Shown here piece after piece: positions 1 through 64,000 of a DNA stretch of 64,000 bases. Positions within the stretch are counted from its first letter, which is position 1. Every line of letters starts with the position of its first letter. Position numbers and translations under genes: made by a program. Source of the DNA: Macrostomum lignano (taxonomy: Eukaryota). Below the pieces are notes generated by a model that had not been told where the DNA came from, ran no database searches, and saw only the letters and a list, made by a program, of their open reading frames with translations. Location: assembly GCA_002269645.1 (NCBI GenBank), contig NIVC01000175.1, positions 248,001 through 312,000 of the forward strand, written 5' to 3'.

Positions 1-100
1 TGTGGAGGTACTCGATGCTAGTTAAAGTCGTAAACAAAGAGTCGCTCAATACCAGCACTTGATTTTCGGTGAGCTCCAGACGCAGGCCAGAGCGGGTCGC

Positions 101-356
101 TTTCATAAGACCGAAATTTCACAACGCCGAAAAGCACTACCCTTCACAAGACCGAAACTTCATAAGACCGAAATTTCACAACGCCGAAAAATCGAAATGC
201 AGGGCCCTTCACACGACCGAAACTTCATAGGACAGAAAACTCAAAATGCTTATGTACTAAATGGCATTTTATTTTATGCGGCCTTACGAAATTTCAGTCT
301 TGTGAAGGGCCCTGCATTTTGGGTTTTCGGCGTTGTGAAATTTCGGTCTTATGAAA
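101..356. mobile_element. Small foldback/MITE-like element built from TTCA(C/T)AAGACCGAAA subrepeats
   Basis: Perfect 33-bp inverted repeat: 101-133 TTTCATAAGACCGAAATTTCACAACGCCGAAAA vs 324-356. Similar subrepeats occur at about 47400-47635. Confidence 0.6.
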
Positions 357-1729
357 CCCCCCCCCCCAGGCAGAGCCTCCCTCTTCGACACAGAGTATCG
401 GCGCTCGGTGGTCGGAAAATTACAGGCTATGTGGCGAGGGCGACTTAGCTCTCGGTGTCATCGTCGCTGCTAACGCGGATACAACAGTTTCGTGATCTGC
501 GGTCGAAGAATTTCAGGCACGTCGGTGCTGATGAGATACATGTAAGCCGCTATAATTCACCTCTCTGAAGGTGGCCTCGAATTTCGCGTCGCAGTTCCAT
601 AGCGCTTCCTTGTGCAAGAGCGCTGTCAGCAACTCGGCGACGTGCAGACAGGTTCTTGATGCAGAACAGAAAGAAATTTGAAAAGCCGCGAGAAATGAAG
701 CCAAGCTCTGCTATATTTCAGGGTGCTTGAGTTGCGATATAGTGGCGGTCTTGATAGGAAGCCATCAACGCCTTTGATGCCTTCTACGTTTTGGGTAAAA
801 TTGGTTCAAGAACACATGACCAACCTGAAGCAAATCAGTAAGTCTACTTACCTTCTTTCTAAGTCCTCTCAGCAACAACGGTAAATCAGGAGACATTCGC
901 TATTCTGCGACACAGGTGCACGGATTTAGCAAGCACTTGAGCAACAAATTCCAGCTTTCAAGACATATTTAGCAACCGCTTCATCCGCTCAACAAGGGAT
1001 ACTTCATCAGCGAGACCATGAATGTGACTAGACACCGATCGGAATCCCAAACGGCGAAGAGCGCTCATTTTGTTGATGGAGGCACCTGCTATAAAAATTC
1101 TGGTCTCTTGTAATGAACTGAAGTAATTCACACTCTCAAAATTTTATATCTTCCAATTAGTTTAAGTCACAGAGGCTTAACTTCACAATAGCCATCCGGC
1201 CTGCTTAAGGTTCTTCTCTCTTCTCAGCTGGCTTTTTCTCTTCTCTATTCTCTTCTCTACTCTTCTATCTCGTCTCATCTCTCATCTTTTTCAGCCTGGT
1301 TCACTTTTCAGGATATTTTACGTGTGCCAGCGCAATGAGAGGGCTGGGAACAGAGAAGTGAGTCGGGGAGGTCTACCACAGAGGGAGTTGTCTCTCTCGC
1401 CACGTTGCCATGGCTACATCAATCAGCCACAGAGCCGTCCTAGTGAGCGGCCTTTGAGCTTAGCTAATAATTGTTATTGTTATCATGCAACCACAGATGA
1501 TGGAGTGAGGTGGAGGAAGAGATAACCAACTGAAGCTTCTCATACTGGATAGGGGTGGAGGAGTTTTGAGCAGCTCCCAAAAAGTATTCAGCAACAGAAG
1601 CAAGCTGTCGTCAGCCAGCAAGACCACAGGCACCTCAAGGTGTACACTAGCCTCGGCCCCCCCCCTATCTATCTATCTACGAACGTATCTATCTATCTAT
1701 CTATCTATGTAACGGGCAATGCCACCATT

Positions 1730-2105
1730 TCAGTGCTGCTCACAGCAATGGCAGTGGAACTCGATCCCAACAGCTTCACCGCCTCTGAGCAGCCAGTCGA
1801 GCTGATGGACGCCTCCAGCAGCGAGGTCGTCACCCTGAGCCGCATGCGCTCAGCTACCGACTGCATGCTGCAGTGCTCAGAGAGACACTGCGCTGCAGCT
1901 GCTGCTAGCAAGTCCGGCATCTGCGAGCTGCTCTTCATCAATGACGCCTCGAAGCAGCTGGGCCCGCCAATGACTCACGCAGCCAGGCGGTTCGGCAACA
2001 GCTCGACTGGCGAGCTGCAGGTGTGGAAGGCGGCCGACTTTGAGCAGACCGTGCAGCGGAGGCAGCTGAAGAACTTCACTGCAGTTCTGTTCACTAAGCG
2101 TTCTG
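1730..2105 (+). CDS. Probable host exon encoding a PAN/apple-like Cys-containing domain
   Basis: Open frame with host-like GC3 codon use and PAN-like Cys spacing (SATDCMLQCSERHCAAAAASKSGICEL). Exon boundaries not resolved. Confidence 0.4.
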
Positions 2106-2133
2106 TAGCTGGCCTAGCTAGCCTAGCCAGATT

Positions 2134-2777
2134 GGGAAGCCAGACTCATAGGGAAGCCAGACTCATAGGGAAGCCAGACTCATAGGGAAGCCAGACTCAT
2201 AGGGAAGCCAGACTCATAGGGAAGCCAGACTCATAGGGAAGCCAGACTCATAGGGAAGCCAGACTCATAGGGAAGCCAGACTCATAGGGAAGCCAGACTC
2301 ATAGGGAAGCCAGACTCATAGGGAAGCCAGACTCATAGGGAAGCCAGACTCATAGGGAAGCCAGACTCATAGGGAAGCCAGACTCATAGGGAAGCCAGAC
2401 TCATAGGGAAGCCAGACTCATAGGGAAGCCAGACTCATAGGGAAGCCAGACTCATAGGGAAGCCAGACTCATAGGGAAGCCAGACTCATAGGGAAGCCAG
2501 ACTCATAGGGAAGCCAGACTCATAGGGAAGCCAGACTCATAGGGAAGCCAGACTCATAGGGAAGCCAGACTCATAGGGAAGCCAGACTCATAGGGAAGCC
2601 AGACTCATAGGGAAGCCAGACTCATAGGGAAGCCAGACTCATAGGGAAGCCAGACTCATAGGGAAGCCAGACTCATAGGGAAGCCAGACTCATAGGGAAG
2701 CCAGACTCATAGGGAAGCCAGACTCATAGGGAAGCCAGACTCATTGGGAAGCCAGACTCATTGGGAAGCCAGACTCA
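2134..2777. repeat. 17-bp minisatellite (GGGAAGCCAGACTCATA), about 38 nearly identical copies
   Basis: Direct reading; no spacers between units. Confidence 0.97.
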
Positions 2778-3291
2778 GTGAACGGAGCTCCAAGCTCGTG
2801 TACGGAGCGAGCGACGGTCGGCTGTACCTGGCGGCCGGTGGCGGTGGCGGCGCTTCGCAGTCGTATTCAGGTAGGCGAATTATTCAGCCATACATGATTT
2901 TTACAACTTCTCAAGATCAACTCAACCGGAACCGACCCCGCTAATAAGGGCACTGGCGGAGCCAACGGTCATCCGGGACTCAACAATCCTATTGCAACAC
3001 CGAGCGGCAGAAAGCACGGTGGCTGCGGCGCCGGCTGGCTGGGCCGGGCTGTCAACGCCAGACGAGGGCTGGGCGACGGCGAGAGACTCGAAGACCTCGG
3101 AGGCGGCGGCGGCTCATTTTGCAGCGGCGTCGACTGCACCGCCGTAACTGGCGGAAACTCAGGCAGCGAGCAGGGCCGGGTGGAGGTGCGGCTGCAGGCT
3201 GCTGGCACCGCCTGCGGATGATGCGGAAAAATTTTCTCTTCTCTGTTTTACATGAGCGTTTCTCGAACTTTATGGTTTCCGCGTTTAAGTC

Positions 3292-3660
3292 TTGATTTAT
3301 TGTCCTGTCTGACTTGATTGTTGTCCTGTCTAACTTGATTGTTGTCCTGTCTAACTTGATGGTTGTCCTGTCTAACTTGATGGTTGTCCCGTCTAAATTG
3401 ATTATTGTCCCGTCTAACTTGATTATTGTCCTGTCTAACTTGATTATGGTCCTGTCTAACTTGATTATTGTCCCGTCTAGATTGATTATTGTCCCGTCTA
3501 AATTGATTATTGTCCTGTCTAACTTGATTATTGTCCTGTCTAACTTGATTATTGTCCCGTCTAGATTGATTATTGTCCTGTCTAACTTGATTATTGTCCT
3601 GTCTAACTTGATTATTGTCCCGTCTAGATTGATTATTGTCCTGTCTAAATTGATTGTTGC
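3292..3660. repeat. 21-bp minisatellite (TTGATTATTGTCCTGTCTAAC), about 17 copies
   Basis: Direct reading; produces the artefactual IIVLSNL ORF. Confidence 0.95.
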
Positions 3661-4299
3661 TTTGTGGATCTTGAGTTTTCTATTGCAAGCGTTTTATTTT
3701 GCTGTTTTTTTCAACAACTTGATATAGCATCAAGGCTACTCAAGTACTCAAGTACGGCTACGCCGTACTCAAGTCAACCATTACGTCACACCGCTGATGC
3801 TACAAAGCGACGCGCGACAGAAAATGCACTTTCCTACATGCTTAAAATATTTAGAAAAATCTTATCTTAACAAGAAAAGTTTAACTCTTCGATTGGTTAT
3901 TTTCCTTTTGTGCTACTCTGTCAGTACACTTGCACTGGATGCGTTAACCTGCTCTCAAAGATTATTTTATCTTGTCTGTCTGTTCTTCGAAATAAACTGA
4001 AGATTGCCCCTTGGAGTGCGAAACGCTTCGCGAAATCTTCAATTTGTTTACTCGTTTCCTATTTACTAACTATCTCTATGTCAGCAGGTCTTCCTGATTT
4101 TTAATTATTTGTTTATTAAAGCTGTCACGCTGTAGACTAACCGTCCCGTTAAGGCCTAAAAATTAATCATGGCAATAATGGTTGTTCTTTATATACAAAT
4201 TAATCATTTGCTGATGCAAATTTATGCGTCTACGGGCATCCACTGCAGCTTCACACTAAAAGCATTATTTGAGCAATGCTCAGACTACGTAGACAAAGA

Positions 4300-4565
4300 C
4301 CAGCTGGGTTGGCAAAAGTTTTTTAACTCATAGGCCAGATAGAGAACCTAGGGCGTGACTGCGGGTCAGAGGAGTGGAAAGAAGGGGAAGAGAAGAAATG
4401 AGAGGCGAGGGAATAAAGAAGAGAGGGGAGGAAAGAAAAGAGAGAAGAGGAAAGAAAGGAGAGGAGAGCAAAGCGGAGAGAGAGGGGGGAGAAAGGACAG
4501 AAGAGGAGAGGAGAAAAGATGATAAGCGAGACGAGAGGAGAGATTTGACTAGGGAGATGAGAAGC
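4300..4565. repeat. GA-rich dispersed repeat with hAT-MITE-like end (GGGTTGGCAAA)
   Basis: The lead-in resembles about 57640-57720 and the inverted end GTTTGCCAACCCCTG at about 30903-30917; followed by a degenerate GA tract. Confidence 0.4.
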
Positions 4566-4846
4566 CAGACACAAAACTCGAGCGGGCCGGATTGCTATTG
4601 TGAAATTACAAAGGACTCGAGGGTCGGATAGAAAGGCTTCATGGGTCGGAGTTTGCTGACCCCTGACATACTCATAGACTGAGACATCTCTTCCTGGCAG
4701 AGACAATGTGACAAACGTGCAGTGTTCAGAAAGCTTCTATGCAGTGCGAGCCTGAACTCAGTGTGTTGTATTGCAGTCGTTGTCCGTTCGTCGTGAACTC
4801 AATTTACTTTGCTGAAGTGTTGTGCTGGAAATAAAGATTACCAGAT

Positions 4847-5398
4847 AGTAGAATGCATGAGGCGGCTTCTGGGACAAAATTTTTCACTTCCTCCATAATC
4901 CCATTAAATCCATCCATATTATCCCTGACAGAATCAGAAAAAAAGGGGGGTCGCACTCGCTCCGAAAACTTCGAACATAATCCTCCTAAATCCATCCATA
5001 TTATCCCCGACAGAATCGGAGCATAACAGATGTCGTACTCGCTCCGAAAACTTCGAACATAATCCCCCTAAATCCATCCATATTATCCCCGACAGAATCG
5101 GAGCATAACAGATGTCGTACTCGCTCCGAAAACTTCGAACATAATCCCCCTAAATCCATCCATATTATCTCCGACAGAATCAGAGCATAACAGATGTCCT
5201 ACTCGCTCACAAAACGTCATCCATAATCCCCCAAAATCCATCTATGTTATCAGAGCATAACAAGTGTCCTACATAATCCACTGACATCCACCCATAGCAT
5301 CTTCGAAACAATCAGAAAATAATCTGCATTCTTCTCCCCACATTCAATCCGCAACGCGAAACCAGATCCCTAAGACTTTAAATCATCAGCGCAGGGTG
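4847..5398 (+). repeat. Left TIR of the Polinton, containing 82-bp tandem units
   Basis: Near-identical reverse complement of about 24276-24745. Units start at about 4893, 4976, 5058, 5140 and 5222 (last one partial). Confidence 0.93.
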
Positions 5399-5435
5399 CT
5401 CATCCTCCGAAAAAAAATCTAAATTTTCTCTAAAA

Positions 5436-5675
5436 ATGTTTCCAGCTGTCTCTCCAGGTTCTTATTACAAAGCGCACGAGCCTAATTACAAGAGTAAGTA
5501 CCGATGCAAACTTGAATGCAGCGAATACATGAGAAAATATTGGCCCGGCATTGATATCAATGTCCCTAATATTAATCTAGCTCTCCAAAGACACTGGTTT
5601 CATAAGTATGGAGTAACCTATGTAAAATATTACGACAGCTACTATAACTTTGCAGAAGTTATAAGGCAGTTGTAG
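5436..5675 (+). CDS. 79-aa Tyr/Lys-rich hypothetical protein; inverted paralogue of 23869-24240
   Basis: 63 of 79 residues identical to the right-end copy, with silent and conservative changes; AAAA-ATG start like other element genes. Confidence 0.7.
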   Translation: MFPAVSPGSYYKAHEPNYKSKYRCKLECSEYMRKYWPGIDINVPNINLALQRHWFHKYGVTYVKYYDSYYNFAEVIRQL

Positions 5676-5736
5676 TTGGCAACTACAAAGTTGTACCTAG
5701 CGGTTTATATCGTAATTTTACAAGTCTGAAGACGAC

Positions 5737-6594
5737 TCACATTCTCTCAATAATAATTGTTAACACAAACTCTTCCCCGTTAAAATCGACACCAACTCCA
5801 TCCTCTGTTTCAAACTGCAGAACGATTTCATGTATCTCTCTATTACTCAGAATCACTCTTTTCACGGGGTTCGGCTTTTGCACAAGCATTTTGCCACCAG
5901 CAACAGAGTTTGAAATGTTAAAAAGTATGTTGGTTCGTTTGCCCTTGAATATCCAATCATGGCTCAGATTGCTACGAATTAATATATTCAAACCTTTGAC
6001 AATGTCAGCGATATTTGGCGCCAAGTACATACCGGATATTAGCCGGGACACAGCAACAGTGCCAGGCGCCTGCAGCGGGCTTTGGTCTGTGGCGCCACCA
6101 TAAACTCTCTTTTCAAATCCCAACTCGCGATACCAAGTGCCATCTTTAAACTCTACCTCTGCGTCCTTATGAACTTGCAAGACAACTCTCATGACAGTTA
6201 GATCATAAGTTAATCTAACAGGGAACAGTTTATTTTCTGGTTTGCTTTCATCCGGTATCTCAAAATGCTTTCGTTTAGTGAAGACGTTCTCCAAGAAGTA
6301 ATTATAAGTATCCACGCTCTGTGTGCTGACAGGAAATATCACAACCTCTGTTGTAGTACGCTTCCATTTGTAATAAAACTTGTTATTTTCCGCTGTCACA
6401 TTCGGAACATTTGACCACCCAGTGAAATCATTGAGATGGACGTGGTAATTCGCCTCGGGATCCAAACGAAGTGGTTGCTCCAATTTTTGAATGAAGATTC
6501 CGTTTGACTCAGTAATGCGACCCGCTACAGTGATTGGAATGCTCTCCTTAGAGTGTGAAACAATGTTGTTTAGTCTTTCGGCTATGGCTTCCAT
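5737..6594 (-). CDS. Minor capsid protein (penton-like, single jelly-roll)
   Basis: PLRL...VHL...SNVPNV...NNKFYY near the N-terminus and EIVLQFETEDGVGVDFNGE at the C-terminus; directly downstream of the major capsid gene. Confidence 0.85.
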   Translation of the reverse strand: MEAIAERLNNIVSHSKESIPITVAGRITESNGIFIQKLEQPLRLDPEANYHVHLNDFTGWSNVPNVTAENNKFYYKWKRTTTEVVIFPVSTQSVDTYNYFLENVFTKRKHFEIPDESKPENKLFPVRLTYDLTVMRVVLQVHKDAEVEFKDGTWYRELGFEKRVYGGATDQSPLQAPGTVAVSRLISGMYLAPNIADIVKGLNILIRSNLSHDWIFKGKRTNILFNISNSVAGGKMLVQKPNPVKRVILSNREIHEIVLQFETEDGVGVDFNGEEFVLTIIIERM

Positions 6595-6616
6595 TTTTTG
6601 ATTGAAAAAAAATTAT

Positions 6617-7912
6617 TCAAACTTTACTAGACGAGTTATTGATCATATTGACCTTGATCTTCCTCTCAAATGCATAGATAATAAACAGATCAACAGCCGT
6701 TGCGGCACCAAATTCTTTCCGCTCGATATTAGTCACAATGTTAACAGGGCTATTGTCTGTAGGCATTTGTCTAGCAGTCACATCAACACCAAATATTTGA
6801 TATAGTTTTTTATACTGCAAGGTTGTCAAAACAATACCGTTATTCTCTTTGACAGCCAGGTCCGACAGTTCATTGTAAAACTTACTAATCTTGTTCTCCG
6901 AGAAATTCCCATTTTGTGGCAATGCAGGGTATAAATTGTCACTGATCTCATGTTGAATCGATCGAATGTTTCCATGTAGATATCTACCTACATTAGTTGT
7001 ATTCCTCATAGTGACAATAATGTACCTTGGATTGCTACAGGAGCCTTCTTTAATGCAAATATTGTGTCTTGCGTCATTCCGCTCATCTCTGCACATATAA
7101 GCTGTATAAGCAACATCAATGTCTTTCTCAATCGCCTTCAAGTATTCAGCTTTGAGTGCAGTCTTGGGCTCAATAATTTCTAAGTACAGCTCCACGCTAG
7201 TTAGCTTAATCTCCATCGATGTATGATTGGCCCCCGACCAAATTCCTCTGTTCCGATCATCTCTAGTCAGTCTAAATGTGTAGCTAAAGTTGCTTGTCAA
7301 CCGATTGAAACTATTACAGAAACCACTCATAAACCTCAAAGGTACAAAAATATCTACAGACCTAAACAGCGGATTCTTAGCAGCATCGTTCTCACCAACA
7401 AGAGCATAGTTGTATCTCTCCTTTCTCTTTTTGTAACCAGGGTCATTCTCATCTCCTGTCTGTTCATTGGGGATGAATCCAGCACCGCTCCCCATCTGAA
7501 TAAAATCCGGGTTCTCAATCAAGCACTGGGTATCATAGACCACACCAAAGTTTGCTATTCTTTCCAACTCTGTACTTCCATTGGACACATTAAACTCTTT
7601 GAACATATAAGCCCAGAAATTACTGGTTAGTGCGACATCTGCATTGTGTAGATCATCATTAGCATGAGCGGCGTCTGCGCCTCCTTTAGTTTTGAATTGA
7701 AACGTCATATAGAAGCCACTCCTTAGACTGTGGACACTGACCAAAGACGAACATCCGTTGTATGTGAATGTCAGCGTTTGACCTGGACCCAAATTAGTTT
7801 CATTCTGATTTTCCTGACTGGGAACTCTTACCTGAGTCGCTTTGATTGTGCTATCGTCACTCAAAATAGGCTTGTTAATTTTGTAGAAAACTGGTGTCAG
7901 TGGGTCGTTCAT
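6617..7912 (-). CDS. Major capsid protein (double jelly-roll, Polinton PY/hexon-like)
   Basis: 431 aa; N-terminal DDSTIK...GQTLTF, central FVPLRFMSGFC and PRYIIV motifs typical of Polinton MCPs; position next to the penton gene. Confidence 0.88.
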   Translation of the reverse strand: MNDPLTPVFYKINKPILSDDSTIKATQVRVPSQENQNETNLGPGQTLTFTYNGCSSLVSVHSLRSGFYMTFQFKTKGGADAAHANDDLHNADVALTSNFWAYMFKEFNVSNGSTELERIANFGVVYDTQCLIENPDFIQMGSGAGFIPNEQTGDENDPGYKKRKERYNYALVGENDAAKNPLFRSVDIFVPLRFMSGFCNSFNRLTSNFSYTFRLTRDDRNRGIWSGANHTSMEIKLTSVELYLEIIEPKTALKAEYLKAIEKDIDVAYTAYMCRDERNDARHNICIKEGSCSNPRYIIVTMRNTTNVGRYLHGNIRSIQHEISDNLYPALPQNGNFSENKISKFYNELSDLAVKENNGIVLTTLQYKKLYQIFGVDVTARQMPTDNSPVNIVTNIERKEFGAATAVDLFIIYAFERKIKVNMINNSSSKV

Positions 7913-7942
7913 TTTTTAACTAAAAATAAAATAAAATAAGAA

Positions 7943-9148
7943 ATGAAGCGAAAAAGTACACAGCAGATATCTGAATTGGAGAAGCTAGCACAAGCAGAGA
8001 AACGAGTTACCGGGCTAATAAATAAGGAGCAACAATCCTACAATGAGTTTGTCCAAGCAGCCACAGAGTTTCATAAACCCGGATACACAGAAGCGAAGAA
8101 AAACCTCGACACTGTGAAGGAAGCAGTTGATGATATTCAAGAGAGCCAGTTGCAAAACACATTGGGTAAAATTCCATCTTCACCGGGACAACCACAGGCT
8201 CAGCAACCAGAACAACCAGTGCAGATGAATGTGACGGATAACTTTTTTGGCCCCGTATTGGATGATGGAAAATATATTTTTGGAATTAGCGCCTGGCGAA
8301 AAAAAATTACCGGGGAACCGGTGGATTACAACATTGAAGTGACAAAGGAAAATATTTCAATCAATAAAGGCGCAGAAACTAAACGAATCCCCTTCACTCA
8401 AACTTTACTTGATTACATGACTAAAAATCAGAAAAAAAGATCCGAGAAGCAGCTCGAAAATTACAAAGATCTTGTTACCTTTGCTCTCGATAGGGACATA
8501 GATATGCTCAAGAACAACGGTGTTTTGAAAATTTTACATGAAAAAGGGATTGTCTTGAACAATTGTAAAAAATACAAATACTTTAAACAATGGTTTGGTT
8601 TGCCGGATCAAGAAGAGGTCATAAGACAACAACCACAACCACAGCAGCAACAACCACAACAGCAGCAACCAAAACAACAACTACAACAACCACAACAGCA
8701 GCAACCACAAACACAACCACAACCACAACAACCTCCACCGCCACAGCAACAAATCACACCCGAACAAGTACTAGAAGCGCTTGAAAAAGCAGGGCCAAAT
8801 GAGATTTCCCAGTACAGAAACCAGCGCCCAGATGAATGGCGACAATTAGAACAGTTCTCCCCAGAACGAATGAAGCGAATCAATGACAGAGTATTCACAC
8901 CTAGGCTACAGCAACCCTCACCAGGAACATCCTTCTCTGACCAATCATTCGAATCACCACCAAGCTCTTCCGGAAAAGGCATGCCTGAATTCTACAAGCG
9001 AGCAGCGGTTCTTCTAGGAGCGGCAAAGACCGGAATGAAAGATGAGAATAGAAAAGAGTTCGTTCACATCCTCAATAAAATGCTTGAGAGAAAATACATC
9101 GATAAGAGGGCGAGAGAGCTTCTGCTTTCGCGGTTCAACAAAAAATAA
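7943..9148 (+). CDS. Polinton conserved hypothetical protein with a Gln/Pro-rich linker
   Basis: 401 aa. C-terminal RAAVLLGAAKTG...EFVHILNKMLERKYI resembles a recurrent Polinton helical motif (recalled, unverified). Q/P tract at about 8620-8755. Confidence 0.75.
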   Translation: MKRKSTQQISELEKLAQAEKRVTGLINKEQQSYNEFVQAATEFHKPGYTEAKKNLDTVKEAVDDIQESQLQNTLGKIPSSPGQPQAQQPEQPVQMNVTDNFFGPVLDDGKYIFGISAWRKKITGEPVDYNIEVTKENISINKGAETKRIPFTQTLLDYMTKNQKKRSEKQLENYKDLVTFALDRDIDMLKNNGVLKILHEKGIVLNNCKKYKYFKQWFGLPDQEEVIRQQPQPQQQQPQQQQPKQQLQQPQQQQPQTQPQPQQPPPPQQQITPEQVLEALEKAGPNEISQYRNQRPDEWRQLEQFSPERMKRINDRVFTPRLQQPSPGTSFSDQSFESPPSSSGKGMPEFYKRAAVLLGAAKTGMKDENRKEFVHILNKMLERKYIDKRARELLLSRFNKK

Positions 9149-9164
9149 TTTATTTCAAGTAAAA

Positions 9165-9545
9165 ATGCCACTTATTTTCGAAAAAGACATTGACAAATAC
9201 TATGACAAAGAGGAACTTAATCTCATTAAACGCGGATCCGGACTTTTCCCTGCCGGCCACTATCCAAGAAAAGAACGCTCTGGGAATGGCCTTGCCGATT
9301 TGATCGCTCAGGAGGCCAAGATTTTTAAGGTCATTGGAGAGAACAAAGAGAACATCAAGAACGTTGCCGAAGCGGCTGGCAGTGTAGCCACAGCAGCCAA
9401 AAAGATTAAAGATACGGTTCATGAAACCCGGAAATCAATACCAGATATTCAACCCCTTGCACCGAGTGCAGATAGTGTCGATCCAGCCATCTACGCAAAG
9501 ATGAGAGCTGAATATAAGAAAGGAGGCGGTTTTAAATTTGACTAA
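9165..9545 (+). CDS. 126-aa basic protein with G-x-G motifs (candidate virion core/precursor protein)
   Basis: First ATG after the upstream stop, in AAAA-ATG context at 9165; motifs KRGSGL, RSGNGL and KKGGGF. Confidence 0.65.
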   Translation: MPLIFEKDIDKYYDKEELNLIKRGSGLFPAGHYPRKERSGNGLADLIAQEAKIFKVIGENKENIKNVAEAAGSVATAAKKIKDTVHETRKSIPDIQPLAPSADSVDPAIYAKMRAEYKKGGGFKFD

Positions 9546-9721
9546 TTTGGTGCACCCTGACGGTAAAAGAGGTGTGAGGGTGTAGGACTAGTCGGATGTA
9601 GGACTAGTCGAAAAAAGACACACACAACCCGCAAAAAGACACACACATACACATCCCGAAAAAAAGACACACGCGTCTTAAATACACAAGTTTAAAAAGA
9701 AAAAGTTTTTTTACATAAAAA

Positions 9722-10522
9722 ATGGACTTCACAAACGACTTTCATCCCCACTGGACACGCAATCAGATAAAATTTGCTCACAACGAGATAATTCCAGGGC
9801 ACTTCCGATGCATTGTTGTTGGCTCATCTGGGTCAGGGAAAACCTTCAGAGTTTTTAACATGCTCCTCAGACCTGGATTCCTCGATTATGACACACTACA
9901 TATCTATTCACCCACTCTGTATCAAGATGAGTATAAAATGCTAGTAGCGGGCCTACAGAACAAACTCAACAAGGAAGATATTATTCAATGTTTTAGACAT
10001 CAAAAAGACCTCAACAGCAACCCGGAAGTTGTAGCCACTGAATACGCAAAGCACATCCCAGACAATGAAAAATGGCAAAACATTAAAGTTTTCACTTATG
10101 GAGATCCACAGATAGATCCTAAAACTAAACTCTTACCTCAACCTGATGAACTAGAAAAGGGGAGAAAGCACCTGATTGTCTTCGATGACTGCATGACCGG
10201 TCCCCAGAAACAGATAGAAAATTATTTCACCCGGGGTAGACATAATAATTGCAATGTTATTTACATTGCCCAAAACTGGTTTGAACTGCCAAATAAAACA
10301 ATTAGAGGTAACTGTAATTTGATTCTCCTTTTCCCAACCATACCACAGGATCGACTGAAACGATTTTATAATGAAGTCATTGCCCCAGCTCACATTACAT
10401 ATCCAGCTAAGAACTCTAACAGAACAATATCACAGGAGGAATTTGTTAACATATGCTATGAAAAGTGGAACCAACCCTATCAGTTTGTCATGATTAATAA
10501 GGAGAAAAGAATTTTACTTTAA
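9722..10522 (+). CDS. DNA-packaging ATPase (FtsK/HerA, poxvirus A32-like)
   Basis: Walker A GSSGSGKT, Walker B LIVFDD, and RGRHNNCNVIYIAQ. Confidence 0.95.
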   Translation: MDFTNDFHPHWTRNQIKFAHNEIIPGHFRCIVVGSSGSGKTFRVFNMLLRPGFLDYDTLHIYSPTLYQDEYKMLVAGLQNKLNKEDIIQCFRHQKDLNSNPEVVATEYAKHIPDNEKWQNIKVFTYGDPQIDPKTKLLPQPDELEKGRKHLIVFDDCMTGPQKQIENYFTRGRHNNCNVIYIAQNWFELPNKTIRGNCNLILLFPTIPQDRLKRFYNEVIAPAHITYPAKNSNRTISQEEFVNICYEKWNQPYQFVMINKEKRILL

Positions 10523-10538
10523 TTTTTCATTTAAAAAA

Positions 10539-11225
10539 ATGTCTATTAATTTTGCAGGTGAGTCAACTACAGGCAACAGCACTCTCACAACTTCCTTCCT
10601 TGACAAGCGCTACATTAACACTGATGAAGAGATCCCAGAGATCAAACTGAATAAAAACAGACTGAAAGCCCTAGAGCGCTCCATGCACCAGTTGCAAATA
10701 AACATGGAAGATCTCAGGCTTAAAGTAGCTAGGCAGAAGTTTGAAAGTGATAAGCTTTATGTGCCGTTGTTAAACGCAACTAATGAACTAAGGTCAGAAA
10801 TAACTTCGATAGTCTCGCTAATCAACGGCTTAAGATCGACAGTTAATCTTCTGGGAAATTCCACTGATAGACGGATGCGTATTCTTGAAGGAGGAGTTTT
10901 CACAAACACAGCTAAAGTAAATCATTTAGAAGAGTTCATGAACCAGTCAACAGCGTTGCATGATAGAATTAAAGAAAGACTTGAAGCATTAAAGAGAAAG
11001 GATGTATCACACAGTAGCTATCTAAACGGAATGTATAGCGCTTGGGGTAAAATAATAAGGAGGCTTGATCGTCTGGAGAGAACACTCAATCTTCGTGATA
11101 TTGCTATTGATGAAGCAGAATCTACTGCTCGTTCGGTCATTACTGCAGATGAAATTATCAAAAAGATGATTTCAAGCAACAGAACTTTTCAAAACAACAG
11201 ATCTTTCAACCGGGTAGTTTTGTAA
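10539..11225 (+). CDS. 228-aa predicted coiled-coil hypothetical protein
   Basis: Long heptad-like L/I pattern; ATG context shared with the neighbouring genes. Confidence 0.7.
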   Translation: MSINFAGESTTGNSTLTTSFLDKRYINTDEEIPEIKLNKNRLKALERSMHQLQINMEDLRLKVARQKFESDKLYVPLLNATNELRSEITSIVSLINGLRSTVNLLGNSTDRRMRILEGGVFTNTAKVNHLEEFMNQSTALHDRIKERLEALKRKDVSHSSYLNGMYSAWGKIIRRLDRLERTLNLRDIAIDEAESTARSVITADEIIKKMISSNRTFQNNRSFNRVVL

Positions 11226-11250
11226 TTTTTAAATTTTTTCTAGGAAAAAA

Positions 11251-11970
11251 ATGGCCCAACAAAATTCTCTATACGATCAGTCTCAATACGCTGAACCTAA
11301 AATACCGACAGCACCAAACCCAATGGCACCGAATTCGAACACACAAAGCCTGAATGCACCGAATCTGAATGCACCTCAATATGAGCAACAAAAACTCTAC
11401 CCCGTCATTTCATGTAACTCTCAACAATTTCGACTAGTGGAGATTCAAAAAATGCGAGATGACATTGAAAAAAATATTTTCCACAACACAGAGAAAATTA
11501 AACGCTATGACAGCCACTGTAAATTTTTCGACTACAGCAATATGATTCTAGGATCTGTGTCTGTTCTATCTGGATCTGCTGCGGCTGTCTCAACGTTGCC
11601 AGTCATCACAGCCCCAATCGCAATCCCACTCGGCTCTGTGGGTGCTGCGTGTGGACTTATTTCAGCAATTACTGGAGCATTAGCGCGAAACAGGCGAAAA
11701 AAACTAAAGCAGCTACAGGAGAAGCAAGTAAAAGAGAAAGGGGTGCACACATCAATCATAGGGTACATTTCAAGGGCAATCGAGGATAAGTTCATTTCAG
11801 AGGATGAGTTCAAAACCATTCAGGATCTTTATGAACAATCAATTCGAATGAACTTGAACATGGTCGGTACTGATGACATGAGTCAGTTGAGAAATGAACT
11901 CGAGAAATTTCTTCAACATTATGTGGAAAGAAAGTCGGCAAGAAGGACAACGAGAAATACACCACAATGA
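11251..11970 (+). CDS. Conserved Polinton protein with a hydrophobic Gly/Ala-rich hairpin (probably the type called GasderminX in adintoviruses)
   Basis: FRLVEI...KRY, hydrophobic segment ILGSVSVLSG...GLISAITG, then ISRAIEDKFISEDEF. The family name is recalled, not verified. Confidence 0.72.
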   Translation: MAQQNSLYDQSQYAEPKIPTAPNPMAPNSNTQSLNAPNLNAPQYEQQKLYPVISCNSQQFRLVEIQKMRDDIEKNIFHNTEKIKRYDSHCKFFDYSNMILGSVSVLSGSAAAVSTLPVITAPIAIPLGSVGAACGLISAITGALARNRRKKLKQLQEKQVKEKGVHTSIIGYISRAIEDKFISEDEFKTIQDLYEQSIRMNLNMVGTDDMSQLRNELEKFLQHYVERKSARRTTRNTPQ

Positions 11971-11974
11971 ACCC

Positions 11975-12376
11975 CTATGAAACACAGCCAAGAATAATTT
12001 CCTTGTAGGTCTTTCGTGTTTTGGTCATTGCATACAAAACAGTCATGCACAGCTCACCGCAAATATCACTGCTAAGACCTTGGAGAATAAAGTCTGAGCG
12101 ATAAATTTTTTTATTGTTTTTCCCCTTCATATAATTTCTTAGCTCTTCTGGTACTGCCGTACCATAGCTATCGAAGTAATAACACTGGTGCTTGCGATCG
12201 GGATCAATCACCCAGCAAACCCAATGAGATCCTGGCTTATCGGTGGTGTCAAAGTTCATGATGCCGCATTCTTTTCTTAGAGGAAAATCAGACAGAGTGT
12301 CCCTCATAAATATTCCTCTAAAGTTTGGGATTTCCAGTTCGTTAGCCAAATCTTCAAGAAAGTTATTTGTCGTCAT
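11975..12376 (-). CDS. Adenain-like cysteine maturation protease
   Basis: GSHW (His), YFDSYG (Asp), LQ...DICGELC (Gln/Cys). Confidence 0.93.
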   Translation of the reverse strand: MTTNNFLEDLANELEIPNFRGIFMRDTLSDFPLRKECGIMNFDTTDKPGSHWVCWVIDPDRKHQCYYFDSYGTAVPEELRNYMKGKNNKKIYRSDFILQGLSSDICGELCMTVLYAMTKTRKTYKEIILGCVS

Positions 12377-12943
12377 TTTTTATGAGGTTTATTAAACTTT
12401 CTCTTAAACCTAAACCTAATCTCAACCTCCTAAACCCAATCTCCTAAACCTAATCTCCAGTGCCCGAACGGTAGACTGTTAATATTGTCATCAAAAATGA
12501 ATCTTTTATTATCTGCACCTGACAGTCCAATCTTTTTTTGCTGAATTGTGTGAATAATATGGTTTTTGGATTGTAGCTTTGAGAACTCATGTGATGTCTT
12601 TTTGTTGCAATTCAAGGCGTCTCTGTATTCAGCTTCATTAATTTCCTTCCTAACCACGCGTTTTGGAATTCCCTTTGATTTTTTAATTGGGTCTGACGAC
12701 TCACATTTTACAAAATACGTCAGTTTGAGGCAGGTATCTGACTCTAACTGGTTTTAAACCCCCCGCGCCGGCCCGGCCTCTTTTTGGTGGGTTGGTGGGG
12801 TGCTGGTGCTCTGCGTGCGTGCAGGGCTTAGGGCAGCCTCCCCCCCGCTCTGTGCTATTTAGTCTCGCGTCGCGGCCGCTGAGTCGGCGTAATTTTGGCA
12901 AAATATTTTTTGCCTGCCTGATTTGCCAAGCACTGCACTCACA

Positions 12944-13969
12944 ATGGACTCTACGTTGGGCAGCATGACCGTGCAGGCCCTCAAATATGCCTTACGCGAG
13001 AAGGCCTTACCTACAAGTGGCAATAAAGAAGAGCTGATAGGCCGCCTGCTCGCTGCAAGCCAGGCCGAACGAGCTCCCAGCGATGACGACGGTGACGACG
13101 ACCAGGACGAGGATGACGTGCGCCGGGCTGCGCCAGCGGAGGAGGCCACAGAAGCGCAGATTCGGCAGACTCAGAAGAGGATCGAGCTGCTTAAACTGCA
13201 GAAGGCTGAGGCCCAGTTGCGGGATGAAGTGCAGTCGATCCGCAGTGGCGCCGCATCGCCCCCGCTGGCCAGAGGAGGGCCGGACATCTACGCCAGCTTG
13301 TTCGGGGACCAGAGCCGACAACCGAGGTTTGATTCGGCCGGAGCCCAGCGGCCCCCATCAGCGCTGCTCATCCCGGAATTTCTGGACGAGAAGCAGCAGT
13401 CGGGAGGATGGCTGACACAGGAACGTGGTCGCCTGACTCTGAAAGGCGCAACGCCGAGCCTGTCCGGAGTCAACTTCGGCCAGTGGGTGGCTGCCAACGC
13501 GCGGATCATGCAGCGACTGCTGGAGACCGGCCAGCTGGTGGCGCCCGGTACGGATGGACAGCTCGACTGCAAGAGTCTGAACGCCTACCTCAACTTTAAC
13601 ATCCACATCGGCGAGCTGATCGACGCTGGCTACGACTGGAAGGTGGTGCTCCAGTACGACCAGGACATGAGGCTGCAGCAGCACTCGCGACAGCGCGACT
13701 GGGACAGCCCCGATCTGAACCTCATCATCAAGCATATGACGGCGCCCAAAAACCTGCGAGCTGCTGGCCCAGTCGCGGTCGGTCAAGGAGTCCAGGGTCA
13801 CCGTAGCAGGGGCCAGCTGTCATCCGCTGGACAGGTCATCTGCGGCTTGTTCAATAGCAACAAAGGCTGTCACAGACACACCTGCAATTTCGCCCACATC
13901 TGCCGCATCTGCGAAGGGAGCCACTCAAAGCTGCAACACAGCTCGGTGGCTGCCGAATCAAAAAACTGA
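12944..13969 (+). CDS. Gag-like protein with N-terminal SAP-like domain and C-terminal CCCH/CCHC-type zinc finger
   Basis: MTVQALKYALREKALPTSGNKEELIGRL (SAP pattern); CGLFNSNKGCHRHTCNFAHICRICEGSH as in DIRS/Ngaro gag. Confidence 0.8.
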   Translation: MDSTLGSMTVQALKYALREKALPTSGNKEELIGRLLAASQAERAPSDDDGDDDQDEDDVRRAAPAEEATEAQIRQTQKRIELLKLQKAEAQLRDEVQSIRSGAASPPLARGGPDIYASLFGDQSRQPRFDSAGAQRPPSALLIPEFLDEKQQSGGWLTQERGRLTLKGATPSLSGVNFGQWVAANARIMQRLLETGQLVAPGTDGQLDCKSLNAYLNFNIHIGELIDAGYDWKVVLQYDQDMRLQQHSRQRDWDSPDLNLIIKHMTAPKNLRAAGPVAVGQGVQGHRSRGQLSSAGQVICGLFNSNKGCHRHTCNFAHICRICEGSHSKLQHSSVAAESKN

Positions 13970-16449
13970 GCAAAGAGGCGGGTCGCGGCGGCACCAGTTT
14001 TAGCTCTAAGCGGACGGCGTCTGATAGACAGTCCAAAATTTTAACTCCATGCGAGACAGCTGCTCGCACTGCCACTGGCCCTGCCGCTCGCCCTGCCACT
14101 CGCCTTGCCGCTCGCCCTGCCGCTCGACCTGCCACTCGCACTGCCGCTCGCCCTGCCGCTCGCCCTGCCGCCGGCCCTGCCGCCGGCCCTGCTGCCGGCC
14201 CTGCTGCCGGCCCTGCTGCCGTTCCTGCTGCCGGTCCTGCTGCCGGCCCTGCTGCCGGCCCTGCCGCCGGTCCTGCTGCCGTTCCTGCTGCCGGTCCTGC
14301 TGCCGGCCCTGCTGCCGGCCCTGCCGCCGGTCCTGCTGCCGGCCCTGCTGCCGGCCCTGCTGCCGGCCCTGCTGCCGGCCCAGCCGCCGGCCCTGCCGCC
14401 GGCCCCGCTGCCGGCCCTGCTGCCGGTCCTGCTGCCGGCCCTGCCGCCGGTCCTGCTGCCGTTCCTGCTGCCGGTCCTGCTGCCGGCCCTGCTGCCGGCC
14501 CTGCCGCCGGTCCTGCTGCCGGCCCTGCTGCCGGTCCCGCTGCCGGCCCTGCTGCCGGCCCAGCCGCCGGCCCTGCTGCCGGCCTAGCCGCCGGCCCTGC
14601 CGCCGGCCCTGCTGCCGGCCCAGCCGCCGGCCCTGCCGCCGGCCCCGCTGCCGGCCCTGCTGCCGGTCCTGCTGCCGGCGCTGCTGCCGGCCCTGTTGCC
14701 GGCCCGGTGGCTGCACTCCAAAAACGTTGGCCGCTGTTAACTGCTGCTTGGACACCAGTCCTGCTCGGAGACTCGGACGCGGAGTTTCTGATCGCGGGAA
14801 TTCGCGATGGCTTTCGCATCACCGACGCGGCTCCGACCAGCGAATCCCAGCTCGAAAATCATGCATCCGCCCGCTGCGAGGCAAATCGGAATGCCGTTGA
14901 GCTGCAGATCAGAGAGGAGGTCGTGGCTGGCCGGTACATCAGCGCAACTGACTTGGGCATCGCCAGGCCGACCATCATCAGCCCACTGGGCGCCGTCCCG
15001 AAGGCAGACGGCGCCATCCGCCTGATTCACGACGCGTCCGCGCCACAGGGCAACAGCCTCAACGATCTGTACAAGCCCCGCCAGAAGATGAAGTTTGCCA
15101 ATGTCGAGGATCTCACCAGGCAGCTGGCACCAGGCTGGTTCATCAGCAAGGTCGACCTACGCCACGCCTACCGAAGTGTTCAGGTGCACCCAGACTGCTA
15201 TAAGGCGACGGGGCTCCGGTGGACGTTCGAGCTGGACGGTCAGCCCACCTATCTGGTTGACACGCGACTCCCATTCGGTGCGGCGGCATCAGTCAACATT
15301 TTCCACCGCCTAACGCAAGCTGTCAAGCGCTTTATGTACAGGCAATTCTCGCATCTGTCCAAATTCGTCGTCATCGCATACCTCGACGATTTCTGCATAG
15401 CTGCCCGGGACTACGAGGTCTGCCTGCAGCTGCACAATTTTCTGCTGGTCACCCTGCAGCGCCTCGGCTTTGAGATCAACTGGGCCAAGACGCAGAGCCC
15501 AGCCACTTCGGTCACTTTCCTGGGTGTGCAGATCGACACATTGACTGGCCTGCTGTCACTGCCCGCCAAGAAGATGGACGGCCTTCGAGAACTTCTCCAG
15601 GACTGCGCCAACTCGAAGAGCCTGCAAAAACGTCGCCTTCAGCACCTAGTCGGCAAACTGAACTGGTTCTGCAAAGTGGCCAAACCTGCAAAGGCCCTGC
15701 TTCGCGCGCTCCTGGAGATAACCATCGCTATTCCTGAGCAGCATCATCGAGTACCGGTGCGCGGCGAGCTACTGGCCCAGTTGCAGTTCTGGCAGCATGC
15801 AATCCCAGTGTTCCCGACCGACAAGCTGTGGCGGCGTGCACGAGTGCTGGCAGCGGTCGAGACGGACGCCTGCGTCAGTGCCGGTGGCATGATCCTGAGC
15901 ACCTCTGATGGCCAGCGCGAGTTCCGCCTCGTCGACTTCTGCAGTGACGCCGGTGGCATCTTCCTGAGCGAGCACATCAACGCCAAGGAGACGGCACTGC
16001 CGCTGCTCGCCATCATTCTGTTCCAGGAGCAGCTGGCCGGCGGCAAGGTGGCCTGCTACGTCGACAGCAGCGCGGCGGTCGGCACCATCAACCGCGGTGC
16101 CTCCAGCAACCCGATCGTCATGACCCTGCTCAAAACGGCCACTCTGGCAGCGCTGAGGCACGACTTTCAGTTTCGAGCTCACCATATGCCGGGGTCCTGG
16201 CAGCTGCTGAGCGACCCGCTGTCGCGCTGCCTGACGCATCCCCGCCACATGCTGCTGTTTCTGCTGCGCTACTTCGGCCGGGCCAAGGCGCAACCGGAAG
16301 ATCTGCGCAGGGCCTGCCTCAATGAGTCAACGGCGGCCCGGTTGCTTGAGCAGGCGTCGCTCGCGCTGAGCCCCGGTATCTGGCGCAGTTCTCGAGCGGA
16401 GCGAGTTGCGACGGCTGAAGCAGATCCCGAGCTCAGGTACGAGTCTTAG
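13960..16449 (+). CDS. Pol (RT + RNase H) of the DIRS/Ngaro-like element; frame open from 13807
   Basis: [56 protein letters not shown]. The frame has no stop from 13807 through the minisatellite to 16449. Confidence 0.9.
14085..14705. repeat. 12-bp GC-rich minisatellite (CTGCCGGCCCTG), about 50 units, inside the pol frame
   Basis: Direct reading; encodes (AAGP)n in the same frame as RT. Confidence 0.93.
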
Positions 16450-19400
16450 AGCTATTGCTTGGACCTGTTTTTTTTTGGCTTGGTTTAATTTTTTCTGCGG
16501 CTCGTTGATTTGATTTTACACGCTTGTCTCCTTCCTCCCTCTTTCTGTTGGTGTTGGGGTTCGTTTTCCCTTTCTGGGCCGCGTCTGCCGGTCTTTTGTG
16601 CCACTTGCTTTTACTCTGCGTTAGTCTTTTGGGGTTTAATAGGACTTTGCTCTCAACCCAATGAATTCAGTGATTATGTCACCAGCAATCTCGTCCTTCA
16701 TTTTCCCAATCACTTTCTTGTTAGTGGCGTCAAACACTTGATCGCCATTCTGTGTCCTGAAAGATTCATCATACTCAGACAAGTCAAACAAATCTTTTTG
16801 CTGCAGCATGTCCTGATAAATGTCTTCTGTTTGAATGTCCATAATAAAACTGTCTGTGTCAGTGTACAAGAGTTTCATTTTATCCTTGTACTGCTGCTTC
16901 ATGCCATAGAAGAACTGGTACATCAGACGTTTTGATTCGTCGAGAACAGTGACACCTGTATAGATCGGCTTGCGCAGCGTCACCTTGGTTTTGTAAAATA
17001 TGATCACACCTAAGTAGCTATTAAAGATATGGAGTTCTTTGAATGTTGGCTTTGACATATTTGCCTGAATAACAGCAGGCTCTGATGAGGTAACAAGTTT
17101 CAGGTTTGTTCTTTTCCGCTCATTCTCAAGAGTCTTGCCATAGACAGAGTTGTTGGCCAACTTAAAGAGGTTCTTGTCAAAGTCGTTGGTTGCTTTGGTC
17201 CTAAACTGGGTGTTCTTATCAATGTAGGGTTTCATCCACGCTTCCTCTGTAAATGTAAGAGCCCTGTGAACTTTGGTGACCCTGCAACCAAGTGAGATAA
17301 AATACTGAAGCAGTTTGTAATGAATTTTGTAACGTGTCTTGTTGTTTAGATTCTGTGTTAGTTTCTCTGTATGTTCTTTTTCTGTTCCTTACAGGTGCCA
17401 AGTTCCATAGGGAGTTTCGATTATTTTCGGGCACTTGATGTTCTCTGGGAAGGGTGGAAAGTCAGAGAAATAGTCGTGAAGCTCTGGTGGAATGTAAACA
17501 TTAACCTCATAAATGGCAGCCAATGAAAAGTCCCATTTGAATTTTGATACGAGTAGCCATCGAAAATCTCTAACTGGAAGATATTGACTCATCGCCCAAC
17601 CGTAGAGATTATTAGCGTCCAAGTAAGTAATGTAGTTTGAGGGCTGCTCCTTATTGTAAGATTCAATGTAGGGATTGTTTGCCTTTGCATATCTATGGGT
17701 GCAAATTGAGATCCCCCCTCGCTTTGACGATTCGACAAAATTGTACATGTCAATGTCTGTAAGAAGTTCAATGTACCAATCTGGATCTTGATCCCATTTC
17801 ATTTTAAGCAAAGATTCCCAGCTAGTGGCAGGGAGAGACACATAATGTGCTGGATCGAGGCCATATGCTGTGTACCAGGTGTATCTGAAGGTTTCAAACA
17901 CATCGGCCAGCAGAAACACATCTGTGAAGAGGTAAAGCAGGTGATACTGGAAGAAGTTTTGACAATTAAAGTAATTATAGACATGCTTCGCGTGCTCATA
18001 GTCTTTGTCAGAGATTCCAGAGTCTGTTAGCCTTGAAAAGAATTTCTCCTGTGGTGGTAAACCTTCTTCAAATACGTGATACCCAGTAATATTCTCATAG
18101 GGGTAGAAGCCTTTCTTTCTTAAAAGTTTAAATAATTCATCAGTTCTTGCAAATATCTTTGTATATGTACATTGTTCATCTTTTAGATTCTTGCTTAGTT
18201 CGTCTAGACTGGCAGCTAGAAATTGATATGAATCCTTCAGTCTTATTTTACCTTTACTGTTACCCGAATTATCCTGTTTAATATCAACACACTTAAACTT
18301 CTCCTTGTTCTCTGCGATGCAGTCAAGGTGTATGTCTTGAATCATGCCGATTTTTTCAACTATTAAATGCATGTCATAGTTCTTTGCGTTGTGACAAAAT
18401 ATCGTTAGATCATGAATGTTCGATTTTAGCTTTAGATTACAGGTGTTATGCGCTGCACCTCTAAATTTCCCAGTAAAGTGACAGTGGTCCCTAACGGTGG
18501 GGTTTTTTATATCAGTGCAAGTTAACTGTTTCCTGCAGATGTGGCAATGAGTTGCTGATAGGAAATTGCTTTCATCCTCCTCAGTCATCATTATTGGAAC
18601 AGGTTGAAAAGTGCTAATCACTCTTTGCAACTCTAACATTCTGGCAATAAACTGCTCCACACACTGCTCTCCAAAGAAATAATTATACTCAACAAGTCCT
18701 TTTGTATTAATAAAGGCATATGCTACTGAATTAGGGACATGTCTTTGAGTTTGTTTTTGAGTTTGAGTTTGTTTTTTGAGTTTCTGGCATGATTGAGCAT
18801 TCGAAATCAGCATATACAACAAATGGGAGCTTCTCCATCTTGTGATAGTTCTTAAAACGGAGATACTTCTCTTCAGCTGAAGGAAGAGAGCAATTGGTCG
18901 GGTGATCCTCACATGATAATTCATGCTCTGCTAGTTTTTCAAAGCGCTCATGTCCACTGTAATGCTTAAGGCACAAGCGGCAGATGGCAACAGCCTCGTG
19001 ATGATTATTCAACTGTTTGTGAATGAGTCTTGAAAGATCTTTAATCTAAACATAGTGAGCCTCCTCTAGTAAATTACCAATCACTAGAAGATCCACTTCA
19101 GTCCGCCTTTTCCCCTCAGGATCTAAAACGTCTTTGCTACATCTGACCGGTTGAACTTTCTCAGTTTTTTCACTCCACTCAAAGACTGTTATTCTAATTT
19201 TGTTATTAAACACTTCTTCTAGCTTTGGGATCTGAGAGATCGCCAAGCCTCCTTTGTCAAACCTGATTCCCTTCTTTTCACATTCGATGAGATAGTGCTT
19301 GAAATAATTTTGATAATTTGAGGTTCTTTCGGGGTGGTGAGAGACACTATCATGATGAAGTGCAGAAAGAACTGCCCATAGAGCACAGCAGTTGTCTTTA

Positions 19401-20246
19401 TTTTTAACATTTATGCAAGCTTTTTTGCCGGCTAGCTTATGCGGGAGATCTATATGAGAGGAGGCTTTAAGTGGGTCAAATTTCATGACCATAACAGTCG
19501 CTCTTTGAATCCCTCCCACGACCCATCCGGAACCTCTGGATGTAAACGCTTCAATTTTCTTAGTGACATCTTGAAGGAAAGGATCCAGTGTGTCTGTAGG
19601 GGTGAATGGCTTTGCCTTTGTTGTCATGTAATACTCGAGATGTTCAGTGGGTTTTGCAGGCATATAAAACGCAATCTTGAATGATATCTGTAGTTTAAAA
19701 GTCTTGCGTGTTTTGAGTGTGTGATCAACAACTGATTGGATGCTGTCTTTATAGTCATAGATGTTTGCGGTGGTGCCGTTTATTGGGATTGTGTACTCTA
19801 TGTAATGTTCTGTAAACTTCCTCTGTGCAAAATTAATCTCTTCAGTGGCAAGCTCCGACTCTTTTAAATGGATTAATTGCTCTAATTTCTCTTGTTCCTG
19901 CTTATTTTGTGGGTACTTTGCTTTTTCACCAGTGAGAGTTTCATATTTGTTAACTAAGTTGCGACTCCTCTCTTGGTGTTTTTCATAGCTTCCCAGGTGA
20001 CCAGGGTCGGTGTTAAACTTTTGTTTACATGCTTCTCTTAGTAAATTACTTTTGTCTTGAAATGAGACGCCTTTTGAAAAATACTTGTTGACTAAATCTT
20101 TTGCTGGATTGGCTTTTGGCATTTTTTCTCGAAAATTTTTAAAAAATTTTGAGGGTGACCACCCTGATAGAAAAGTTGAACTGTTTCTACATCCTATCAG
20201 TAGCGTTAGGTTTATGAAGCTGGATAAAGTGGGGTTTTAAACCTCA

Positions 20247-20711
20247 TCACATCCGCATTATTGTAAACCCAGCATTGTGCAGTGTCATGATGGCTTTGAC
20301 AATGTCGGACTTGCTTACAGAATTTTGATGCACACAAGCATCATGATCATCACAATTATCAAAATCAGGGCAGCCCTCTCCTGCCTTAATTGTTATACCT
20401 TTGTCTCTTGCAATCTTTTGCAATTCTAGCTGGTGAGCTCTATCATTCCCAGCTTTAACAGCAGTTGCTACACCTCCAGCTACACCACCTGCGGCACTTA
20501 CGGCGCCTGCAATGATTGGGATAAGAGCTGCTAATGGTAGGATTCCTCCTGACTTTTCATCTGTGATGCTGTGTCTTTGCTCATTACACTGAACTATTTG
20601 CTGCACGGGATCGATTTTTACTTTGGCACCTTTAATTGATATAAGACCTGGTCTCTTTGATTCAATGATTTTATTGAGTTTATTGATGGTTCTGGTTTCA
20701 ATCTTTGCCAT
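20247..20711 (-). CDS. Adenovirus pX (pre-mu)-like core protein
   Basis: KSGGILPLAALIPIIAGAVSAAGGVAGGVATAV closely resembles the adenovirus pX C-terminus MRGGILPLLIPLIAAAIGAVPGIASVA. Confidence 0.7.
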   Translation of the reverse strand: MAKIETRTINKLNKIIESKRPGLISIKGAKVKIDPVQQIVQCNEQRHSITDEKSGGILPLAALIPIIAGAVSAAGGVAGGVATAVKAGNDRAHQLELQKIARDKGITIKAGEGCPDFDNCDDHDACVHQNSVSKSDIVKAIMTLHNAGFTIMRM

Positions 20712-21745
20712 TTTTTTATTTTAATATTTTGATGAAATTCTGTGTCAGCTGGTATCACTAGGAGTTCAGCTCTAGTGAATGACCGCGTGGGGGATTTAGG
20801 GTTAAAGGCCTGAGATAAAAAGTAATACTCTCCAGAGTCAGAGGTAAAATGTCTGTCTATTTTATGTACATCAAGGCTGAAGTATGGATCTGTAGCTCTT
20901 CTTTTGGTGTCTTTCTCTAGCTCTCCAGGTAGATATAAAAAGCGTAGAAACTCAGAGTTTGTCAGTATGTATGGTGATTCAACTCTTGGAAGCTTAGGGT
21001 AGTTCGAGGTGTGTTTTGTGTTGTGCTTGTTGTCTGTTCTATGAGGTGTCTTAAGTTTGACAATGTCTTGTTTAATTGCATGGGACGGTTTCAATCCAGT
21101 CATGCGTGTGACTTCATTGTTCAGTTGCTCTTTAACAGTAGGGAGTCTTTCTGTCCACTTGGTATAGTATTGCCCCGCACTCAGTTTGAGTTCTTGCGCT
21201 GTCTGCTTAGTGAATAGTCTCTTGGCTAGAGTTAGATTGAATCTTTCCACAAAAGCCTGGTCTCTGTGGAGCTCAGTTCTTCCGTAGCGAATCTTCGTAT
21301 TTTTCTTTTCCATAAGGGATTTGACTGCACCCATGAATTCCTTACCCGGGTCGGTCATAAAGGTTTGGGGGTATGTGAGCGGAGAGTTTTTATAAATATC
21401 TTGCAGTGCGCTGGCAACAACCTCTGACTTCTTCGTCTTGAGTGGGCGAGCTTCCTTATATCTGGAGGCAATGTCTGTAATTATAAGAGCATACTTGTAG
21501 CCTGAGTCATTGGGGAGAAACAGAAGATCTGCTTGGTGCGCCTCATTAGGTTTATAAATACTGAAATGGGGCCTTTCAAATTTTACTGGTGGGAAATAGA
21601 CTTGAAAGACAGCCTGCTTAGAGAGCCATTTTTCTACTGTAGCTTTTGGCTCCTTACTCAGCTCCATGAGTTTACTAACGGCATTTTTGCCTACAAAGAA
21701 TCCTTTGTCGCTGTAGTAGAGTTTTTTAAGTTTCTGATCTGTCAT
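20618..21745 (-). CDS. Retroviral-type (c-int) DDE integrase
   Basis: HQADL (D), TDPGKEF (D), VERFNLTL (E); N-terminal LKKLYY as in Polinton integrases. Confidence 0.95.
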   Translation of the reverse strand: MTDQKLKKLYYSDKGFFVGKNAVSKLMELSKEPKATVEKWLSKQAVFQVYFPPVKFERPHFSIYKPNEAHQADLLFLPNDSGYKYALIITDIASRYKEARPLKTKKSEVVASALQDIYKNSPLTYPQTFMTDPGKEFMGAVKSLMEKKNTKIRYGRTELHRDQAFVERFNLTLAKRLFTKQTAQELKLSAGQYYTKWTERLPTVKEQLNNEVTRMTGLKPSHAIKQDIVKLKTPHRTDNKHNTKHTSNYPKLPRVESPYILTNSEFLRFLYLPGELEKDTKRRATDPYFSLDVHKIDRHFTSDSGEYYFLSQAFNPKSPTRSFTRAELLVIPADTEFHQNIKIKKWQRLKPEPSINSIKSLNQRDQVLYQLKVPK

Positions 21746-21775
21746 TTTTTTTAAAAAAAAATTTTAAATAAAATA

Positions 21776-22276
21776 ATGCAACGCTCTGGCGGTAACTTAG
21801 ACTCACATGGACTGATAGAAAAGCTTCCTCATCCAAACAAAGGCTGGACACTTCCCGGCTATAAATATTGCGGGCCTTTGAATCCGCTTGAAATACAGCT
21901 GGATGGAAGCAACAACCCAAATCCTGGGCATGAGCCTGTGAACGAGCTAGACTCTGTCTGCATGTGGCACGACGTTAAATATAGAGATTTTCCTGAGGAG
22001 AAGAATCGCTGGGACAAAGAAATGCTCAGGAGACTCGACAATATGGGGATTTCAAGTGGGTGGAAGGAATCGATCGCTCGGAAGCTAGTTAAAGCTGTTA
22101 TTTTTGGTAAGACAAAATTGGGGTTGGGGGTGGGCGCTGAGGGTGGGTGTTTGGGAAGAGAGGGTGGGTGCACGGGGAGAGAGGGTGGACGCTCGGGAGC
22201 AGGGTTTATTTTGTGCGTTCCTAACAATGAACTGGGAAGACTGCTGAAAGAGCTGGGGGTTGAGAGAGACGTTTGA
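21776..22276 (+). CDS. Parvovirus VP1-type phospholipase A2 domain protein
   Basis: LPGYKYCGPLN (Ca-loop like) and PVNELDSVCMWHDVKY (HD catalytic dyad). Confidence 0.85.
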   Translation: MQRSGGNLDSHGLIEKLPHPNKGWTLPGYKYCGPLNPLEIQLDGSNNPNPGHEPVNELDSVCMWHDVKYRDFPEEKNRWDKEMLRRLDNMGISSGWKESIARKLVKAVIFGKTKLGLGVGAEGGCLGREGGCTGREGGRSGAGFILCVPNNELGRLLKELGVERDV

Positions 22277-22467
22277 GTCGGGAAGGGTTTAACTATTATT
22301 CTCAGCCCTGGCCAAACGCGACAGCTGCATTTGAAAAGTTGAGAAGCAGAAGGGGGGGGGGTCGATCGCTCGGAAGCTAGTTAAAGCAAGTAAAAAAATT
22401 CAGCTCATTTTGCTCGCACACGTTCTTCGTCACGCAATACTGCACCGTTGTGGCTGCTGATTTCATT

Positions 22468-23286
22468 ATGTTGTAAGTTTATTCATTTTTTACTTACTGA
22501 AATTCTAGAATTGAAAAATCTCTTATTTTAATTAAATCTTTGTTTTTTAGTTCACAAAAAATTACGTTCTACTCGACCGACCTAGAAAATCTCCACGGTC
22601 GCCTTGTTGAAGGATTAAATGCCGATGAACAGGCATCAGAGCGAATTCAAGAAGTTCTCCACAATTTCTTCAATGAAAAAGTTAAGAACCAGCGAATTCG
22701 TTCAAGAGCGGCCGAGGAGACCCAGGTTCGCAACTATGCCATGAGAACCGAAATGGTGTTTGACGAACTTCGCCGATCATTTGTTGCTGATGAAGATACA
22801 CTTCTTAGTTATCAACAAATGAGGAACTTTGTTGCCCAATTCCAAATGGATTCGGTCGATTCTTATCGTACGCACCATACAAATCTCTTGCAAACGGAGC
22901 AACAGGTGGATGGAAAGTCTGTTGCCGCGGCTTTCTGTATGGGGCTTATATATAAGAAGGCAAAATCCAGACGGCGGGCATCAAATCGAAGGGTTGCGGA
23001 AACTTTTGGTGTGAAGGAACATGAGGTGCAGAAGAAGCTCAAAATCTATGAACTTCTGACGTCGCTGCCTCGGTTGCAACACTGTAAAGCTTAAGTTTCC
23101 TTCTTGTTGGATAACGCTACTCTCATTTTAAGTGAGTACCGCTACCAACGTGACGCAAATATTTGGACTGACCCAACAGTTCCGCAAGCCAATCAAATGC
23201 CAGAAGGTGCTCATGGTAACGTTGTTATCCCTGGGGCGGCAAATGTGGCAGCAGCTGGTGGAACCGAGGATATGCAGGAGGGTTAA
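22468..23286 (+). pseudogene. Spliced accessory gene inside the Polinton, with a probable internal nonsense codon
   Basis: ATGTT|GTAAGT (22473)...TTTTTTAG| (22550) joins in frame to MFSQKITFY. TAA at 23092-23094 is followed by an in-frame continuation to 23286. Confidence 0.55.
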
Positions 23287-23344
23287 AGACACAATACGCG
23301 CTTGCATACCCAGTAAGTATAAATCTCCTGGAAGAACTCTGCCC

Positions 23345-23834
23345 TATACAATTTGCTGTACACGAAATGAGCGGGAGGAAAATCAAAATTCTTCTGGATC
23401 CGAATAATATCGATTTTGGATTGTGCGAGGATCTGCTCGTATACCCAGAAGTATAAATCTATATCAACCCTCGAAGAACTCTGCCCTAGCTGGACTGGAA
23501 AATGAAAAAGAAATGAAAAGAAATTTCTTTACTAGCTGTGGCTAGAACTGCATTGCATTCTCTCGAGTCTATAAAATCTATAGTTAACAACTCCAAGTCC
23601 AAGAGACAAGGGCGTTCTAGCTTCTATTGTGCTACAATTGAGGCACTGGTAAGCAAGAGAGGGAGAGAGGGACGGGACGGGAGCCATGGACGGGACGGGG
23701 CTGCTAGAGTCTGGCAAGCGGGCAGAATTATGGGGCTATTGCCATATACAATTTGCTGTACACGAAATGAGCGGGAGGAAAATCAATATTCTTCTGGATC
23801 CGAATAATATCGATTTTGGATTGTGCGAGGATCT
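23345..23834. repeat. 90-bp direct repeat, copies at 23345-23434 and 23745-23834
   Basis: One mismatch; copies are exactly 400 bp apart. Confidence 0.9.
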
Positions 23835-23868
23835 ACAATATCTTGTTCTTTCATTTCCAGCCGTGCAA

Positions 23869-24240
23869 CTAGCTCGCACGTCGCGGAGTAAATTCTCGGC
23901 CGGATAGCCCTGCACACTCAGTGTCTGCTCTTTCCTCCATATTTCCTCCTGTTTTATGTAAATATACTTGTGAATAAATGAACTCAGTATGTTTTTTAGT
24001 AAGCTTCAACTGCCTTATAACTTCAGCAAAGTTATAGTAGCTGTCAAAATCGTTAATGACTACTCCATGTTTTTCAAACCAGTGAGATTTAAGTGCTTGA
24101 TTAATATTAGGGACATTGATATCAACGCCGGGCCAATATTTTCTCATGTACTCCTTGCATTCTAGTTTGCATTGGTACCTACTCTTGTAATTAGGCTCGT
24201 GCGCTTTGTAATAAGAACCTGGAGAGACAACTGGAAACAT
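23869..24240 (-). CDS. 123-aa inverted paralogue of 5436-5675 with a C-terminal extension
   Basis: MFPVVSPGSYYKAHEPNY...DSYYNFAEVIRQL followed by about 45 extra residues. Confidence 0.7.
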   Translation of the reverse strand: MFPVVSPGSYYKAHEPNYKSRYQCKLECKEYMRKYWPGVDINVPNINQALKSHWFEKHGVVINDFDSYYNFAEVIRQLKLTKKHTEFIYSQVYLHKTGGNMEERADTECAGLSGREFTPRRAS

Positions 24241-24275
24241 TTTTATTGAGAATTTTATTTTTTTCAAAGGGTGAG

Positions 24276-24745
24276 GACCCTGCGCTGATGATTTAAAGTC
24301 TTTGGGATCTGGTTTCGTGTTGCGAATTGAATGTGGGGAGAAGAATGTAGATTATTTTCTGTTTGTTTCGAAGATGCTATGGGTGGATGTCAGTGGATTA
24401 TGTAGGACACTTGTTATGCTCTGATAATATAGATGGATTTTGGGGGATTATGGATGACGTTTTGTGAGCGAGTAGGACATCTGTTATGCTCTGATTCTGT
24501 CGGAGATAATATGGATGGATTTAGGGGGATTATGTTCGAAGTTTTCGGAGCGAGTACGACATCTGTTATGCTCCGATTCTGTCGGGGATAATATGGATGG
24601 ATTTAGGAGGATTATGTTCGAAGTTTTCGGAGCGAGTGCGACCCCCCTTTTTTTCTGATTCTGTCAGGGATAATATGGATGGATTTAATGGGATTATGGA
24701 GGAAGTGAAAAATTTTGTCCCAGAAGCCCCCTCATGCATTCTACT
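24276..24745 (-). repeat. Right TIR of the Polinton, one 82-bp unit shorter than the left
   Basis: Reverse complement of the left TIR, lacking one internal unit equivalent to 5058-5139. Confidence 0.92.
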
Positions 24746-27700
24746 CCAGATGGTCTTCCTGCGTCATTTTTCATTTTTCAAGCTCTCGATCGAAAGCTCT
24801 AGTACAATCCTCCGACCAGATAAAAGGAGTGGTGGGCTTCCGCAGACGGTTCAATGGTGCATTAACTTTGGAAGAAAATTCAGGAATGAGACGTCCAAAA
24901 AAATGACCAGCCCCAAAAACTGCTCGACCTCCGAAGAAAGTGCAATGTCATCGCATGAGTCAGAGTACTTTCTCGTTGACACTGACTTTCTTCTCTGCCA
25001 GCCTCGACTCGTCTTAACTGAGGTCTGCAGTATCGCTTACTAAGCGAGTCGGCATTCTCAGCAAGATAATATCTAGAACATCATCTTGAAAAAATAAGTG
25101 ACATGGAACCTTATTACATGTAGTGACTCAAGGTAAGGTTGATGCGAAGAGAGGCAACCCACACAATCTCTATGAATCCACTGCACCAGATGCCAGTCCA
25201 GTGGAATACATGTACACTAAGTAACCTGTCATACTATGAGTAGTGCCATAGGCGCACTTGTGTCTGTTTATTACATTTCGTGCGGGGAGTCAACGGATTG
25301 CAACTGCAGAGAATTGAGCAATCGTGCAGAAAAGCTTTTTTCTCTGAGAGAAGAAACGTTGCAAAGAGGGCTTTTTATGAAGAATATCTTTCAGTAAGCA
25401 AGCAGTGACACAGTTGCAGATGTGCTAGCTGGTTGTTGGAGTCTATACTGATAATCCACGCGAGGGACGCCTGCGGGAAGTGCCGGCATGAGGGTAGGGA
25501 GCTGAGTCTGCCGATGCTCTGGGTGAGTGAGCTGAGTTTTGAGTCTTTAGTCTTTGACTGCTGCATTACCTTGTCGATCTCTTGAACGGCATATCAAGGA
25601 GCCCTCGGAGACCTCCTGAGGACTTCCAGCGCAGAGTCGACGGCTTCATCTGCAGCTTCAACCGTGGCTGGTCGGAGTACATGAACGTCAGCGGATTCGT
25701 TCAGAGCGAGAGAGTCTCAACTACTGGATGGGGCTGAAGCAGCTGCACTAGCTCACCGCCGCTGCAGTGTGGAGAGTCCACTGGGAGTCAGCGACTGAAA
25801 CGGAACCTTATACCTGGCTGAGAATGCTCCATTTTCTGTTGGCCCAGCGGCTAACAAAAGTACAGCTGTACTCGATGGGATCGCTGGACGCGAGCAGGTT
25901 GAGTGTCAGACTGCAAACTGATTGGTACTGGTCTCAGCTGGTCGCCCAAAGAGAGGTCCCGCCGGCTGGTGGTACGATCAATGCACTTTTATCAACTCCA
26001 ACGGAGTGTTCCGGCCTGCTTCTAAGCGTAGGAATGTACTATCATCTGCCCTGATGCGATGAAGCTCGAACTTCGAATGTTTGATTCGCCAGTATCGTGA
26101 TGACGGAGAGCCAATCCGTCTAGCTAAAAAAACTGCATGGATTGATAAAACTTAACAGTCTTAACTTTTCTTCTAGACAGTTGACGGCTGCCTACATGTA
26201 GTATGTCAGGTCGAGAGCTCAGATGCCTATTATGAACTTTCGGTTAGGTTAGTCAATAACGCCCATAGGAGCTGGCCTTGTGAAGGATTATGCATTTCGG
26301 CAATGAGAAGTTTCGGCCTAGAACCGCCCATTTTTATCAACAAAAGTGCTCTATTTCACGATATTTTTTGCAAAAAGATAATATTTATGAAAAAGATATT
26401 GTGACGTTGTCCTGCAGTTTCAAGGGCCATTTTGACATACGGTACAATCTTTAAAATTACCGGTTTCGTATTCTCACGTCTGCCTAAAGTAGTGCCCTAA
26501 GAATTTTAATCAGCTGCGTACAATTGTAAACCCTGCGTACAGCGCGCGATCGATAATTTCTGTTTCTGTTTTTCCCAGCCGGCCAATAGGAAAGCCACGC
26601 ATTAATTATACTAATTTCTCCTCGCGCGCCACCCCCAGCCCGCTCCTTATCAGTTCTGTCTGGCCGTGCGCTCGGGCTTTAGACTCCTTTAGACTCCTTT
26701 AGACTCCTTTAGACCCTTGCGATCCTTGCGAGTTGCGACCCGTTTGGAGCCTTTACCTGTTTAGACTCCTTTGCTCCGCCGCCACCCTTGCGAGCCCGTG
26801 TAGACTGTAGACTCTTGCCGCCTTTACTTGTTTACTTGCCTTCTCTCTCTCCGCCACGATTCTAGCCGCGCCTCTGCCACTCTCAGCCACGCCACTTCTG
26901 CTAAGCTATCTAACTTGTTGTGTAGCCGCCAGTGCATTGTTACGCCTTACTTTTGTTGACAATAAATATCAAGTCTGCAGCCATCGATCGCATTAACATT
27001 AACTAATATTACTGCCAAGTGCTACCGCTACAAATTTGCCTCTACCGCATTTATTTGCCTTCGCTTCTTGAGGCCGCCACACCTATATCGTCACAATTAG
27101 TTATAGTCCAATTTGTTTTAATGTGTAGCGCTGTGGGGCGGTGCGGTGCGTGTTTTAGGGAGACCCAACTTGCAGTCTCCCGAATTCCTAGCAGGCAGGC
27201 TGGCCTGCAAATTGATTGATCCATGAGCCGACAGACAAAAAGGCGGCGGATGAAGTCACTGCACATCAGTTCTAACTCGGCTACTTAATATATCCAATGC
27301 ACTTGCAGGACAATGTTAAACAAGAAGCATTGTGTGCGCTGAGTCTCCTGCTATCTCTGCACTCTGCATGCACTGCAGTCTACACTGCACAGCACAGCAG
27401 GCAGCAGGCATCAGCTTTTTCATAGTTTATTTTTTGTGTACGGCCAACTACAAATACCAGGCAAGGGTATTACTGGTAAGTTAGGCTGTGCCTAAAGATT
27501 GCTACATTGAGTTGTTGTTTGGCTAAACATTAACTGCTTTACATAGCAGTTAGTTAGTTTTTTAGCAGTACCAAACTTAAGTTAGGCCTAAAATTTAGGA
27601 AGATGCTTTTCTTTTCAATTTTATCTCTGTTTCATTAGAATTTGCTTAATAAATAATCTTTAAGATGGACATACACATTTTTTGAATTTGAAGTATTAAT

Positions 27701-27805
27701 TATCAATTACTAGGATAGGATAAGATCTCATCAACTGAACATGAAAGTGTCATTTTTTGACATTCTCTCATAGATAGCAAAAAAAGTTTTATATGTAATG
27801 AAATG

Positions 27806-28361
27806 AGGCGATCATGAACTTTCCCGCATTTAATTATTTTTTTATCTTGTTCGTAACCTTTAAGTGCGGGGTGATGAAAATTAGTATTATTAAAGTTCAG
27901 GGGCATAAAAAACACTAGGTACCACGATTATTAGTTAATAAAGAGTCACAGTCAGCAGGGGTAGTAGTGGCAGATCCAGAATAGGATGTGTCCGAACTGC
28001 AGATTCGGGAACATCCGGCGCCACATAAATTCCTGGAGATATGTCTCAAACAGGCCATCGGAGGTACCGTGCATCGCTCGGAACTTCGCCTTGCAGTTCT
28101 CCCACATTCCCCATGACGGTGTTTGTATGGGCATCCGGATTGGCAGGGTCAGCCACTGGACTGCTGTGTCATCCGTCAGCAGGGCCAGCTCACGGTGGTT
28201 GAGGTCCAACTCGGTCAGCTCAATGGCAGGAAGAACATCGGCTGGCTCGACTATAGTTGTTGGTGCGGCAGGTCTTCCGGCCATGTCTTCAATGTCTTCA
28301 AAGCTGGAAATTTACAAACAAGATAAAAAATAATTAAACGCGGGAAAGTTCATGATCGCCT
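27806..28361 (-). mobile_element. Internally deleted Merlin/IS1595-like DNA transposon remnant
   Basis: ORF 27952-28284 ends in KFRAMHGTS...YLQEFMWRR (ISXO2-like C-terminus); 45-46-bp inverted repeats at 27806-27851 and 28317-28361. Confidence 0.7.
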
Positions 28362-29204
28362 GAAATGAAACTACCCAAAAGTTGTTTAAAACATTTTTTC
28401 TTTCAAATAAATGTTTGCTTTACTTTATTGCACAAGTAGAAAAAAGTTATTGGTGATTTTATCTCAAAACTAAATCATGATTCTAGGGTATCTTCAAACT
28501 GAACAAGTTATCTAATGTTCGGTTTTTGTGTTTAAACACTAATAACTTTTTTATTTCTTGTTCATTTTTTCTAAAATATATATTATTATAAAGATTAATT
28601 CATACTCTTTCTAAAAAGTATAACTTTTGCACAGATAGATATAGAAAAATATTGTTTATTTGCATTTGAATATAGTACCCCCCATTTAATATAAAAATTG
28701 TGATTTTTTTATTATTTTTTTGCCATTTCTTTAAACTCTTTCACGCCAAATGGATAAAAATTATATTAGGTGCCTTTGCAATTCTATAATATCTCACCAA
28801 TTTGTCACCAAGTTATAGTAGGTCTACTACTCCCAACTACTTAGAATTCCCTTTGTTAGTCACCAAGTTTTTGTATGCCTTCTGGCTCTGTCTATTTAAA
28901 TCCTACTAAATATCACTAAGATGCCTACTTTAAGTAGCATTGGCTGCTCTAAACTATTATTTTTCTTAGAAATTCTTAACTCACACGATTTCTTAGAAAC
29001 CTTGTAATAGCATGTAGTGCCCAAGCAGTAAGACATTGTCTAATTCCCAATCTCAGTCTGAAAGCCTAGCATTTTCCAAGGATCAAGGGTGTCTAGCGGT
29101 GGCTAATCTATTCCCTTAATACTTAACTTCCTAGTGCCTAATACCTATTGTTAGCCTGTATGGCTTTCTTAGGGTCTGTACAACCTCGAGATTCCTCTTT
29201 AGGC

Positions 29205-29545
29205 CTCTATCCTGGGTCTTCACGACCTCTAATTTTCCCTAGTCAGACTCCTAATTCTGGGTCTCCATGACCTCAAGTTTCCCTAGGCAGATTCCTCATT
29301 TTGGGACTCCATGACCTCAAGTTTCTCCTAGGCAGGTTCCTAGTTTTGGATCTCCACGACCTTAAGTTTCCCCTAGGCAGGTTCCTAGTTTTGGGTCTCT
29401 ACGACCTCAAGTTTCCCTAGGCAGGTTCCTAGTTTTGGGTCTCCATGACCTTAAGTTTCCCCTAGGCAGGTTCCTAGTTTTGGGTCTCTACAACCTTAAG
29501 TTTCCCTAGGCAGGTTCCTAGTTTGGGTCTCCACAACCTTAGTTT
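29205..29545. repeat. About 40-bp tandem repeat (TTTTGGGTCTCCATGACCTCAAGTTTCCCTAGGCAGGTTCCTAG-like), about 8 copies
   Basis: Direct reading. Confidence 0.85.
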
Positions 29546-29989
29546 CTCCTGAACACAAAGAAACAATGAGAAAAGTCATACATGCGCAACTTCTGAAATT
29601 ACGCTGGCCGTGCGACTTAGTTTTCGATAAAAAATGCGACTTACCTATGAAAGAGCCATGCAAAAACCTTAGGTAAACGGCAGGAGTAACTATGACCATA
29701 TTTTTAAAGCTAAATGCCTCGCCAGCTAATTAGTGCTGCGTGCAGATTCCGCGTTTTTATAACAGCTAATCAGTGTCATCTAGTGGCGGCATGAAGCAAT
29801 TAGTAAATTGTCAGTACAGTGTAGTGAGCATACTACAAAAGTCATGATTCATGAATGTCCAGAAGTAAGTGAAGTGAATACAGTGTGACCTATAGCTCAA
29901 GAACGATTCGCTAGACGATTTGGCATGGAAGATGAGAGCCCTGACTGATTCAGATGGCTCATCAGATGTAGAATACGAATCCAGTAGAG

Positions 29990-30917
29990 ATACAAGCTGT
30001 GAAAACCCACAGATTTTTAAACCACTGAATTCTAATTCCCGGAACTATTTTTGCATAGATTCTAAATTTGAAGTCATGCTCAAACAAAAACTTGTTAACA
30101 GTTAGGAAAAAGGCAAAGATGGGAGTAATGCATGTTAAACTAAGATTTGAGGCCTTTGCAAATTCTCTCCATTCCTCAATCTTCTCATCCTCTTTTTCTT
30201 TTCTCTCTCATCCCTTATCTTTTCTCTCTTTCCTCTCCTCTCTCCCGTCTTTCCTCTCCTCTCCTATCTCTTCTGTCTCCTCTCTACATTCTTATCTCTC
30301 CTCTTGTCTCTCTCCATTCCACTCTACTCTCTCATCTTATCTTCCCTCTCGTCTCTCTCCACTCTACTCTCTCATCTTATCTCTCCTCTCTTTTCTACTC
30401 TCTCATCTCTCCTCTCTTCACTCTCCTCTCATCTCCTCTTTATCCTCTCTTCTCTCATCTACTCTCTCCTCTTTCCTCTTTCCTCTCTTCTGATCTCATC
30501 CATCATCTTTTCTTTCCTCTTTCCTCTAATCTCCTCTTCTCTCTCATCTCTTTTTCCTCCCTCAGCTTTTCTCTCCCCTTCTATCTTTTCTCCCATCGCA
30601 TCGCTCGCCTCTCCTCTGTTTGCTTATCTCTAATCTTCTATTCCCTCTACTTTGAAGTAAGAAAATATGCACATATTTTTGCTGAAGATAAGAGGAGAGA
30701 AGAGGGCATTGAGGAGAAAGGGTAGAGAGAAAGGGGGAGAAGAGAGGAGAGAGAAGAGGGAAAAGGGGGAGAGAGAGAAGAGGGGAGGCAAGGTAGAGAA
30801 GAAGAGAGAGATGAGAGTTGAAGAGACACCAACCTTGCTAGTTAGGAAGTTTCAAAGAACCCGAGGGGCGAGGGCCAGATAGAGGGGCTTCGCGAGCCGG
30901 AGTTTGCCAACCCCTGC
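29990..30917 (+). repeat. Dispersed repeat with a long CT/GA low-complexity body; related copies at about 57640-59060 (inverted) and 61330-61410
   Basis: Shared unique lead GGAACTATTTTT...AAGTCA...CAAACAAAAACTTGTTAA; ends in a hAT-MITE-like GTTTGCCAACCCCTG. Confidence 0.65.
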
Positions 30918-31090
30918 TCCAGAGTTTAAGAAATCAATGGGAAACTGTTGACGCGGGCTTCTGATTTCAAAGATCTTGTCTGTGGTTGAAGGCTTCTATT
31001 CTGTTTTTGCTCTCCTGCCACACTTGCACCTACTACCCCCTGATTGCCTCTGATTGTGACTTACTTCCCTCTTATTGCGACTTAGTTGCT

Positions 31091-31795
31091 TCTTTTTGCG
31101 ACTTACCTAATCCTTTTTGCGACTTACCTAATCCTTTTTGCGACTTACCTAACCCTTTTGCGACTTACCTAATCCTTTTGCGACTTAGCTGATCCTTTTA
31201 CGACTTACCTAATCCTTTTTGCGACTTACCTAATCCTTTTTGCGACTTACCTAACCCTTTTGCGACTTACCTAACCCTTTTGCGACTTACCTAATCCTTT
31301 TGCGACTTACCTAACCCTTTTGCGACTTACCTAATCCTTTTGCGACTTAGCTGATCCTTTTGCGACTTACCTAATCCTTTTTGCGACTTACCTAATCCTT
31401 TTTGCGACTTACCTAACCCTTTTGCGACTTACCTAACCCTTTTGCGACTTACCTAATCCTTTTGCGACTTACCTAACCCTTTTGCGACTTACCTAATCCT
31501 TTTGCGACTTACCTAACCCTTTTGCGACTTACCTAATCCTTTTGCGACTTAGCTGATCCTTTTGCGACTTACCTAATCCTTTTTGCGACTTACCTAACCC
31601 TTTTGCGACTTACCTGATCCTTTTTGCGACTTAGTTTGCTTCTTTTGCAACTTACCTGATTCCTGTTGCGACTTACCTGATCCTTTTTGCGACTTAGTTT
31701 GCTTCTTTTGCGACTTACCTGATTCCTGTTGCGACTTACCTGATCCTTTTTGCGACTTACCTGATTATTTTTACAACTTAGTTTGCTTCTTTTGC
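31091..31795. repeat. 21-22-bp satellite (TTTTGCGACTTACCTAAYCC) containing telomere-like CCTAA/CCTAACCC
   Basis: Direct reading; about 30 units, more degenerate at the 3' end. Confidence 0.92.
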
Positions 31796-32472
31796 GAATT
31801 GTTTTTCTTTTGCTTCACCATTTTCCCTGAACTGCTCTTTCTTTCGCTTTCCTCTTGCCTTTCTTGGTTCTTGTGTTTTTCTGTTTTTGGTTGACTCAAT
31901 TTTGCGACTTACCCCTGGTCAGCCACGATTTACGGTGGCCGGATCGGCCAGGTCGGCCAGCAGTTGCGCATGTATGAGAAAAGTCTTAGCCAAACTTTGA
32001 GTCTGCTTACTAAGAGCCAGTGGTGGGATTGAGGTGCGAATTCGCGCCTGGCGCGAATTTCAGTAAAGATGGCGCGAATACGCGATTTTTCAGGTGTGGT
32101 GCGGATTTTGAGGCATGAATGGTGCGGATTTATATTTAGTGTGTGCAGTTTATGTTGCAACTTCATTTTCTTTCAAGTGTGGCTCTGGGCTTGTATCGAG
32201 CAAGATGTATGAACGGTTGCATTCTTAGCTTCCCTACAGATAATAAATATAACTCCACTAGCTCTGTTTTTTTGCACAAATATAGTGTGGTGACTTGCTA
32301 GGAGGTAACTACGAGGTAGGTAGGTAGGTAGGCATATTTAGAGACGGGAGGAAGGCTTCTAGCATAGATCTTAGAGCTTTGTTGAATCCTTTCAGCGGCG
32401 CTTTGCGCCAAGTTAGACGCTATTGCTTGCTAATAGGCCGGCCATGTCAATGGCCCGCTGCGCTGTGGTACT

Positions 32473-33260
32473 ATGTCTGGTCCTACTCGAGGTGCCAGCA
32501 TCGGTAAGCCTGCCAGGCGCCTCTTTGCAGACATGTCTGCTACTGACCAGCAGGTTTGCTTGAAGTCAGTGAAGGCATTCTTTAAGAAGGGGACCGAGAA
32601 GCTGTTCAAATATTTGCCGCTTGGCAGTCCAATCCTCCGTGCATGCCAACTTCTGGACCCCAAAAAGCAATCTAGCAGTCATTTCGTTCACTGGGCTACC
32701 ACTGTAGCCAGTCAGCTGCCTACAATTGTACCAGAAGCCAATATTGACAGCCTGCGGGTCAAGGCTCGCCTTCATCAGCACAATCTGCTCAATGGTGACG
32801 CTGAAGTCGCAAATGAGACAGTGACTGACTTCTGGAGCAAAGTCACCATTGCTGGCAACTGCCCTCTACTGATGCGCATAGCACGAGTGTTAGCTATCTT
32901 GCCTCATGGCAATGCTGAAGTTGAGGGTATTTTTAGCAACTTAAACGATGTTGTGATGAAAAAACGCTCCAGCCTGGGGCTGCAGACCATCAAGGCACTC
33001 GTTGTTTCGTAGTCCTGCCTACAGACAAAGCATTGGTCAGCTGCTACACTGCCAGTCTCCTTGAGGCTGAAGAATTTGTGCGCCAGTGCTGCTGCTGCAT
33101 ATTGGTGACAACTGGAAGAAGAGAAGGCTGCGGATGAACAGCGGAAGCGAGAGGAGCTCGAGAAGCAAGTTTTGATGGAGCTGCAAAGTGAGAAGAGTGC
33201 CAGCAAGGTGTATCGTGACTTGGAAAAGTCTATCAATGCGACGGCAGATGCAATCAAGCA
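32473..33260 (+). pseudogene. hAT transposase C-terminal (dimerisation domain) fragment
   Basis: DFWSK...PLLMRIARVLAILPHGNAEVEGIFS...KRSSL; in-frame stops downstream. Confidence 0.75.
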
Positions 33261-36200
33261 GAAGCAGAAACAGTGAGATGATGCTCAGCGGCTGTTGTTG
33301 GAGTCTTCAAAGGTCAAGGGAGCAAGGGACCAGGAGCTCGAAGAACTACGGCAGCAACAAGAGAAGCTGCAACAAAAGAAGATGAAGGAGTCTGAGAAAC
33401 TGGCGCAAAGCATTCTCAAGCGACGGGCTGTTGAGCAGTCGGTGTCAACTCCTCTGCCTGCAGGTATTATGTAGAAAAAGTTTAGGCACAATTCATGTGC
33501 GCTTCATGCAATCATGCTCCATGTGTCTCCATGCTACTGTGTTTAGAACTGGTTATCACAGTGAATTTAATGTGCATATAAGTAGGAATAAAATTTCTTA
33601 TCATCTTATTTGGTGGTATGTAAAAGATGGAGCGGATCAAATCTACATCGGATCTACGGATAAGCGAAATTTAGTGTTAAAGTCGATTTTTTTTCTCAAA
33701 ATTCAAATAAGCAAGAAAGCAGATGCCATTTTATGTAAAGAACTGTTAAGTGCCAATACTAAGAATGTTTTTAAATATTTGTTATTATACTTTTGACTGA
33801 TCCGTGGTCCCATTACTTTCACTGTACGGATGGATCCATATTCTATACCGATCTGATCTGCTTCGTCTTTTATATATACAACCTCTTATTCTGCTTCTTT
33901 TGCTACGAGCCTGAACCACGAATACTGAAACTTCTGAAAGTGAGTGAGAGGACTTGTGTTTCACGAAAAAAGTATATCTACTTTGCGACAATGACAAATA
34001 AACGTGAGGCTCTGTCAAAACTTCGTTGAAAGTGTCCACTTCATTTATTAGAGTAAATTCGTAAGATTGTAATTTACGATATTAAAAAAATATTTATAAT
34101 AGACTATTAATTAACTATACGCTCGTGACAAGGGACCCCAAGGCTGCATAAAAGGAAATTTAGTAGTGTGGGGCACTGGGCAGGAAATTTCGGACGGCGC
34201 GAATATTTTTTAATGGCGGGAAAAAATGGTTGCCTCTCAGTCCCACCATTGCTAAGAGCTCCTCAGCTATAAGAATTTGGTTAGGAGCCAGGAGACAGTT
34301 ATTATTATTTGAGTCCAACTGTTTCCTTTTTATACAAAATTTTTATGGAAGGGGGACGCATTTAAACAACTAGTAAGTTATAACAAAAGAAATTTAAAAA
34401 ATATTATTAGGATTTAAACAAATAGGAAGAAATTTTCTGATTGGTTATGATAAATGAGATTTAACTACTGTTATAAGTAATATAGATGGCTTATATATAT
34501 GCCCTGCCTCAAAAGCTATATTTTTCTATGTATTTTAGACTTTTTAATTGGGCAGTCATTCACAAAGGTAAAAGTCTAGTTTTTTTAACAGACCTTTTAT
34601 TTTGTTCATTTCAGATTTCTTCAAAGGGACCTTTGCTTTTTAATTTGCTTATATTTCACCATTATACCTCAATTAAAAAAATCAAGGTATACTAGTTTTA
34701 TCTACTGCTCTTCTTGCTATATACTTGGTAATTTTTAAACATTAAAGAAGAAAAAGCAAAAAATTCAAGAAATAGTAAATAAAGTCCATTTTTCTGCACA
34801 CAAATTCTGCAAATATTCTGTTTATTTTTTTCTTACCATACTTGTATGTTTCTACTTCAAGTAGGTGAATCCAATATGCAGAAAAAATGCTATAAGTTCT
34901 TAAAATTTTGTTGAAAAAAATCACTTTGTTCTCAGTCTGCAATCACTAGGCCCCTTGACACAACCAGCAAGATAGGGCCACTAAACCCTCCCCAAAGGCT
35001 CATTGGGTGCGCCTAGTATACATATTAAATACTTGTATTATATACATTGTACATATATACATTGCAAAAGAGGCCATAATAAATTTTATAGGCCTATGCA
35101 CTTGTATAGGCATAGGCCTATGCCTATGCCCTTCTGAGCCAACATTTTCTGGGGCTAGGTCTAAACTTAATGTATATACATATAGGCTCAAAAAGATCTT
35201 TGAAGAGAGTGCAAAACTAAGCCACATAGGCCTAATCAATGGCAGGCAATCGGCTAACCCTTTTTATAGGTTTAAGATATATGCCCAGTATAATAGAGTA
35301 AACAACTTAATACAAGGGCATAGCTAGGATTTCTAATTGGGTGGATGGGCAAGCTTGGTGGCAAGGGGGGGGGAGCCAAGCCCACTGGCAATGGGATACT
35401 ACATGCTTTTACTAGCCAGGGGGGTAGGGGCTGCAGCCCCCTCTTGCCCCTGGCTCCTGGTAGCCAGGCTATAATATTGACCTGATTTACATATTTGTGA
35501 TACTGTACATATGAGGTGGGGGTGGAGAAAGTTTTCTTGGGTAATTGGTTGTTTGAAATTAGTTGCTGACACCAGTGGGGTGGGGCGAATTCCTCGTCTG
35601 AATTTTCCGCCGGCGTTGTTGAAACACGAATAAAGCCGGAAAATCGCGCAGACGAATCACCACGAATTTCTTCTCCTTTTACTCCGACAGCCGGGGTCCT
35701 CAAATTCCGGGGGGAGGGTAGTCGTAATCGTAGCAGAGCGGTCGTTAGAGCGGCACGGTCGTTCAGATGGTAGACACCAGAGATGGACACCGTAAATTAA
35801 TGTGTCGATTTGCAGAGCTGTTTACTGTCAGTAGGGTAGTTGCTGCCACCACCGTAATTTACGTATTACGGAACGTTTAATAATCTCAGAGCTTTCTTTG
35901 AGATGAGATTTCGGTTATTTTACGCCCCACGGGCAAAGGATTCAAGATAGGCTATGGCTTAAGTCAACAGAATAAATATTAAGTGTTAATTTGTTGTTAT
36001 TTATTTAAGTAATTATGGTTATTAATTTTAAAGCAGGTTATTTATGGATTAATGAGTAATATAATGACAATGATGACTACACGGGCGCCGGTGCGCTAAT
36101 AGACTAATAAATTAATGAACTGTAGAGATAAACATACAAGATAGTGAGGGAGCGATCGCGCAAGAAAAAAGTTAGAAAAGTTGGCAACTGAGCATGAGTA

Positions 36201-37461
36201 GTTTATATAAGCAAAAAGTAAGGCAACGTCCAGAGCATGGGGGAAGGATTAGCCAACCAGGGGGCCATACAATGGTTAAAGGAGAAATTACACAGAAAAA
36301 TATATAATGAACCGCTTAATTCCAACTAATGAAAAGGCTGTTAGCCAACCATGGGAAACTGAATAGCAACGGTGGGTCCACACACAGGGCCAACAAGAGG
36401 AGGGGGGTGATGTCATATAACAATGGTTGGCCACACGGGTTGGTATTCACGAGGAAAAATACGGGCGCGCATTTAAAATGAAAAATTATTAAAAAATTAT
36501 TAAATGGTGGCAACCCCACTGCCACACATATAGGCTTGTACATGTATATGCGAAATAGAAATACAAAAAGCAAATGCTACATACATATATGCAATACATA
36601 ATTATAATCTTAGCAAGAATAGCTTATCTTTAAACATTCCACAGTAATTAATATGCCAAAAGATATATAGACTTGAATGCACTTAAAATTTATTGAGTTT
36701 GTTTTTATGCTTCAGAATATTCGAAATGACTAAAATCACATATGCAGGCCAATGATTAGGCCTATAAGGCATTACAAAAACGTAACTACATGTATTGTCA
36801 TTCCTAATTGGATAGGAAGCTAGGCCTTTTGACATTAATAGCTTCCAGGATATTGCTCAATTCCTTCTTGTCGTGACTCAAAAAGTGACAGTTAAATTTT
36901 TCTTTTCTTTTTAACTGTTACCTTTCTTCCTTGGCTTTGTCAACAAGGGCTTTTGTTAACCTGCCGCAGCAGCAAGCAAATCTTTCACACATTAGCAGTT
37001 TAAGCTTATCTTTAGTTATAAAAAATTCTAACATTATTCAGGCACATGAAATAAATCCAATGGTTTTGTATAAGAATGTACAATGTTTCTATTGGGATTA
37101 CGAGTAAAAATATTACAGTTCCATAAGAAATTTAAAGGCTTATTAAAACTTACTGTATCTAGCTCGTATATTTTCCCATTGTTGATGATAGGTTTTTTAC
37201 CCAAATTTAAATTAATGTGCATCGGAAATGCTTGTTGCTAAGTCACCAAGTCAAAAGTTACCAATATTAAGATTAATAGACATATATAGCATGTATCAAG
37301 ACAAGGAAAATTAATGAGCAATCAGTGTGCAATAATTTTTAGTGCAAATTTGCTGAAGCAAAATAGGCAAGCAATGCTTGTAATTTTTTTCAGGTATAGT
37401 TGCTTGCTTGGCAAGTATGATGAATTGGAAGGCAAAAATCAACATTAAATTAATTTAATGG

Positions 37462-37499
37462 AACAATGCGTTTCGCATGATACTGTGCATCTTCAGGTT
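37462..37499 (-). ncRNA. Degenerate minimal type-I hammerhead ribozyme associated with the Penelope-like element
   Basis: Minus strand reads AAC CUGAAGA UGCA CAGUAUCA UGC GAAAC GC AUU GUU, about 180 nt downstream of the GIY-YIG stop. Confidence 0.6.
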
Positions 37500-37678
37500 T
37501 ATTTTTAAGCAAAAAAATGAATGAGATCAGCAGTAAATAAATGCAAATTTTTGGGGTGTAAATTCAATCAATATTTGAAGTACATGTTTGTTTTTCCAAA
37601 AGTCGAGAGGCAAAGTTCAGGGATGGAATGATAGCAATAAAGTTTGAAGTATACAATGTACATCCAATTTCCCCTCCC

Positions 37679-38600
37679 TTAGAACATACGGAAAACATGT
37701 CCTATGCCACTGTGTTGGAGTTGAGTGTTGAGGTTGGGGGAATGTGCTTTAATGTACAGCACTTCAAGTATCTGGAGTTTGGAGTCAAATGAGCATTGAT
37801 CAATGACTTTGAAGTGCTCTTCGGGTTTGTAGTTGGAGCAACTATTACACTCTAAAAGATGGTTTTGGATATCCGATGGTTTCAGCCAGTGCTCCCTGAT
37901 TCTAGTGTGCAGGTACCTTTTTGTCTTCCCTATGTAGGAGACGCTCTGGTTATCAGAGCAGTTTAACTTATAAATAACACCAGCACGAAGAGCACAGGGA
38001 ACACGTGACTTCAACTGACCAACAAAGTTGCCAACCTTAGCAGAACGAAAGATGACATGGATGTTGATTGATTGGATCGGCTTTAGCGCTAAGCTGATTC
38101 GCGATTTTCTCAGAGACGAATTTGTGAATGTGAGAGTGGATAAGCACACGAGGATAACCATTTAGTTGAAACATTTTGGTCAGAAAATTCACTTCTTGGT
38201 CAAAGTTAGTCCAGGTGTTGCAGACACTAAAAGCTCTGTATAGCAGACATCTAATCAGGCCGGATTTCCACTGTCTTGGACATAAAGCAATGAAGTTGAG
38301 GATGAGATTGGTAAACATGCTTTTCCGAAAAACTTTGGTGGAGAGGGTTCCGCAATTAAAATCAATGTCGAGGTCAAGGAACGGGAGCCTCTGGTCGGAA
38401 GCAACCTCAGAAGTGAACTGGATGTTAGTGTGTTTAGAGTTGAGAGCGTCGAAGAAACGGTCAATTTTGTTCTTGTTGTCGAAGATGGCGAAGGTATCGT
38501 CAACATAACGCCTGTAGAATTTGGGTGCGCAGTCAAGGGTCATCCAATCGTTGGTTTCCCAATGAGACAGGCAGACATCAGCAAGGGTAGGGGCCAAGGA
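37679..38600 (-). mobile_element. 5'-truncated Penelope-like retroelement (RT + GIY-YIG endonuclease), frameshifted
   Basis: RT motifs LAPTLAD, YRRYVDDTF, LPFLDL; GIY-YIG motifs GVIYKLNC...YIGKTKRYLHTRIREH in a different frame. Confidence 0.92.
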
Positions 38601-39038
38601 TGAGAGGGGAGATGGTAAGGGAAAGAAGAGAGAAGCGACAAGAGAGGGTGAGAAAAGAGTGAGATGACAGAGGAGAGGAGAGGAGAGGAAACAGATACAC
38701 TCGTAAGAGAGCTTGAGTCAGTGAGCAGTCATTTTAGTGCGAATGTGCTGAAGAAAAAAAGGCAAGCAATGCTTGTAATTTTTTTATAGATTTTAAACTT
38801 TTTTGATGAAAGTCTTGTGCTTAGTGATGTTTGATTTGATAGAAGCAATGTCAAAGTGAAGTTAGCATTCACTATGATTTGAATAGAGAGTGCAGGTTAG
38901 GCAATTAGGCAATGCAGGATATTAAATAAGCAGTGAACGGTCATTTGAGTTCATAAAATTCATAAAATGTGATAGAACGATGGGGACGTAATTTCTAGGC
39001 CTAGTGACTCAGTCTCAGTGACAAACTCAGTGACAAAC

Positions 39039-42000
39039 TCAGTGAATAAGGCGGCTGCGAGCATTCATGAGCTGATCACGGGTCCAGGGGAATCCAGGAT
39101 TCCTTCCCGTAGGAAAATGGGGATTGGGTAAAACTGCGACCTCACTCACCAGTGCGCTGAACTCGTCGCTCTTGGCCGGGAAGATGAATGGCTTTTGACC
39201 TCCAGCCATCCAGTTTGTCACCAACTGAGTGCAGGCAGAGACAACGACTTGGCCATCGCCCCGAAGTTGAATGACTCGACACGGGTAATGCTGCCAAGCT
39301 TTTCGTCCTCTGCAAGTTGCCTGCACGGCAACCAGCACCCAGCAGTCAACACTTAGCTCCGGCAGAGGTAGCGGCAGCATCGGCAGATAGGTAGCTCTGG
39401 GATGTGCGCCAGCTTGATTAGTTGCCCTTCTGGGTGGCGATCTTCTGGCATGATGACTACCGGCTCCGGACGGTTAGGCTGGTAAATATGAAAAGGCCTG
39501 TCTAAGAAATTGGCTAATGCAACGATAATAAGATGATAAGCATAGGTACTTGATTACTTGAACGTTTCATTTTTTTGTAACAGTCATTAAGTGGCATTTC
39601 CAAAAAGTTAACAATACTCTCACCATTTACATAAGTGTTTTGCTCTAGGAAAGCGCAGCTGTCTGATCAAAGTCTGTCGGCGTCGGCATTGATGCCTTCG
39701 GAACTCAGCACCTGCCGGACGGAGTCAAAAAAAACAATTTCCAAAAGAATCGGCCTGACCTAACAAGCAATTCAACCACTTCGACTTGCTCTCAAGCCGA
39801 CCTAAAGTGGCACCATGTCCAGCACGGCAGATTGGGCGACCGGTTGCTAAGATGCGACCGTCTGCTTCGCTGCAGTCGCCGGGAACCTTGACGCTGACGC
39901 TGCTGCGCCCGAAGCTTCCGAGCAGTCTGCCGTGCGGCCTTGGCGTCGAGAGCAGCCTGGCGCTTTTGCTGTCTTAGTCTGAAAAAGGCTAAGGTAGAGT
40001 GGCTAGTTAAGTTAGGATGAGGAATGTCGTGAAACACGGATGTTCTCCTTTTCTTGCCGGTAATTGGAGTCCGGTTCCGCTTTATCGAGAACGCGATCGA
40101 CTCGGCTGTTTCTCGAGCTTTGGGTGATACTGACTTTACCGAGCAAAATTGTATACAATTTAATTTACGGTTTTTAAATCTTTTACGTCGTTACGTTAAT
40201 TTGTACTTGTATACTATACGTTAATTTAAATTTTACTTCTTCAAATTTACCGATTACTCACCTGACTGCCTCTCTGCATCGAGCGAATCATCACTCTGTG
40301 GTTCAACCGCCTCGACGGTCTCCTTATCGAGAGAGGGATGATGCAGTGGGCTGCTCTCGATCTGGTCCTCGCTGTCAGTGCTCTGCTGGTCGGAGCTCAC
40401 GTGCTCGTCACTGATTTGTTGGCAGTTCATTTGTCCGGTCAGACGCAGCAGCAGCTGCTGCAGTGCGCGATCATTGTCGGTCGTCGCTGGCTTCGTTTGC
40501 AAGTCGTGAAGCTTAGCGGCGCCAAGGACATCCTCAAAGCAGCGCACCACAGAGCCTGAGGCTAGAGGTGGGGGCGGTGTTGCTGGCTTTTAGCACGCAT
40601 CCACAATTCTTCTCACCTGTTGCCTGCTGCGCGGGAGCCGGGTCTTGCCGCTTGCAGAGCTTGTCATTCGCTAGAGCATCAGGGTTCCGCGGAAAAATTC
40701 CACTTTTCCGGAAGCCAGCCATGATGTTCTGCAGAGTAGCCCGCTCTGCCAGGACCTCGCGGAGCATTTCCACGAATCGCAGCCAGATGACAGAGTCTCC
40801 AATCGCAGCACTCCGGGACCTGTCGGCGAGGAGCTCGCGCCATCCCATCTTGACTGGGCGAAACACAGCAAGGTCCAGAGGCTGCATGACGTGCGTTGCG
40901 TTCGGCATCAGCCGACTTTCAGCACAGCACAACTTTCTGTTGCCTCAGGTACTCCAGATTTTCAAGCGAAAATCTGGAGCCGTGCAACTCTGTGAAGAGG
41001 ACAACAGGTCGGCGAATTCGCTTTTGTTCTAGATAGGACATGAATGTTTTTTTAATAAATTCCTCAAACCCAGCGGTGTTTATCCACCCGTTGGGAGAAA
41101 AAGAATAATGACAATCAATAGGAAAACAATCCATTCGAGGCTGCGTCTTTCCTGGAAAAACAAAGCGGGGTGGCAATAGAGAACCTGAGCATTGAACACA
41201 GATTAAAACTGTGATGTGCTTCCGGTCACTGCCGTGAACCTTCTGCACCACGTTTACCATTCCTTTCTCTGCCAGCACAGCGTGAGACTTCAATCCTTGC
41301 GGCACCGCGATCTCGTCACAATTAAAAATGCGCTACGGATCTTGCACCGCGCCGTCGAGAAGGTCATCCTCATCGAATTCGGCCAGCTCGGAGAACCAGT
41401 CACGAATGCGGCCCTCTGTCACGATCGCCCGGGCAGGATTAACCGTCTGTGGCGTTCGCTGAGCGATGTCGGGATGGCGCAACTGAAATCCGGTAATCCA
41501 GCCCTTCGACAGTCCGACTGGCTTGACCTGGCAGGCAAGTAGAATAAACATTCAAATTGAGGAGATAAACAGGCGGCTGATTGAGAGGAGACAGACAGGC
41601 AGCTGATAAAGAGATAGACGGGCGGCTGATAAAAGAGATAGACGGGCGGCTGATAAAGAGATAGACGGGCGGCTGATAAAGAGATAGACGGGCGGTTGAT
41701 AGAGAGGAGACGGGCAGGCAACTGATTAAGAGATGGACGGGTGGCTGATAAAGAGATAGACGGGCGGCTGATAAAGAGATAGACGGGCGGCTGATAGAGA
41801 GGAGACAGACAGGCGGCTGAAAAAGAGAAAGACGGGCGGCTGATAAAGAGATAGACAGGCCGCTGATACAGAGGAGACAGACAGACGGCTGATAAAGAGA
41901 TAAATGCGTATGCTCTAAATGCGTATTTTACGTATTTGTTTCATTTCTAATTCTCTCTGGCCCCGTCAAATACTAATACTGAATACAAAGAGCACTCACC

Positions 42001-42210
42001 CTGAATAGTATTCATGGCACTGCGGAAGCCCAGTTCGGCCTCGGTCGCGCCATGCCCAGGAACAGCCCGGTTCAGCCCTCCGCCATGCTACGGCCACTGT
42101 AGTTGACTACACTCAGCATTGAAGCCGACATGCACTTTTCCAGCATCCGTCGGACCGTTTCGTGTAGGATCGCGCATCGGCGGCCACGCAGACTGGGTCC
42201 CTGAAGTGGA
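39039..42210 (-). pseudogene. Decayed pogo/Tigger-like (DDE_1) transposase, probably spliced
   Basis: CENP-B-like HTH (GWITGFQLRHP), RIFNCDE, KHITVLIC...LLPP, SPNGWI, THVMQPLDLAVF. There is a stop at about 41333 and the second Asp motif is degenerate. Confidence 0.8.
41575..41900. repeat. About 23-bp minisatellite (GGCGGCTGATAAAGAGATAGACG)
   Basis: Direct reading; lies between the presumed exons of the pogo relic. Confidence 0.9.
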
Positions 42211-45200
42211 ATGAAGTAGAAATTATTATTGTTAGAGCGAAAGAAGCATAAAATTATATTACTACTGCAAGTATGTTGAAAGCACAAGTATATTACAATA
42301 TACTAAATTATTTCCTGACTGTAAGTTGACTGATTTTAATTTGGATTAGATCTGTTTGTGATTAATCTAACAAATATGAAAACTTACAAGGCGCTGTTGA
42401 GCTTCAATCGACGTTATAAAGCTGAGGTAGTCCGGCCACGAGTCAATTTGCGTGAACTCAACGGCGGTTTCTTCTTGGCGGCCGTGTCGAGTTTGAGATG
42501 CCAAATGAGCGGAAATGCCTTCAAGGAGGTCAATAACTTGGCGCTCAAATTGGTGCTGGCGCCTCTCTATCTCTGCTAGGCGTCGAGCAGTTAGCTTTCT
42601 TTGATTGGTTTACCCGGTGCAGGCCGGATGATGAATCGCAGGTGGGGTTTACACTGACAATTGTAGGTCACACGTGATTTGTCGGTTGCTAAAAATAACA
42701 TGTTCGAGTTTTCTCTCTTCTGATTGGTTGATTAAAATACGCACGTGATTCAGTACTTTTTTATACTTGCCACTTAGTATACTACTGAAAAATGTATAAG
42801 TAGTATATTAAAACATTTTGTCTTTTTTACGGGAGTTAGAACACTCTACAGACGCCCGGTTCGCAGGGCGACTACCTAGCCGCAGATGCACCGGGATGCG
42901 AGCCGCGTCGGGCGGGCCACCGAAGGGCTCAAATTGGCCGGCCGCTGCTCCGATGGATCAACCACGAGCGGTCAATGCCAGCGTCACAGACCGGCAAGGG
43001 CGGCGGGCGTCACCGCGACAGGAACTGTAAAGGCAACATTCCTTATCCAACTCGTTAACCGACTGTTCCAATGCGAACACTTGAGCAACATCCTCGAGTG
43101 TAAGTGCTTCAGCAGCTTTCTCCAAGTCGAAATCATCCATGTACTTCTCGATCTCGGTGCCAGTAACCACTTATCATTCTGCCAGGGAAAGCGTCCCAAT
43201 GAAAAAGCCGGGTCGTAGTCATTTTACAGCTCGTCAGTCAACTGTGAAGTCCTTTCTCCTTTCCAATTTTCTCACTACCTATATAGCACTGTTTCGTAGG
43301 AACATAGTCTATGGTCTGTTAAAAGTGAAACAGTCACGAAACCTTAAAGTTCATACCATAGACGTAAGTATATCCATACACTTTTCTAAATATTAAGTTT
43401 TAGCTGGCTTATGCTGAGGCTCCGCCCCCACACCAACGGAACGGCGCTGAACACTACCATAGACAAAACGCAAAAATAAGAAAAACTTAAGGATGACATT
43501 GATGCAAGGACAGAAAAACTATGTTACAATGCTACGCGTACTCGTGTTATGAGCGTTGCTGCACTCCCAGCCGTGCTTTAGTGCCTCATTGTTTAACGAG
43601 GTTTATTGCAAATTTTACCATAGAAAGTTAACTGTAAGAAAAAACTGTAAAAACCATCTTAACGTAACGCACATTACATATAAGAAACAGTTAGTAATAT
43701 CGTTACGATAAGCTACACTTTCACACAATCACACTACATGTTCTTCACTGCTATGCGTCCCCTGATTTGGAACATGCAATGCTCGAATTTTCCATTGAAA
43801 TTCAAAAAGACCCTTGCTATTTTATCGCTGTCATCAGTGGTAATCTGCAAAATCTTGCAAAAACAAGTGTCTGAATTAGCAGTCCTGGCTCCACCGCTGG
43901 ACTCTGTTGCAATCAAGAGCGCTATATCCTTACTCTCAGCCTCGTCAGCAGTTTTGGCAGCTCCGTAGCTTAAAGTGTACCTGCAAGATACCTAGCTGAC
44001 AGCCTTTTAGTTTCAGTTCAAGGAAATGAGCTGCTAAATGAACATTAAACAAGCAAATAATTGCTAAAACGTATCCAGATGTTTGCAAGTCCATTCCAAA
44101 ATCGTCTAGAAGTTATTTCTATTTCATCAAAATTTATCAATGATCGAAAATTACTTTTCACAAGTCAAAGTTATCAATCATCAAAGATACTTTTCAAAAG
44201 CGCGACTTAGCTTTACCACGGTGGATGTTCCTTCAACCATTCCTAGAATTGTCCACATTTAGTTTCCATCACGAACTATAGTTTCACGGAATACAAGGGA
44301 CCTTCAAGATGCAGACTTAATGCTGACAAACTAACAACAGGCTTGTTAAGAAACCGTGCTTGCAAACGAGCATTGATGTCCTCCATCGTCAGAGGACAGT
44401 TGTCAGGTGAAGTGGCTCGCTTGGCAACAAAAATAAAGAGAAAGCTGAAAATCAACATGTAGGTACACCAAGTTTTGCTCACCAAGGTATCGTAAGGTAT
44501 ATTGTTTGAAACAAGAGAAAGCTGTGAATAAAGCGATTTATGTTGTTTTGTCAATGTAACTAATGTAGCTAGTGAGTAAATATTTTGCATGTACAAAGTA
44601 GTCGGAGATAAATAGTCCGTAGGGCAGGGCGAATACCAATGGGCAGAAAGCAAAATTATATACAGATTATGCCATTGTCCTTTTTAGTTAACTGAAAACA
44701 GTAGCAGACCTGACAGGCTTTTGTTGTGTAACTTTTAGCAGCTACATGTAAAATAATGGGTCTTGATTCATTCTACGAGTTTTAATATTAAAGAATATTG
44801 TTTTCAGTTCACTAAAACTGACAGTGGCATAATCTACATATAATTAAGGGTCTAATCTGTCACAGGGGTGTTTATTTATAGTTTAATCCTACCGTTTGTC
44901 ACCTAATTTGTTGTAGGGCTCTTGGCTCTCTGTTTAAGAATCCCACTGCTGTAACCAAAACTGTCGTAGGGGTCGGGGTCTACTGGGAATTTTCGGGAGT
45001 TTCTTAGAATTCGGGGAGAAATATGCAATTTATTCTACTAACAGGAGTAAGCCGTAGGTTGCTCCTGGTGGCGTGGTGTGTCCGAGCGGCAAGACACAAT
45101 CTATATTAACTTAACCTAATCCGAGGGAGGGCTACGCGATAGATCGGAGTTGCCTGGGAAACGGGGCGCACTAAGGGGAATTTTAATAGCTAATAGGCAA

Positions 45201-45590
45201 TGCTGACATGGAGGGGATGTGCCTTAATAGGGAATTAGATAAGGGCAGGGCGCCTAAGCAGACAGTGCGTCTGGATGAGGAGTTGGCAGATCGCCAGGTT
45301 AATCAGAGATCGGGAGGGAGGGAGGCCACACGCCTGTCCAACTGCACCTAACGGCCGTGGGCTAGCCAGACAATCCACTAAACAAAAAATACGTGGCTAG
45401 CCAGGTGGCTCCACCGTGGACCCACACAGGCTAGCCCTGGCGAGTCCACACAGTGCGCACAGTGATAGTACGCTAGATATGCTAAGGAACGCTGCTATTG
45501 GTCCGTGTGGGCTAGGGTGGGCTAGTCGAGTGCACCCACGGACGGGAATGAGAAGTCTGGGAATTCTCTGAGTGCTAAAAATAGACACCG

Positions 45591-45662
45591 CTAAAAATTG
45601 GTCGAGTGGCCAGTGCGCCTGACTTGAAATTGGAAGGTTTGAGGTTCGAATCCTGCTAGACA
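45591..45662 (+). pseudogene. tRNA-Ser(TGA)-derived pseudogene or SINE head
   Basis: A-box TGGTCGAGTGG, loop CTTGAAA, B-box GGTTCGAATCC; the acceptor stem does not pair. Confidence 0.6.
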
Positions 45663-46058
45663 AAATTTATTATCTTAATGTAAATATTGTGCGTGTAAAA
45701 AAAGCAGAACATGCAGAAAAGCAGAAATTAGAATTTGAGTGAACAAACGTTAAATTATGGTAATGAGGATTATTATAAGGATTAAAGGATTACTGGTTTA
45801 AGTGATGAAAATACGCGTATTAGAAAAGTAGTACCGAAAGAGTAAAAATTATTATTTATTCGAACATAAATAAAAAACAGTGGAAATGATTTTTTAATTT
45901 TAGTATTTGCACCCATACTTCTTCGTCTGTAATCATATTACTTTAAATCAGTAGCTCATTTTGGGATTGTAGAATTTAGGTGATTAAGCTCGCGATAATG
46001 TATTGGAGAGCCACTCATAAGCCAAATTGATATTAGGTTGGCCAATAGCCTAAACTAA

Positions 46059-47738
46059 GATGCACAGGGGAGGCCCCTTGCGTGCACGCGCTCGCAGCTC
46101 ACACTGCTGCTAATATCAGCAGTAGTCTGAAGGGTAAGCTCAACCGCCTGCAAGTTAGTGATGTGGCAGTCCATTAGTGTAGCAGTTGCAGGCCTAAAGT
46201 AACTCTTATGAAGTCACGGACTCATGGTCCCTATTTTATTGGCTTGTTTTTCTTTTGGTACGGTCTGATTCTAGCAGTACTAATATTTAACACAGTAATC
46301 TTTTGTAACACTTGGGGTGAAGCACATTTAGTTCCTGTCATATTTATTGTCATTGAAGTCGAAGATCAATTATATACCGGTACCGTATTGATGTATCGTA
46401 TTTTTAAAAAATAGATTCTTTATTTGAAAGTTTAACTGTTGTGCTACATTAGATACATTTTTTCTGGTTAAAAAGTCTTCCGTTTTAAGTGTATTGTGAT
46501 AAAACTTAAAAACTCTCCTGCTTCTATCATGAACAAGTTATAGAATCTTAAAGTAAGTTTAGTTTTGTTAATGTTTTACCGTAGCTGTTGACAACAGGAA
46601 CTAATTACCCTTTTCATTTAATGTATCGTAAATTTATGATTTCTAAAGTTCATATGAGAATGCAGCGATACTATTGTTATTGTCAATTTTCATGCATTTA
46701 ACACGGTTTTAAAGTAAAGTAAAATTATTCAGACCCTTTCTCAAGACCTCTAGCAGCACATTGGCCGTGTAATTTTATAATTTTTGGAGGCTAATATCAT
46801 TAAAACATTACACTGCGAAGACAGGAAAAAGTCATTTTTGCATCACAAAATCAAACGATAGCATTTGATCTCTGTTAATGAAGATTACCATTCTTTTAAT
46901 TTAGGATGCAAGATGTCAGTCTGTTGTATTTTATACATGTAAGTTGGGTAAAAAAATTTTTTTCCTAATATATATTAGGAATATATATGCATATTTATTT
47001 TTTTACTTTCACAAGCCAAAAGTAATAATTACTCACTAGTGACATTATTAGCTAAAATATTTTGTTTTGCTTCGTCTTGAAGCAAGTATATATATGATGC
47101 AGAATATAAAGTGTGAAAAAGTGACACAAAAATAAAATAATTCATAGAGTATAAAAATGAAAACTAGGAAGATGAAACTTATCAGCGCGCAACTATTAGT
47201 ATATAAAATACAGCAGAGTAACATGTTGTGCACGCTAAATTAAAATAATGGTAGTCCTCGTCCTCATCCTCCAGAAAGAAATGCTTTGGATAGTATATTT
47301 TGTGCTTAAAACATATTCTCCTCTCTGCAGTGTATTTTTACGGAAATCAGCCTCCAAAACAATTACAGGATCTCTGAATCTGACTGTATCATGGGTTGCT
47401 TTCACAAGGTGGAAATTTCACATCGAAACCAGTTATTTTCATAAGCTCGAAATTTCACAACCTCGAAAATTTCAGCAGCCGACTTCATAAGCTCGAATTT
47501 TGACAAGCTCGAAATTTCACAACCTCGAAAACCATTTTAGCAGCCACTTTCACAAACCCGAAACTTCATAAGATCGAAAATTCATATCCTCGAAAATTTT
47601 AGCAAGCGACTTCATAAGCTTGAAATTTCACAACCTACTATAGATGCACAAGGAAGGCCCCTTGCGTGCACCCGCTCGCAGCTCACACTGCTGCTAATAT
47701 CAACAGCAGTCTGAGGAGTAAGCTCAACCGCCTGCAAG
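46059..47738. repeat. 96-bp direct repeat, copies at 46059-46154 and 47643-47738
   Basis: About 90% identical by eye; both contain an ACTGCTG/CAGCAGT hairpin. Confidence 0.85.
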
Positions 47739-47945
47739 CCATAGTCAGGAAGGTGTCCAGTGTACGCCGGAATGAAAATTAAGAAAAAATGTTGTGTACG
47801 CTAAAATTGAAAAGCCCTAAAAAAGCGCTTTTTGACGTACGCCAAAATTGAATAGCCCAAAAAAGCGTACGCCGAAATTGAGGACCCAAAAAAACGCTGC
47901 AATTTACAGATTTAAAATTTACGTATTAATTACCCATTTAAAAGT

Positions 47946-50900
47946 TCATTTGTTTTCAGACAACGATTCTGACAGAGACTTATCGGCTCCGACGAACGGA
48001 CACCGACTACCCTGTTCCCGGCGCCGATCAATCACTTTGCTAGATTCATACTTCTTGCGAGCCCGGGCTTTGGGGTCGAAGAAGAGTGGTCCACGGTGTT
48101 GCCGCAAGCTTCTTTGACTGTCGCCAGTGTAATAAAGTTTCGCAGCTCGTCCCAAGAGTCGCTCATTGGCACTGGTACCCACTGGCGGCAGCATCCAGCG
48201 CAGCTTCGTTCTTACCTCGAGCGTGTCGTTGAGCTGACCGCCGATTTTTTGCTGCGAGCGCATTGTCGCGTAGTAGGATTCGACAATCGCTTCTAAAAAA
48301 ACGAAAGTTTCCATAATTACAAAGTATTAAAATTCTGCATACCTAAAACTTTTCAGACTAGCTCATGCTCACCTGTGCCGCCGCGGTGAAGAGCAAAGTC
48401 GAGCAACAGACACGTGGCTTGACCAGCGCGGGAATAAACCCGAGGGTCCTTGTAAAAAGCCGCGTATACTGCTGACTCGTTAAGCGTGGCGCAGACAGAC
48501 TCGCCTGGCTCTGTAGTCAGTCGCAGTCGAAGCGCCAGATCGCCTGACTTGCGGGGTTCCGCAGAGACCTTAATAATGCGACCCTGTACAGCAGGTGTGA
48601 GCCAGTTATCTCGGCCGTCGCCTGAGATGAATGCCTCGTGAATAGTCGTGATAAAAGCCTCCAAATACTTCCGTGATAGGGACGACTTCACGTGCGGTGC
48701 GAGACGCTCGTGCTTTTCAGCAAGGCGGACGAGGTGCTTCATCTCAACGGCATGAGTTGCATTCTCGACTGCCTCTTCGATGTCCTCGGCAGTCAACAGG
48801 CTAACGACAGATGCTGCATCCAGGACAATTGACGGATCCCTGACGCAGCATTTCTCCAATCGCGCAAGAAAGGAGCGGTGCAGGCTTGAAGCCAACTGGA
48901 CTAGGTCCTGGAGAGAATTATAAATATATATAAGTGCGTTAATACACTAATCATGACATGACAGAAGTTTATACTTTTACACAGTAGCGGTGCTAAAACT
49001 CAGTTAAAAATTACCCGCTCCATATCCTGGGACTCTCGGAGTTGCCAGTCGACCCTGCTGCTTGGCCTACCGGTGCGTTGGTTGCCTCGAGCGGTCACCG
49101 TGGGCTTGTCCGGCAGTACAAGCCATCCGCCCATCAATTCGACCGATTTGAATGAGCCTCCCGGTTTGATGGACTCAGAAGGGCTGTAAAAATTGAAGTG
49201 AAGTAGGAAAGAAATGAATGCGCAAATTTAAGCCCTTTAAATATAATTTAAGCCCTTACATATAGGCCCAAATCATTTACCTGCAGTCGTGGGTAATCCT
49301 CAACTCGGAAAACCTCTGAGGGATCAGCAAAATGCTTCGCTACCCGATCGGCCAGCACGGAAACCTTCCAGTGAGGCAACTGGAGGTTCTGAGCCACTTC
49401 CATCAGGGAGATTAGTGGACCAAAAAGGTCCTGCAGGCACAGCAAGTCAAAAACGAAGTCGCTTCCGAACATTGCATATTGCGACTCTTCGTCATCAGAG
49501 CAGCACGGATTTTCTGCTCGAAATGCGGTGTGCAGAGCGGCGTAATTTGCCTCAATGGCGGACCACTGTCTAAAAAAAGAAGCGTAGTGGGAGGAAATTA
49601 AATAAATTTTTATTTACGCTTTTCATCACCATTTTTATTAGACTATTTATTGATAATAGCTGGTACTTACTTGATTGCAGAGCTCGTGAAACGCTGGGCT
49701 GCGAAATGCGACATCGCTCGAGCTGAACCGTCTGACGCCTCTTTCAGTGCTGCCTCACCACGACCATGGCTGAAATAGGTAGCAAAAAAATTCGCTCGCT
49801 TTATAAACCGGCGCAATGACTCCCCATCAGGTCCATCGCGAACATCAGTGACGACCAGATTCAAGTAGTGTGCCGCATCCCACATCACAGGAATCTTTTC
49901 GACGTCATCGACAGGGGCCCCGAGCTCGGTCCGAATAGCGCGGCAGAATGTGCCAGCTTGGTACTGGCCATCAGCGACGATACCCATGATGCTTGCAGTG
50001 GGCGTCTTCAACACCTGATAGATTCAAAATGATGAAATTAAGCACTCGTCTAATTTAAAGTTTAAAACTGTTAGAATCCCTTCAATCGTCCAAAAAATAA
50101 TACGTTAGTGACGGTTACCTTAAGTGTCTGCATTAGTCTTTTGACCAGGGCTTCCCCATCTGCTTGCATTGCAGAGTCGTACACAGCAGGTGCACCCGCA
50201 GGAATCGCTACGGCTTCGCCATTTTCGCAGCGAGCTAGAAGGAGTGCCGCCTGATTCGTTGTGCGGCCTGGGGTGCTTTTGTCGCAGGTGATGGTCAGCA
50301 GAGGCGGCTGTCCAGTCGAAGGCAGAGGACACCGCAGAAACTCTGCACTTTCGTCGTTTACGCAGGCGTCTAATGACTTCCATAGTTCTTTGCAGAATGC
50401 ACTGTGTAAGGAGGGAGGGTAGGTGAAATGACAAAGTTATTATTTATTAAGTATATCTGATTGCATTTAAATAAAATTATTTATAGATATGTTTGCAGGT
50501 AAACTTACAAGCCATGGCCAATCTGACCAACTTCACAATCAGACGCATCGAGCAGACTCATTAGAGTCTCGTAATGCGAACCCGCAGCAGCCATTTCAAT
50601 TGTCGCAATAGCACAGCGGAGAAGGGTGCGCACAACCTTGCCTTGTGCCGTCTGTTGTACGACTTCGGTTCGGTAGTCCTTCACAGCCGAATAGTGGGTC
50701 TTGCTTGTCGAACAGTGGTTTACGAGTTCATTGCGAAATTTGGAGAACTCGTCCACACCACTTAGCAAACCTGCGACTCGTTCGGCTGAAAGTCGTAGCC
50801 CTCTGCTGAAGGACTTATTCTTTTCAGTGGTGGTGGGGTTCCTGGAAAAGTGAAAAGCTCGGTACATTAACACCTTAAGTACTTCTTTAAGACTATCCCG

Positions 50901-52109
50901 TCTAAACGGACTCTACATACAGTACATATAAAAAACATTCGACTTACAGAATGCTGTAGATTTGCTCGGCTGTACAGTTGGTAGGCATCAGTTTCGACTT
51001 GCAGAGGAACGTGACACAGGGAACGCAGTTAAAAATCGAGTCACCATTCTCGCACGACTTGAGCGAACAAAACTCAAACTGCAGTAACTCAGCGAAATTA
51101 TTTGTGGCCGCCACATCATCGTTGCCGAGGTCGATTTTGGACTTATTTTCTTGATTGCTGCCCTTACTACATTTAGATGTAGCAACAGCATTGACGGATA
51201 TATTTTCAAGCAGTTTTTTCATCTGCACAATCTCCTGCGTCTGTGACTCGAACGCCTTTTGCAGAGCAGTGATCTTCTTAGCCATGTTTTCTGGAGCTGG
51301 TGCTGAATCAACAGCTTCGAGTCGCAACTGTAGACGACACTGCAGGTCTGTCTGCTGCTGCTGACCGGATGACTGCTGCTGATCGGATGACTGCTGCTGA
51401 CCGGATGACTGCTGCTGACCGGATGACTGCTGCTGATCGGATGACTGCTGCTGATCGGATGACTGCTGCTGATCGGATGACTGCTGCTGATCGGATGACT
51501 GCTGCTGATCGGATGACTGCTGCTGATCGGATGACTGCTGCTGATCGGATGACTGCTGCTGATCGGATGACTGCTGCTGATCGGTTGACTGCTGCTGATC
51601 GGATGACTGCTGCTGATCGGATGACTGCTGCTGATCGGATGACTGCTGCTGCTGCTGTTCAGACTGATCAACCTCAGCACTCAAGTCGTCCTCTTCGTCT
51701 TCCACAGTAGCTACATTTTGCAGGGCACGCTCATTCAACAGCCTTCGAACCTCCTGGTTATCTCTTCGAGCGAAATCAGGAGGTGCATGTCCAACACCTT
51801 TGCGCCCCTGGTGTTGACTCTTACAGTGCCGATTAAGATCATGTGGAAGACCACGGACTGTTCGGCAGTTTCGCAAATTTCGACCAGCCCTTAAGCAGGA
51901 CAAACAGTAGTGCACATCCTGTGCAATTACTCTTTTGGGTTGCTTGGCTTCTAACTGACTTGGGCCAGAATTACTAACAGACTTTCGCTTGCGATTGTTA
52001 GAATTAGAAATAGGCTGCAGCTGATTTGGGGTTGCAAAAAATCCCCAGCCTTCTTTAAGACCTGTCTTAGGACCAGCTGCCTTTGATGAATTAGAAGCAG
52101 CCGAAAAAC
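47946..52109 (-). CDS. Multi-exon hAT-superfamily-like transposase (at least 8 exons, about 1170 codons)
   Basis: Exons 52109-50948, 50901-50509, 50401-50119, 50014-49671, 49569-49281, 49173-49015, 48907-48373 and 48292-47946 join in frame at GT-AG junctions (one needs a weak GAG acceptor). Motifs: Zn-finger-like CLSC...H...H, TCDKST, WDAAH, GGTEAIVES. Confidence 0.72.
51352..51655. repeat. 18-bp coding minisatellite, about 16 copies, encoding (SSDQQQ)n
   Basis: Unit CTGCTGCTGATCGGATGA; in frame within the large transposase exon. Confidence 0.93.
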
Positions 52110-53275
52110 CTGTTTTAGTGAAAGGGTTTTATTGGGGCTACTTAAGGGGTTTAAAATAATGTTGCTATAGAATAGATAGAAAGGGCGGGGATTAATATAA
52201 TATGGTAATAATGAAAATGGTCTTGGTCTGATGACTCTGATTTTGAATGCTACATACATTCTACCTACAGGCACAGCCTACAGCTTTGGATTGCATTGCT
52301 ACATATATACAAAACTAATTAACTAACTGTATTGTCTAAGAAAAGTAAGTCAAAAATTTATAATAAGTCAACAATAAAATAAAGTTAAGTATGAGTATGG
52401 CAGTATCAGCTATCACCTATCAATCACTATCAAATCAATGTATGAGTCAGAGTCAGATCTCATGTAAATAATAGAATGTGAAATTAAACAATATACATAC
52501 TTTATACTTATTGATGTTTGACTACACTACACTAAAATAGAACATATACATATATTGGATTTGGATTGGATAAAAACTGGCCTACTTGTCGGAATCTGAC
52601 AATCAATAACAATAACATGAATCATCATGAATGAATGACTAGACTTAAGACTTAATGACTAGACTTGTCAATGTTAACAAAAGTATAGGCAAGGCTGTAG
52701 CCTGTAGCCTGTACTGTATGTATCATGTATGCTATGGGCATGGCTGCATTAGCTGATTAGCATAATATATTTAAAAGCAAAATTTGAGAATCAAGGCTAT
52801 TCATATTGGTCCCTAGCTCAATGTTTAATATTCTGTCTAAAATTTATTTTCTTCAGAACTTATAATTTATAATAAAAGATAAGAAAAGAATATTGAAAAC
52901 AGGCAATTAGCAAACAGGCAGCCAGGCTCAACAGCAATAGGCCACACTTACTAGAATCAATAGCTGAGCTAAGTGAGCTTGAAGTTGAATCCAAAGCTTT
53001 ATCAATAGCATTGACATTATCAGAAGAAACTTCCATCTCCTCGACCTCGTCCTCAGTGTCAGTGTCAGTGACAGTTAAATGTCCTTTTGCAGTTTTACTG
53101 TCTCGGCTTTTTGCAGTCTCAGTTGGGGCTTAGGGCTAGGGCCCTAACTAGGCCTTCAGACGTTCAGGATTGTGTTTATTGGACAAGGCTATGCAGAGCC
53201 AATAGCAGCTACATGAACTTTTTGGTCTGTCTAGACACAAGAGTCTAGTCTGTTGAGCTATACTTTAGCCCCGTC

Positions 53276-53313
<38 letters not shown>

Positions 53314-54058
53314 TTGAGCAGGGCAGGAAGTAAAAAGATTTTCCTTCGTATATAGCCGCGAACAGAATTCGAATTACGTACAAATTCGTAATTCACATAC
53401 GGACAGTTCCCAGAATCATACATACATATTGATTTGTAGACTATGCTTTCTCCAATCTGAATCTGGACGTTCTGTCGCATACATGCAGATAGTATAAAGT
53501 TACTGTAGCAAATTACATGTACATGTAGGTAAGTAAGTGACTACAGCTGAACGTTTTATAATGTTTTCAGTATGCCATTTGTTGTATTCCCGAATACAAC
53601 AAAATCAGTTTACAGCATTGGAGAGCTTTATTGAATTTTTATTACATTTTTTAATTAATAACTGGCAAGCCATGCAAGAACCATCCAATTAAGAAGCAGG
53701 ATAACCGAAAAGCAAAATCATAAGTTCGAGCTAGGGTGGAATTGTCTTTGAAAGCAAATTTTTTATGAAAAGCTAGAAATTTTCGTCGGAGGCAGAAGAG
53801 GTAGAAAAATAGAAGAAAAAACATACTTTTTTAAAATTAGGGTTACTGGAGAAATGAAAACCGCTTTAAACTTTTTAGCAGAGATAATTAAACTAGTATT
53901 CAATTTTTATTCGCATTTTTTGGAAGCCAACAAATAATTTTTATGCTGAACTCTGTAGCAGACGCTCAGTTAGATGAGTAGGTGCAATAGCGTGTGACAA
54001 GTTAACTTGACTTGACGACTTGACTTCCTTTAGTTTCATGTATAATCTTGAGTTAGTT

Positions 54059-54476
54059 TGTTGCAGTTTGTTTCGCGTAATTATTTTTACTTTTGAATAC
54101 ACGCCAACGTGTCACGGAGGGTTTAAATTCGTGCTGACTTGTCATGCCACGTCATCCTAAAAGGCCATAGACACTTTAGGGCAAGTTTTAGTGAGGGAGG
54201 AAGGCAGCAATCTTTTACACTGCTCAAGATTTCCCAAACCTAGAATTGCTTAAGATTTACAATATTTCGCAAGTCATGGCAGGACGTCCAGCTGCACCAT
54301 CATTTATAATCCCACCTGCTGAGGTTGTACCTGCTGCCAATCTAATTTTGAGGATTCAGTGACAAAGGAGCGATGTTATAGTCCTGTTAATGTTCACTTA
54401 TTTGATTGTTCATAACTTCGTGACACGTTAGCGTGTATTCAGAAGTAAAAATAATTACGCGAAACAAACTGCAACA
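54059..54476. mobile_element. MITE-like element with 58-bp inverted repeats carrying a MAGRPAAP transposase start
   Basis: 54059-54116 vs 54419-54476, two mismatches. The internal MAGRPAAPSFIIPPAEVVPA resembles the N-terminus of ORF 27952-28284. Confidence 0.7.
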
Positions 54477-55819
54477 TTGCCGTTAGAAGATATCAGTTTA
54501 AATCTTTACGGATTGTATTTATATGAATTAATAAATAAAGTACTCTTGCCAAACAAGCTGTTCAAGGTTAACTTGAGGGAGGAGAGACTCCGTCTTATTG
54601 TCTGTCTGTCTGTCTGTGTGTATCTGGCTGTCTATGATAATCTCTCTTTCCCCTATGATCCCTCTCCCCCAAAAAATAAGTCAAACCATGAAGGCAAGCC
54701 AAACTATCAAAAATGTAACATCGTAAACTTGTCTACAAACTTGTCCGAAAAATTCGGCAAAAATCGTGTGACTGCACCTGTGTGTATTCTAATATCAAAA
54801 CATAACTAAAAGTAAGCGCTCGGGACAGAGAACCGCAAAAAACAAGTCAAAATGAAAGCAAGGAACCCAGAAATCGAAGAAGACACTGTCTTCTTTACCA
54901 GAATTAATTTATGGTAGCTGTAGCGAAAGTTTTTAAGCGTCATTTTTAGTCAGTTAATTCTGTTTTCACTGAACTTAAGTTACTAAACCAGTAATTAAAC
55001 TGGTTTTAAATAAACCTTCATCTGTTTCTCATTTTCTAATCGTGTTGCTATGGTGACAAGTATCCAGGTATCCAGGCGATATCCAGGTGCAGGTTTGTGG
55101 TGCCCCTATGGCATCGCAGCGGCCATGCAGGCCATTGGCGTTGAACATCCTGGGCCCCAAGTCCGGCTAGACACAGAAAGCCGACAGCCCAGAGCTTCGG
55201 CAATGGCAGAGCGCGCTGGAAGCCCTCGTAGCGATCGGGCAGAATCTGAATGAGAGTGCAAAATGTGTTTTTGGCTGGTTAGTCTTGTTATCTTCGTTAC
55301 ATATCGCTGTAGATTCTGGGGGTTGATTCTGGGGGGTAAAGACCCATGGGGGGATTCTGAAGGTTATTTGCTTAAGACGAACGAGTCAATTGTGGATAGA
55401 ATGTACTTATCTGTTGTAGTAGGATGCAATAACTCGTAGGATGGTAGGATGCAGTGCCGCCAAGTATCAGAACGTAGCCGAGTGGCCAAACCACGGCTAG
55501 CCAGCCAGGCTGCTGGGGTGCTGGAATTGAACTTAATTGGTTGCATTGAACAGCAGTCCTAAGTAATATTTTTTTAATATAAATCGGAACAGTGTGCAAT
55601 GCTTTTTTACTGATTACAACCTGCCAAGCTTATACTATGGTATGATCAATAAATAAGGAAGAAATTAAAGGCCAAGATTTTCAATTCAAAAAGTGGGCTG
55701 GGCAGAACCCTCGGGGCGAACCATTTTTATTTACTGGCAACCAAAACAAAAAAAATACAAAAAACACAAAACAACCCATTTCGCCCCGAGGGTTCATATC
55801 TGATTGTGAGGAAAGTTCT

Positions 55820-56160
55820 CGGAATTGTCTGTCTGTCTGTCCTTCTGTATGTCTGTCTGTCTGTCTTTCTGTATGTCTGTCTGTGTGTCCTGTATGTCTG
55901 TCTGTCTTTCTGTCCTTATGTATGTCTGTCTGTCTGTCTGTCCTTCTGTATGTCTGTCTGTCTGTCCTTCTGTATGTCTGTCTGTCCGTCTGTCCTTCTG
56001 TATGTCTGTCTGTCTGTCTGTCCTTCTGTATGTCTGTCTGTCTGTCTGTCCTTCTGCATGTCTGTCTGTCTGTCTGTCATTCTGTATGTCTGTCTGTCTG
56101 TCCTGTATGTCTGTCTTTCTGTCCTTCTGTATGTCTGTCTGTCTGTCTGTCTGTCCGTAG
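55820..56160. repeat. Compound (TGTC)n/TCTGTA microsatellite
   Basis: Direct reading. Confidence 0.95.
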
Positions 56161-56940
56161 TTTCTGTTTAAAAAAATGTTTAAAAAATTCCGAAAACTTT
56201 TCCCACAATCAGATGGCCCAGCCCACCCAATTTACAGAGCAGCACTGTCCACTGTCCATTGTCCACTGTCCATTGTCCACTGTCCAAGTTAACAGTTAAA
56301 CTGTTAAATTCTTAACCCGCTGCTGCGGAGGCGCCGAATGCGCCTCCGAGGTGGCGGCGGCGGCGGTGGTGGCAGCGGCGGTGGTTGTGGCGGCGGTGGC
56401 GGCGGCGGTGGCGGGGGCGCTAGATCCATCTGGAAAAGAAACCAGAGTTGAGTGAAAAAGGACCATTTTTCGCGCCATCTTAAAACTATAATGATGAATT
56501 GCGTCACTTAAAACATGATGCTAGTGTATGTCTAGAAAACATACTGCACATGTTCCCCACATACTACTTTTAGTAGCCTACTCTCTGTAGTTGCCTACAA
56601 AGTAAGGAGAGACACTAGGACAGACACTAAGACAGACACTGAGACACTAGGAGAGACACTGCAACACTGAGACAGTCTAAGAAAGACACTAAGATTGAGA
56701 CAGACACTGAGAAAGACACCAAGACAGACACTAAGAGATACTAAGACAGACACTGAGAGAGACACGAGACAGATAAATATAGCAGATATGATAGATATAA
56801 TTATATATAGCTTAAAACTAAATATATGACAGATATCTCTACATATAAAAATCAAAACTCTGTGTGTGTGTGTCTGTCTGTCTGTGGACAATTTTGATCG
56901 CTATGGCCTTCCAAACCGCTCAACCAAACCCAGATGAGTA

Positions 56941-57200
56941 AAAGGGGTTTCAAAATTGACCAACTTTCAGCTGCCATAAGTTTGCTCCACATAAAGCGAT
57001 TGACACCAAACTTGACACAATTTTTCATTGACTCATTCTCTGTCAAATTGTAAAGTTCCAACTCTGTAACCCAATCAGAACAGAAACTGTAAGCATGTGA
57101 AGTTTGTCTGCTTTTTCTGTTGTTTGTGCCACTCACTCACTCATTCCCCCAGAGCCAGACCAAGGGTCAGGCGATAGGGCTGAATGTACATGGCAATGTA
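56941..57200 (+). repeat. Dispersed repeat, second copy at about 60718-60971
   Basis: Long shared blocks, e.g. AACTTTCAGCTGCCATAAGTTT and CCACTCACTCACTCATTCCCCCAGA. Confidence 0.8.
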
Positions 57201-57719
57201 CAGTGTTTTGGAATAGCTTTGTTTATGGCTTTGTCTGCACCCCCGTGGAGAGGCTACCTTTAGCCATCCATATCAGTTTAGTGAGTAGCACTGTCCTCTG
57301 TATAGGCAAACTCTGCAGCAGTTTAACAGTGGATGGCAATTGGCAAATCAAGGTAATCCAGCATGGTTTGTAAAAGCGAAAGATTTATGAAAAGGCGATG
57401 CAATGCGATTCAACCCTACTAATTTAGTCACACGATGAAAATTTTAAGTTTCTCTTAAAGGTACTTTTAAATTTAAATGGCCTCCTTATCCTTGGTTGTT
57501 AGACTGTTGCAGACTGCAGTGGAGCTGAAGATACACAAATTCCTTTCAGGACATCAAATTGGCAAGAAAGATGACATGATCAAAGCGTGAGAACAACAAT
57601 GAGAGTAGTACATCCTACAAACTGGCTTTCGAAGCATGGATCGGCAGACTTTTACTTCAAAAGCCAGATAAAGAATCCAGCTTATGTGCGGGCCAGATGA
57701 GAGTGGAAAGGAGAAGGAA

Positions 57720-58860
57720 TAGACTATTAGAAGAGAGGAGAGGCGAGAAAGGGGTAAGAGAAAACATGGAAGATAAGAGGAGAGACAAGTGGTGAGGATA
57801 GAGCAGAGAAGAAGGGAGGAGGAAGCGAGAGGAGGGGAGAAAGAAGGGAGAGGAAAGAGTAAAGGTGAGAAGAGGGGAGAGATGAGACAGAGGATCGATG
57901 AGAGAGGAAGAGTAAAGAAGGTTTAGTAGAGAGTAGAGACGAGAGAGCAGAAAGAAGATAACAGAGGGTCAAGAGGAGAGGAGAGAGTAGAAAGGATAGA
58001 GAAGAGAGGAGATAAGAGGGGGGAGAGGAAAGAGATGAGTTTGTAGAGATGAGACAGATGACAGGAGAGATGAGAGAGTGAAGATGAGAGATGAAAAAGG
58101 TGAGAGGAGAGTGCAGAGAGACGAGAGAAGATAATAGAGGAGAGAGAGTATAGAAGAGGAATGAGAAAAGAAGAGAGGAGTAAGAAAAGAGAAGAGTCAG
58201 AAGAGAGGAAAGAGAAGAGTACACAGGAAAGAGGAGAGTAAAGATCGATGACAGAAGAGCGAGGGGGGATGAGAGAGAACAGACGAAGGAGAGATGAGAA
58301 GTGGGATAAGAGAGATATAGGAGGAGAGAGAGAAGAGAGAAGACAAGAGAGGGAGAGAGTATAGAAGAGGGAAGAGAAGAGAAGAGAAAATGAGAAAGGA
58401 AAGAGAGGAGTCAGAAGAGGTGAAGAGAAGAGTACAGAGGAGATAAGTGAGAGAACGTATAAGAGAGTAAAGATGACAAATGAGAGAGCAGAGATGAGGG
58501 TGAACAGACGAGAGATGGGAGAGTAGAGAGAACAGAGGAGAGACAAGAGAGATGAGATTACAGATACCAGAAGAGAGAGTAGAGACAAAGGGAGAAGTGA
58601 GTCAGGAGAAAGGAGAGGAAAGAAGAGAAGAGATGAGAGGAGAGAGAGAGAAAGGAAGAAGTAGAGAGGAGAGAAGAGAGAGAAGAGGGAAGTGTTAAGA
58701 GAGGGGAGAGTGAGAAGAGAGAGTAGAGAGAAATAAGAAGAGATAAAAGATGAGAGATGAGAGAGGAGAGGAAAGGAGAGAGAAAAGAGTAGAAAGCAGA
58801 GAGGGAAGAAGAGAAGAGATGAGAGGAGAGACAAGAGACGAGTGAAGAAGAAAAGAAGAT
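57720..58860. repeat. Degenerate GA-rich low-complexity tract (part of the dispersed family seen at 29990-30917)
   Basis: Direct reading; the flank at 58860-59060 matches the reverse complement of 29990-30160. Confidence 0.85.
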
Positions 58861-60158
58861 CCTGATATTCTGCACAGCATCCCAACAAGCAAAATAAATA
58901 GTTGCGTCAAATCTTAATTTCACACAAATTTACTCCATTTTATGTTTATCTCTATCCTAACTTTTAACAAGTTTTTGTTTGAGTGTGACTTGAGATGGTA
59001 GAATACATGAAAAAATAGTTCCAGGGATTGGAATTCCATGAGTTCAAAATCCGCGGGTTGCAACAGCTTGTAACTATATATAGCTTAAAACTAAATATAT
59101 ATACAGCTTATAAGGAACTGCATATATCTCATAACTAAATGCACATAGCTTAAAACTCACTATATATAGCTTATAACTAAGCAAATATTGCTTATTGTGA
59201 AGCGTAATATCAAGCTAAGGTTCTAGGAAATCGAACAATTTTAAAATTCAAAATGCCACCCACAATTTGTGCAAGCGGCAATCACAATTAAAGTATTTCA
59301 GGGCCAAGGAAGTGCGAAAGGGGGGGGGCGCCAAAAAGGGGCATTGGGGCATTTTGGGGTCTCTAAAGGAGAGGGCACTATACCCTTGCTTAGAGTAGCT
59401 TTCAACGAGCTAATGGCGCTCGTTGAAAGAATCTAATATATTCCATTGAAAAAACTTGATACCGTGCGCTTGCAGCAAAACTGAAATTTACAAAGAATTA
59501 TTCAAACAATGGCATTTCGCTTTAAAATTATTCGATTCCTTGAACTTACCTGTATTAAAAGACAAATTAAAAAAACCAAGTATAGCCGTTGAGCTTTCGC
59601 TCAAATATTTATATTCTATACAGGCCTATGCTTAAAATGAGAGACAATGATAGCCTTTTCTTTCCAGCTCTTTATATACGCTCCTTGATACTGGAAAGCT
59701 ATAAATTAACCTACACCGGGGGTTGTGGCCGTCGGAGAATCAACAAGCGAGAGGCCCATTAATCAAGGGGAGGGGTTGGCTTGACTGGCTCTCTGTGGGA
59801 GAATTCTTATTGGCCCGCGTGCTCAGTTTTGGGGTGGGTGTAAGGGACAGTGGCCCTCTCTCAATCTACGATAACTCCTTGGCTGCTTGCAAGTCAGCGT
59901 TCAAACTTATATGGAAAAAATATTCGGCTAATATATATTTAGAATTTGAATTTATAATGTATGTTAGAATATATAGAATATATAAGATGCAATATGTTTA
60001 GTTATAAGCTATATATAGTAAGTTTTAAGCTATACATGCATATGTATTAAATTATAAGCTATATATAGTTATATCTATACCTATAAAACAAAAACTCTGT
60101 GTTCTCTGTTTTTGGTTTAAAGCTAAGCTGTTTTTGTCCGCGAGGCACCTGGGAGTAC

Positions 60159-61325
60159 GAGATTTGGTAGCAGGAAATCTGCTAGCCGAAGTTTGCTAGC
60201 GAGAAATTAGCTTGCCGAAATCTGCTAGCCGAAATTTGCTAGCCGAAGCTTGCTAGCAGGAATTTTGCTAGCGAGGATTTTGCTAGCCGAGTGCTAGCCG
60301 AGATTTGCTAGCAGGAATTTTGCTGGGCGAAAGTTGCTAGCAGGAATTTTGCTAGCGAGGATTTAGCTAGCCGAAATCTGCTAGCGAGAATCCAACCAAA
60401 ACCGGCAAGCAGCAATTTGGCTAACCGAACTCAGGAAGTTTTGTTAGCTAGAGCCAATTTTCTTGTCCAGTTTCGCAAGAAGTTCACTAAATCCTCTATA
60501 GCGTCGCTCCACTTTTACATTTACCAAATACCAATCCTCTTCAATTTGGACACAATCCAATTTTCAACTATTTTGACACAATCGTGTATAAAGTTTCGAG
60601 TCTCGAAGTTAATTCTGAACGGCACTGTGTACTTTTAAAGTTAGTCTGCTTTTCGTCAGCGAGACAGCCACCCCAACCTCCGCCTCTCTGTCCTTCCTGA
60701 CCACTGGACAGATGTGTAAAAGGGGTTTAAAATAACTAACTTTCAGCTGCCATAAGTTTTCTCCACGTACAGCGATTGACTTCAAACTTGATACAATTCT
60801 TCATTGACTCATTCTCTGTCTAAATATGAAGTCTCAACTTTGTACCTCAGTTAGAACAGAAACTGTAGGCATGTGAAGTTTTTCTGCTTTTTCTGTTGTT
60901 TGTTCCACTCACTCACTCATTCCCCCAGACCAAGGATCAGGTGATAGGGCTCAATGTACATAGCAATGTACTTTTTAATAGCCTTCTCTGCTAACGTTTA
61001 GCCATGACAGTTCAGTAAGGAATTTAACTACTGTCCTACTACGAGCTATCTGATTGCGACTTGAGAGTAGTCTGTTCCCCACAATGACAAACTGACTTTC
61101 CAAGCACTTGAACTGATGTTGATGCTTTTACGAAGTTCGGTCAGCAAATTCCTGCTAGCAGATTTCGGTCAGCAAAATTCCTGCTAGCAAATCTCGGCTA
61201 GCAAAATCCTCGCTAGCAAAATTCCTGCTAGGAAGCTTCGGCTAGCAAACCTCGGCTAGCAGATTTCGGCAAGCAAATTTCTCGCTAGCAAATTTCGGCT
61301 AGCAGATTTCCTGCTAGCCAATTTC
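60159..61325. mobile_element. Foldback-like element with long TIRs made of about 15-bp GCTAGC-centred subrepeats
   Basis: The order of subrepeats at 60159-60390 is mirrored in reverse complement at about 61140-61325. Confidence 0.75.
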
Positions 61326-61585
61326 ATAAACCCATTCCAATCCCTGAAACTACTTTTGCATGTTTTTCAAAATCTGAAGTCACACTCCAACAAAATCTTG
61401 TCAATAGGGGGAGTCAAATGCGCCAGGAAGGCTAAAGGGACATGTCGATGGCGGGCAAGAGTCGCCCAAAACGCAGTGAAAGGCCCGGACTGCGCCTGAA
61501 CAAACGCAGTCAGCGCGGAAAAGGCAAGGGCGCTAAATTAAGCGGGGCGCCAGTTGTTTCACTAGAGCAGTTAGCATGTCCGCAG

Positions 61586-63265
61586 TTATTCCGCTCCGGG
61601 TTCATCGCAGCGCCGTATGATTTCAGGTACCTCAGGGGTGCGACCAGCGATGTGCTCCGCAATCAGCCGGGCTGCCGCCCGCGCCGCTTCGGGGTACGGC
61701 GGGTTGCGTAGCGTTGGTGCTGCCAGATGCGCTACCTCATCCATGAGGCGCTGGCGGTCCTCGTCGCTAAGGGCTCTTACGGCGGCCCACCGAGGCCACA
61801 CGGTCAGGTTTGGTAAGACACCAAGCTGGGCCGCGGCTGTTAGTTGCTGGCCCAGGTAATAAATAGTTTCGATGTATCGGGAGACCGCAGCCTGTACGTC
61901 CATCAGCGGAGGGTCCTGGCGCTGTGGCGCGGGCTCGGCCTCGGCCGCGTCCTGGTCGGCCGTCGGGGGCTCCGGTGAGCTGGGCGGGGCTGCCGTCGCC
62001 GGGTAATTGGGGCCGCCGAGAGCCTGGCGGAGTTCCGTGGCCATGCCCGCCCAGTCGGTAGTCTCGAGAGGCGCGTCCGCCTGACAGGCGGCTTCCGCTG
62101 TTGTAGGCGCCTCCGGTGGGCTGGACTCCGGGGTGGTCGGGAGTCTTGGGCTGTCATCGGTGGGCGGCGAGGCTGGTTCCACGCGAAGCTCCGGCCCGGC
62201 GATCCTAAAATCAAAGAAGTTATTGGCAACTGCCGCTTCCGCTTTAGGCTTCTTGTCGTCGGTGAGTGCCTCCGGTCGTAGCGCTGGCTGTACAGCCGCC
62301 TGCGCCGTTGCAGGCGCCGCGGGGGCCGGGGCCTCAGGTCGGGGCGGTTGTAGTTGTTGTCGCACCGCAGCAGTTCCTCGCAACACGGCCTCCTGGATGT
62401 CGGCGTTGCGTTCCACCTTCTCGCTCTTTAAGCGGCGCACAGGGGTCTCCGGCTGAGTGAGATCGATGAATATCGGCGGGGCAGCCGCCGTGGCTCCGGT
62501 CGAGTCTTGCTCACGGAATGGCCGGGCGGCGTCGCGAGCTTGCTCGGCCTCAACTTGCCGGCGGATTTCGGCCAGACCGCGACTGACTCCGTCCTCGGGG
62601 TTCGCCTGGCGGCATCGAGCCCTGCGCCTTCGGCGCGATCGTCTGAACGGGCGCCGCTCAGGGGGCGGCGAACGGGTCCTAGATGGTGGCGACGTGGGCC
62701 GGCTGATGGGCCGGGATCCAATTCGATGCTGGAGGGCGCTGCGAGGTGCATCCTGCGAGCCGCCAAATGGCTCGTACTGGCCAGCGGCCGCGCCAATTGG
62801 TTGCCCTGGGAAACTTGGGGCTGAGGCGTCTCGGCGGCGAATCTGCCTTTGGCTTTGCTCGGAAGAAGAGCGCTCAGTGCGCTTCGTGGAGCGTTGCGAG
62901 TGCATTTCTGCGCTGAAATGCGTTTCGATTTGTGCGCGGATGCGGGCGGTGCGGGTAACATAAGTCTTAGCCCCAGGATTAATAATCAGCCTCACCGGCT
63001 GCCTACGGTTCCTAGCCGGCCTAGCGGCATCTCTAATTCCTACAGGCGCTTCCATCGGAGTGGTGCATAGCGACGGCCCAGGGGTCTGGACCACAGAAAA
63101 AGCAGCACTGGGGGCGGGAGCAGAAACGGGAGGAAAAGAAACAGCAGGCATAGACGCATTAGGAACAGGCTCATGCAAATGGCATTTACCATACGGCACT
63201 GGCTCACGCCGAAGTGCACTTGCCTGGTTCGCTGGTTTCGTGACCGGTCCACCTCCTGGCTGCAC
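61586..63265 (-). CDS. 559-aa Pro/Ala/Arg-rich ORF in frame with integrase
   Basis: The frame is open from 63448 to 61586 and separated from integrase only by TGA at 63449-63451. Confidence 0.6.
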   Translation of the reverse strand: MQPGGGPVTKPANQASALRREPVPYGKCHLHEPVPNASMPAVSFPPVSAPAPSAAFSVVQTPGPSLCTTPMEAPVGIRDAARPARNRRQPVRLIINPGAKTYVTRTARIRAQIETHFSAEMHSQRSTKRTERSSSEQSQRQIRRRDASAPSFPGQPIGAAAGQYEPFGGSQDAPRSALQHRIGSRPISRPTSPPSRTRSPPPERRPFRRSRRRRRARCRQANPEDGVSRGLAEIRRQVEAEQARDAARPFREQDSTGATAAAPPIFIDLTQPETPVRRLKSEKVERNADIQEAVLRGTAAVRQQLQPPRPEAPAPAAPATAQAAVQPALRPEALTDDKKPKAEAAVANNFFDFRIAGPELRVEPASPPTDDSPRLPTTPESSPPEAPTTAEAACQADAPLETTDWAGMATELRQALGGPNYPATAAPPSSPEPPTADQDAAEAEPAPQRQDPPLMDVQAAVSRYIETIYYLGQQLTAAAQLGVLPNLTVWPRWAAVRALSDEDRQRLMDEVAHLAAPTLRNPPYPEAARAAARLIAEHIAGRTPEVPEIIRRCDEPGAE

Positions 63266-64000
63266 CTCCGGGATCGCCGAAGGCCGGAAGTGCCATCGGA
63301 AGGCCGGCCTTGCGTCGTAGCCTTCCTCATCGTCATCGTCGGGGTCGTCCTGGTCGTCTTCGGGGATCGGCGTCAGGGTCGCGGGTCCTGCACCGTCGGG
63401 AACGTCAGGCGGTCGCCGACGCGTCTTTGGCTTGTCGACTTCAGGATCTCAAGTCCTCGTGTAGTCAGCGTCAGGCACGAGCAGAAGGTTCCGGCGATGG
63501 ACGACTAGTTCGGCTCGTCTAGCTCTCGGGTTAGGCAGTCTCCGTCGAATCTTGTAGACGACCTCGCCCTTGGGCTCGACGACTTCGTACAGTGCTTTGC
63601 GAGGTCGATGAAATTTTGCCGCTTCGTCCGGCTCGAGTACCGGGTGCTTGAGGAAGACCAGTTCACCGGGTTGAAGCTTCTTAGCGGCGGGCAGGTTCGA
63701 GTAGTGCTCGTCTGGCAGTTGCTGATGCAGATGCAGGCGCTCCTTGGCCAGCTCAGTCGCCTCGTTCAGGCGACGTTGGAAGTCCTTGACGTAGTCGGGC
63801 AGGTCGGCATACTCGGGCAGCTTCTTCAGCGCGTTGTCGATTGGAATTCGGAAATCACGGCCGAACACCAGGTAGTGAGGCGTGAAACCGGTCACCGGGT
63901 GCACGCTGGAGCGGAGAGCCATCAGACAAGCTGGAAGGAAGGTGTCCCAGTCGTTGTGGTTGCGCTCGATGAGGCTCGATGAGGAGGTGAGGACACTCTT
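61586..64000 (-). mobile_element. 3' part of a Ty3/Gypsy LTR retrotransposon (integrase C-terminus plus a long downstream ORF), running off the window
   Basis: HNDWDTFLP...ALRSSVHPVTGFTPHYLVFGR and LQPGELVFLK. A 10-bp tandem duplication at 63964-63983 shifts the frame. No 3' LTR recognised. Confidence 0.88.

Follow-up and report, generated by a model that had tools for sequence, protein, structure and literature searches.

Introduction

The termini of Polintons, also called Mavericks or polintoviruses, read 5'-AG...CT-3'. A 6-bp target site duplication (TSD) is a further feature of the group in the available part of PMC8097293, where a Maverick is defined as intact if all core ORFs are open and uninterrupted. 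The same source, as far as available, describes degraded Polintons as usual in animal genomes, and the present locus, taken singly, is accordingly of little weight. It also says that, as of 2021, no one had seen Maverick particles. In the adintoviruses (Adintoviridae, renamed Eupolintoviridae; PMC12451622) PLA2 and pX are tied to Alpha virion modules (PMC8502044). Supplementary Figure S2 of the latter paper places PolB of Corynactis coral adintovirus in the Alpha-PolB panel and bears RT labels on adintovirus maps. Retroelements nested in related viruses are also already on record, in the available part of PMC8547959.

The locus reported here lies in a window of 64,000 nucleotides, the whole stretch of DNA that was analysed. 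It is a Polinton; the Polinton/adintovirus identity proposed in a first-pass annotation holds on hallmark genes, TSD, termini and terminal inverted repeats (TIRs). Very probably, we are dealing with an integrated Polinton with an Alpha-adintovirus-type polymerase and an open capsid module, in which the polymerase is broken by stops, a frameshift and a retroelement, and which is likely not self-replicating.

Results

Element boundaries

The element comprises 19,899 bp (4847-24745), with the ends AGTAG...CTACT and TIRs of about 740-830 bp, delimited as follows.

4841-4846, no strand: left TSD copy, CCAGAT, directly abutting AGTAG (4847)
4847-5680, plus strand: left TIR, beginning AGTAG, with one more copy of an 82-bp tandem unit than the right TIR
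24004-24745, minus strand: right TIR, terminating CTACT
24746-24751, no strand: right TSD copy, CCAGAT, directly abutting CTACT (24745)

The CCAGAT duplication and AG...CT ends noted in the first pass were confirmed at these positions, and the long TIRs, 6-bp TSD and AG...CT termini of Polintons/Mavericks are all present. From base composition, an identical 6-mer would arise by chance at about 2.3e-4. The TIRs were real but had been overstated as near-identical: the outer approximately 480 bp alone reach 97-99% identity, while 698 of the 744 aligned bases (93.8%) are identical overall. Identity falls from the tip (171/172) to the inner end (121/144), with one mismatch in the outer approximately 317 aligned bases. 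Because of this gradient, TIR divergence was discarded as an insertion clock. Flank contigs started exactly at the first TSD base in three of four public runs, and a probable empty site was found in public runs of one organism. The fairly recent, though undated, insertion suggested earlier agrees with a TSD free of mismatches, with TIR tips that are nearly identical and with this probable empty site. Rfam gave no matches within 4800-24800.

Virion-module genes

Fifteen Polinton gene starts were annotated, and every hallmark gene named in the first pass was found. The motif AAAAATG is present at 12 of these 15 starts, and of its 18 occurrences in the element 12 coincide with a gene start, which marks the genes as one coherent set; no literature linking an AAAATG motif to Maverick/Polinton virions was found.

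5737-6594, minus strand: minor capsid (penton) protein of 285 aa, a single jelly roll bearing an insertion, from fold matches
6617-7912, minus strand: double-jelly-roll MCP, 431 aa (PF21738, E 2.9e-8, above cutoff)
9722-10522, plus strand: A32/FtsK-type packaging ATPase, 266 aa (PF04665, E 7.5e-7, above cutoff; Walker A and B)
11975-12376, minus strand: adenain/Ulp1-type cysteine protease, 133 aa (PF00770; His, Asp, Gln and Cys motif residues)
20247-20711, minus strand: adenovirus pX/mu-like core protein ORF, 154 aa (PF05829, E 4.6e-7)
20618-21745, minus strand: retroviral-type integrase, 375 aa (PF00665, E 4.9e-8, above cutoff; D-D-E residues)
21776-22276, plus strand: parvovirus-type PLA2 ORF, 166 aa, unfused to pX (PF08398, E 2.7e-13; Ca-loop and HD motifs)

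The frames of all seven are open, with support from Pfam, motifs and folds. The protease match (E 4e-4, 20.5 bits) is slightly below the cutoff of 21.3, with the catalytic motifs present. The 3' end of the integrase, which is 31% identical to a coral Polinton-derived protein, shares 94 nt with the pX start in a different frame.

The capsid calls of the first pass were borne out by structure models whose confidence is low to moderate (pLDDT 51 for the MCP, 63 for the penton). Double-jelly-roll capsid or scaffold proteins made up all of the best 10 PDB matches to the MCP model (Z 7.8-10.6, with 274-338 residues aligned), among them faustovirus MCP (Z 10.6, rmsd 6.2, 316 aligned). The model of 5737-6594 matched the pentons of mavirus (Z 9.6, rmsd 11.3, 210 aligned) and Sputnik (Z 8.0); its best six structure matches were all capsid proteins from the same viral kingdom, and against BFVD it matched minor capsids (best E 6e-11). 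These capsid fold matches share only 6-14% identity and lack class-level resolution.

Broken polymerase gene and nested retroelement

The polymerase gene, in which Exo I-III and Pol A-C motifs were found, is in five pieces and holds a second element.

12430-20122, minus strand: polymerase gene, disrupted (PF03175 and PF02945; reading frames)
12718-16637, plus strand: nested 3,920-bp retroelement, Ngaro/PAT-like, with the 4-nt core AATA at both edges and a 5' hairpin
12944-13969, plus strand: gag-like ORF, 341 aa (N-terminal SAP domain PF02037, E 2.6e-7; C-terminal Cys/His knuckle)
13858-16449, plus strand: RT/RNase H frame, overlapping gag (PF00078, E 2.4e-17; YLDD and RNase H acidic motifs)

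Four lesions were recorded: a stop at 19046-48, a frameshift at about 18.75-18.77 kb, a stop at 17389-91 and the 3,920-bp insertion at 12718-16637. Four of five intact polymerase homologues map to both sides of the insertion, and the fifth stops before the last piece. With this gene interrupted in four places, the window copy is likely unable to replicate alone. The element had earlier been called complete, which goes too far and, functionally, is wrong; that it is intact or active, as this implied, is unsupported. The nested element, a fifth of the 4841-24751 span, had been overlooked.

The retroelement has a GC content of 63.6%, against 40.6% in the rest of the Polinton. Its RT/RNase H frame gave retroviral RT matches (E 1e-5) and contains a 12-bp tandem array (about 14040-14730) encoding an Ala/Gly/Pro tether; ORFs in other frames or on the other strand of this array were rejected as repeat artefacts. 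In run X12, one contig runs across the insertion site with no retroelement in it, and another joins the 3' end of the retroelement to its 5' start through the same 4-nt core (among 24 of 675 loose ends listed). The X12 contigs put the edges at 12718 and 16637-41, which rules out a TTAA duplication of piggyBac type with short CCCC/GGGG ends. The 3' part of the retroelement, read in six frames, contained no tyrosine recombinase ORF or catalytic motif, apart from one weak G-x-W-x-S stretch, and self-comparison of 12690-16660 gave no terminal repeats, such as the split direct repeats A1...B1A2B2. The passenger looks like a Ngaro/PAT tyrosine-recombinase retrotransposon, a class assigned from the layout of its ORFs, from motifs and from a single junction contig, with the recombinase and split repeats missing in the window copy.

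The lesions could be read in other ways. It is highly improbable that the polymerase breaks are assembly errors or a collapsed repeat chimera in an intact, active provirus. The perfect TSD, the single mismatch at the TIR tips and the other core genes, all open, would agree with such a provirus, as would homopolymer differences between the window and the runs; one of these, 1 nt at 16470, was seen at full depth in four of four runs, so that single point lesions could be assembly artefacts. The stop at 17389-91 is also absent at full depth in four of four public runs and occurs in no placed contig, but contigs drop rare variants, and one copy among many would not appear. The stop at 19046-48 was not among the 40 of 347 variant places listed, and the contigs listed included none across the retroelement-polymerase or TIR-flank junctions of the window copy. 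An intact provirus would, however, require four separate lesions all to be artefacts, and the 4-nt core shared by both insertion edges, the end-to-start junction and the uninterrupted X12 site is what a real recombinase-type insertion would leave.

Somewhat unlikely, in our judgement, is that the element was polymerase-defective before it inserted, as part of a non-autonomous sub-lineage mobilised in trans by helpers, which would make the insertion younger than some of the lesions. Clean TSD and TIR tips alongside four lesions in one gene would be expected of it, and hosts with hundreds of copies, every polymerase of which is fragmented, are described in the available part of PMC8097293. At the frameshift, 53-68% of depth differs from the window copy in four of four runs, so the lesion is maybe common to other copies, but it lies in a repetitive linker where short-contig alignments are ambiguous. 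Against mobilisation in trans, the stop at 17389-91 appears private to the window copy. Copies with an uninterrupted polymerase were present in public runs of the same organism. Most likely, the point lesions arose in the window copy or its recent ancestors and the wider family stayed numerous.

Accessory ORFs and right-hand cassette

The remaining ORFs and the variable part of the element are listed below.

5436-5675, plus strand: TIR-encoded ORF, 79 aa, function unassigned, shorter twin of 23869-24240
7943-9148, plus strand: ORF, 401 aa, with Q/P-rich linker
9165-9545, plus strand: ORF, 126 aa
10539-11225, plus strand: ORF, 228 aa, probable coiled coil (weak coiled-coil-type matches, sub-cutoff)
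11251-11970, plus strand: ORF, 239 aa, with a central hydrophobic stretch at about residues 109-145
22362-24000, no strand: variable right-hand cassette, with public-run coverage far below the core
22468-23286, plus strand: accessory gene, predicted to contain a 78-nt GT-AG intron (22473-22550), and interrupted in frame by a stop at 23092-94
23869-24240, minus strand: TIR-initiated ORF, 123 aa

The ORFs left without a function in the first pass (7943, 9165, 10539, 22468 and the TIR-adjacent pair) matched no family above cutoff in Pfam or PHROGs. Accessory ORFs of this kind are normal for the Polinton group. The product of 11251-11970 is likely a membrane-active or virion protein, judging from its hydrophobic stretch. 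The accessory gene at 22.5 kb sits in the low-copy variable region and gave weak helix-turn-helix-like regulator clusters in the Atlas (0.92, recognition below threshold). No joint matching its predicted intron was among the 15 of 26 joints listed from the public runs. In runs X11 and X12, guessed to be RNA, the profile was DNA-like and depth was greatest over the TIR; RNA runs containing element sequence are not on record. The cassette further contains a 95-bp direct duplication (23340-23434 and 23740-23834).

The family in public sequencing runs

Of 24 listed runs, 20, from seven studies and all of one organism, contain 0.56-0.65 of the query words. The summed depth of the core exceeded that of the right flank approximately 100-fold or more in X1 and X5 and 20- to 180-fold in X11 and X12, Logan contig depth not being copy number. 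Placed contigs span identity classes from below 90% to above 99%, with 347 variant places, and the family is apparently diverse and high-copy. The right-hand cassette varies among copies, and the passenger is also multi-copy and yet recombinase-less, which raises the question of what mobilises it.

That the high depth reflects free replicating linear viral DNA, from infection or reactivation, and not many integrated copies, is distinctly unlikely. Core and TIR depth far above the flank in four of four runs, the open morphogenesis genes and the breadth of runs with element sequence would suit it, but the spread of contig identities and variant places is that of a diversified repeat family, and the pattern is alike in runs from 2015 to 2024, all from a single organism.

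Relatives and classification

The best 120 matches of the polymerase have 39-45% identity and include Corynactis coral adintovirus PolB (40% over 94% of the query, with an EndoVII insert in both). By these matches the polymerase is of the common Alpha-adintovirus type, a class call made from identity to this Alpha-panel element, with OTU judged from one Cys motif. The MCP is 69-76% identical to six unnamed proteins, 41-44% to five others and at most about 27% elsewhere; these 11 unnamed proteins form its clade (FastTree, 98 rows, none a named reference such as the Mayetiola class with which Alpha hexons and pentons would cluster). With so low an identity outside this clade, the virion module was not placed with Alpha or Beta references. 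The penton has 12 unnamed homologues at 53-63% identity. In the Atlas, the MCP homologue P0001 fell to unnamed or double-jelly-roll clusters (0.97, recognition below threshold). IMG/VR contained no relative for the MCP alignment, RT or ATPase, and the JGI metagenomes none for the MCP alignment or ATPase. The possibly undescribed lineage proposed earlier stands at family level, with no named close relative found and an unnamed capsid clade. The element is an ordinary member of a known group and probably uncatalogued.

Discussion

From the biology of the group, the family pPolB would make a linear, protein-primed dsDNA copy, which the DDE integrase would insert through a 6-bp staggered cut. The MCP, penton, ATPase, protease, pX and PLA2 genes would account for assembly and maturation of an adenovirus-like particle. 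The passenger may have entered as a Ngaro/PAT-type cDNA recombined into the polymerase gene at the 4-nt core, with the tyrosine recombinase encoded elsewhere and its own recombinase lost by internal deletion or recombination between split repeats.

A wider reading, to which we give a small chance, is that the host carries a still-active, high-copy polintovirus family that makes virions, has a capsid clade of its own and exchanges right-hand accessory cassettes, one of which contains a spliced gene, and that a recombinase-less Ngaro/PAT family targets Polintons. If true, this would be an animal counterpart of the Cafeteria virophage-Ngaro nesting, in an organism that has been sequenced many times and is open to a direct search for Polinton particles. 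The locus is of some use as a pointer to an apparently numerous and diverse family, to copies with uninterrupted polymerase and to a capsid clade without a named member, in at least 20 public runs from seven studies. As Maverick particles had not been seen by 2021 (PMC8097293), a search for them might sensibly start with a high-copy family whose virion module is open, in a host sampled this well.

Compared with known systems, the element shares TIRs, 6-bp TSD, pPolB, rve integrase, ATPase, protease, MCP and penton with Polintons/Mavericks (Polintoviricetes), and its size without the passenger, about 16 kb, is also alike (available parts of PMC8097293 and PMC11071308). It differs from them in having a gene start inside each TIR. 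With its broken polymerase the window copy falls outside the definition of an intact Maverick, and its accessory gene has a predicted intron, whereas none was seen in intact vertebrate Mavericks (both from the available part of PMC8097293). As in Alpha adintoviruses, a PLA2 gene and a pX domain are present; there they are fused as PLA2X, while here PLA2 (21776-22276) and pX (20247-20711) are separate and on opposite strands.

No literature on DIRS elements nested in Polintons was found by title or abstract opening. The passenger resembles Pat1-like/Ngaro elements (PMC4157794, PMC9210276) in its overlapping gag and RT/RNase H, Gag Cys/His knuckle, lack of a classical TSD and end-to-start junction, as for a B-A junction or circle. 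Of the features that mark Ngaro/PAT membership, the gag-RT/RNase H overlap and this junction were found and the recombinase and split repeats were not; it differs from Pat1-like/Ngaro in having no recombinase/methyltransferase ORF and no split direct repeats. In the available part of PMC8547959, the Ngaro elements of Cafeteria burkhardae endogenous virophages differ in host (here a Polinton), in length (about 6 kb against 3.9 kb) and in possessing the recombinase ORF and A1-B1A2B2 repeats. They are alike in that a GC-rich gag and RT/RNase H element interrupts an AT-richer dsDNA virus, and one of 20 Cafeteria Ngaro insertions likewise lies within pPolB.

Boundaries and genes of the Polinton

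The target duplication CCAGAT (4841-4846 and 24746-24751) adjoins the termini AGTAG (4847) and CTACT (24745) of a Polinton 19,899 bp long; by chance, from base composition, an identical 6-mer is expected about 2.3 times in 10,000. The TIR arms share 698 identities in 744 aligned bases, graded by segment as 171/172 (4847-5100), 300/310 (5101-5410), 106/118 (5411-5530) and 121/144 (5531-5680), and the left arm has one 82-bp unit more than the right. The grading would be compatible with homogenisation starting at the tips, and because of it the TIR is a poor clock. Two ORFs start within the TIRs, and an accessory gene lies near the right end:

5436-5675 and 23869-24240: TIR-started ORF pair, coding for 79 and 123 aa
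22468-23286: accessory gene within a cassette of low copy number; a GT-AG intron of 78 nt is predicted

The ORFs of the pair are unequal in length and differ over their first 57 codons by 9 non-synonymous and 5 synonymous changes.

Twenty-one translated pieces were subjected to a Pfam scan. The major capsid protein (MCP, 6617-7912; PF21738), ATPase (PF04665), pX (PF05829), integrase (PF00665) and PLA2 (PF08398) scored above cutoff, as did the polymerase (PF03175 and EndoVII PF02945), and the protease fell slightly below. Walker A and B motifs were found, as were the His/Asp/Gln/Cys residues of the protease, the D-D-E of the integrase and the PLA2 motifs. No family above cutoff in Pfam or PHROGs was obtained for ORFs 7943, 9165, 10539, 11251 and 22468 or for the TIR pair. 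The predicted MCP model is weak (pLDDT 51); its best 10 matches among 48,161 PDB representatives were all double-jelly-roll capsid or scaffold proteins, with faustovirus MCP at Z 10.6 and rmsd 6.2 over 316 aligned positions, and a BFVD search was concordant. The model of 5737-6594 (pLDDT 63) matched the pentons of mavirus (Z 9.6) and Sputnik (Z 8.0), as well as viral minor capsids (best E 6e-11). The capsid genes named in the first-pass annotation are thus borne out by predicted folds, the MCP as a double jelly-roll and 5737-6594 as a penton or minor capsid. AAAAATG stands at 12 of the 15 annotated gene starts; the element holds 18 such sites among 574 ATGs, 12 of them gene starts. The leader is 80-100% AT at 14 of 15 starts, the exception being the 22468 gene with its predicted intron.

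Nowhere in the 64,000-nt window was a host gene recognised. The repeats observed were:

37679-38717, minus strand: presumed Penelope-like fragments, RT with YVDD and a GIY-YIG-like C-terminus (class judged from motifs)
32437-33012 and 40534-41332: presumed decayed DNA-transposon pieces, a hAT-like dimerisation region and DDE_1/pogo-like (class judged from motifs)
61586-64000, minus strand: long GC-rich ORFs, like an LTR-retrotransposon end
60150-61334: inverted repeats
1978-2900, 3234-3743, 31012-31813 and 51286-51723: minisatellites, units of 17, 21, 20/21 and 18 bp

The broken polymerase gene and its passenger

The polymerase gene is interrupted four times:

20122 to 12430, minus strand: polymerase gene, in five pieces
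19046-48: in-frame stop
near 18.75-18.77 kb: frameshift
17389-91: in-frame stop
12718-16637: 3,920-bp insertion, the passenger

Each of the six exonuclease and polymerase motifs that were looked for is present in the pieces. Four of five intact homologues align to about 16640 and restart at 12684, while the fifth stops short of the last piece. Degenerate telomere-like CTAAAC/CCTAAT repeats occur at 12400-12460, directly beyond the 3' end of the gene. A second gene, 22468, carries an in-frame stop at 23092-94. This Polinton, its polymerase gene being broken, therefore falls outside 'intact' as defined in PMC8097293.

The passenger has a GC content of 63.6%, versus 40.6% in the remaining Polinton. 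A gag-like ORF of 341 aa (SAP domain, PF02037, above cutoff, and a Cys/His knuckle) is overlapped by an RT/RNase H frame (RT PF00078, above cutoff) containing a 12-bp tandem array. ORFs for a recombinase, a methyltransferase or an integrase are lacking in this copy of the passenger, and self-comparison gave no terminal repeats. Its 5' 40 bases fold into a hairpin (z -3.3; 1 of 200 shuffles equally good). Among 24 of 675 rows from X12, one of four public runs (X1, X5, X11, X12) whose contigs were aligned to 14750-25100, one contig spans the polymerase site without the insertion, and another joins the passenger 3' end through a 4-nt AATA core to its 5' start; AATA is present at both passenger edges in the window. 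Such junctions are expected of a retrotransposon that moves by a tyrosine recombinase and has either split direct repeats or a circular intermediate (PMC4157794, PMC9210276). We infer a Ngaro/PAT-like element, trans-mobilised or trimmed after insertion; membership of either clade is not established, because this copy is without two defining features. In nematode-form Pat1 elements internal repeats precede the recombinase (PMC4157794), so that one B-repeat recombination could remove both; alternatively, the recombinase may have been lost by internal deletion. Other copies share the recombinase-less form, since contigs of X1, X11 and X12 are colinear over the RNase H frame end, that of X11 reaching the 3' tail. 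Depth over the passenger exceeds that of the flank by a factor of about 4 to 16 in X1, X5 and X11, and by a larger one in X12. This form looks multi-copy in the organism.

The family in public sequencing runs

Twenty of 24 listed runs (7 studies, one organism) contain 0.56-0.65 of the 4300-13900 words. Summed contig depth on 14750-25100, which gives no copy number and was taken merely as 'many', was 2,018-3,916 in X1, 33,531-231,696 in X5, 247-1,060 in X11 and 74-197 in X12 over the polymerase-to-PLA2 core, versus 21, 488, 11 and 1.1 in the right flank. Contig identities range from below 90% to above 99%, with 347 variant places. In all four runs the full depth lacks the stop at 17389-91, the frameshift position has a listed difference in 53-68% of the depth, and the stop at 19046-48 did not appear among 40 of the 347 variant rows. 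This copy would be unable to make its own polymerase, while its TIRs, integrase and capsid genes may still be usable in trans. Against a defective copy counts a 1-nt homopolymer difference at 16470, at full depth in four of four runs, because of which small assembly errors are possible. That the lesions arose before insertion we hold to be rather doubtful. In the right flank, the one included in 14750-25100, contigs of X1, X5 and X11 start exactly at 24746 with unlike preceding letters and about 92-95% identity, which would fit an empty allele or a paralogous site.

Depth in X1 drops to 37-125 across 22362-23745, so this cassette is present in few copies. Joints occur in the runs at the sites of a 26-bp and a 95-bp duplication, which suggests a cassette change driven by recombination. 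The 26-bp duplication is exact (22070-22095 / 22362-22387) and lies at the cassette start, the 95-bp one (23340-23434 / 23740-23834) within it. X11 contigs stop at 22549-22552, adjoining the predicted intron acceptor of the 22468 gene, a weak hint.

Relatives and comparison with known systems

Of 8,000 candidates scored, 7,068 match the central polymerase piece; the top 120, 39-45% identical, include the Corynactis coral adintovirus PolB, one Stylophora and one Ladona protein. Elements from these three are in the Alpha-PolB panel (PMC8502044 Suppl. Fig. S2). The MCP gave 14 matches (six near-full-length at 69-76%, a fragment at 66%, four more at 41-44% and three at 22-24%), and none of ten proteins looked up had an informative name. 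A profile search returned 626 representatives, 26 of them below 1e-30. In a FastTree of 99 rows (the window and 98 of 163 fetched MCP-like proteins, 380-520 aa) the window falls in a 6-row set nested in an 11-row set, both with SH-like support of 100; outside the latter, near-full-length identity reaches about 27% among the matches listed. Taken together, a common replication module is joined to a small, unnamed capsid clade.

The literature search, which covered sources other than Repbase and subscription papers, found no paper on this Polinton family. The family Adintoviridae has been renamed Eupolintoviridae (PMC12451622). Polintons as a group have a linear TIR-bounded genome with protein-primed replication, a DDE integrase whose insertions duplicate 6 bp, and capsid genes capable of an adenovirus-like particle (PMC11071308 and general background). 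That the family is active and forms virions, and that its retrotransposon seeks out Polintons, appears quite improbable. Endogenous Polintons are widespread and mostly degraded, and multi-copy families with fragmented polymerase are known (PMC8097293; PMC11131425; 10.1101/2023.08.22.554363). In Cafeteria, endogenous dsDNA viruses harbour Ngaro elements, in one case within pPolB (PMC8547959). Alpha virion modules are linked to a PLA2 with a fused pX domain (PMC8502044), whereas PLA2 and pX are separate ORFs here.

What the first reader, a model, noticed from the sequence alone, without database searches (positions are those of the whole stretch)
13960..14706. Canonical -1 slippery site leading into a minisatellite translated as an about 200-aa (AAGP)n linker before RT
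Gag ends GAA TCA AAA AAC TGA, so the heptamer A_AAA_AAC (13960-13966), a known retroviral -1 frameshift motif, abuts the stop. The -1 frame is the RT frame and stays open through about 50 copies of a 12-bp unit; the only stop in the array (TAG 14585) is in another frame. Inference: a Gag-Pol fusion of about 1170 aa with an expandable flexible linker. The GC-rich repeat could also act as the stimulatory RNA structure. The ORF track hides this because it starts RT at 14707.
Basis: partly seen in the sequence, partly recalled or inferred. Interest (0 to 1): 0.7.

Follow-up and report, generated by a model that had tools for sequence, protein, structure and literature searches.

The report
Frameshifted retrotransposon with minisatellite-coded protein tether
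A jumping gene in a flatworm ends its first gene on a slippery sequence, shared by most relatives with the same gene overlap, that likely makes ribosomes shift frame and read through a 54-copy DNA repeat, which would hang its reverse transcriptase on a 216-amino-acid tether.

Summary
Observation confirmed. A_AAA_AAC (13960-66) abuts the gag stop. The -1 frame is the RT/RNase H frame, has no ATG before the RT core, and runs through 54 exact 12-nt units (216 codons); predicted fusion 1,168 aa.

The element is an Ngaro-like (DIRS order) retrotransposon of Macrostomum lignano, with no recombinase gene, inserted in a Polinton polymerase gene.

The frameshift is well supported by comparison: 22 of 26 independent relatives with a -1 overlap carry A_AAA_AAC in frame near the gag end (other phases 0 of 26; upstream windows 1 of 591), and 10 of the 13 closest Gags end Lys-Asn-stop.

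No relative examined has the long linker. Its in-frame reading is supported, its function is not, and the repeat as RNA stimulator got no support beyond base composition.

Side result: the same clade also shows in-frame stops (12 of 44) and a +1 class with CGU_UUU_CGU (5 of 6), so probably three recoding modes at one junction. The scan earlier noted a gag-UAG-pol Ngaro in another genome. Nothing was tested at the bench.

The parts
12714..12717 (.). AATA at the left junction (likely recombination core)
   Evidence: in 4 of 4 runs contigs covering 12640-12717 go on into letters matching 16642 onward (empty site, one AATA); one search shows both junctions
12718..16637 (+). Ngaro-like retrotransposon body, 3,920 bp, GC 0.64 against 0.40-0.41 in the flanking Polinton
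12944..13969 (+). gag ORF, 341 aa: SAP domain, C-terminal CCCH/CCH knuckle (about 13841-13924), ends Lys-Asn-stop
   Evidence: Pfam SAP E=2.6e-7; gag profile of relatives E=4e-46; alignment A2
13960..13966 (+). -1 slippery heptamer A_AAA_AAC abutting the gag stop
13966..16449 (+). pol frame reached by the -1 shift: 827 codons (spacer, array, RT, RNase H); stop-to-stop ORF 13858-16449
13977..13993 (+). G-rich arm predicted to pair with the first array units (candidate stimulator, not above shuffles)
14059..14166 (+). 9 twelve-nt units, AARP-type
14167..14706 (+). 45 twelve-nt units, AAGP-type; 34 of 40 departures from the commonest unit are silent in the pol frame
14728..16227 (+). RT (YLDD at 15379) and RNase H (motifs at 15862, 15976, 16060, 16210)
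   Evidence: Pfam RVT_1 E=2.5e-17; motif positions; alignment A1
16638..16641 (.). AATA at the right junction
4847..24745 (.). Host Polinton/Maverick: terminal inverted repeats about 4847-5675 and 24004-24745; rve integrase, A32 ATPase, adenoviral-type protease, PLA2-like, pPolB (minus strand, in pieces; the retroelement sits inside it)

Best explanation
This is a gag-pol junction of an Ngaro-like retrotransposon in the flatworm Macrostomum lignano where ribosomes likely slip one base back on A_AAA_AAC just before the gag stop and would then translate a 54-unit minisatellite as a 216-residue Ala/Gly/Pro tether ahead of reverse transcriptase. Most ribosomes would stop and release the 341-aa Gag; a minority would make a 1,168-aa Gag-tether-RT/RNase H protein. 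These elements encode no protease, so the tether would stay uncleaved and carry RT into the Gag particle. The shift signal is ancestral to the clade. The array is a lineage-specific expansion kept in frame because pol must be read through it. SHOWN: motif, frames, lack of an ATG, conservation of the motif, exact 12-nt register, absence of the linker in relatives. INFERRED: the shift itself, the fusion, the tether role, and that the missing recombinase came in trans or was lost after insertion.
For: 22 of 26 independent relatives (clustered at 70% RT identity) with a -1 overlap have A_AAA_AAC in the gag frame in the last 45 nt, and 25 of 26 have some canonical heptamer; the other two phases 0 of 26; upstream gag windows 1 of 591; other junction classes 0 of 18 (Fisher p=1.4e-8). 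Lys-Asn pairs there read A_AAA_AAC in 22 of 26 cases against 5 of 65 elsewhere, so the nucleotides and not only the peptide are kept. 20 of these 26 have no ATG in the pol frame up to the RT start. 10 of the 13 closest Gag homologues end Lys-Asn. 5 of 5 further loci have -1 geometry: 3 with A_AAA_AAC at the stop, 2 with C_CCA_AAA. The main contig form keeps the heptamer and runs unbroken into the array start in 4 of 4 runs laid. No GTRAG donor on the element's + strand. The array has no indel in 54 units; 34 of 40 departures are silent in the pol frame against 3 and 5 of 40 in the other frames. A second copy or allele (P0001, 99% identical) has the array end in frame with RT. A_AAA_AAC is listed among the most shift-prone heptamers (PMC5009743, passage).
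Against: No experiment. No conserved 3' stem in 22 relatives (mean z -0.23; p=0.18 and 0.90 against controls; pseudoknots not modelled). One diverged contig (about 88% identical, 2 of 4 runs) lacks the heptamer, though by the listed differences it also has a premature gag stop and a lost knuckle cysteine. Of 8 -1-class loci dropped by my filter, 6 (L010, L015, L059 and the near-copies L075/L077/L078) showed no heptamer. The silent bias in the array is only 5 of 9 distinct changes against one third expected, which is weak. The window copy differs from all contigs at 6 coding places, 5 of them amino-acid changing, so this copy may be drifting. No run is on record as RNA.
Confidence: 0.77

Rival explanations
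1. The frameshift is real in the family, but the array is a neutral minisatellite expansion that happens to have a 12-nt stop-free unit and has no role; this lineage may be decaying.
For: None of the 56 relatives kept has a linker (gag stop to RT match at most 108 nt; 35-44 nt in 5 more loci against 779 nt here), so it is dispensable. The window holds many other minisatellites. A 12-nt period is in frame by chance one time in three. This copy has no recombinase and carries private amino-acid changes.
Against: No indel in 54 units; the commonest variants are all silent in the pol frame; the array start is shared by the main contig form in 4 of 4 runs and a diverged contig aligns to 14088; RT and RNase H motifs are intact.
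Confidence: 0.3
2. The array works mainly as RNA: its C-rich 5' units pair with the G-rich arm 10 nt after the heptamer and form a long-range frameshift stimulator.
For: The arm 13977-13993 pairs with the array with probability near 1 in 5 of 5 folds; 13972-14100 folds at z=-2.27; the arm region is one of four best partners among 3,220 element 25-mers.
Against: Duplex energy not beyond dinucleotide shuffles (111, 399 and 361 of 500 as good); array alone z=-1.42; local folds z=0.27, -1.15, 1.46; relatives keep the heptamer with no array; no covariation data.
Confidence: 0.15
3. Pol is made without frameshifting, from a spliced, trans-spliced or internally initiated mRNA that bypasses the array.
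For: Near-cognate starts exist in the pol frame (GTG 14707, CTG 14734) and a YAG at 14758; 6 of 26 -1-class relatives have an ATG before RT; trans-splicing in flatworms is recalled, not tested.
Against: The first ATG (15088) lies after conserved RT motifs; no GTRAG donor in the element; no joint near the gag end among those listed; would not explain nucleotide-level conservation of A_AAA_AAC.
Confidence: 0.07

Closest known systems
Ngaro retrotransposons (DIRS order, tyrosine-recombinase retrotransposons)
   Same: gag with zinc knuckle, RT/RNase H without methyltransferase, protease or DDE integrase; relatives carry a recombinase ORF (56 of 61 with 600 nt or more after RT) and L034 shows A1..B1-A2-B2 repeats; short shared core at both junctions.
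   Different: This copy has no recombinase ORF and no split direct repeats; it has a 216-codon minisatellite before RT; gag-pol recoding signals were not found described in the papers I could read.
-1 programmed gag-pol frameshifting of retroviruses and LTR retrotransposons
   Same: X_XXY_YYZ heptamer at the gag end, pol in the -1 frame with no start codon (PMC5009743, passages).
   Different: Different retroelement order; no protease; no conserved 3' stem detected; long repeat linker.
Ngaro elements inserted in endogenous virophages of Cafeteria burkhardae (PMC8547959)
   Same: GC-rich Ngaro inside an AT-rich Polinton-class element, once in pPolB.
   Different: Here an animal host and a Polinton/Maverick; one insertion only, so no evidence of targeting.
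UCC_UUU_CGU +1 frameshift class (influenza PA-X and others; PMC3498833, abstract)
   Same: Relatives in the +1 class carry CGU_UUU_CGU in the gag frame inside the overlap (8 of 8 loci).
   Different: Not the window's own signal; found in a sister clade of retrotransposons; untested.

Membership tests
Ngaro | RT/RNase H pol without methyltransferase, protease or DDE integrase | tested here: met
   Pfam finds only RVT_1; pol ends 73 aa after the last RNase H motif, as relatives end within 21-99 aa where complete
Ngaro | gag-like ORF1 upstream of pol | tested here: met
   profile of relatives' Gags hits at E=4e-46
Ngaro | tyrosine recombinase ORF after pol | tested here: not met
   no hit of a relatives' recombinase profile in the window; met in 56 of 61 relatives with room for it; another M. 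lignano gene model (P0098) joins a related gag to a recombinase
Ngaro | split direct repeats A1-ORFs-B1-A2-B2 | tested here: not met
   no repeat of 30 nt or more outside the array in this copy; one contig joins the element's 3' end to its 5' end, as a B-A junction or circle would; L034 has the full pattern
Ngaro | integration by a short shared core without target duplication | tested here: inconclusive
   AATA at both junctions, once in the empty site and once in the end-to-end junction; fits core recombination, but a 4-bp duplication looks the same in the window alone
Ngaro | RT groups with named Ngaro references in a tree | not testable with these tools
   no named reference sequences were returned; the tree holds unnamed relatives only
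-1 programmed frameshift signal | X_XXY_YYZ heptamer in the upstream frame inside the overlap, conserved | tested here: met
-1 programmed frameshift signal | 3' stimulatory structure 5-9 nt downstream | tested here: inconclusive
   no enrichment in 22 relatives; arm-array duplex not above shuffles; pseudoknots not modelled
-1 programmed frameshift signal | measured trans-frame product | not testable with these tools
   needs a reporter assay, ribosome profiling or mass spectrometry

The most novel reading that the evidence does not exclude
Animal Ngaro retrotransposons have switched repeatedly among three recoding modes at one gag-pol junction (-1 on A_AAA_AAC, +1 on a PA-X-type UUU_CGU, and stop readthrough), and this flatworm lineage adds a selected, minisatellite-coded tether of about 250 residues that holds an uncleaved RT on Gag and may also supply the RNA stimulator, while spreading without its own recombinase.
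Probability: 0.3. Interest if true: 0.72.

Novelty: new variant of a known kind. Interest (0 to 1): 0.5.

Why it matters
How DIRS-order elements express a start-less pol is rarely addressed; the comparison here gives a specific, testable answer. The clade offers matched natural -1, +1 and readthrough signals in one genetic context, useful for asking what Gag:Pol ratio is selected and how recoding modes interconvert. A UUU_CGU +1 signal in retrotransposons would extend a class described from viruses. The repeat-coded tether shows how much an uncleaved Gag-RT fusion tolerates. The mechanism itself (-1 gag-pol shift) is textbook, which caps the interest.

Tried and rejected
No whole genome is held, so no copy census. 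No relatives in viral contigs or, by gag, in genome contigs. No RNA holder listed: expression is open. Array length in other copies was not read; the stretch laid ended at 14090. No Rfam match in 12700-16700. A longer-protein search gave one distant hit. No conserved local stimulator. No recombinase remnant in the last 490 nt (best score -0.4 bits, controls -1.3). A loose end at 13818 in one run matches nothing in the window and is unexplained. The Cys-rich ORF 14049-14900 and the antisense ORFs over the array were rejected as by-products of a stop-free repeat: no Pfam match for 14049-14897, and variation is silent mainly in the pol frame. The careful tree did not finish; the quick tree is reported. 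Two key papers on Ngaro (Poulter and Butler 2015; Goodwin and Poulter 2004) are not held, so prior description of the gag-pol signal cannot be excluded.

Full report
OBSERVATION. Gag starts at ATG 12944 and ends GAA TCA AAA AAC TGA; A_AAA_AAC lies at 13960-66 in the gag frame, and the -1 frame is open from 13858 to 16449. It is the only canonical heptamer in frame in 339 gag codon positions. The pol frame has no ATG until 15088, after the RT motifs ISPLG (14977) and RLIHD (15019). The array is 54 units of 12 nt in unbroken register, 14059-14706: 9 AARP-type and 45 AAGP-type. Its one stop, TAG 14585, is in the gag frame. The predicted fusion is 341 + 827 = 1,168 aa.

WHAT THE ELEMENT IS. The RT/RNase H is 99% identical to a UniRef protein of Macrostomum lignano (P0001) and 35-55% identical to most of 86 other hits. 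Gag has a SAP domain and a CCCH-type knuckle. The element (12718-16637, GC 0.64) lies in the pPolB gene of a Polinton of GC 0.40 with terminal inverted repeats, integrase, ATPase and protease. In 4 of 4 runs laid, contigs of the empty site carry one AATA; the window has AATA at both ends; one contig joins the element's 3' end through AATA to its 5' end; other contigs show other left flanks, so the family is multicopy. That fits recombination at a short shared core, as described for DIRS1 (PMC3266345, passage). Relatives encode a recombinase-like ORF3 (Pfam phage-integrase matches in 7 of 12 tested, most below the curated cut-off; profile hits in 56 of 61 loci with room) and L034 has Ngaro's split direct repeats. 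The window copy has neither. I file it as Ngaro-like, recombinase-less, and not as a full member.

TEST OF THE FRAMESHIFT. One search kept the best 80 of 248 RT-encoding stretches, chosen by RT patterns and so blind to the junction. 12 had no gag called (short contig or fused frame), 12 more were dropped by a filter (gag length, overlap, distance), and the remaining 56 gave 44 representatives at 70% RT identity. 26 have pol in the -1 frame: 22 carry A_AAA_AAC and 25 a canonical heptamer in the last 45 nt of gag. Controls: other phases 0 of 26; upstream windows 1 of 591 (17 for any heptamer); other classes 0 of 18. Lys-Asn pairs at the gag end use A_AAA_AAC in 22 of 26 cases, elsewhere in 5 of 65. 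20 of 26 have no ATG before RT. In a separate protein search, 10 of the 13 closest Gags end Lys-Asn, and 32 of 126 knuckle-ending Gags have Lys-Asn in the last 15 residues against 50 of 2,325 background windows. Five more loci all show -1 geometry, 3 with A_AAA_AAC at the stop and 2 with C_CCA_AAA. Against: 6 of the 8 dropped -1 loci show no heptamer (L010, L015, L059, and three near-copies L075/L077/L078), 2 do (L031, L049). One diverged M. lignano contig in 2 of 4 runs lacks the heptamer, but by the differences listed (87 rows were not shown) it also has a premature gag stop and a lost knuckle cysteine, so it looks decayed.

STIMULATOR. In 22 relatives the 70 nt after the heptamer fold no better than control windows (pseudoknots not modelled). 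In the window, 13977-13993 pairs with the array with probability near 1 and 13972-14100 has z=-2.27, but the duplex is matched by 111 of 500 dinucleotide shuffles.

THE LINKER. The distance from gag stop to RT match is at most 108 nt in the 56 relatives kept (partly bounded by my 130-nt filter; dropped loci reach 335 nt) and 749 nt here. So the array is lineage-specific among the loci seen; DNA of the closest relatives was not available. Signs that it is read in the pol frame: no indel in 54 units, and 34 of 40 departures silent in that frame against 3 and 5 of 40; counted as distinct changes it is only 5 of 9. P0001 has the array end in frame with RT. DIRS-order elements lack a protease (PMC3783388, section 3), so the linker would be a permanent tether; that role is inference. 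Array length variation was not measured. The window copy differs from all contigs at 6 coding places, 5 amino-acid changing, which suggests drift after insertion or assembly error.

ALTERNATIVE ROUTES. No GTRAG donor exists on the + strand of the element, and the main contigs run from gag into the array start without a listed joint. None of these runs is on record as RNA, so splicing is disfavoured, not excluded.

SIDE RESULT. The other 18 representatives do not use -1. Twelve have gag and pol in frame with one stop: TGA-C in 5 of 7 (p=0.02), TAG-G in 4 of 5 (p=0.006), never TAA; that these are readthrough-type contexts is recalled, not from a call. Six have pol in +1, 5 with TTT_CGT in the last 45 nt; before clustering 8 of 8 have CGT TTT CGT in the gag frame inside the overlap, like the PA-X site (PMC3498833, abstract). 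Caveat: 5 of these 6 also have an ATG in the pol frame before RT. On a quick tree of 61 rows the three labels need at least 11 changes; well-supported branches force at least 4 for -1, 3 for in-frame stop and 1 for +1.

LITERATURE. Searches for Ngaro/DIRS with frameshift, slippery or readthrough and for Macrostomum gave no description of these gag-pol signals in what I read: passages of PMC6681497, PMC3266345, PMC3212892, PMC9210276, PMC13003380 and PMC5009743; passages plus one section each of PMC8547959 and PMC3783388; the abstract of PMC3498833; listings only for the rest. No supplements were read. PMC13003380 quotes Poulter and Butler 2015 as proposing frameshifting for the recombinase ORF; that review and Goodwin and Poulter 2004 are not held and may mention gag-pol. 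Ngaro insertions in virophages, one in pPolB, are known from Cafeteria.

VERDICT. The -1 shift is likely (about 0.88); translation of the array follows in active copies (0.77 overall); a function for the tether is unproven. New variant of a known kind; interest 0.5.

Noticed in passing
L001, L002, L005, L007, L018, L021, L024, L067 (gag ends): pol in the +1 frame with invariant CGT TTT CGT in the gag frame inside the overlap, a PA-X-type motif; 12 of 126 Gag homologues have Arg-Phe-Arg in the last 15 residues, 0 of 2,325 background windows.
   Followed up: partly
L006, L009, L016, L020, L023, L030, L034, L035, L037, L038, L051, L066: gag and pol in frame with a single TGA or TAG, mostly TGA-C or TAG-G: candidate readthrough; L009 and L011 also have pol and the third ORF in frame across one stop.
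   Followed up: partly
L046, L050, L053: long open frame upstream of RT with no stop: gag and pol appear fused.
   Followed up: no
window 4847-24745: Polinton/Maverick with long terminal inverted repeats holding 82-bp tandem units; its pPolB gene is in pieces (retroelement insertion at 12718-16637 and a stop near 17389). Contigs of the empty site occur in 4 of 4 runs.
   Followed up: partly
window 12714-12911: The 5' end of the element is far deeper in contigs than gag, with diverged versions followed by unrelated AT-rich DNA and one form skipping 109 nt: solo repeats or short derivatives; terminal structure unresolved.
   Followed up: no
window 13818: One contig in one run leaves the element here, next to a GT, into sequence absent from the window.
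   Followed up: partly
window 13851-14858 (minus) and 14049-14900 (plus): The repeat unit also reads AAGP on the opposite strand, and an ATG-started Cys/Arg/Pro ORF of 283 aa runs over the array in the third frame.
   Followed up: partly
P0096, P0098: Other M. lignano families of the same kind: one Gag ends Lys-Asn, one gene model joins gag, a piece of RT and a recombinase; possible source of recombinase in trans.
   Followed up: no
L081-L085: These retrotransposons sit in contigs filed under bacterial MAGs, probably animal DNA binned with symbionts.
   Followed up: no
window 50944-52128 (minus), 61586-63448 (minus), 38037-38717 (minus): A 394-codon frame through an 18-bp repeat (SSDQQQ)n, a GC-rich 620-codon Pro/Ala-rich frame, and a frame that looks like a non-LTR RT fragment (by eye, no search).
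   Followed up: no
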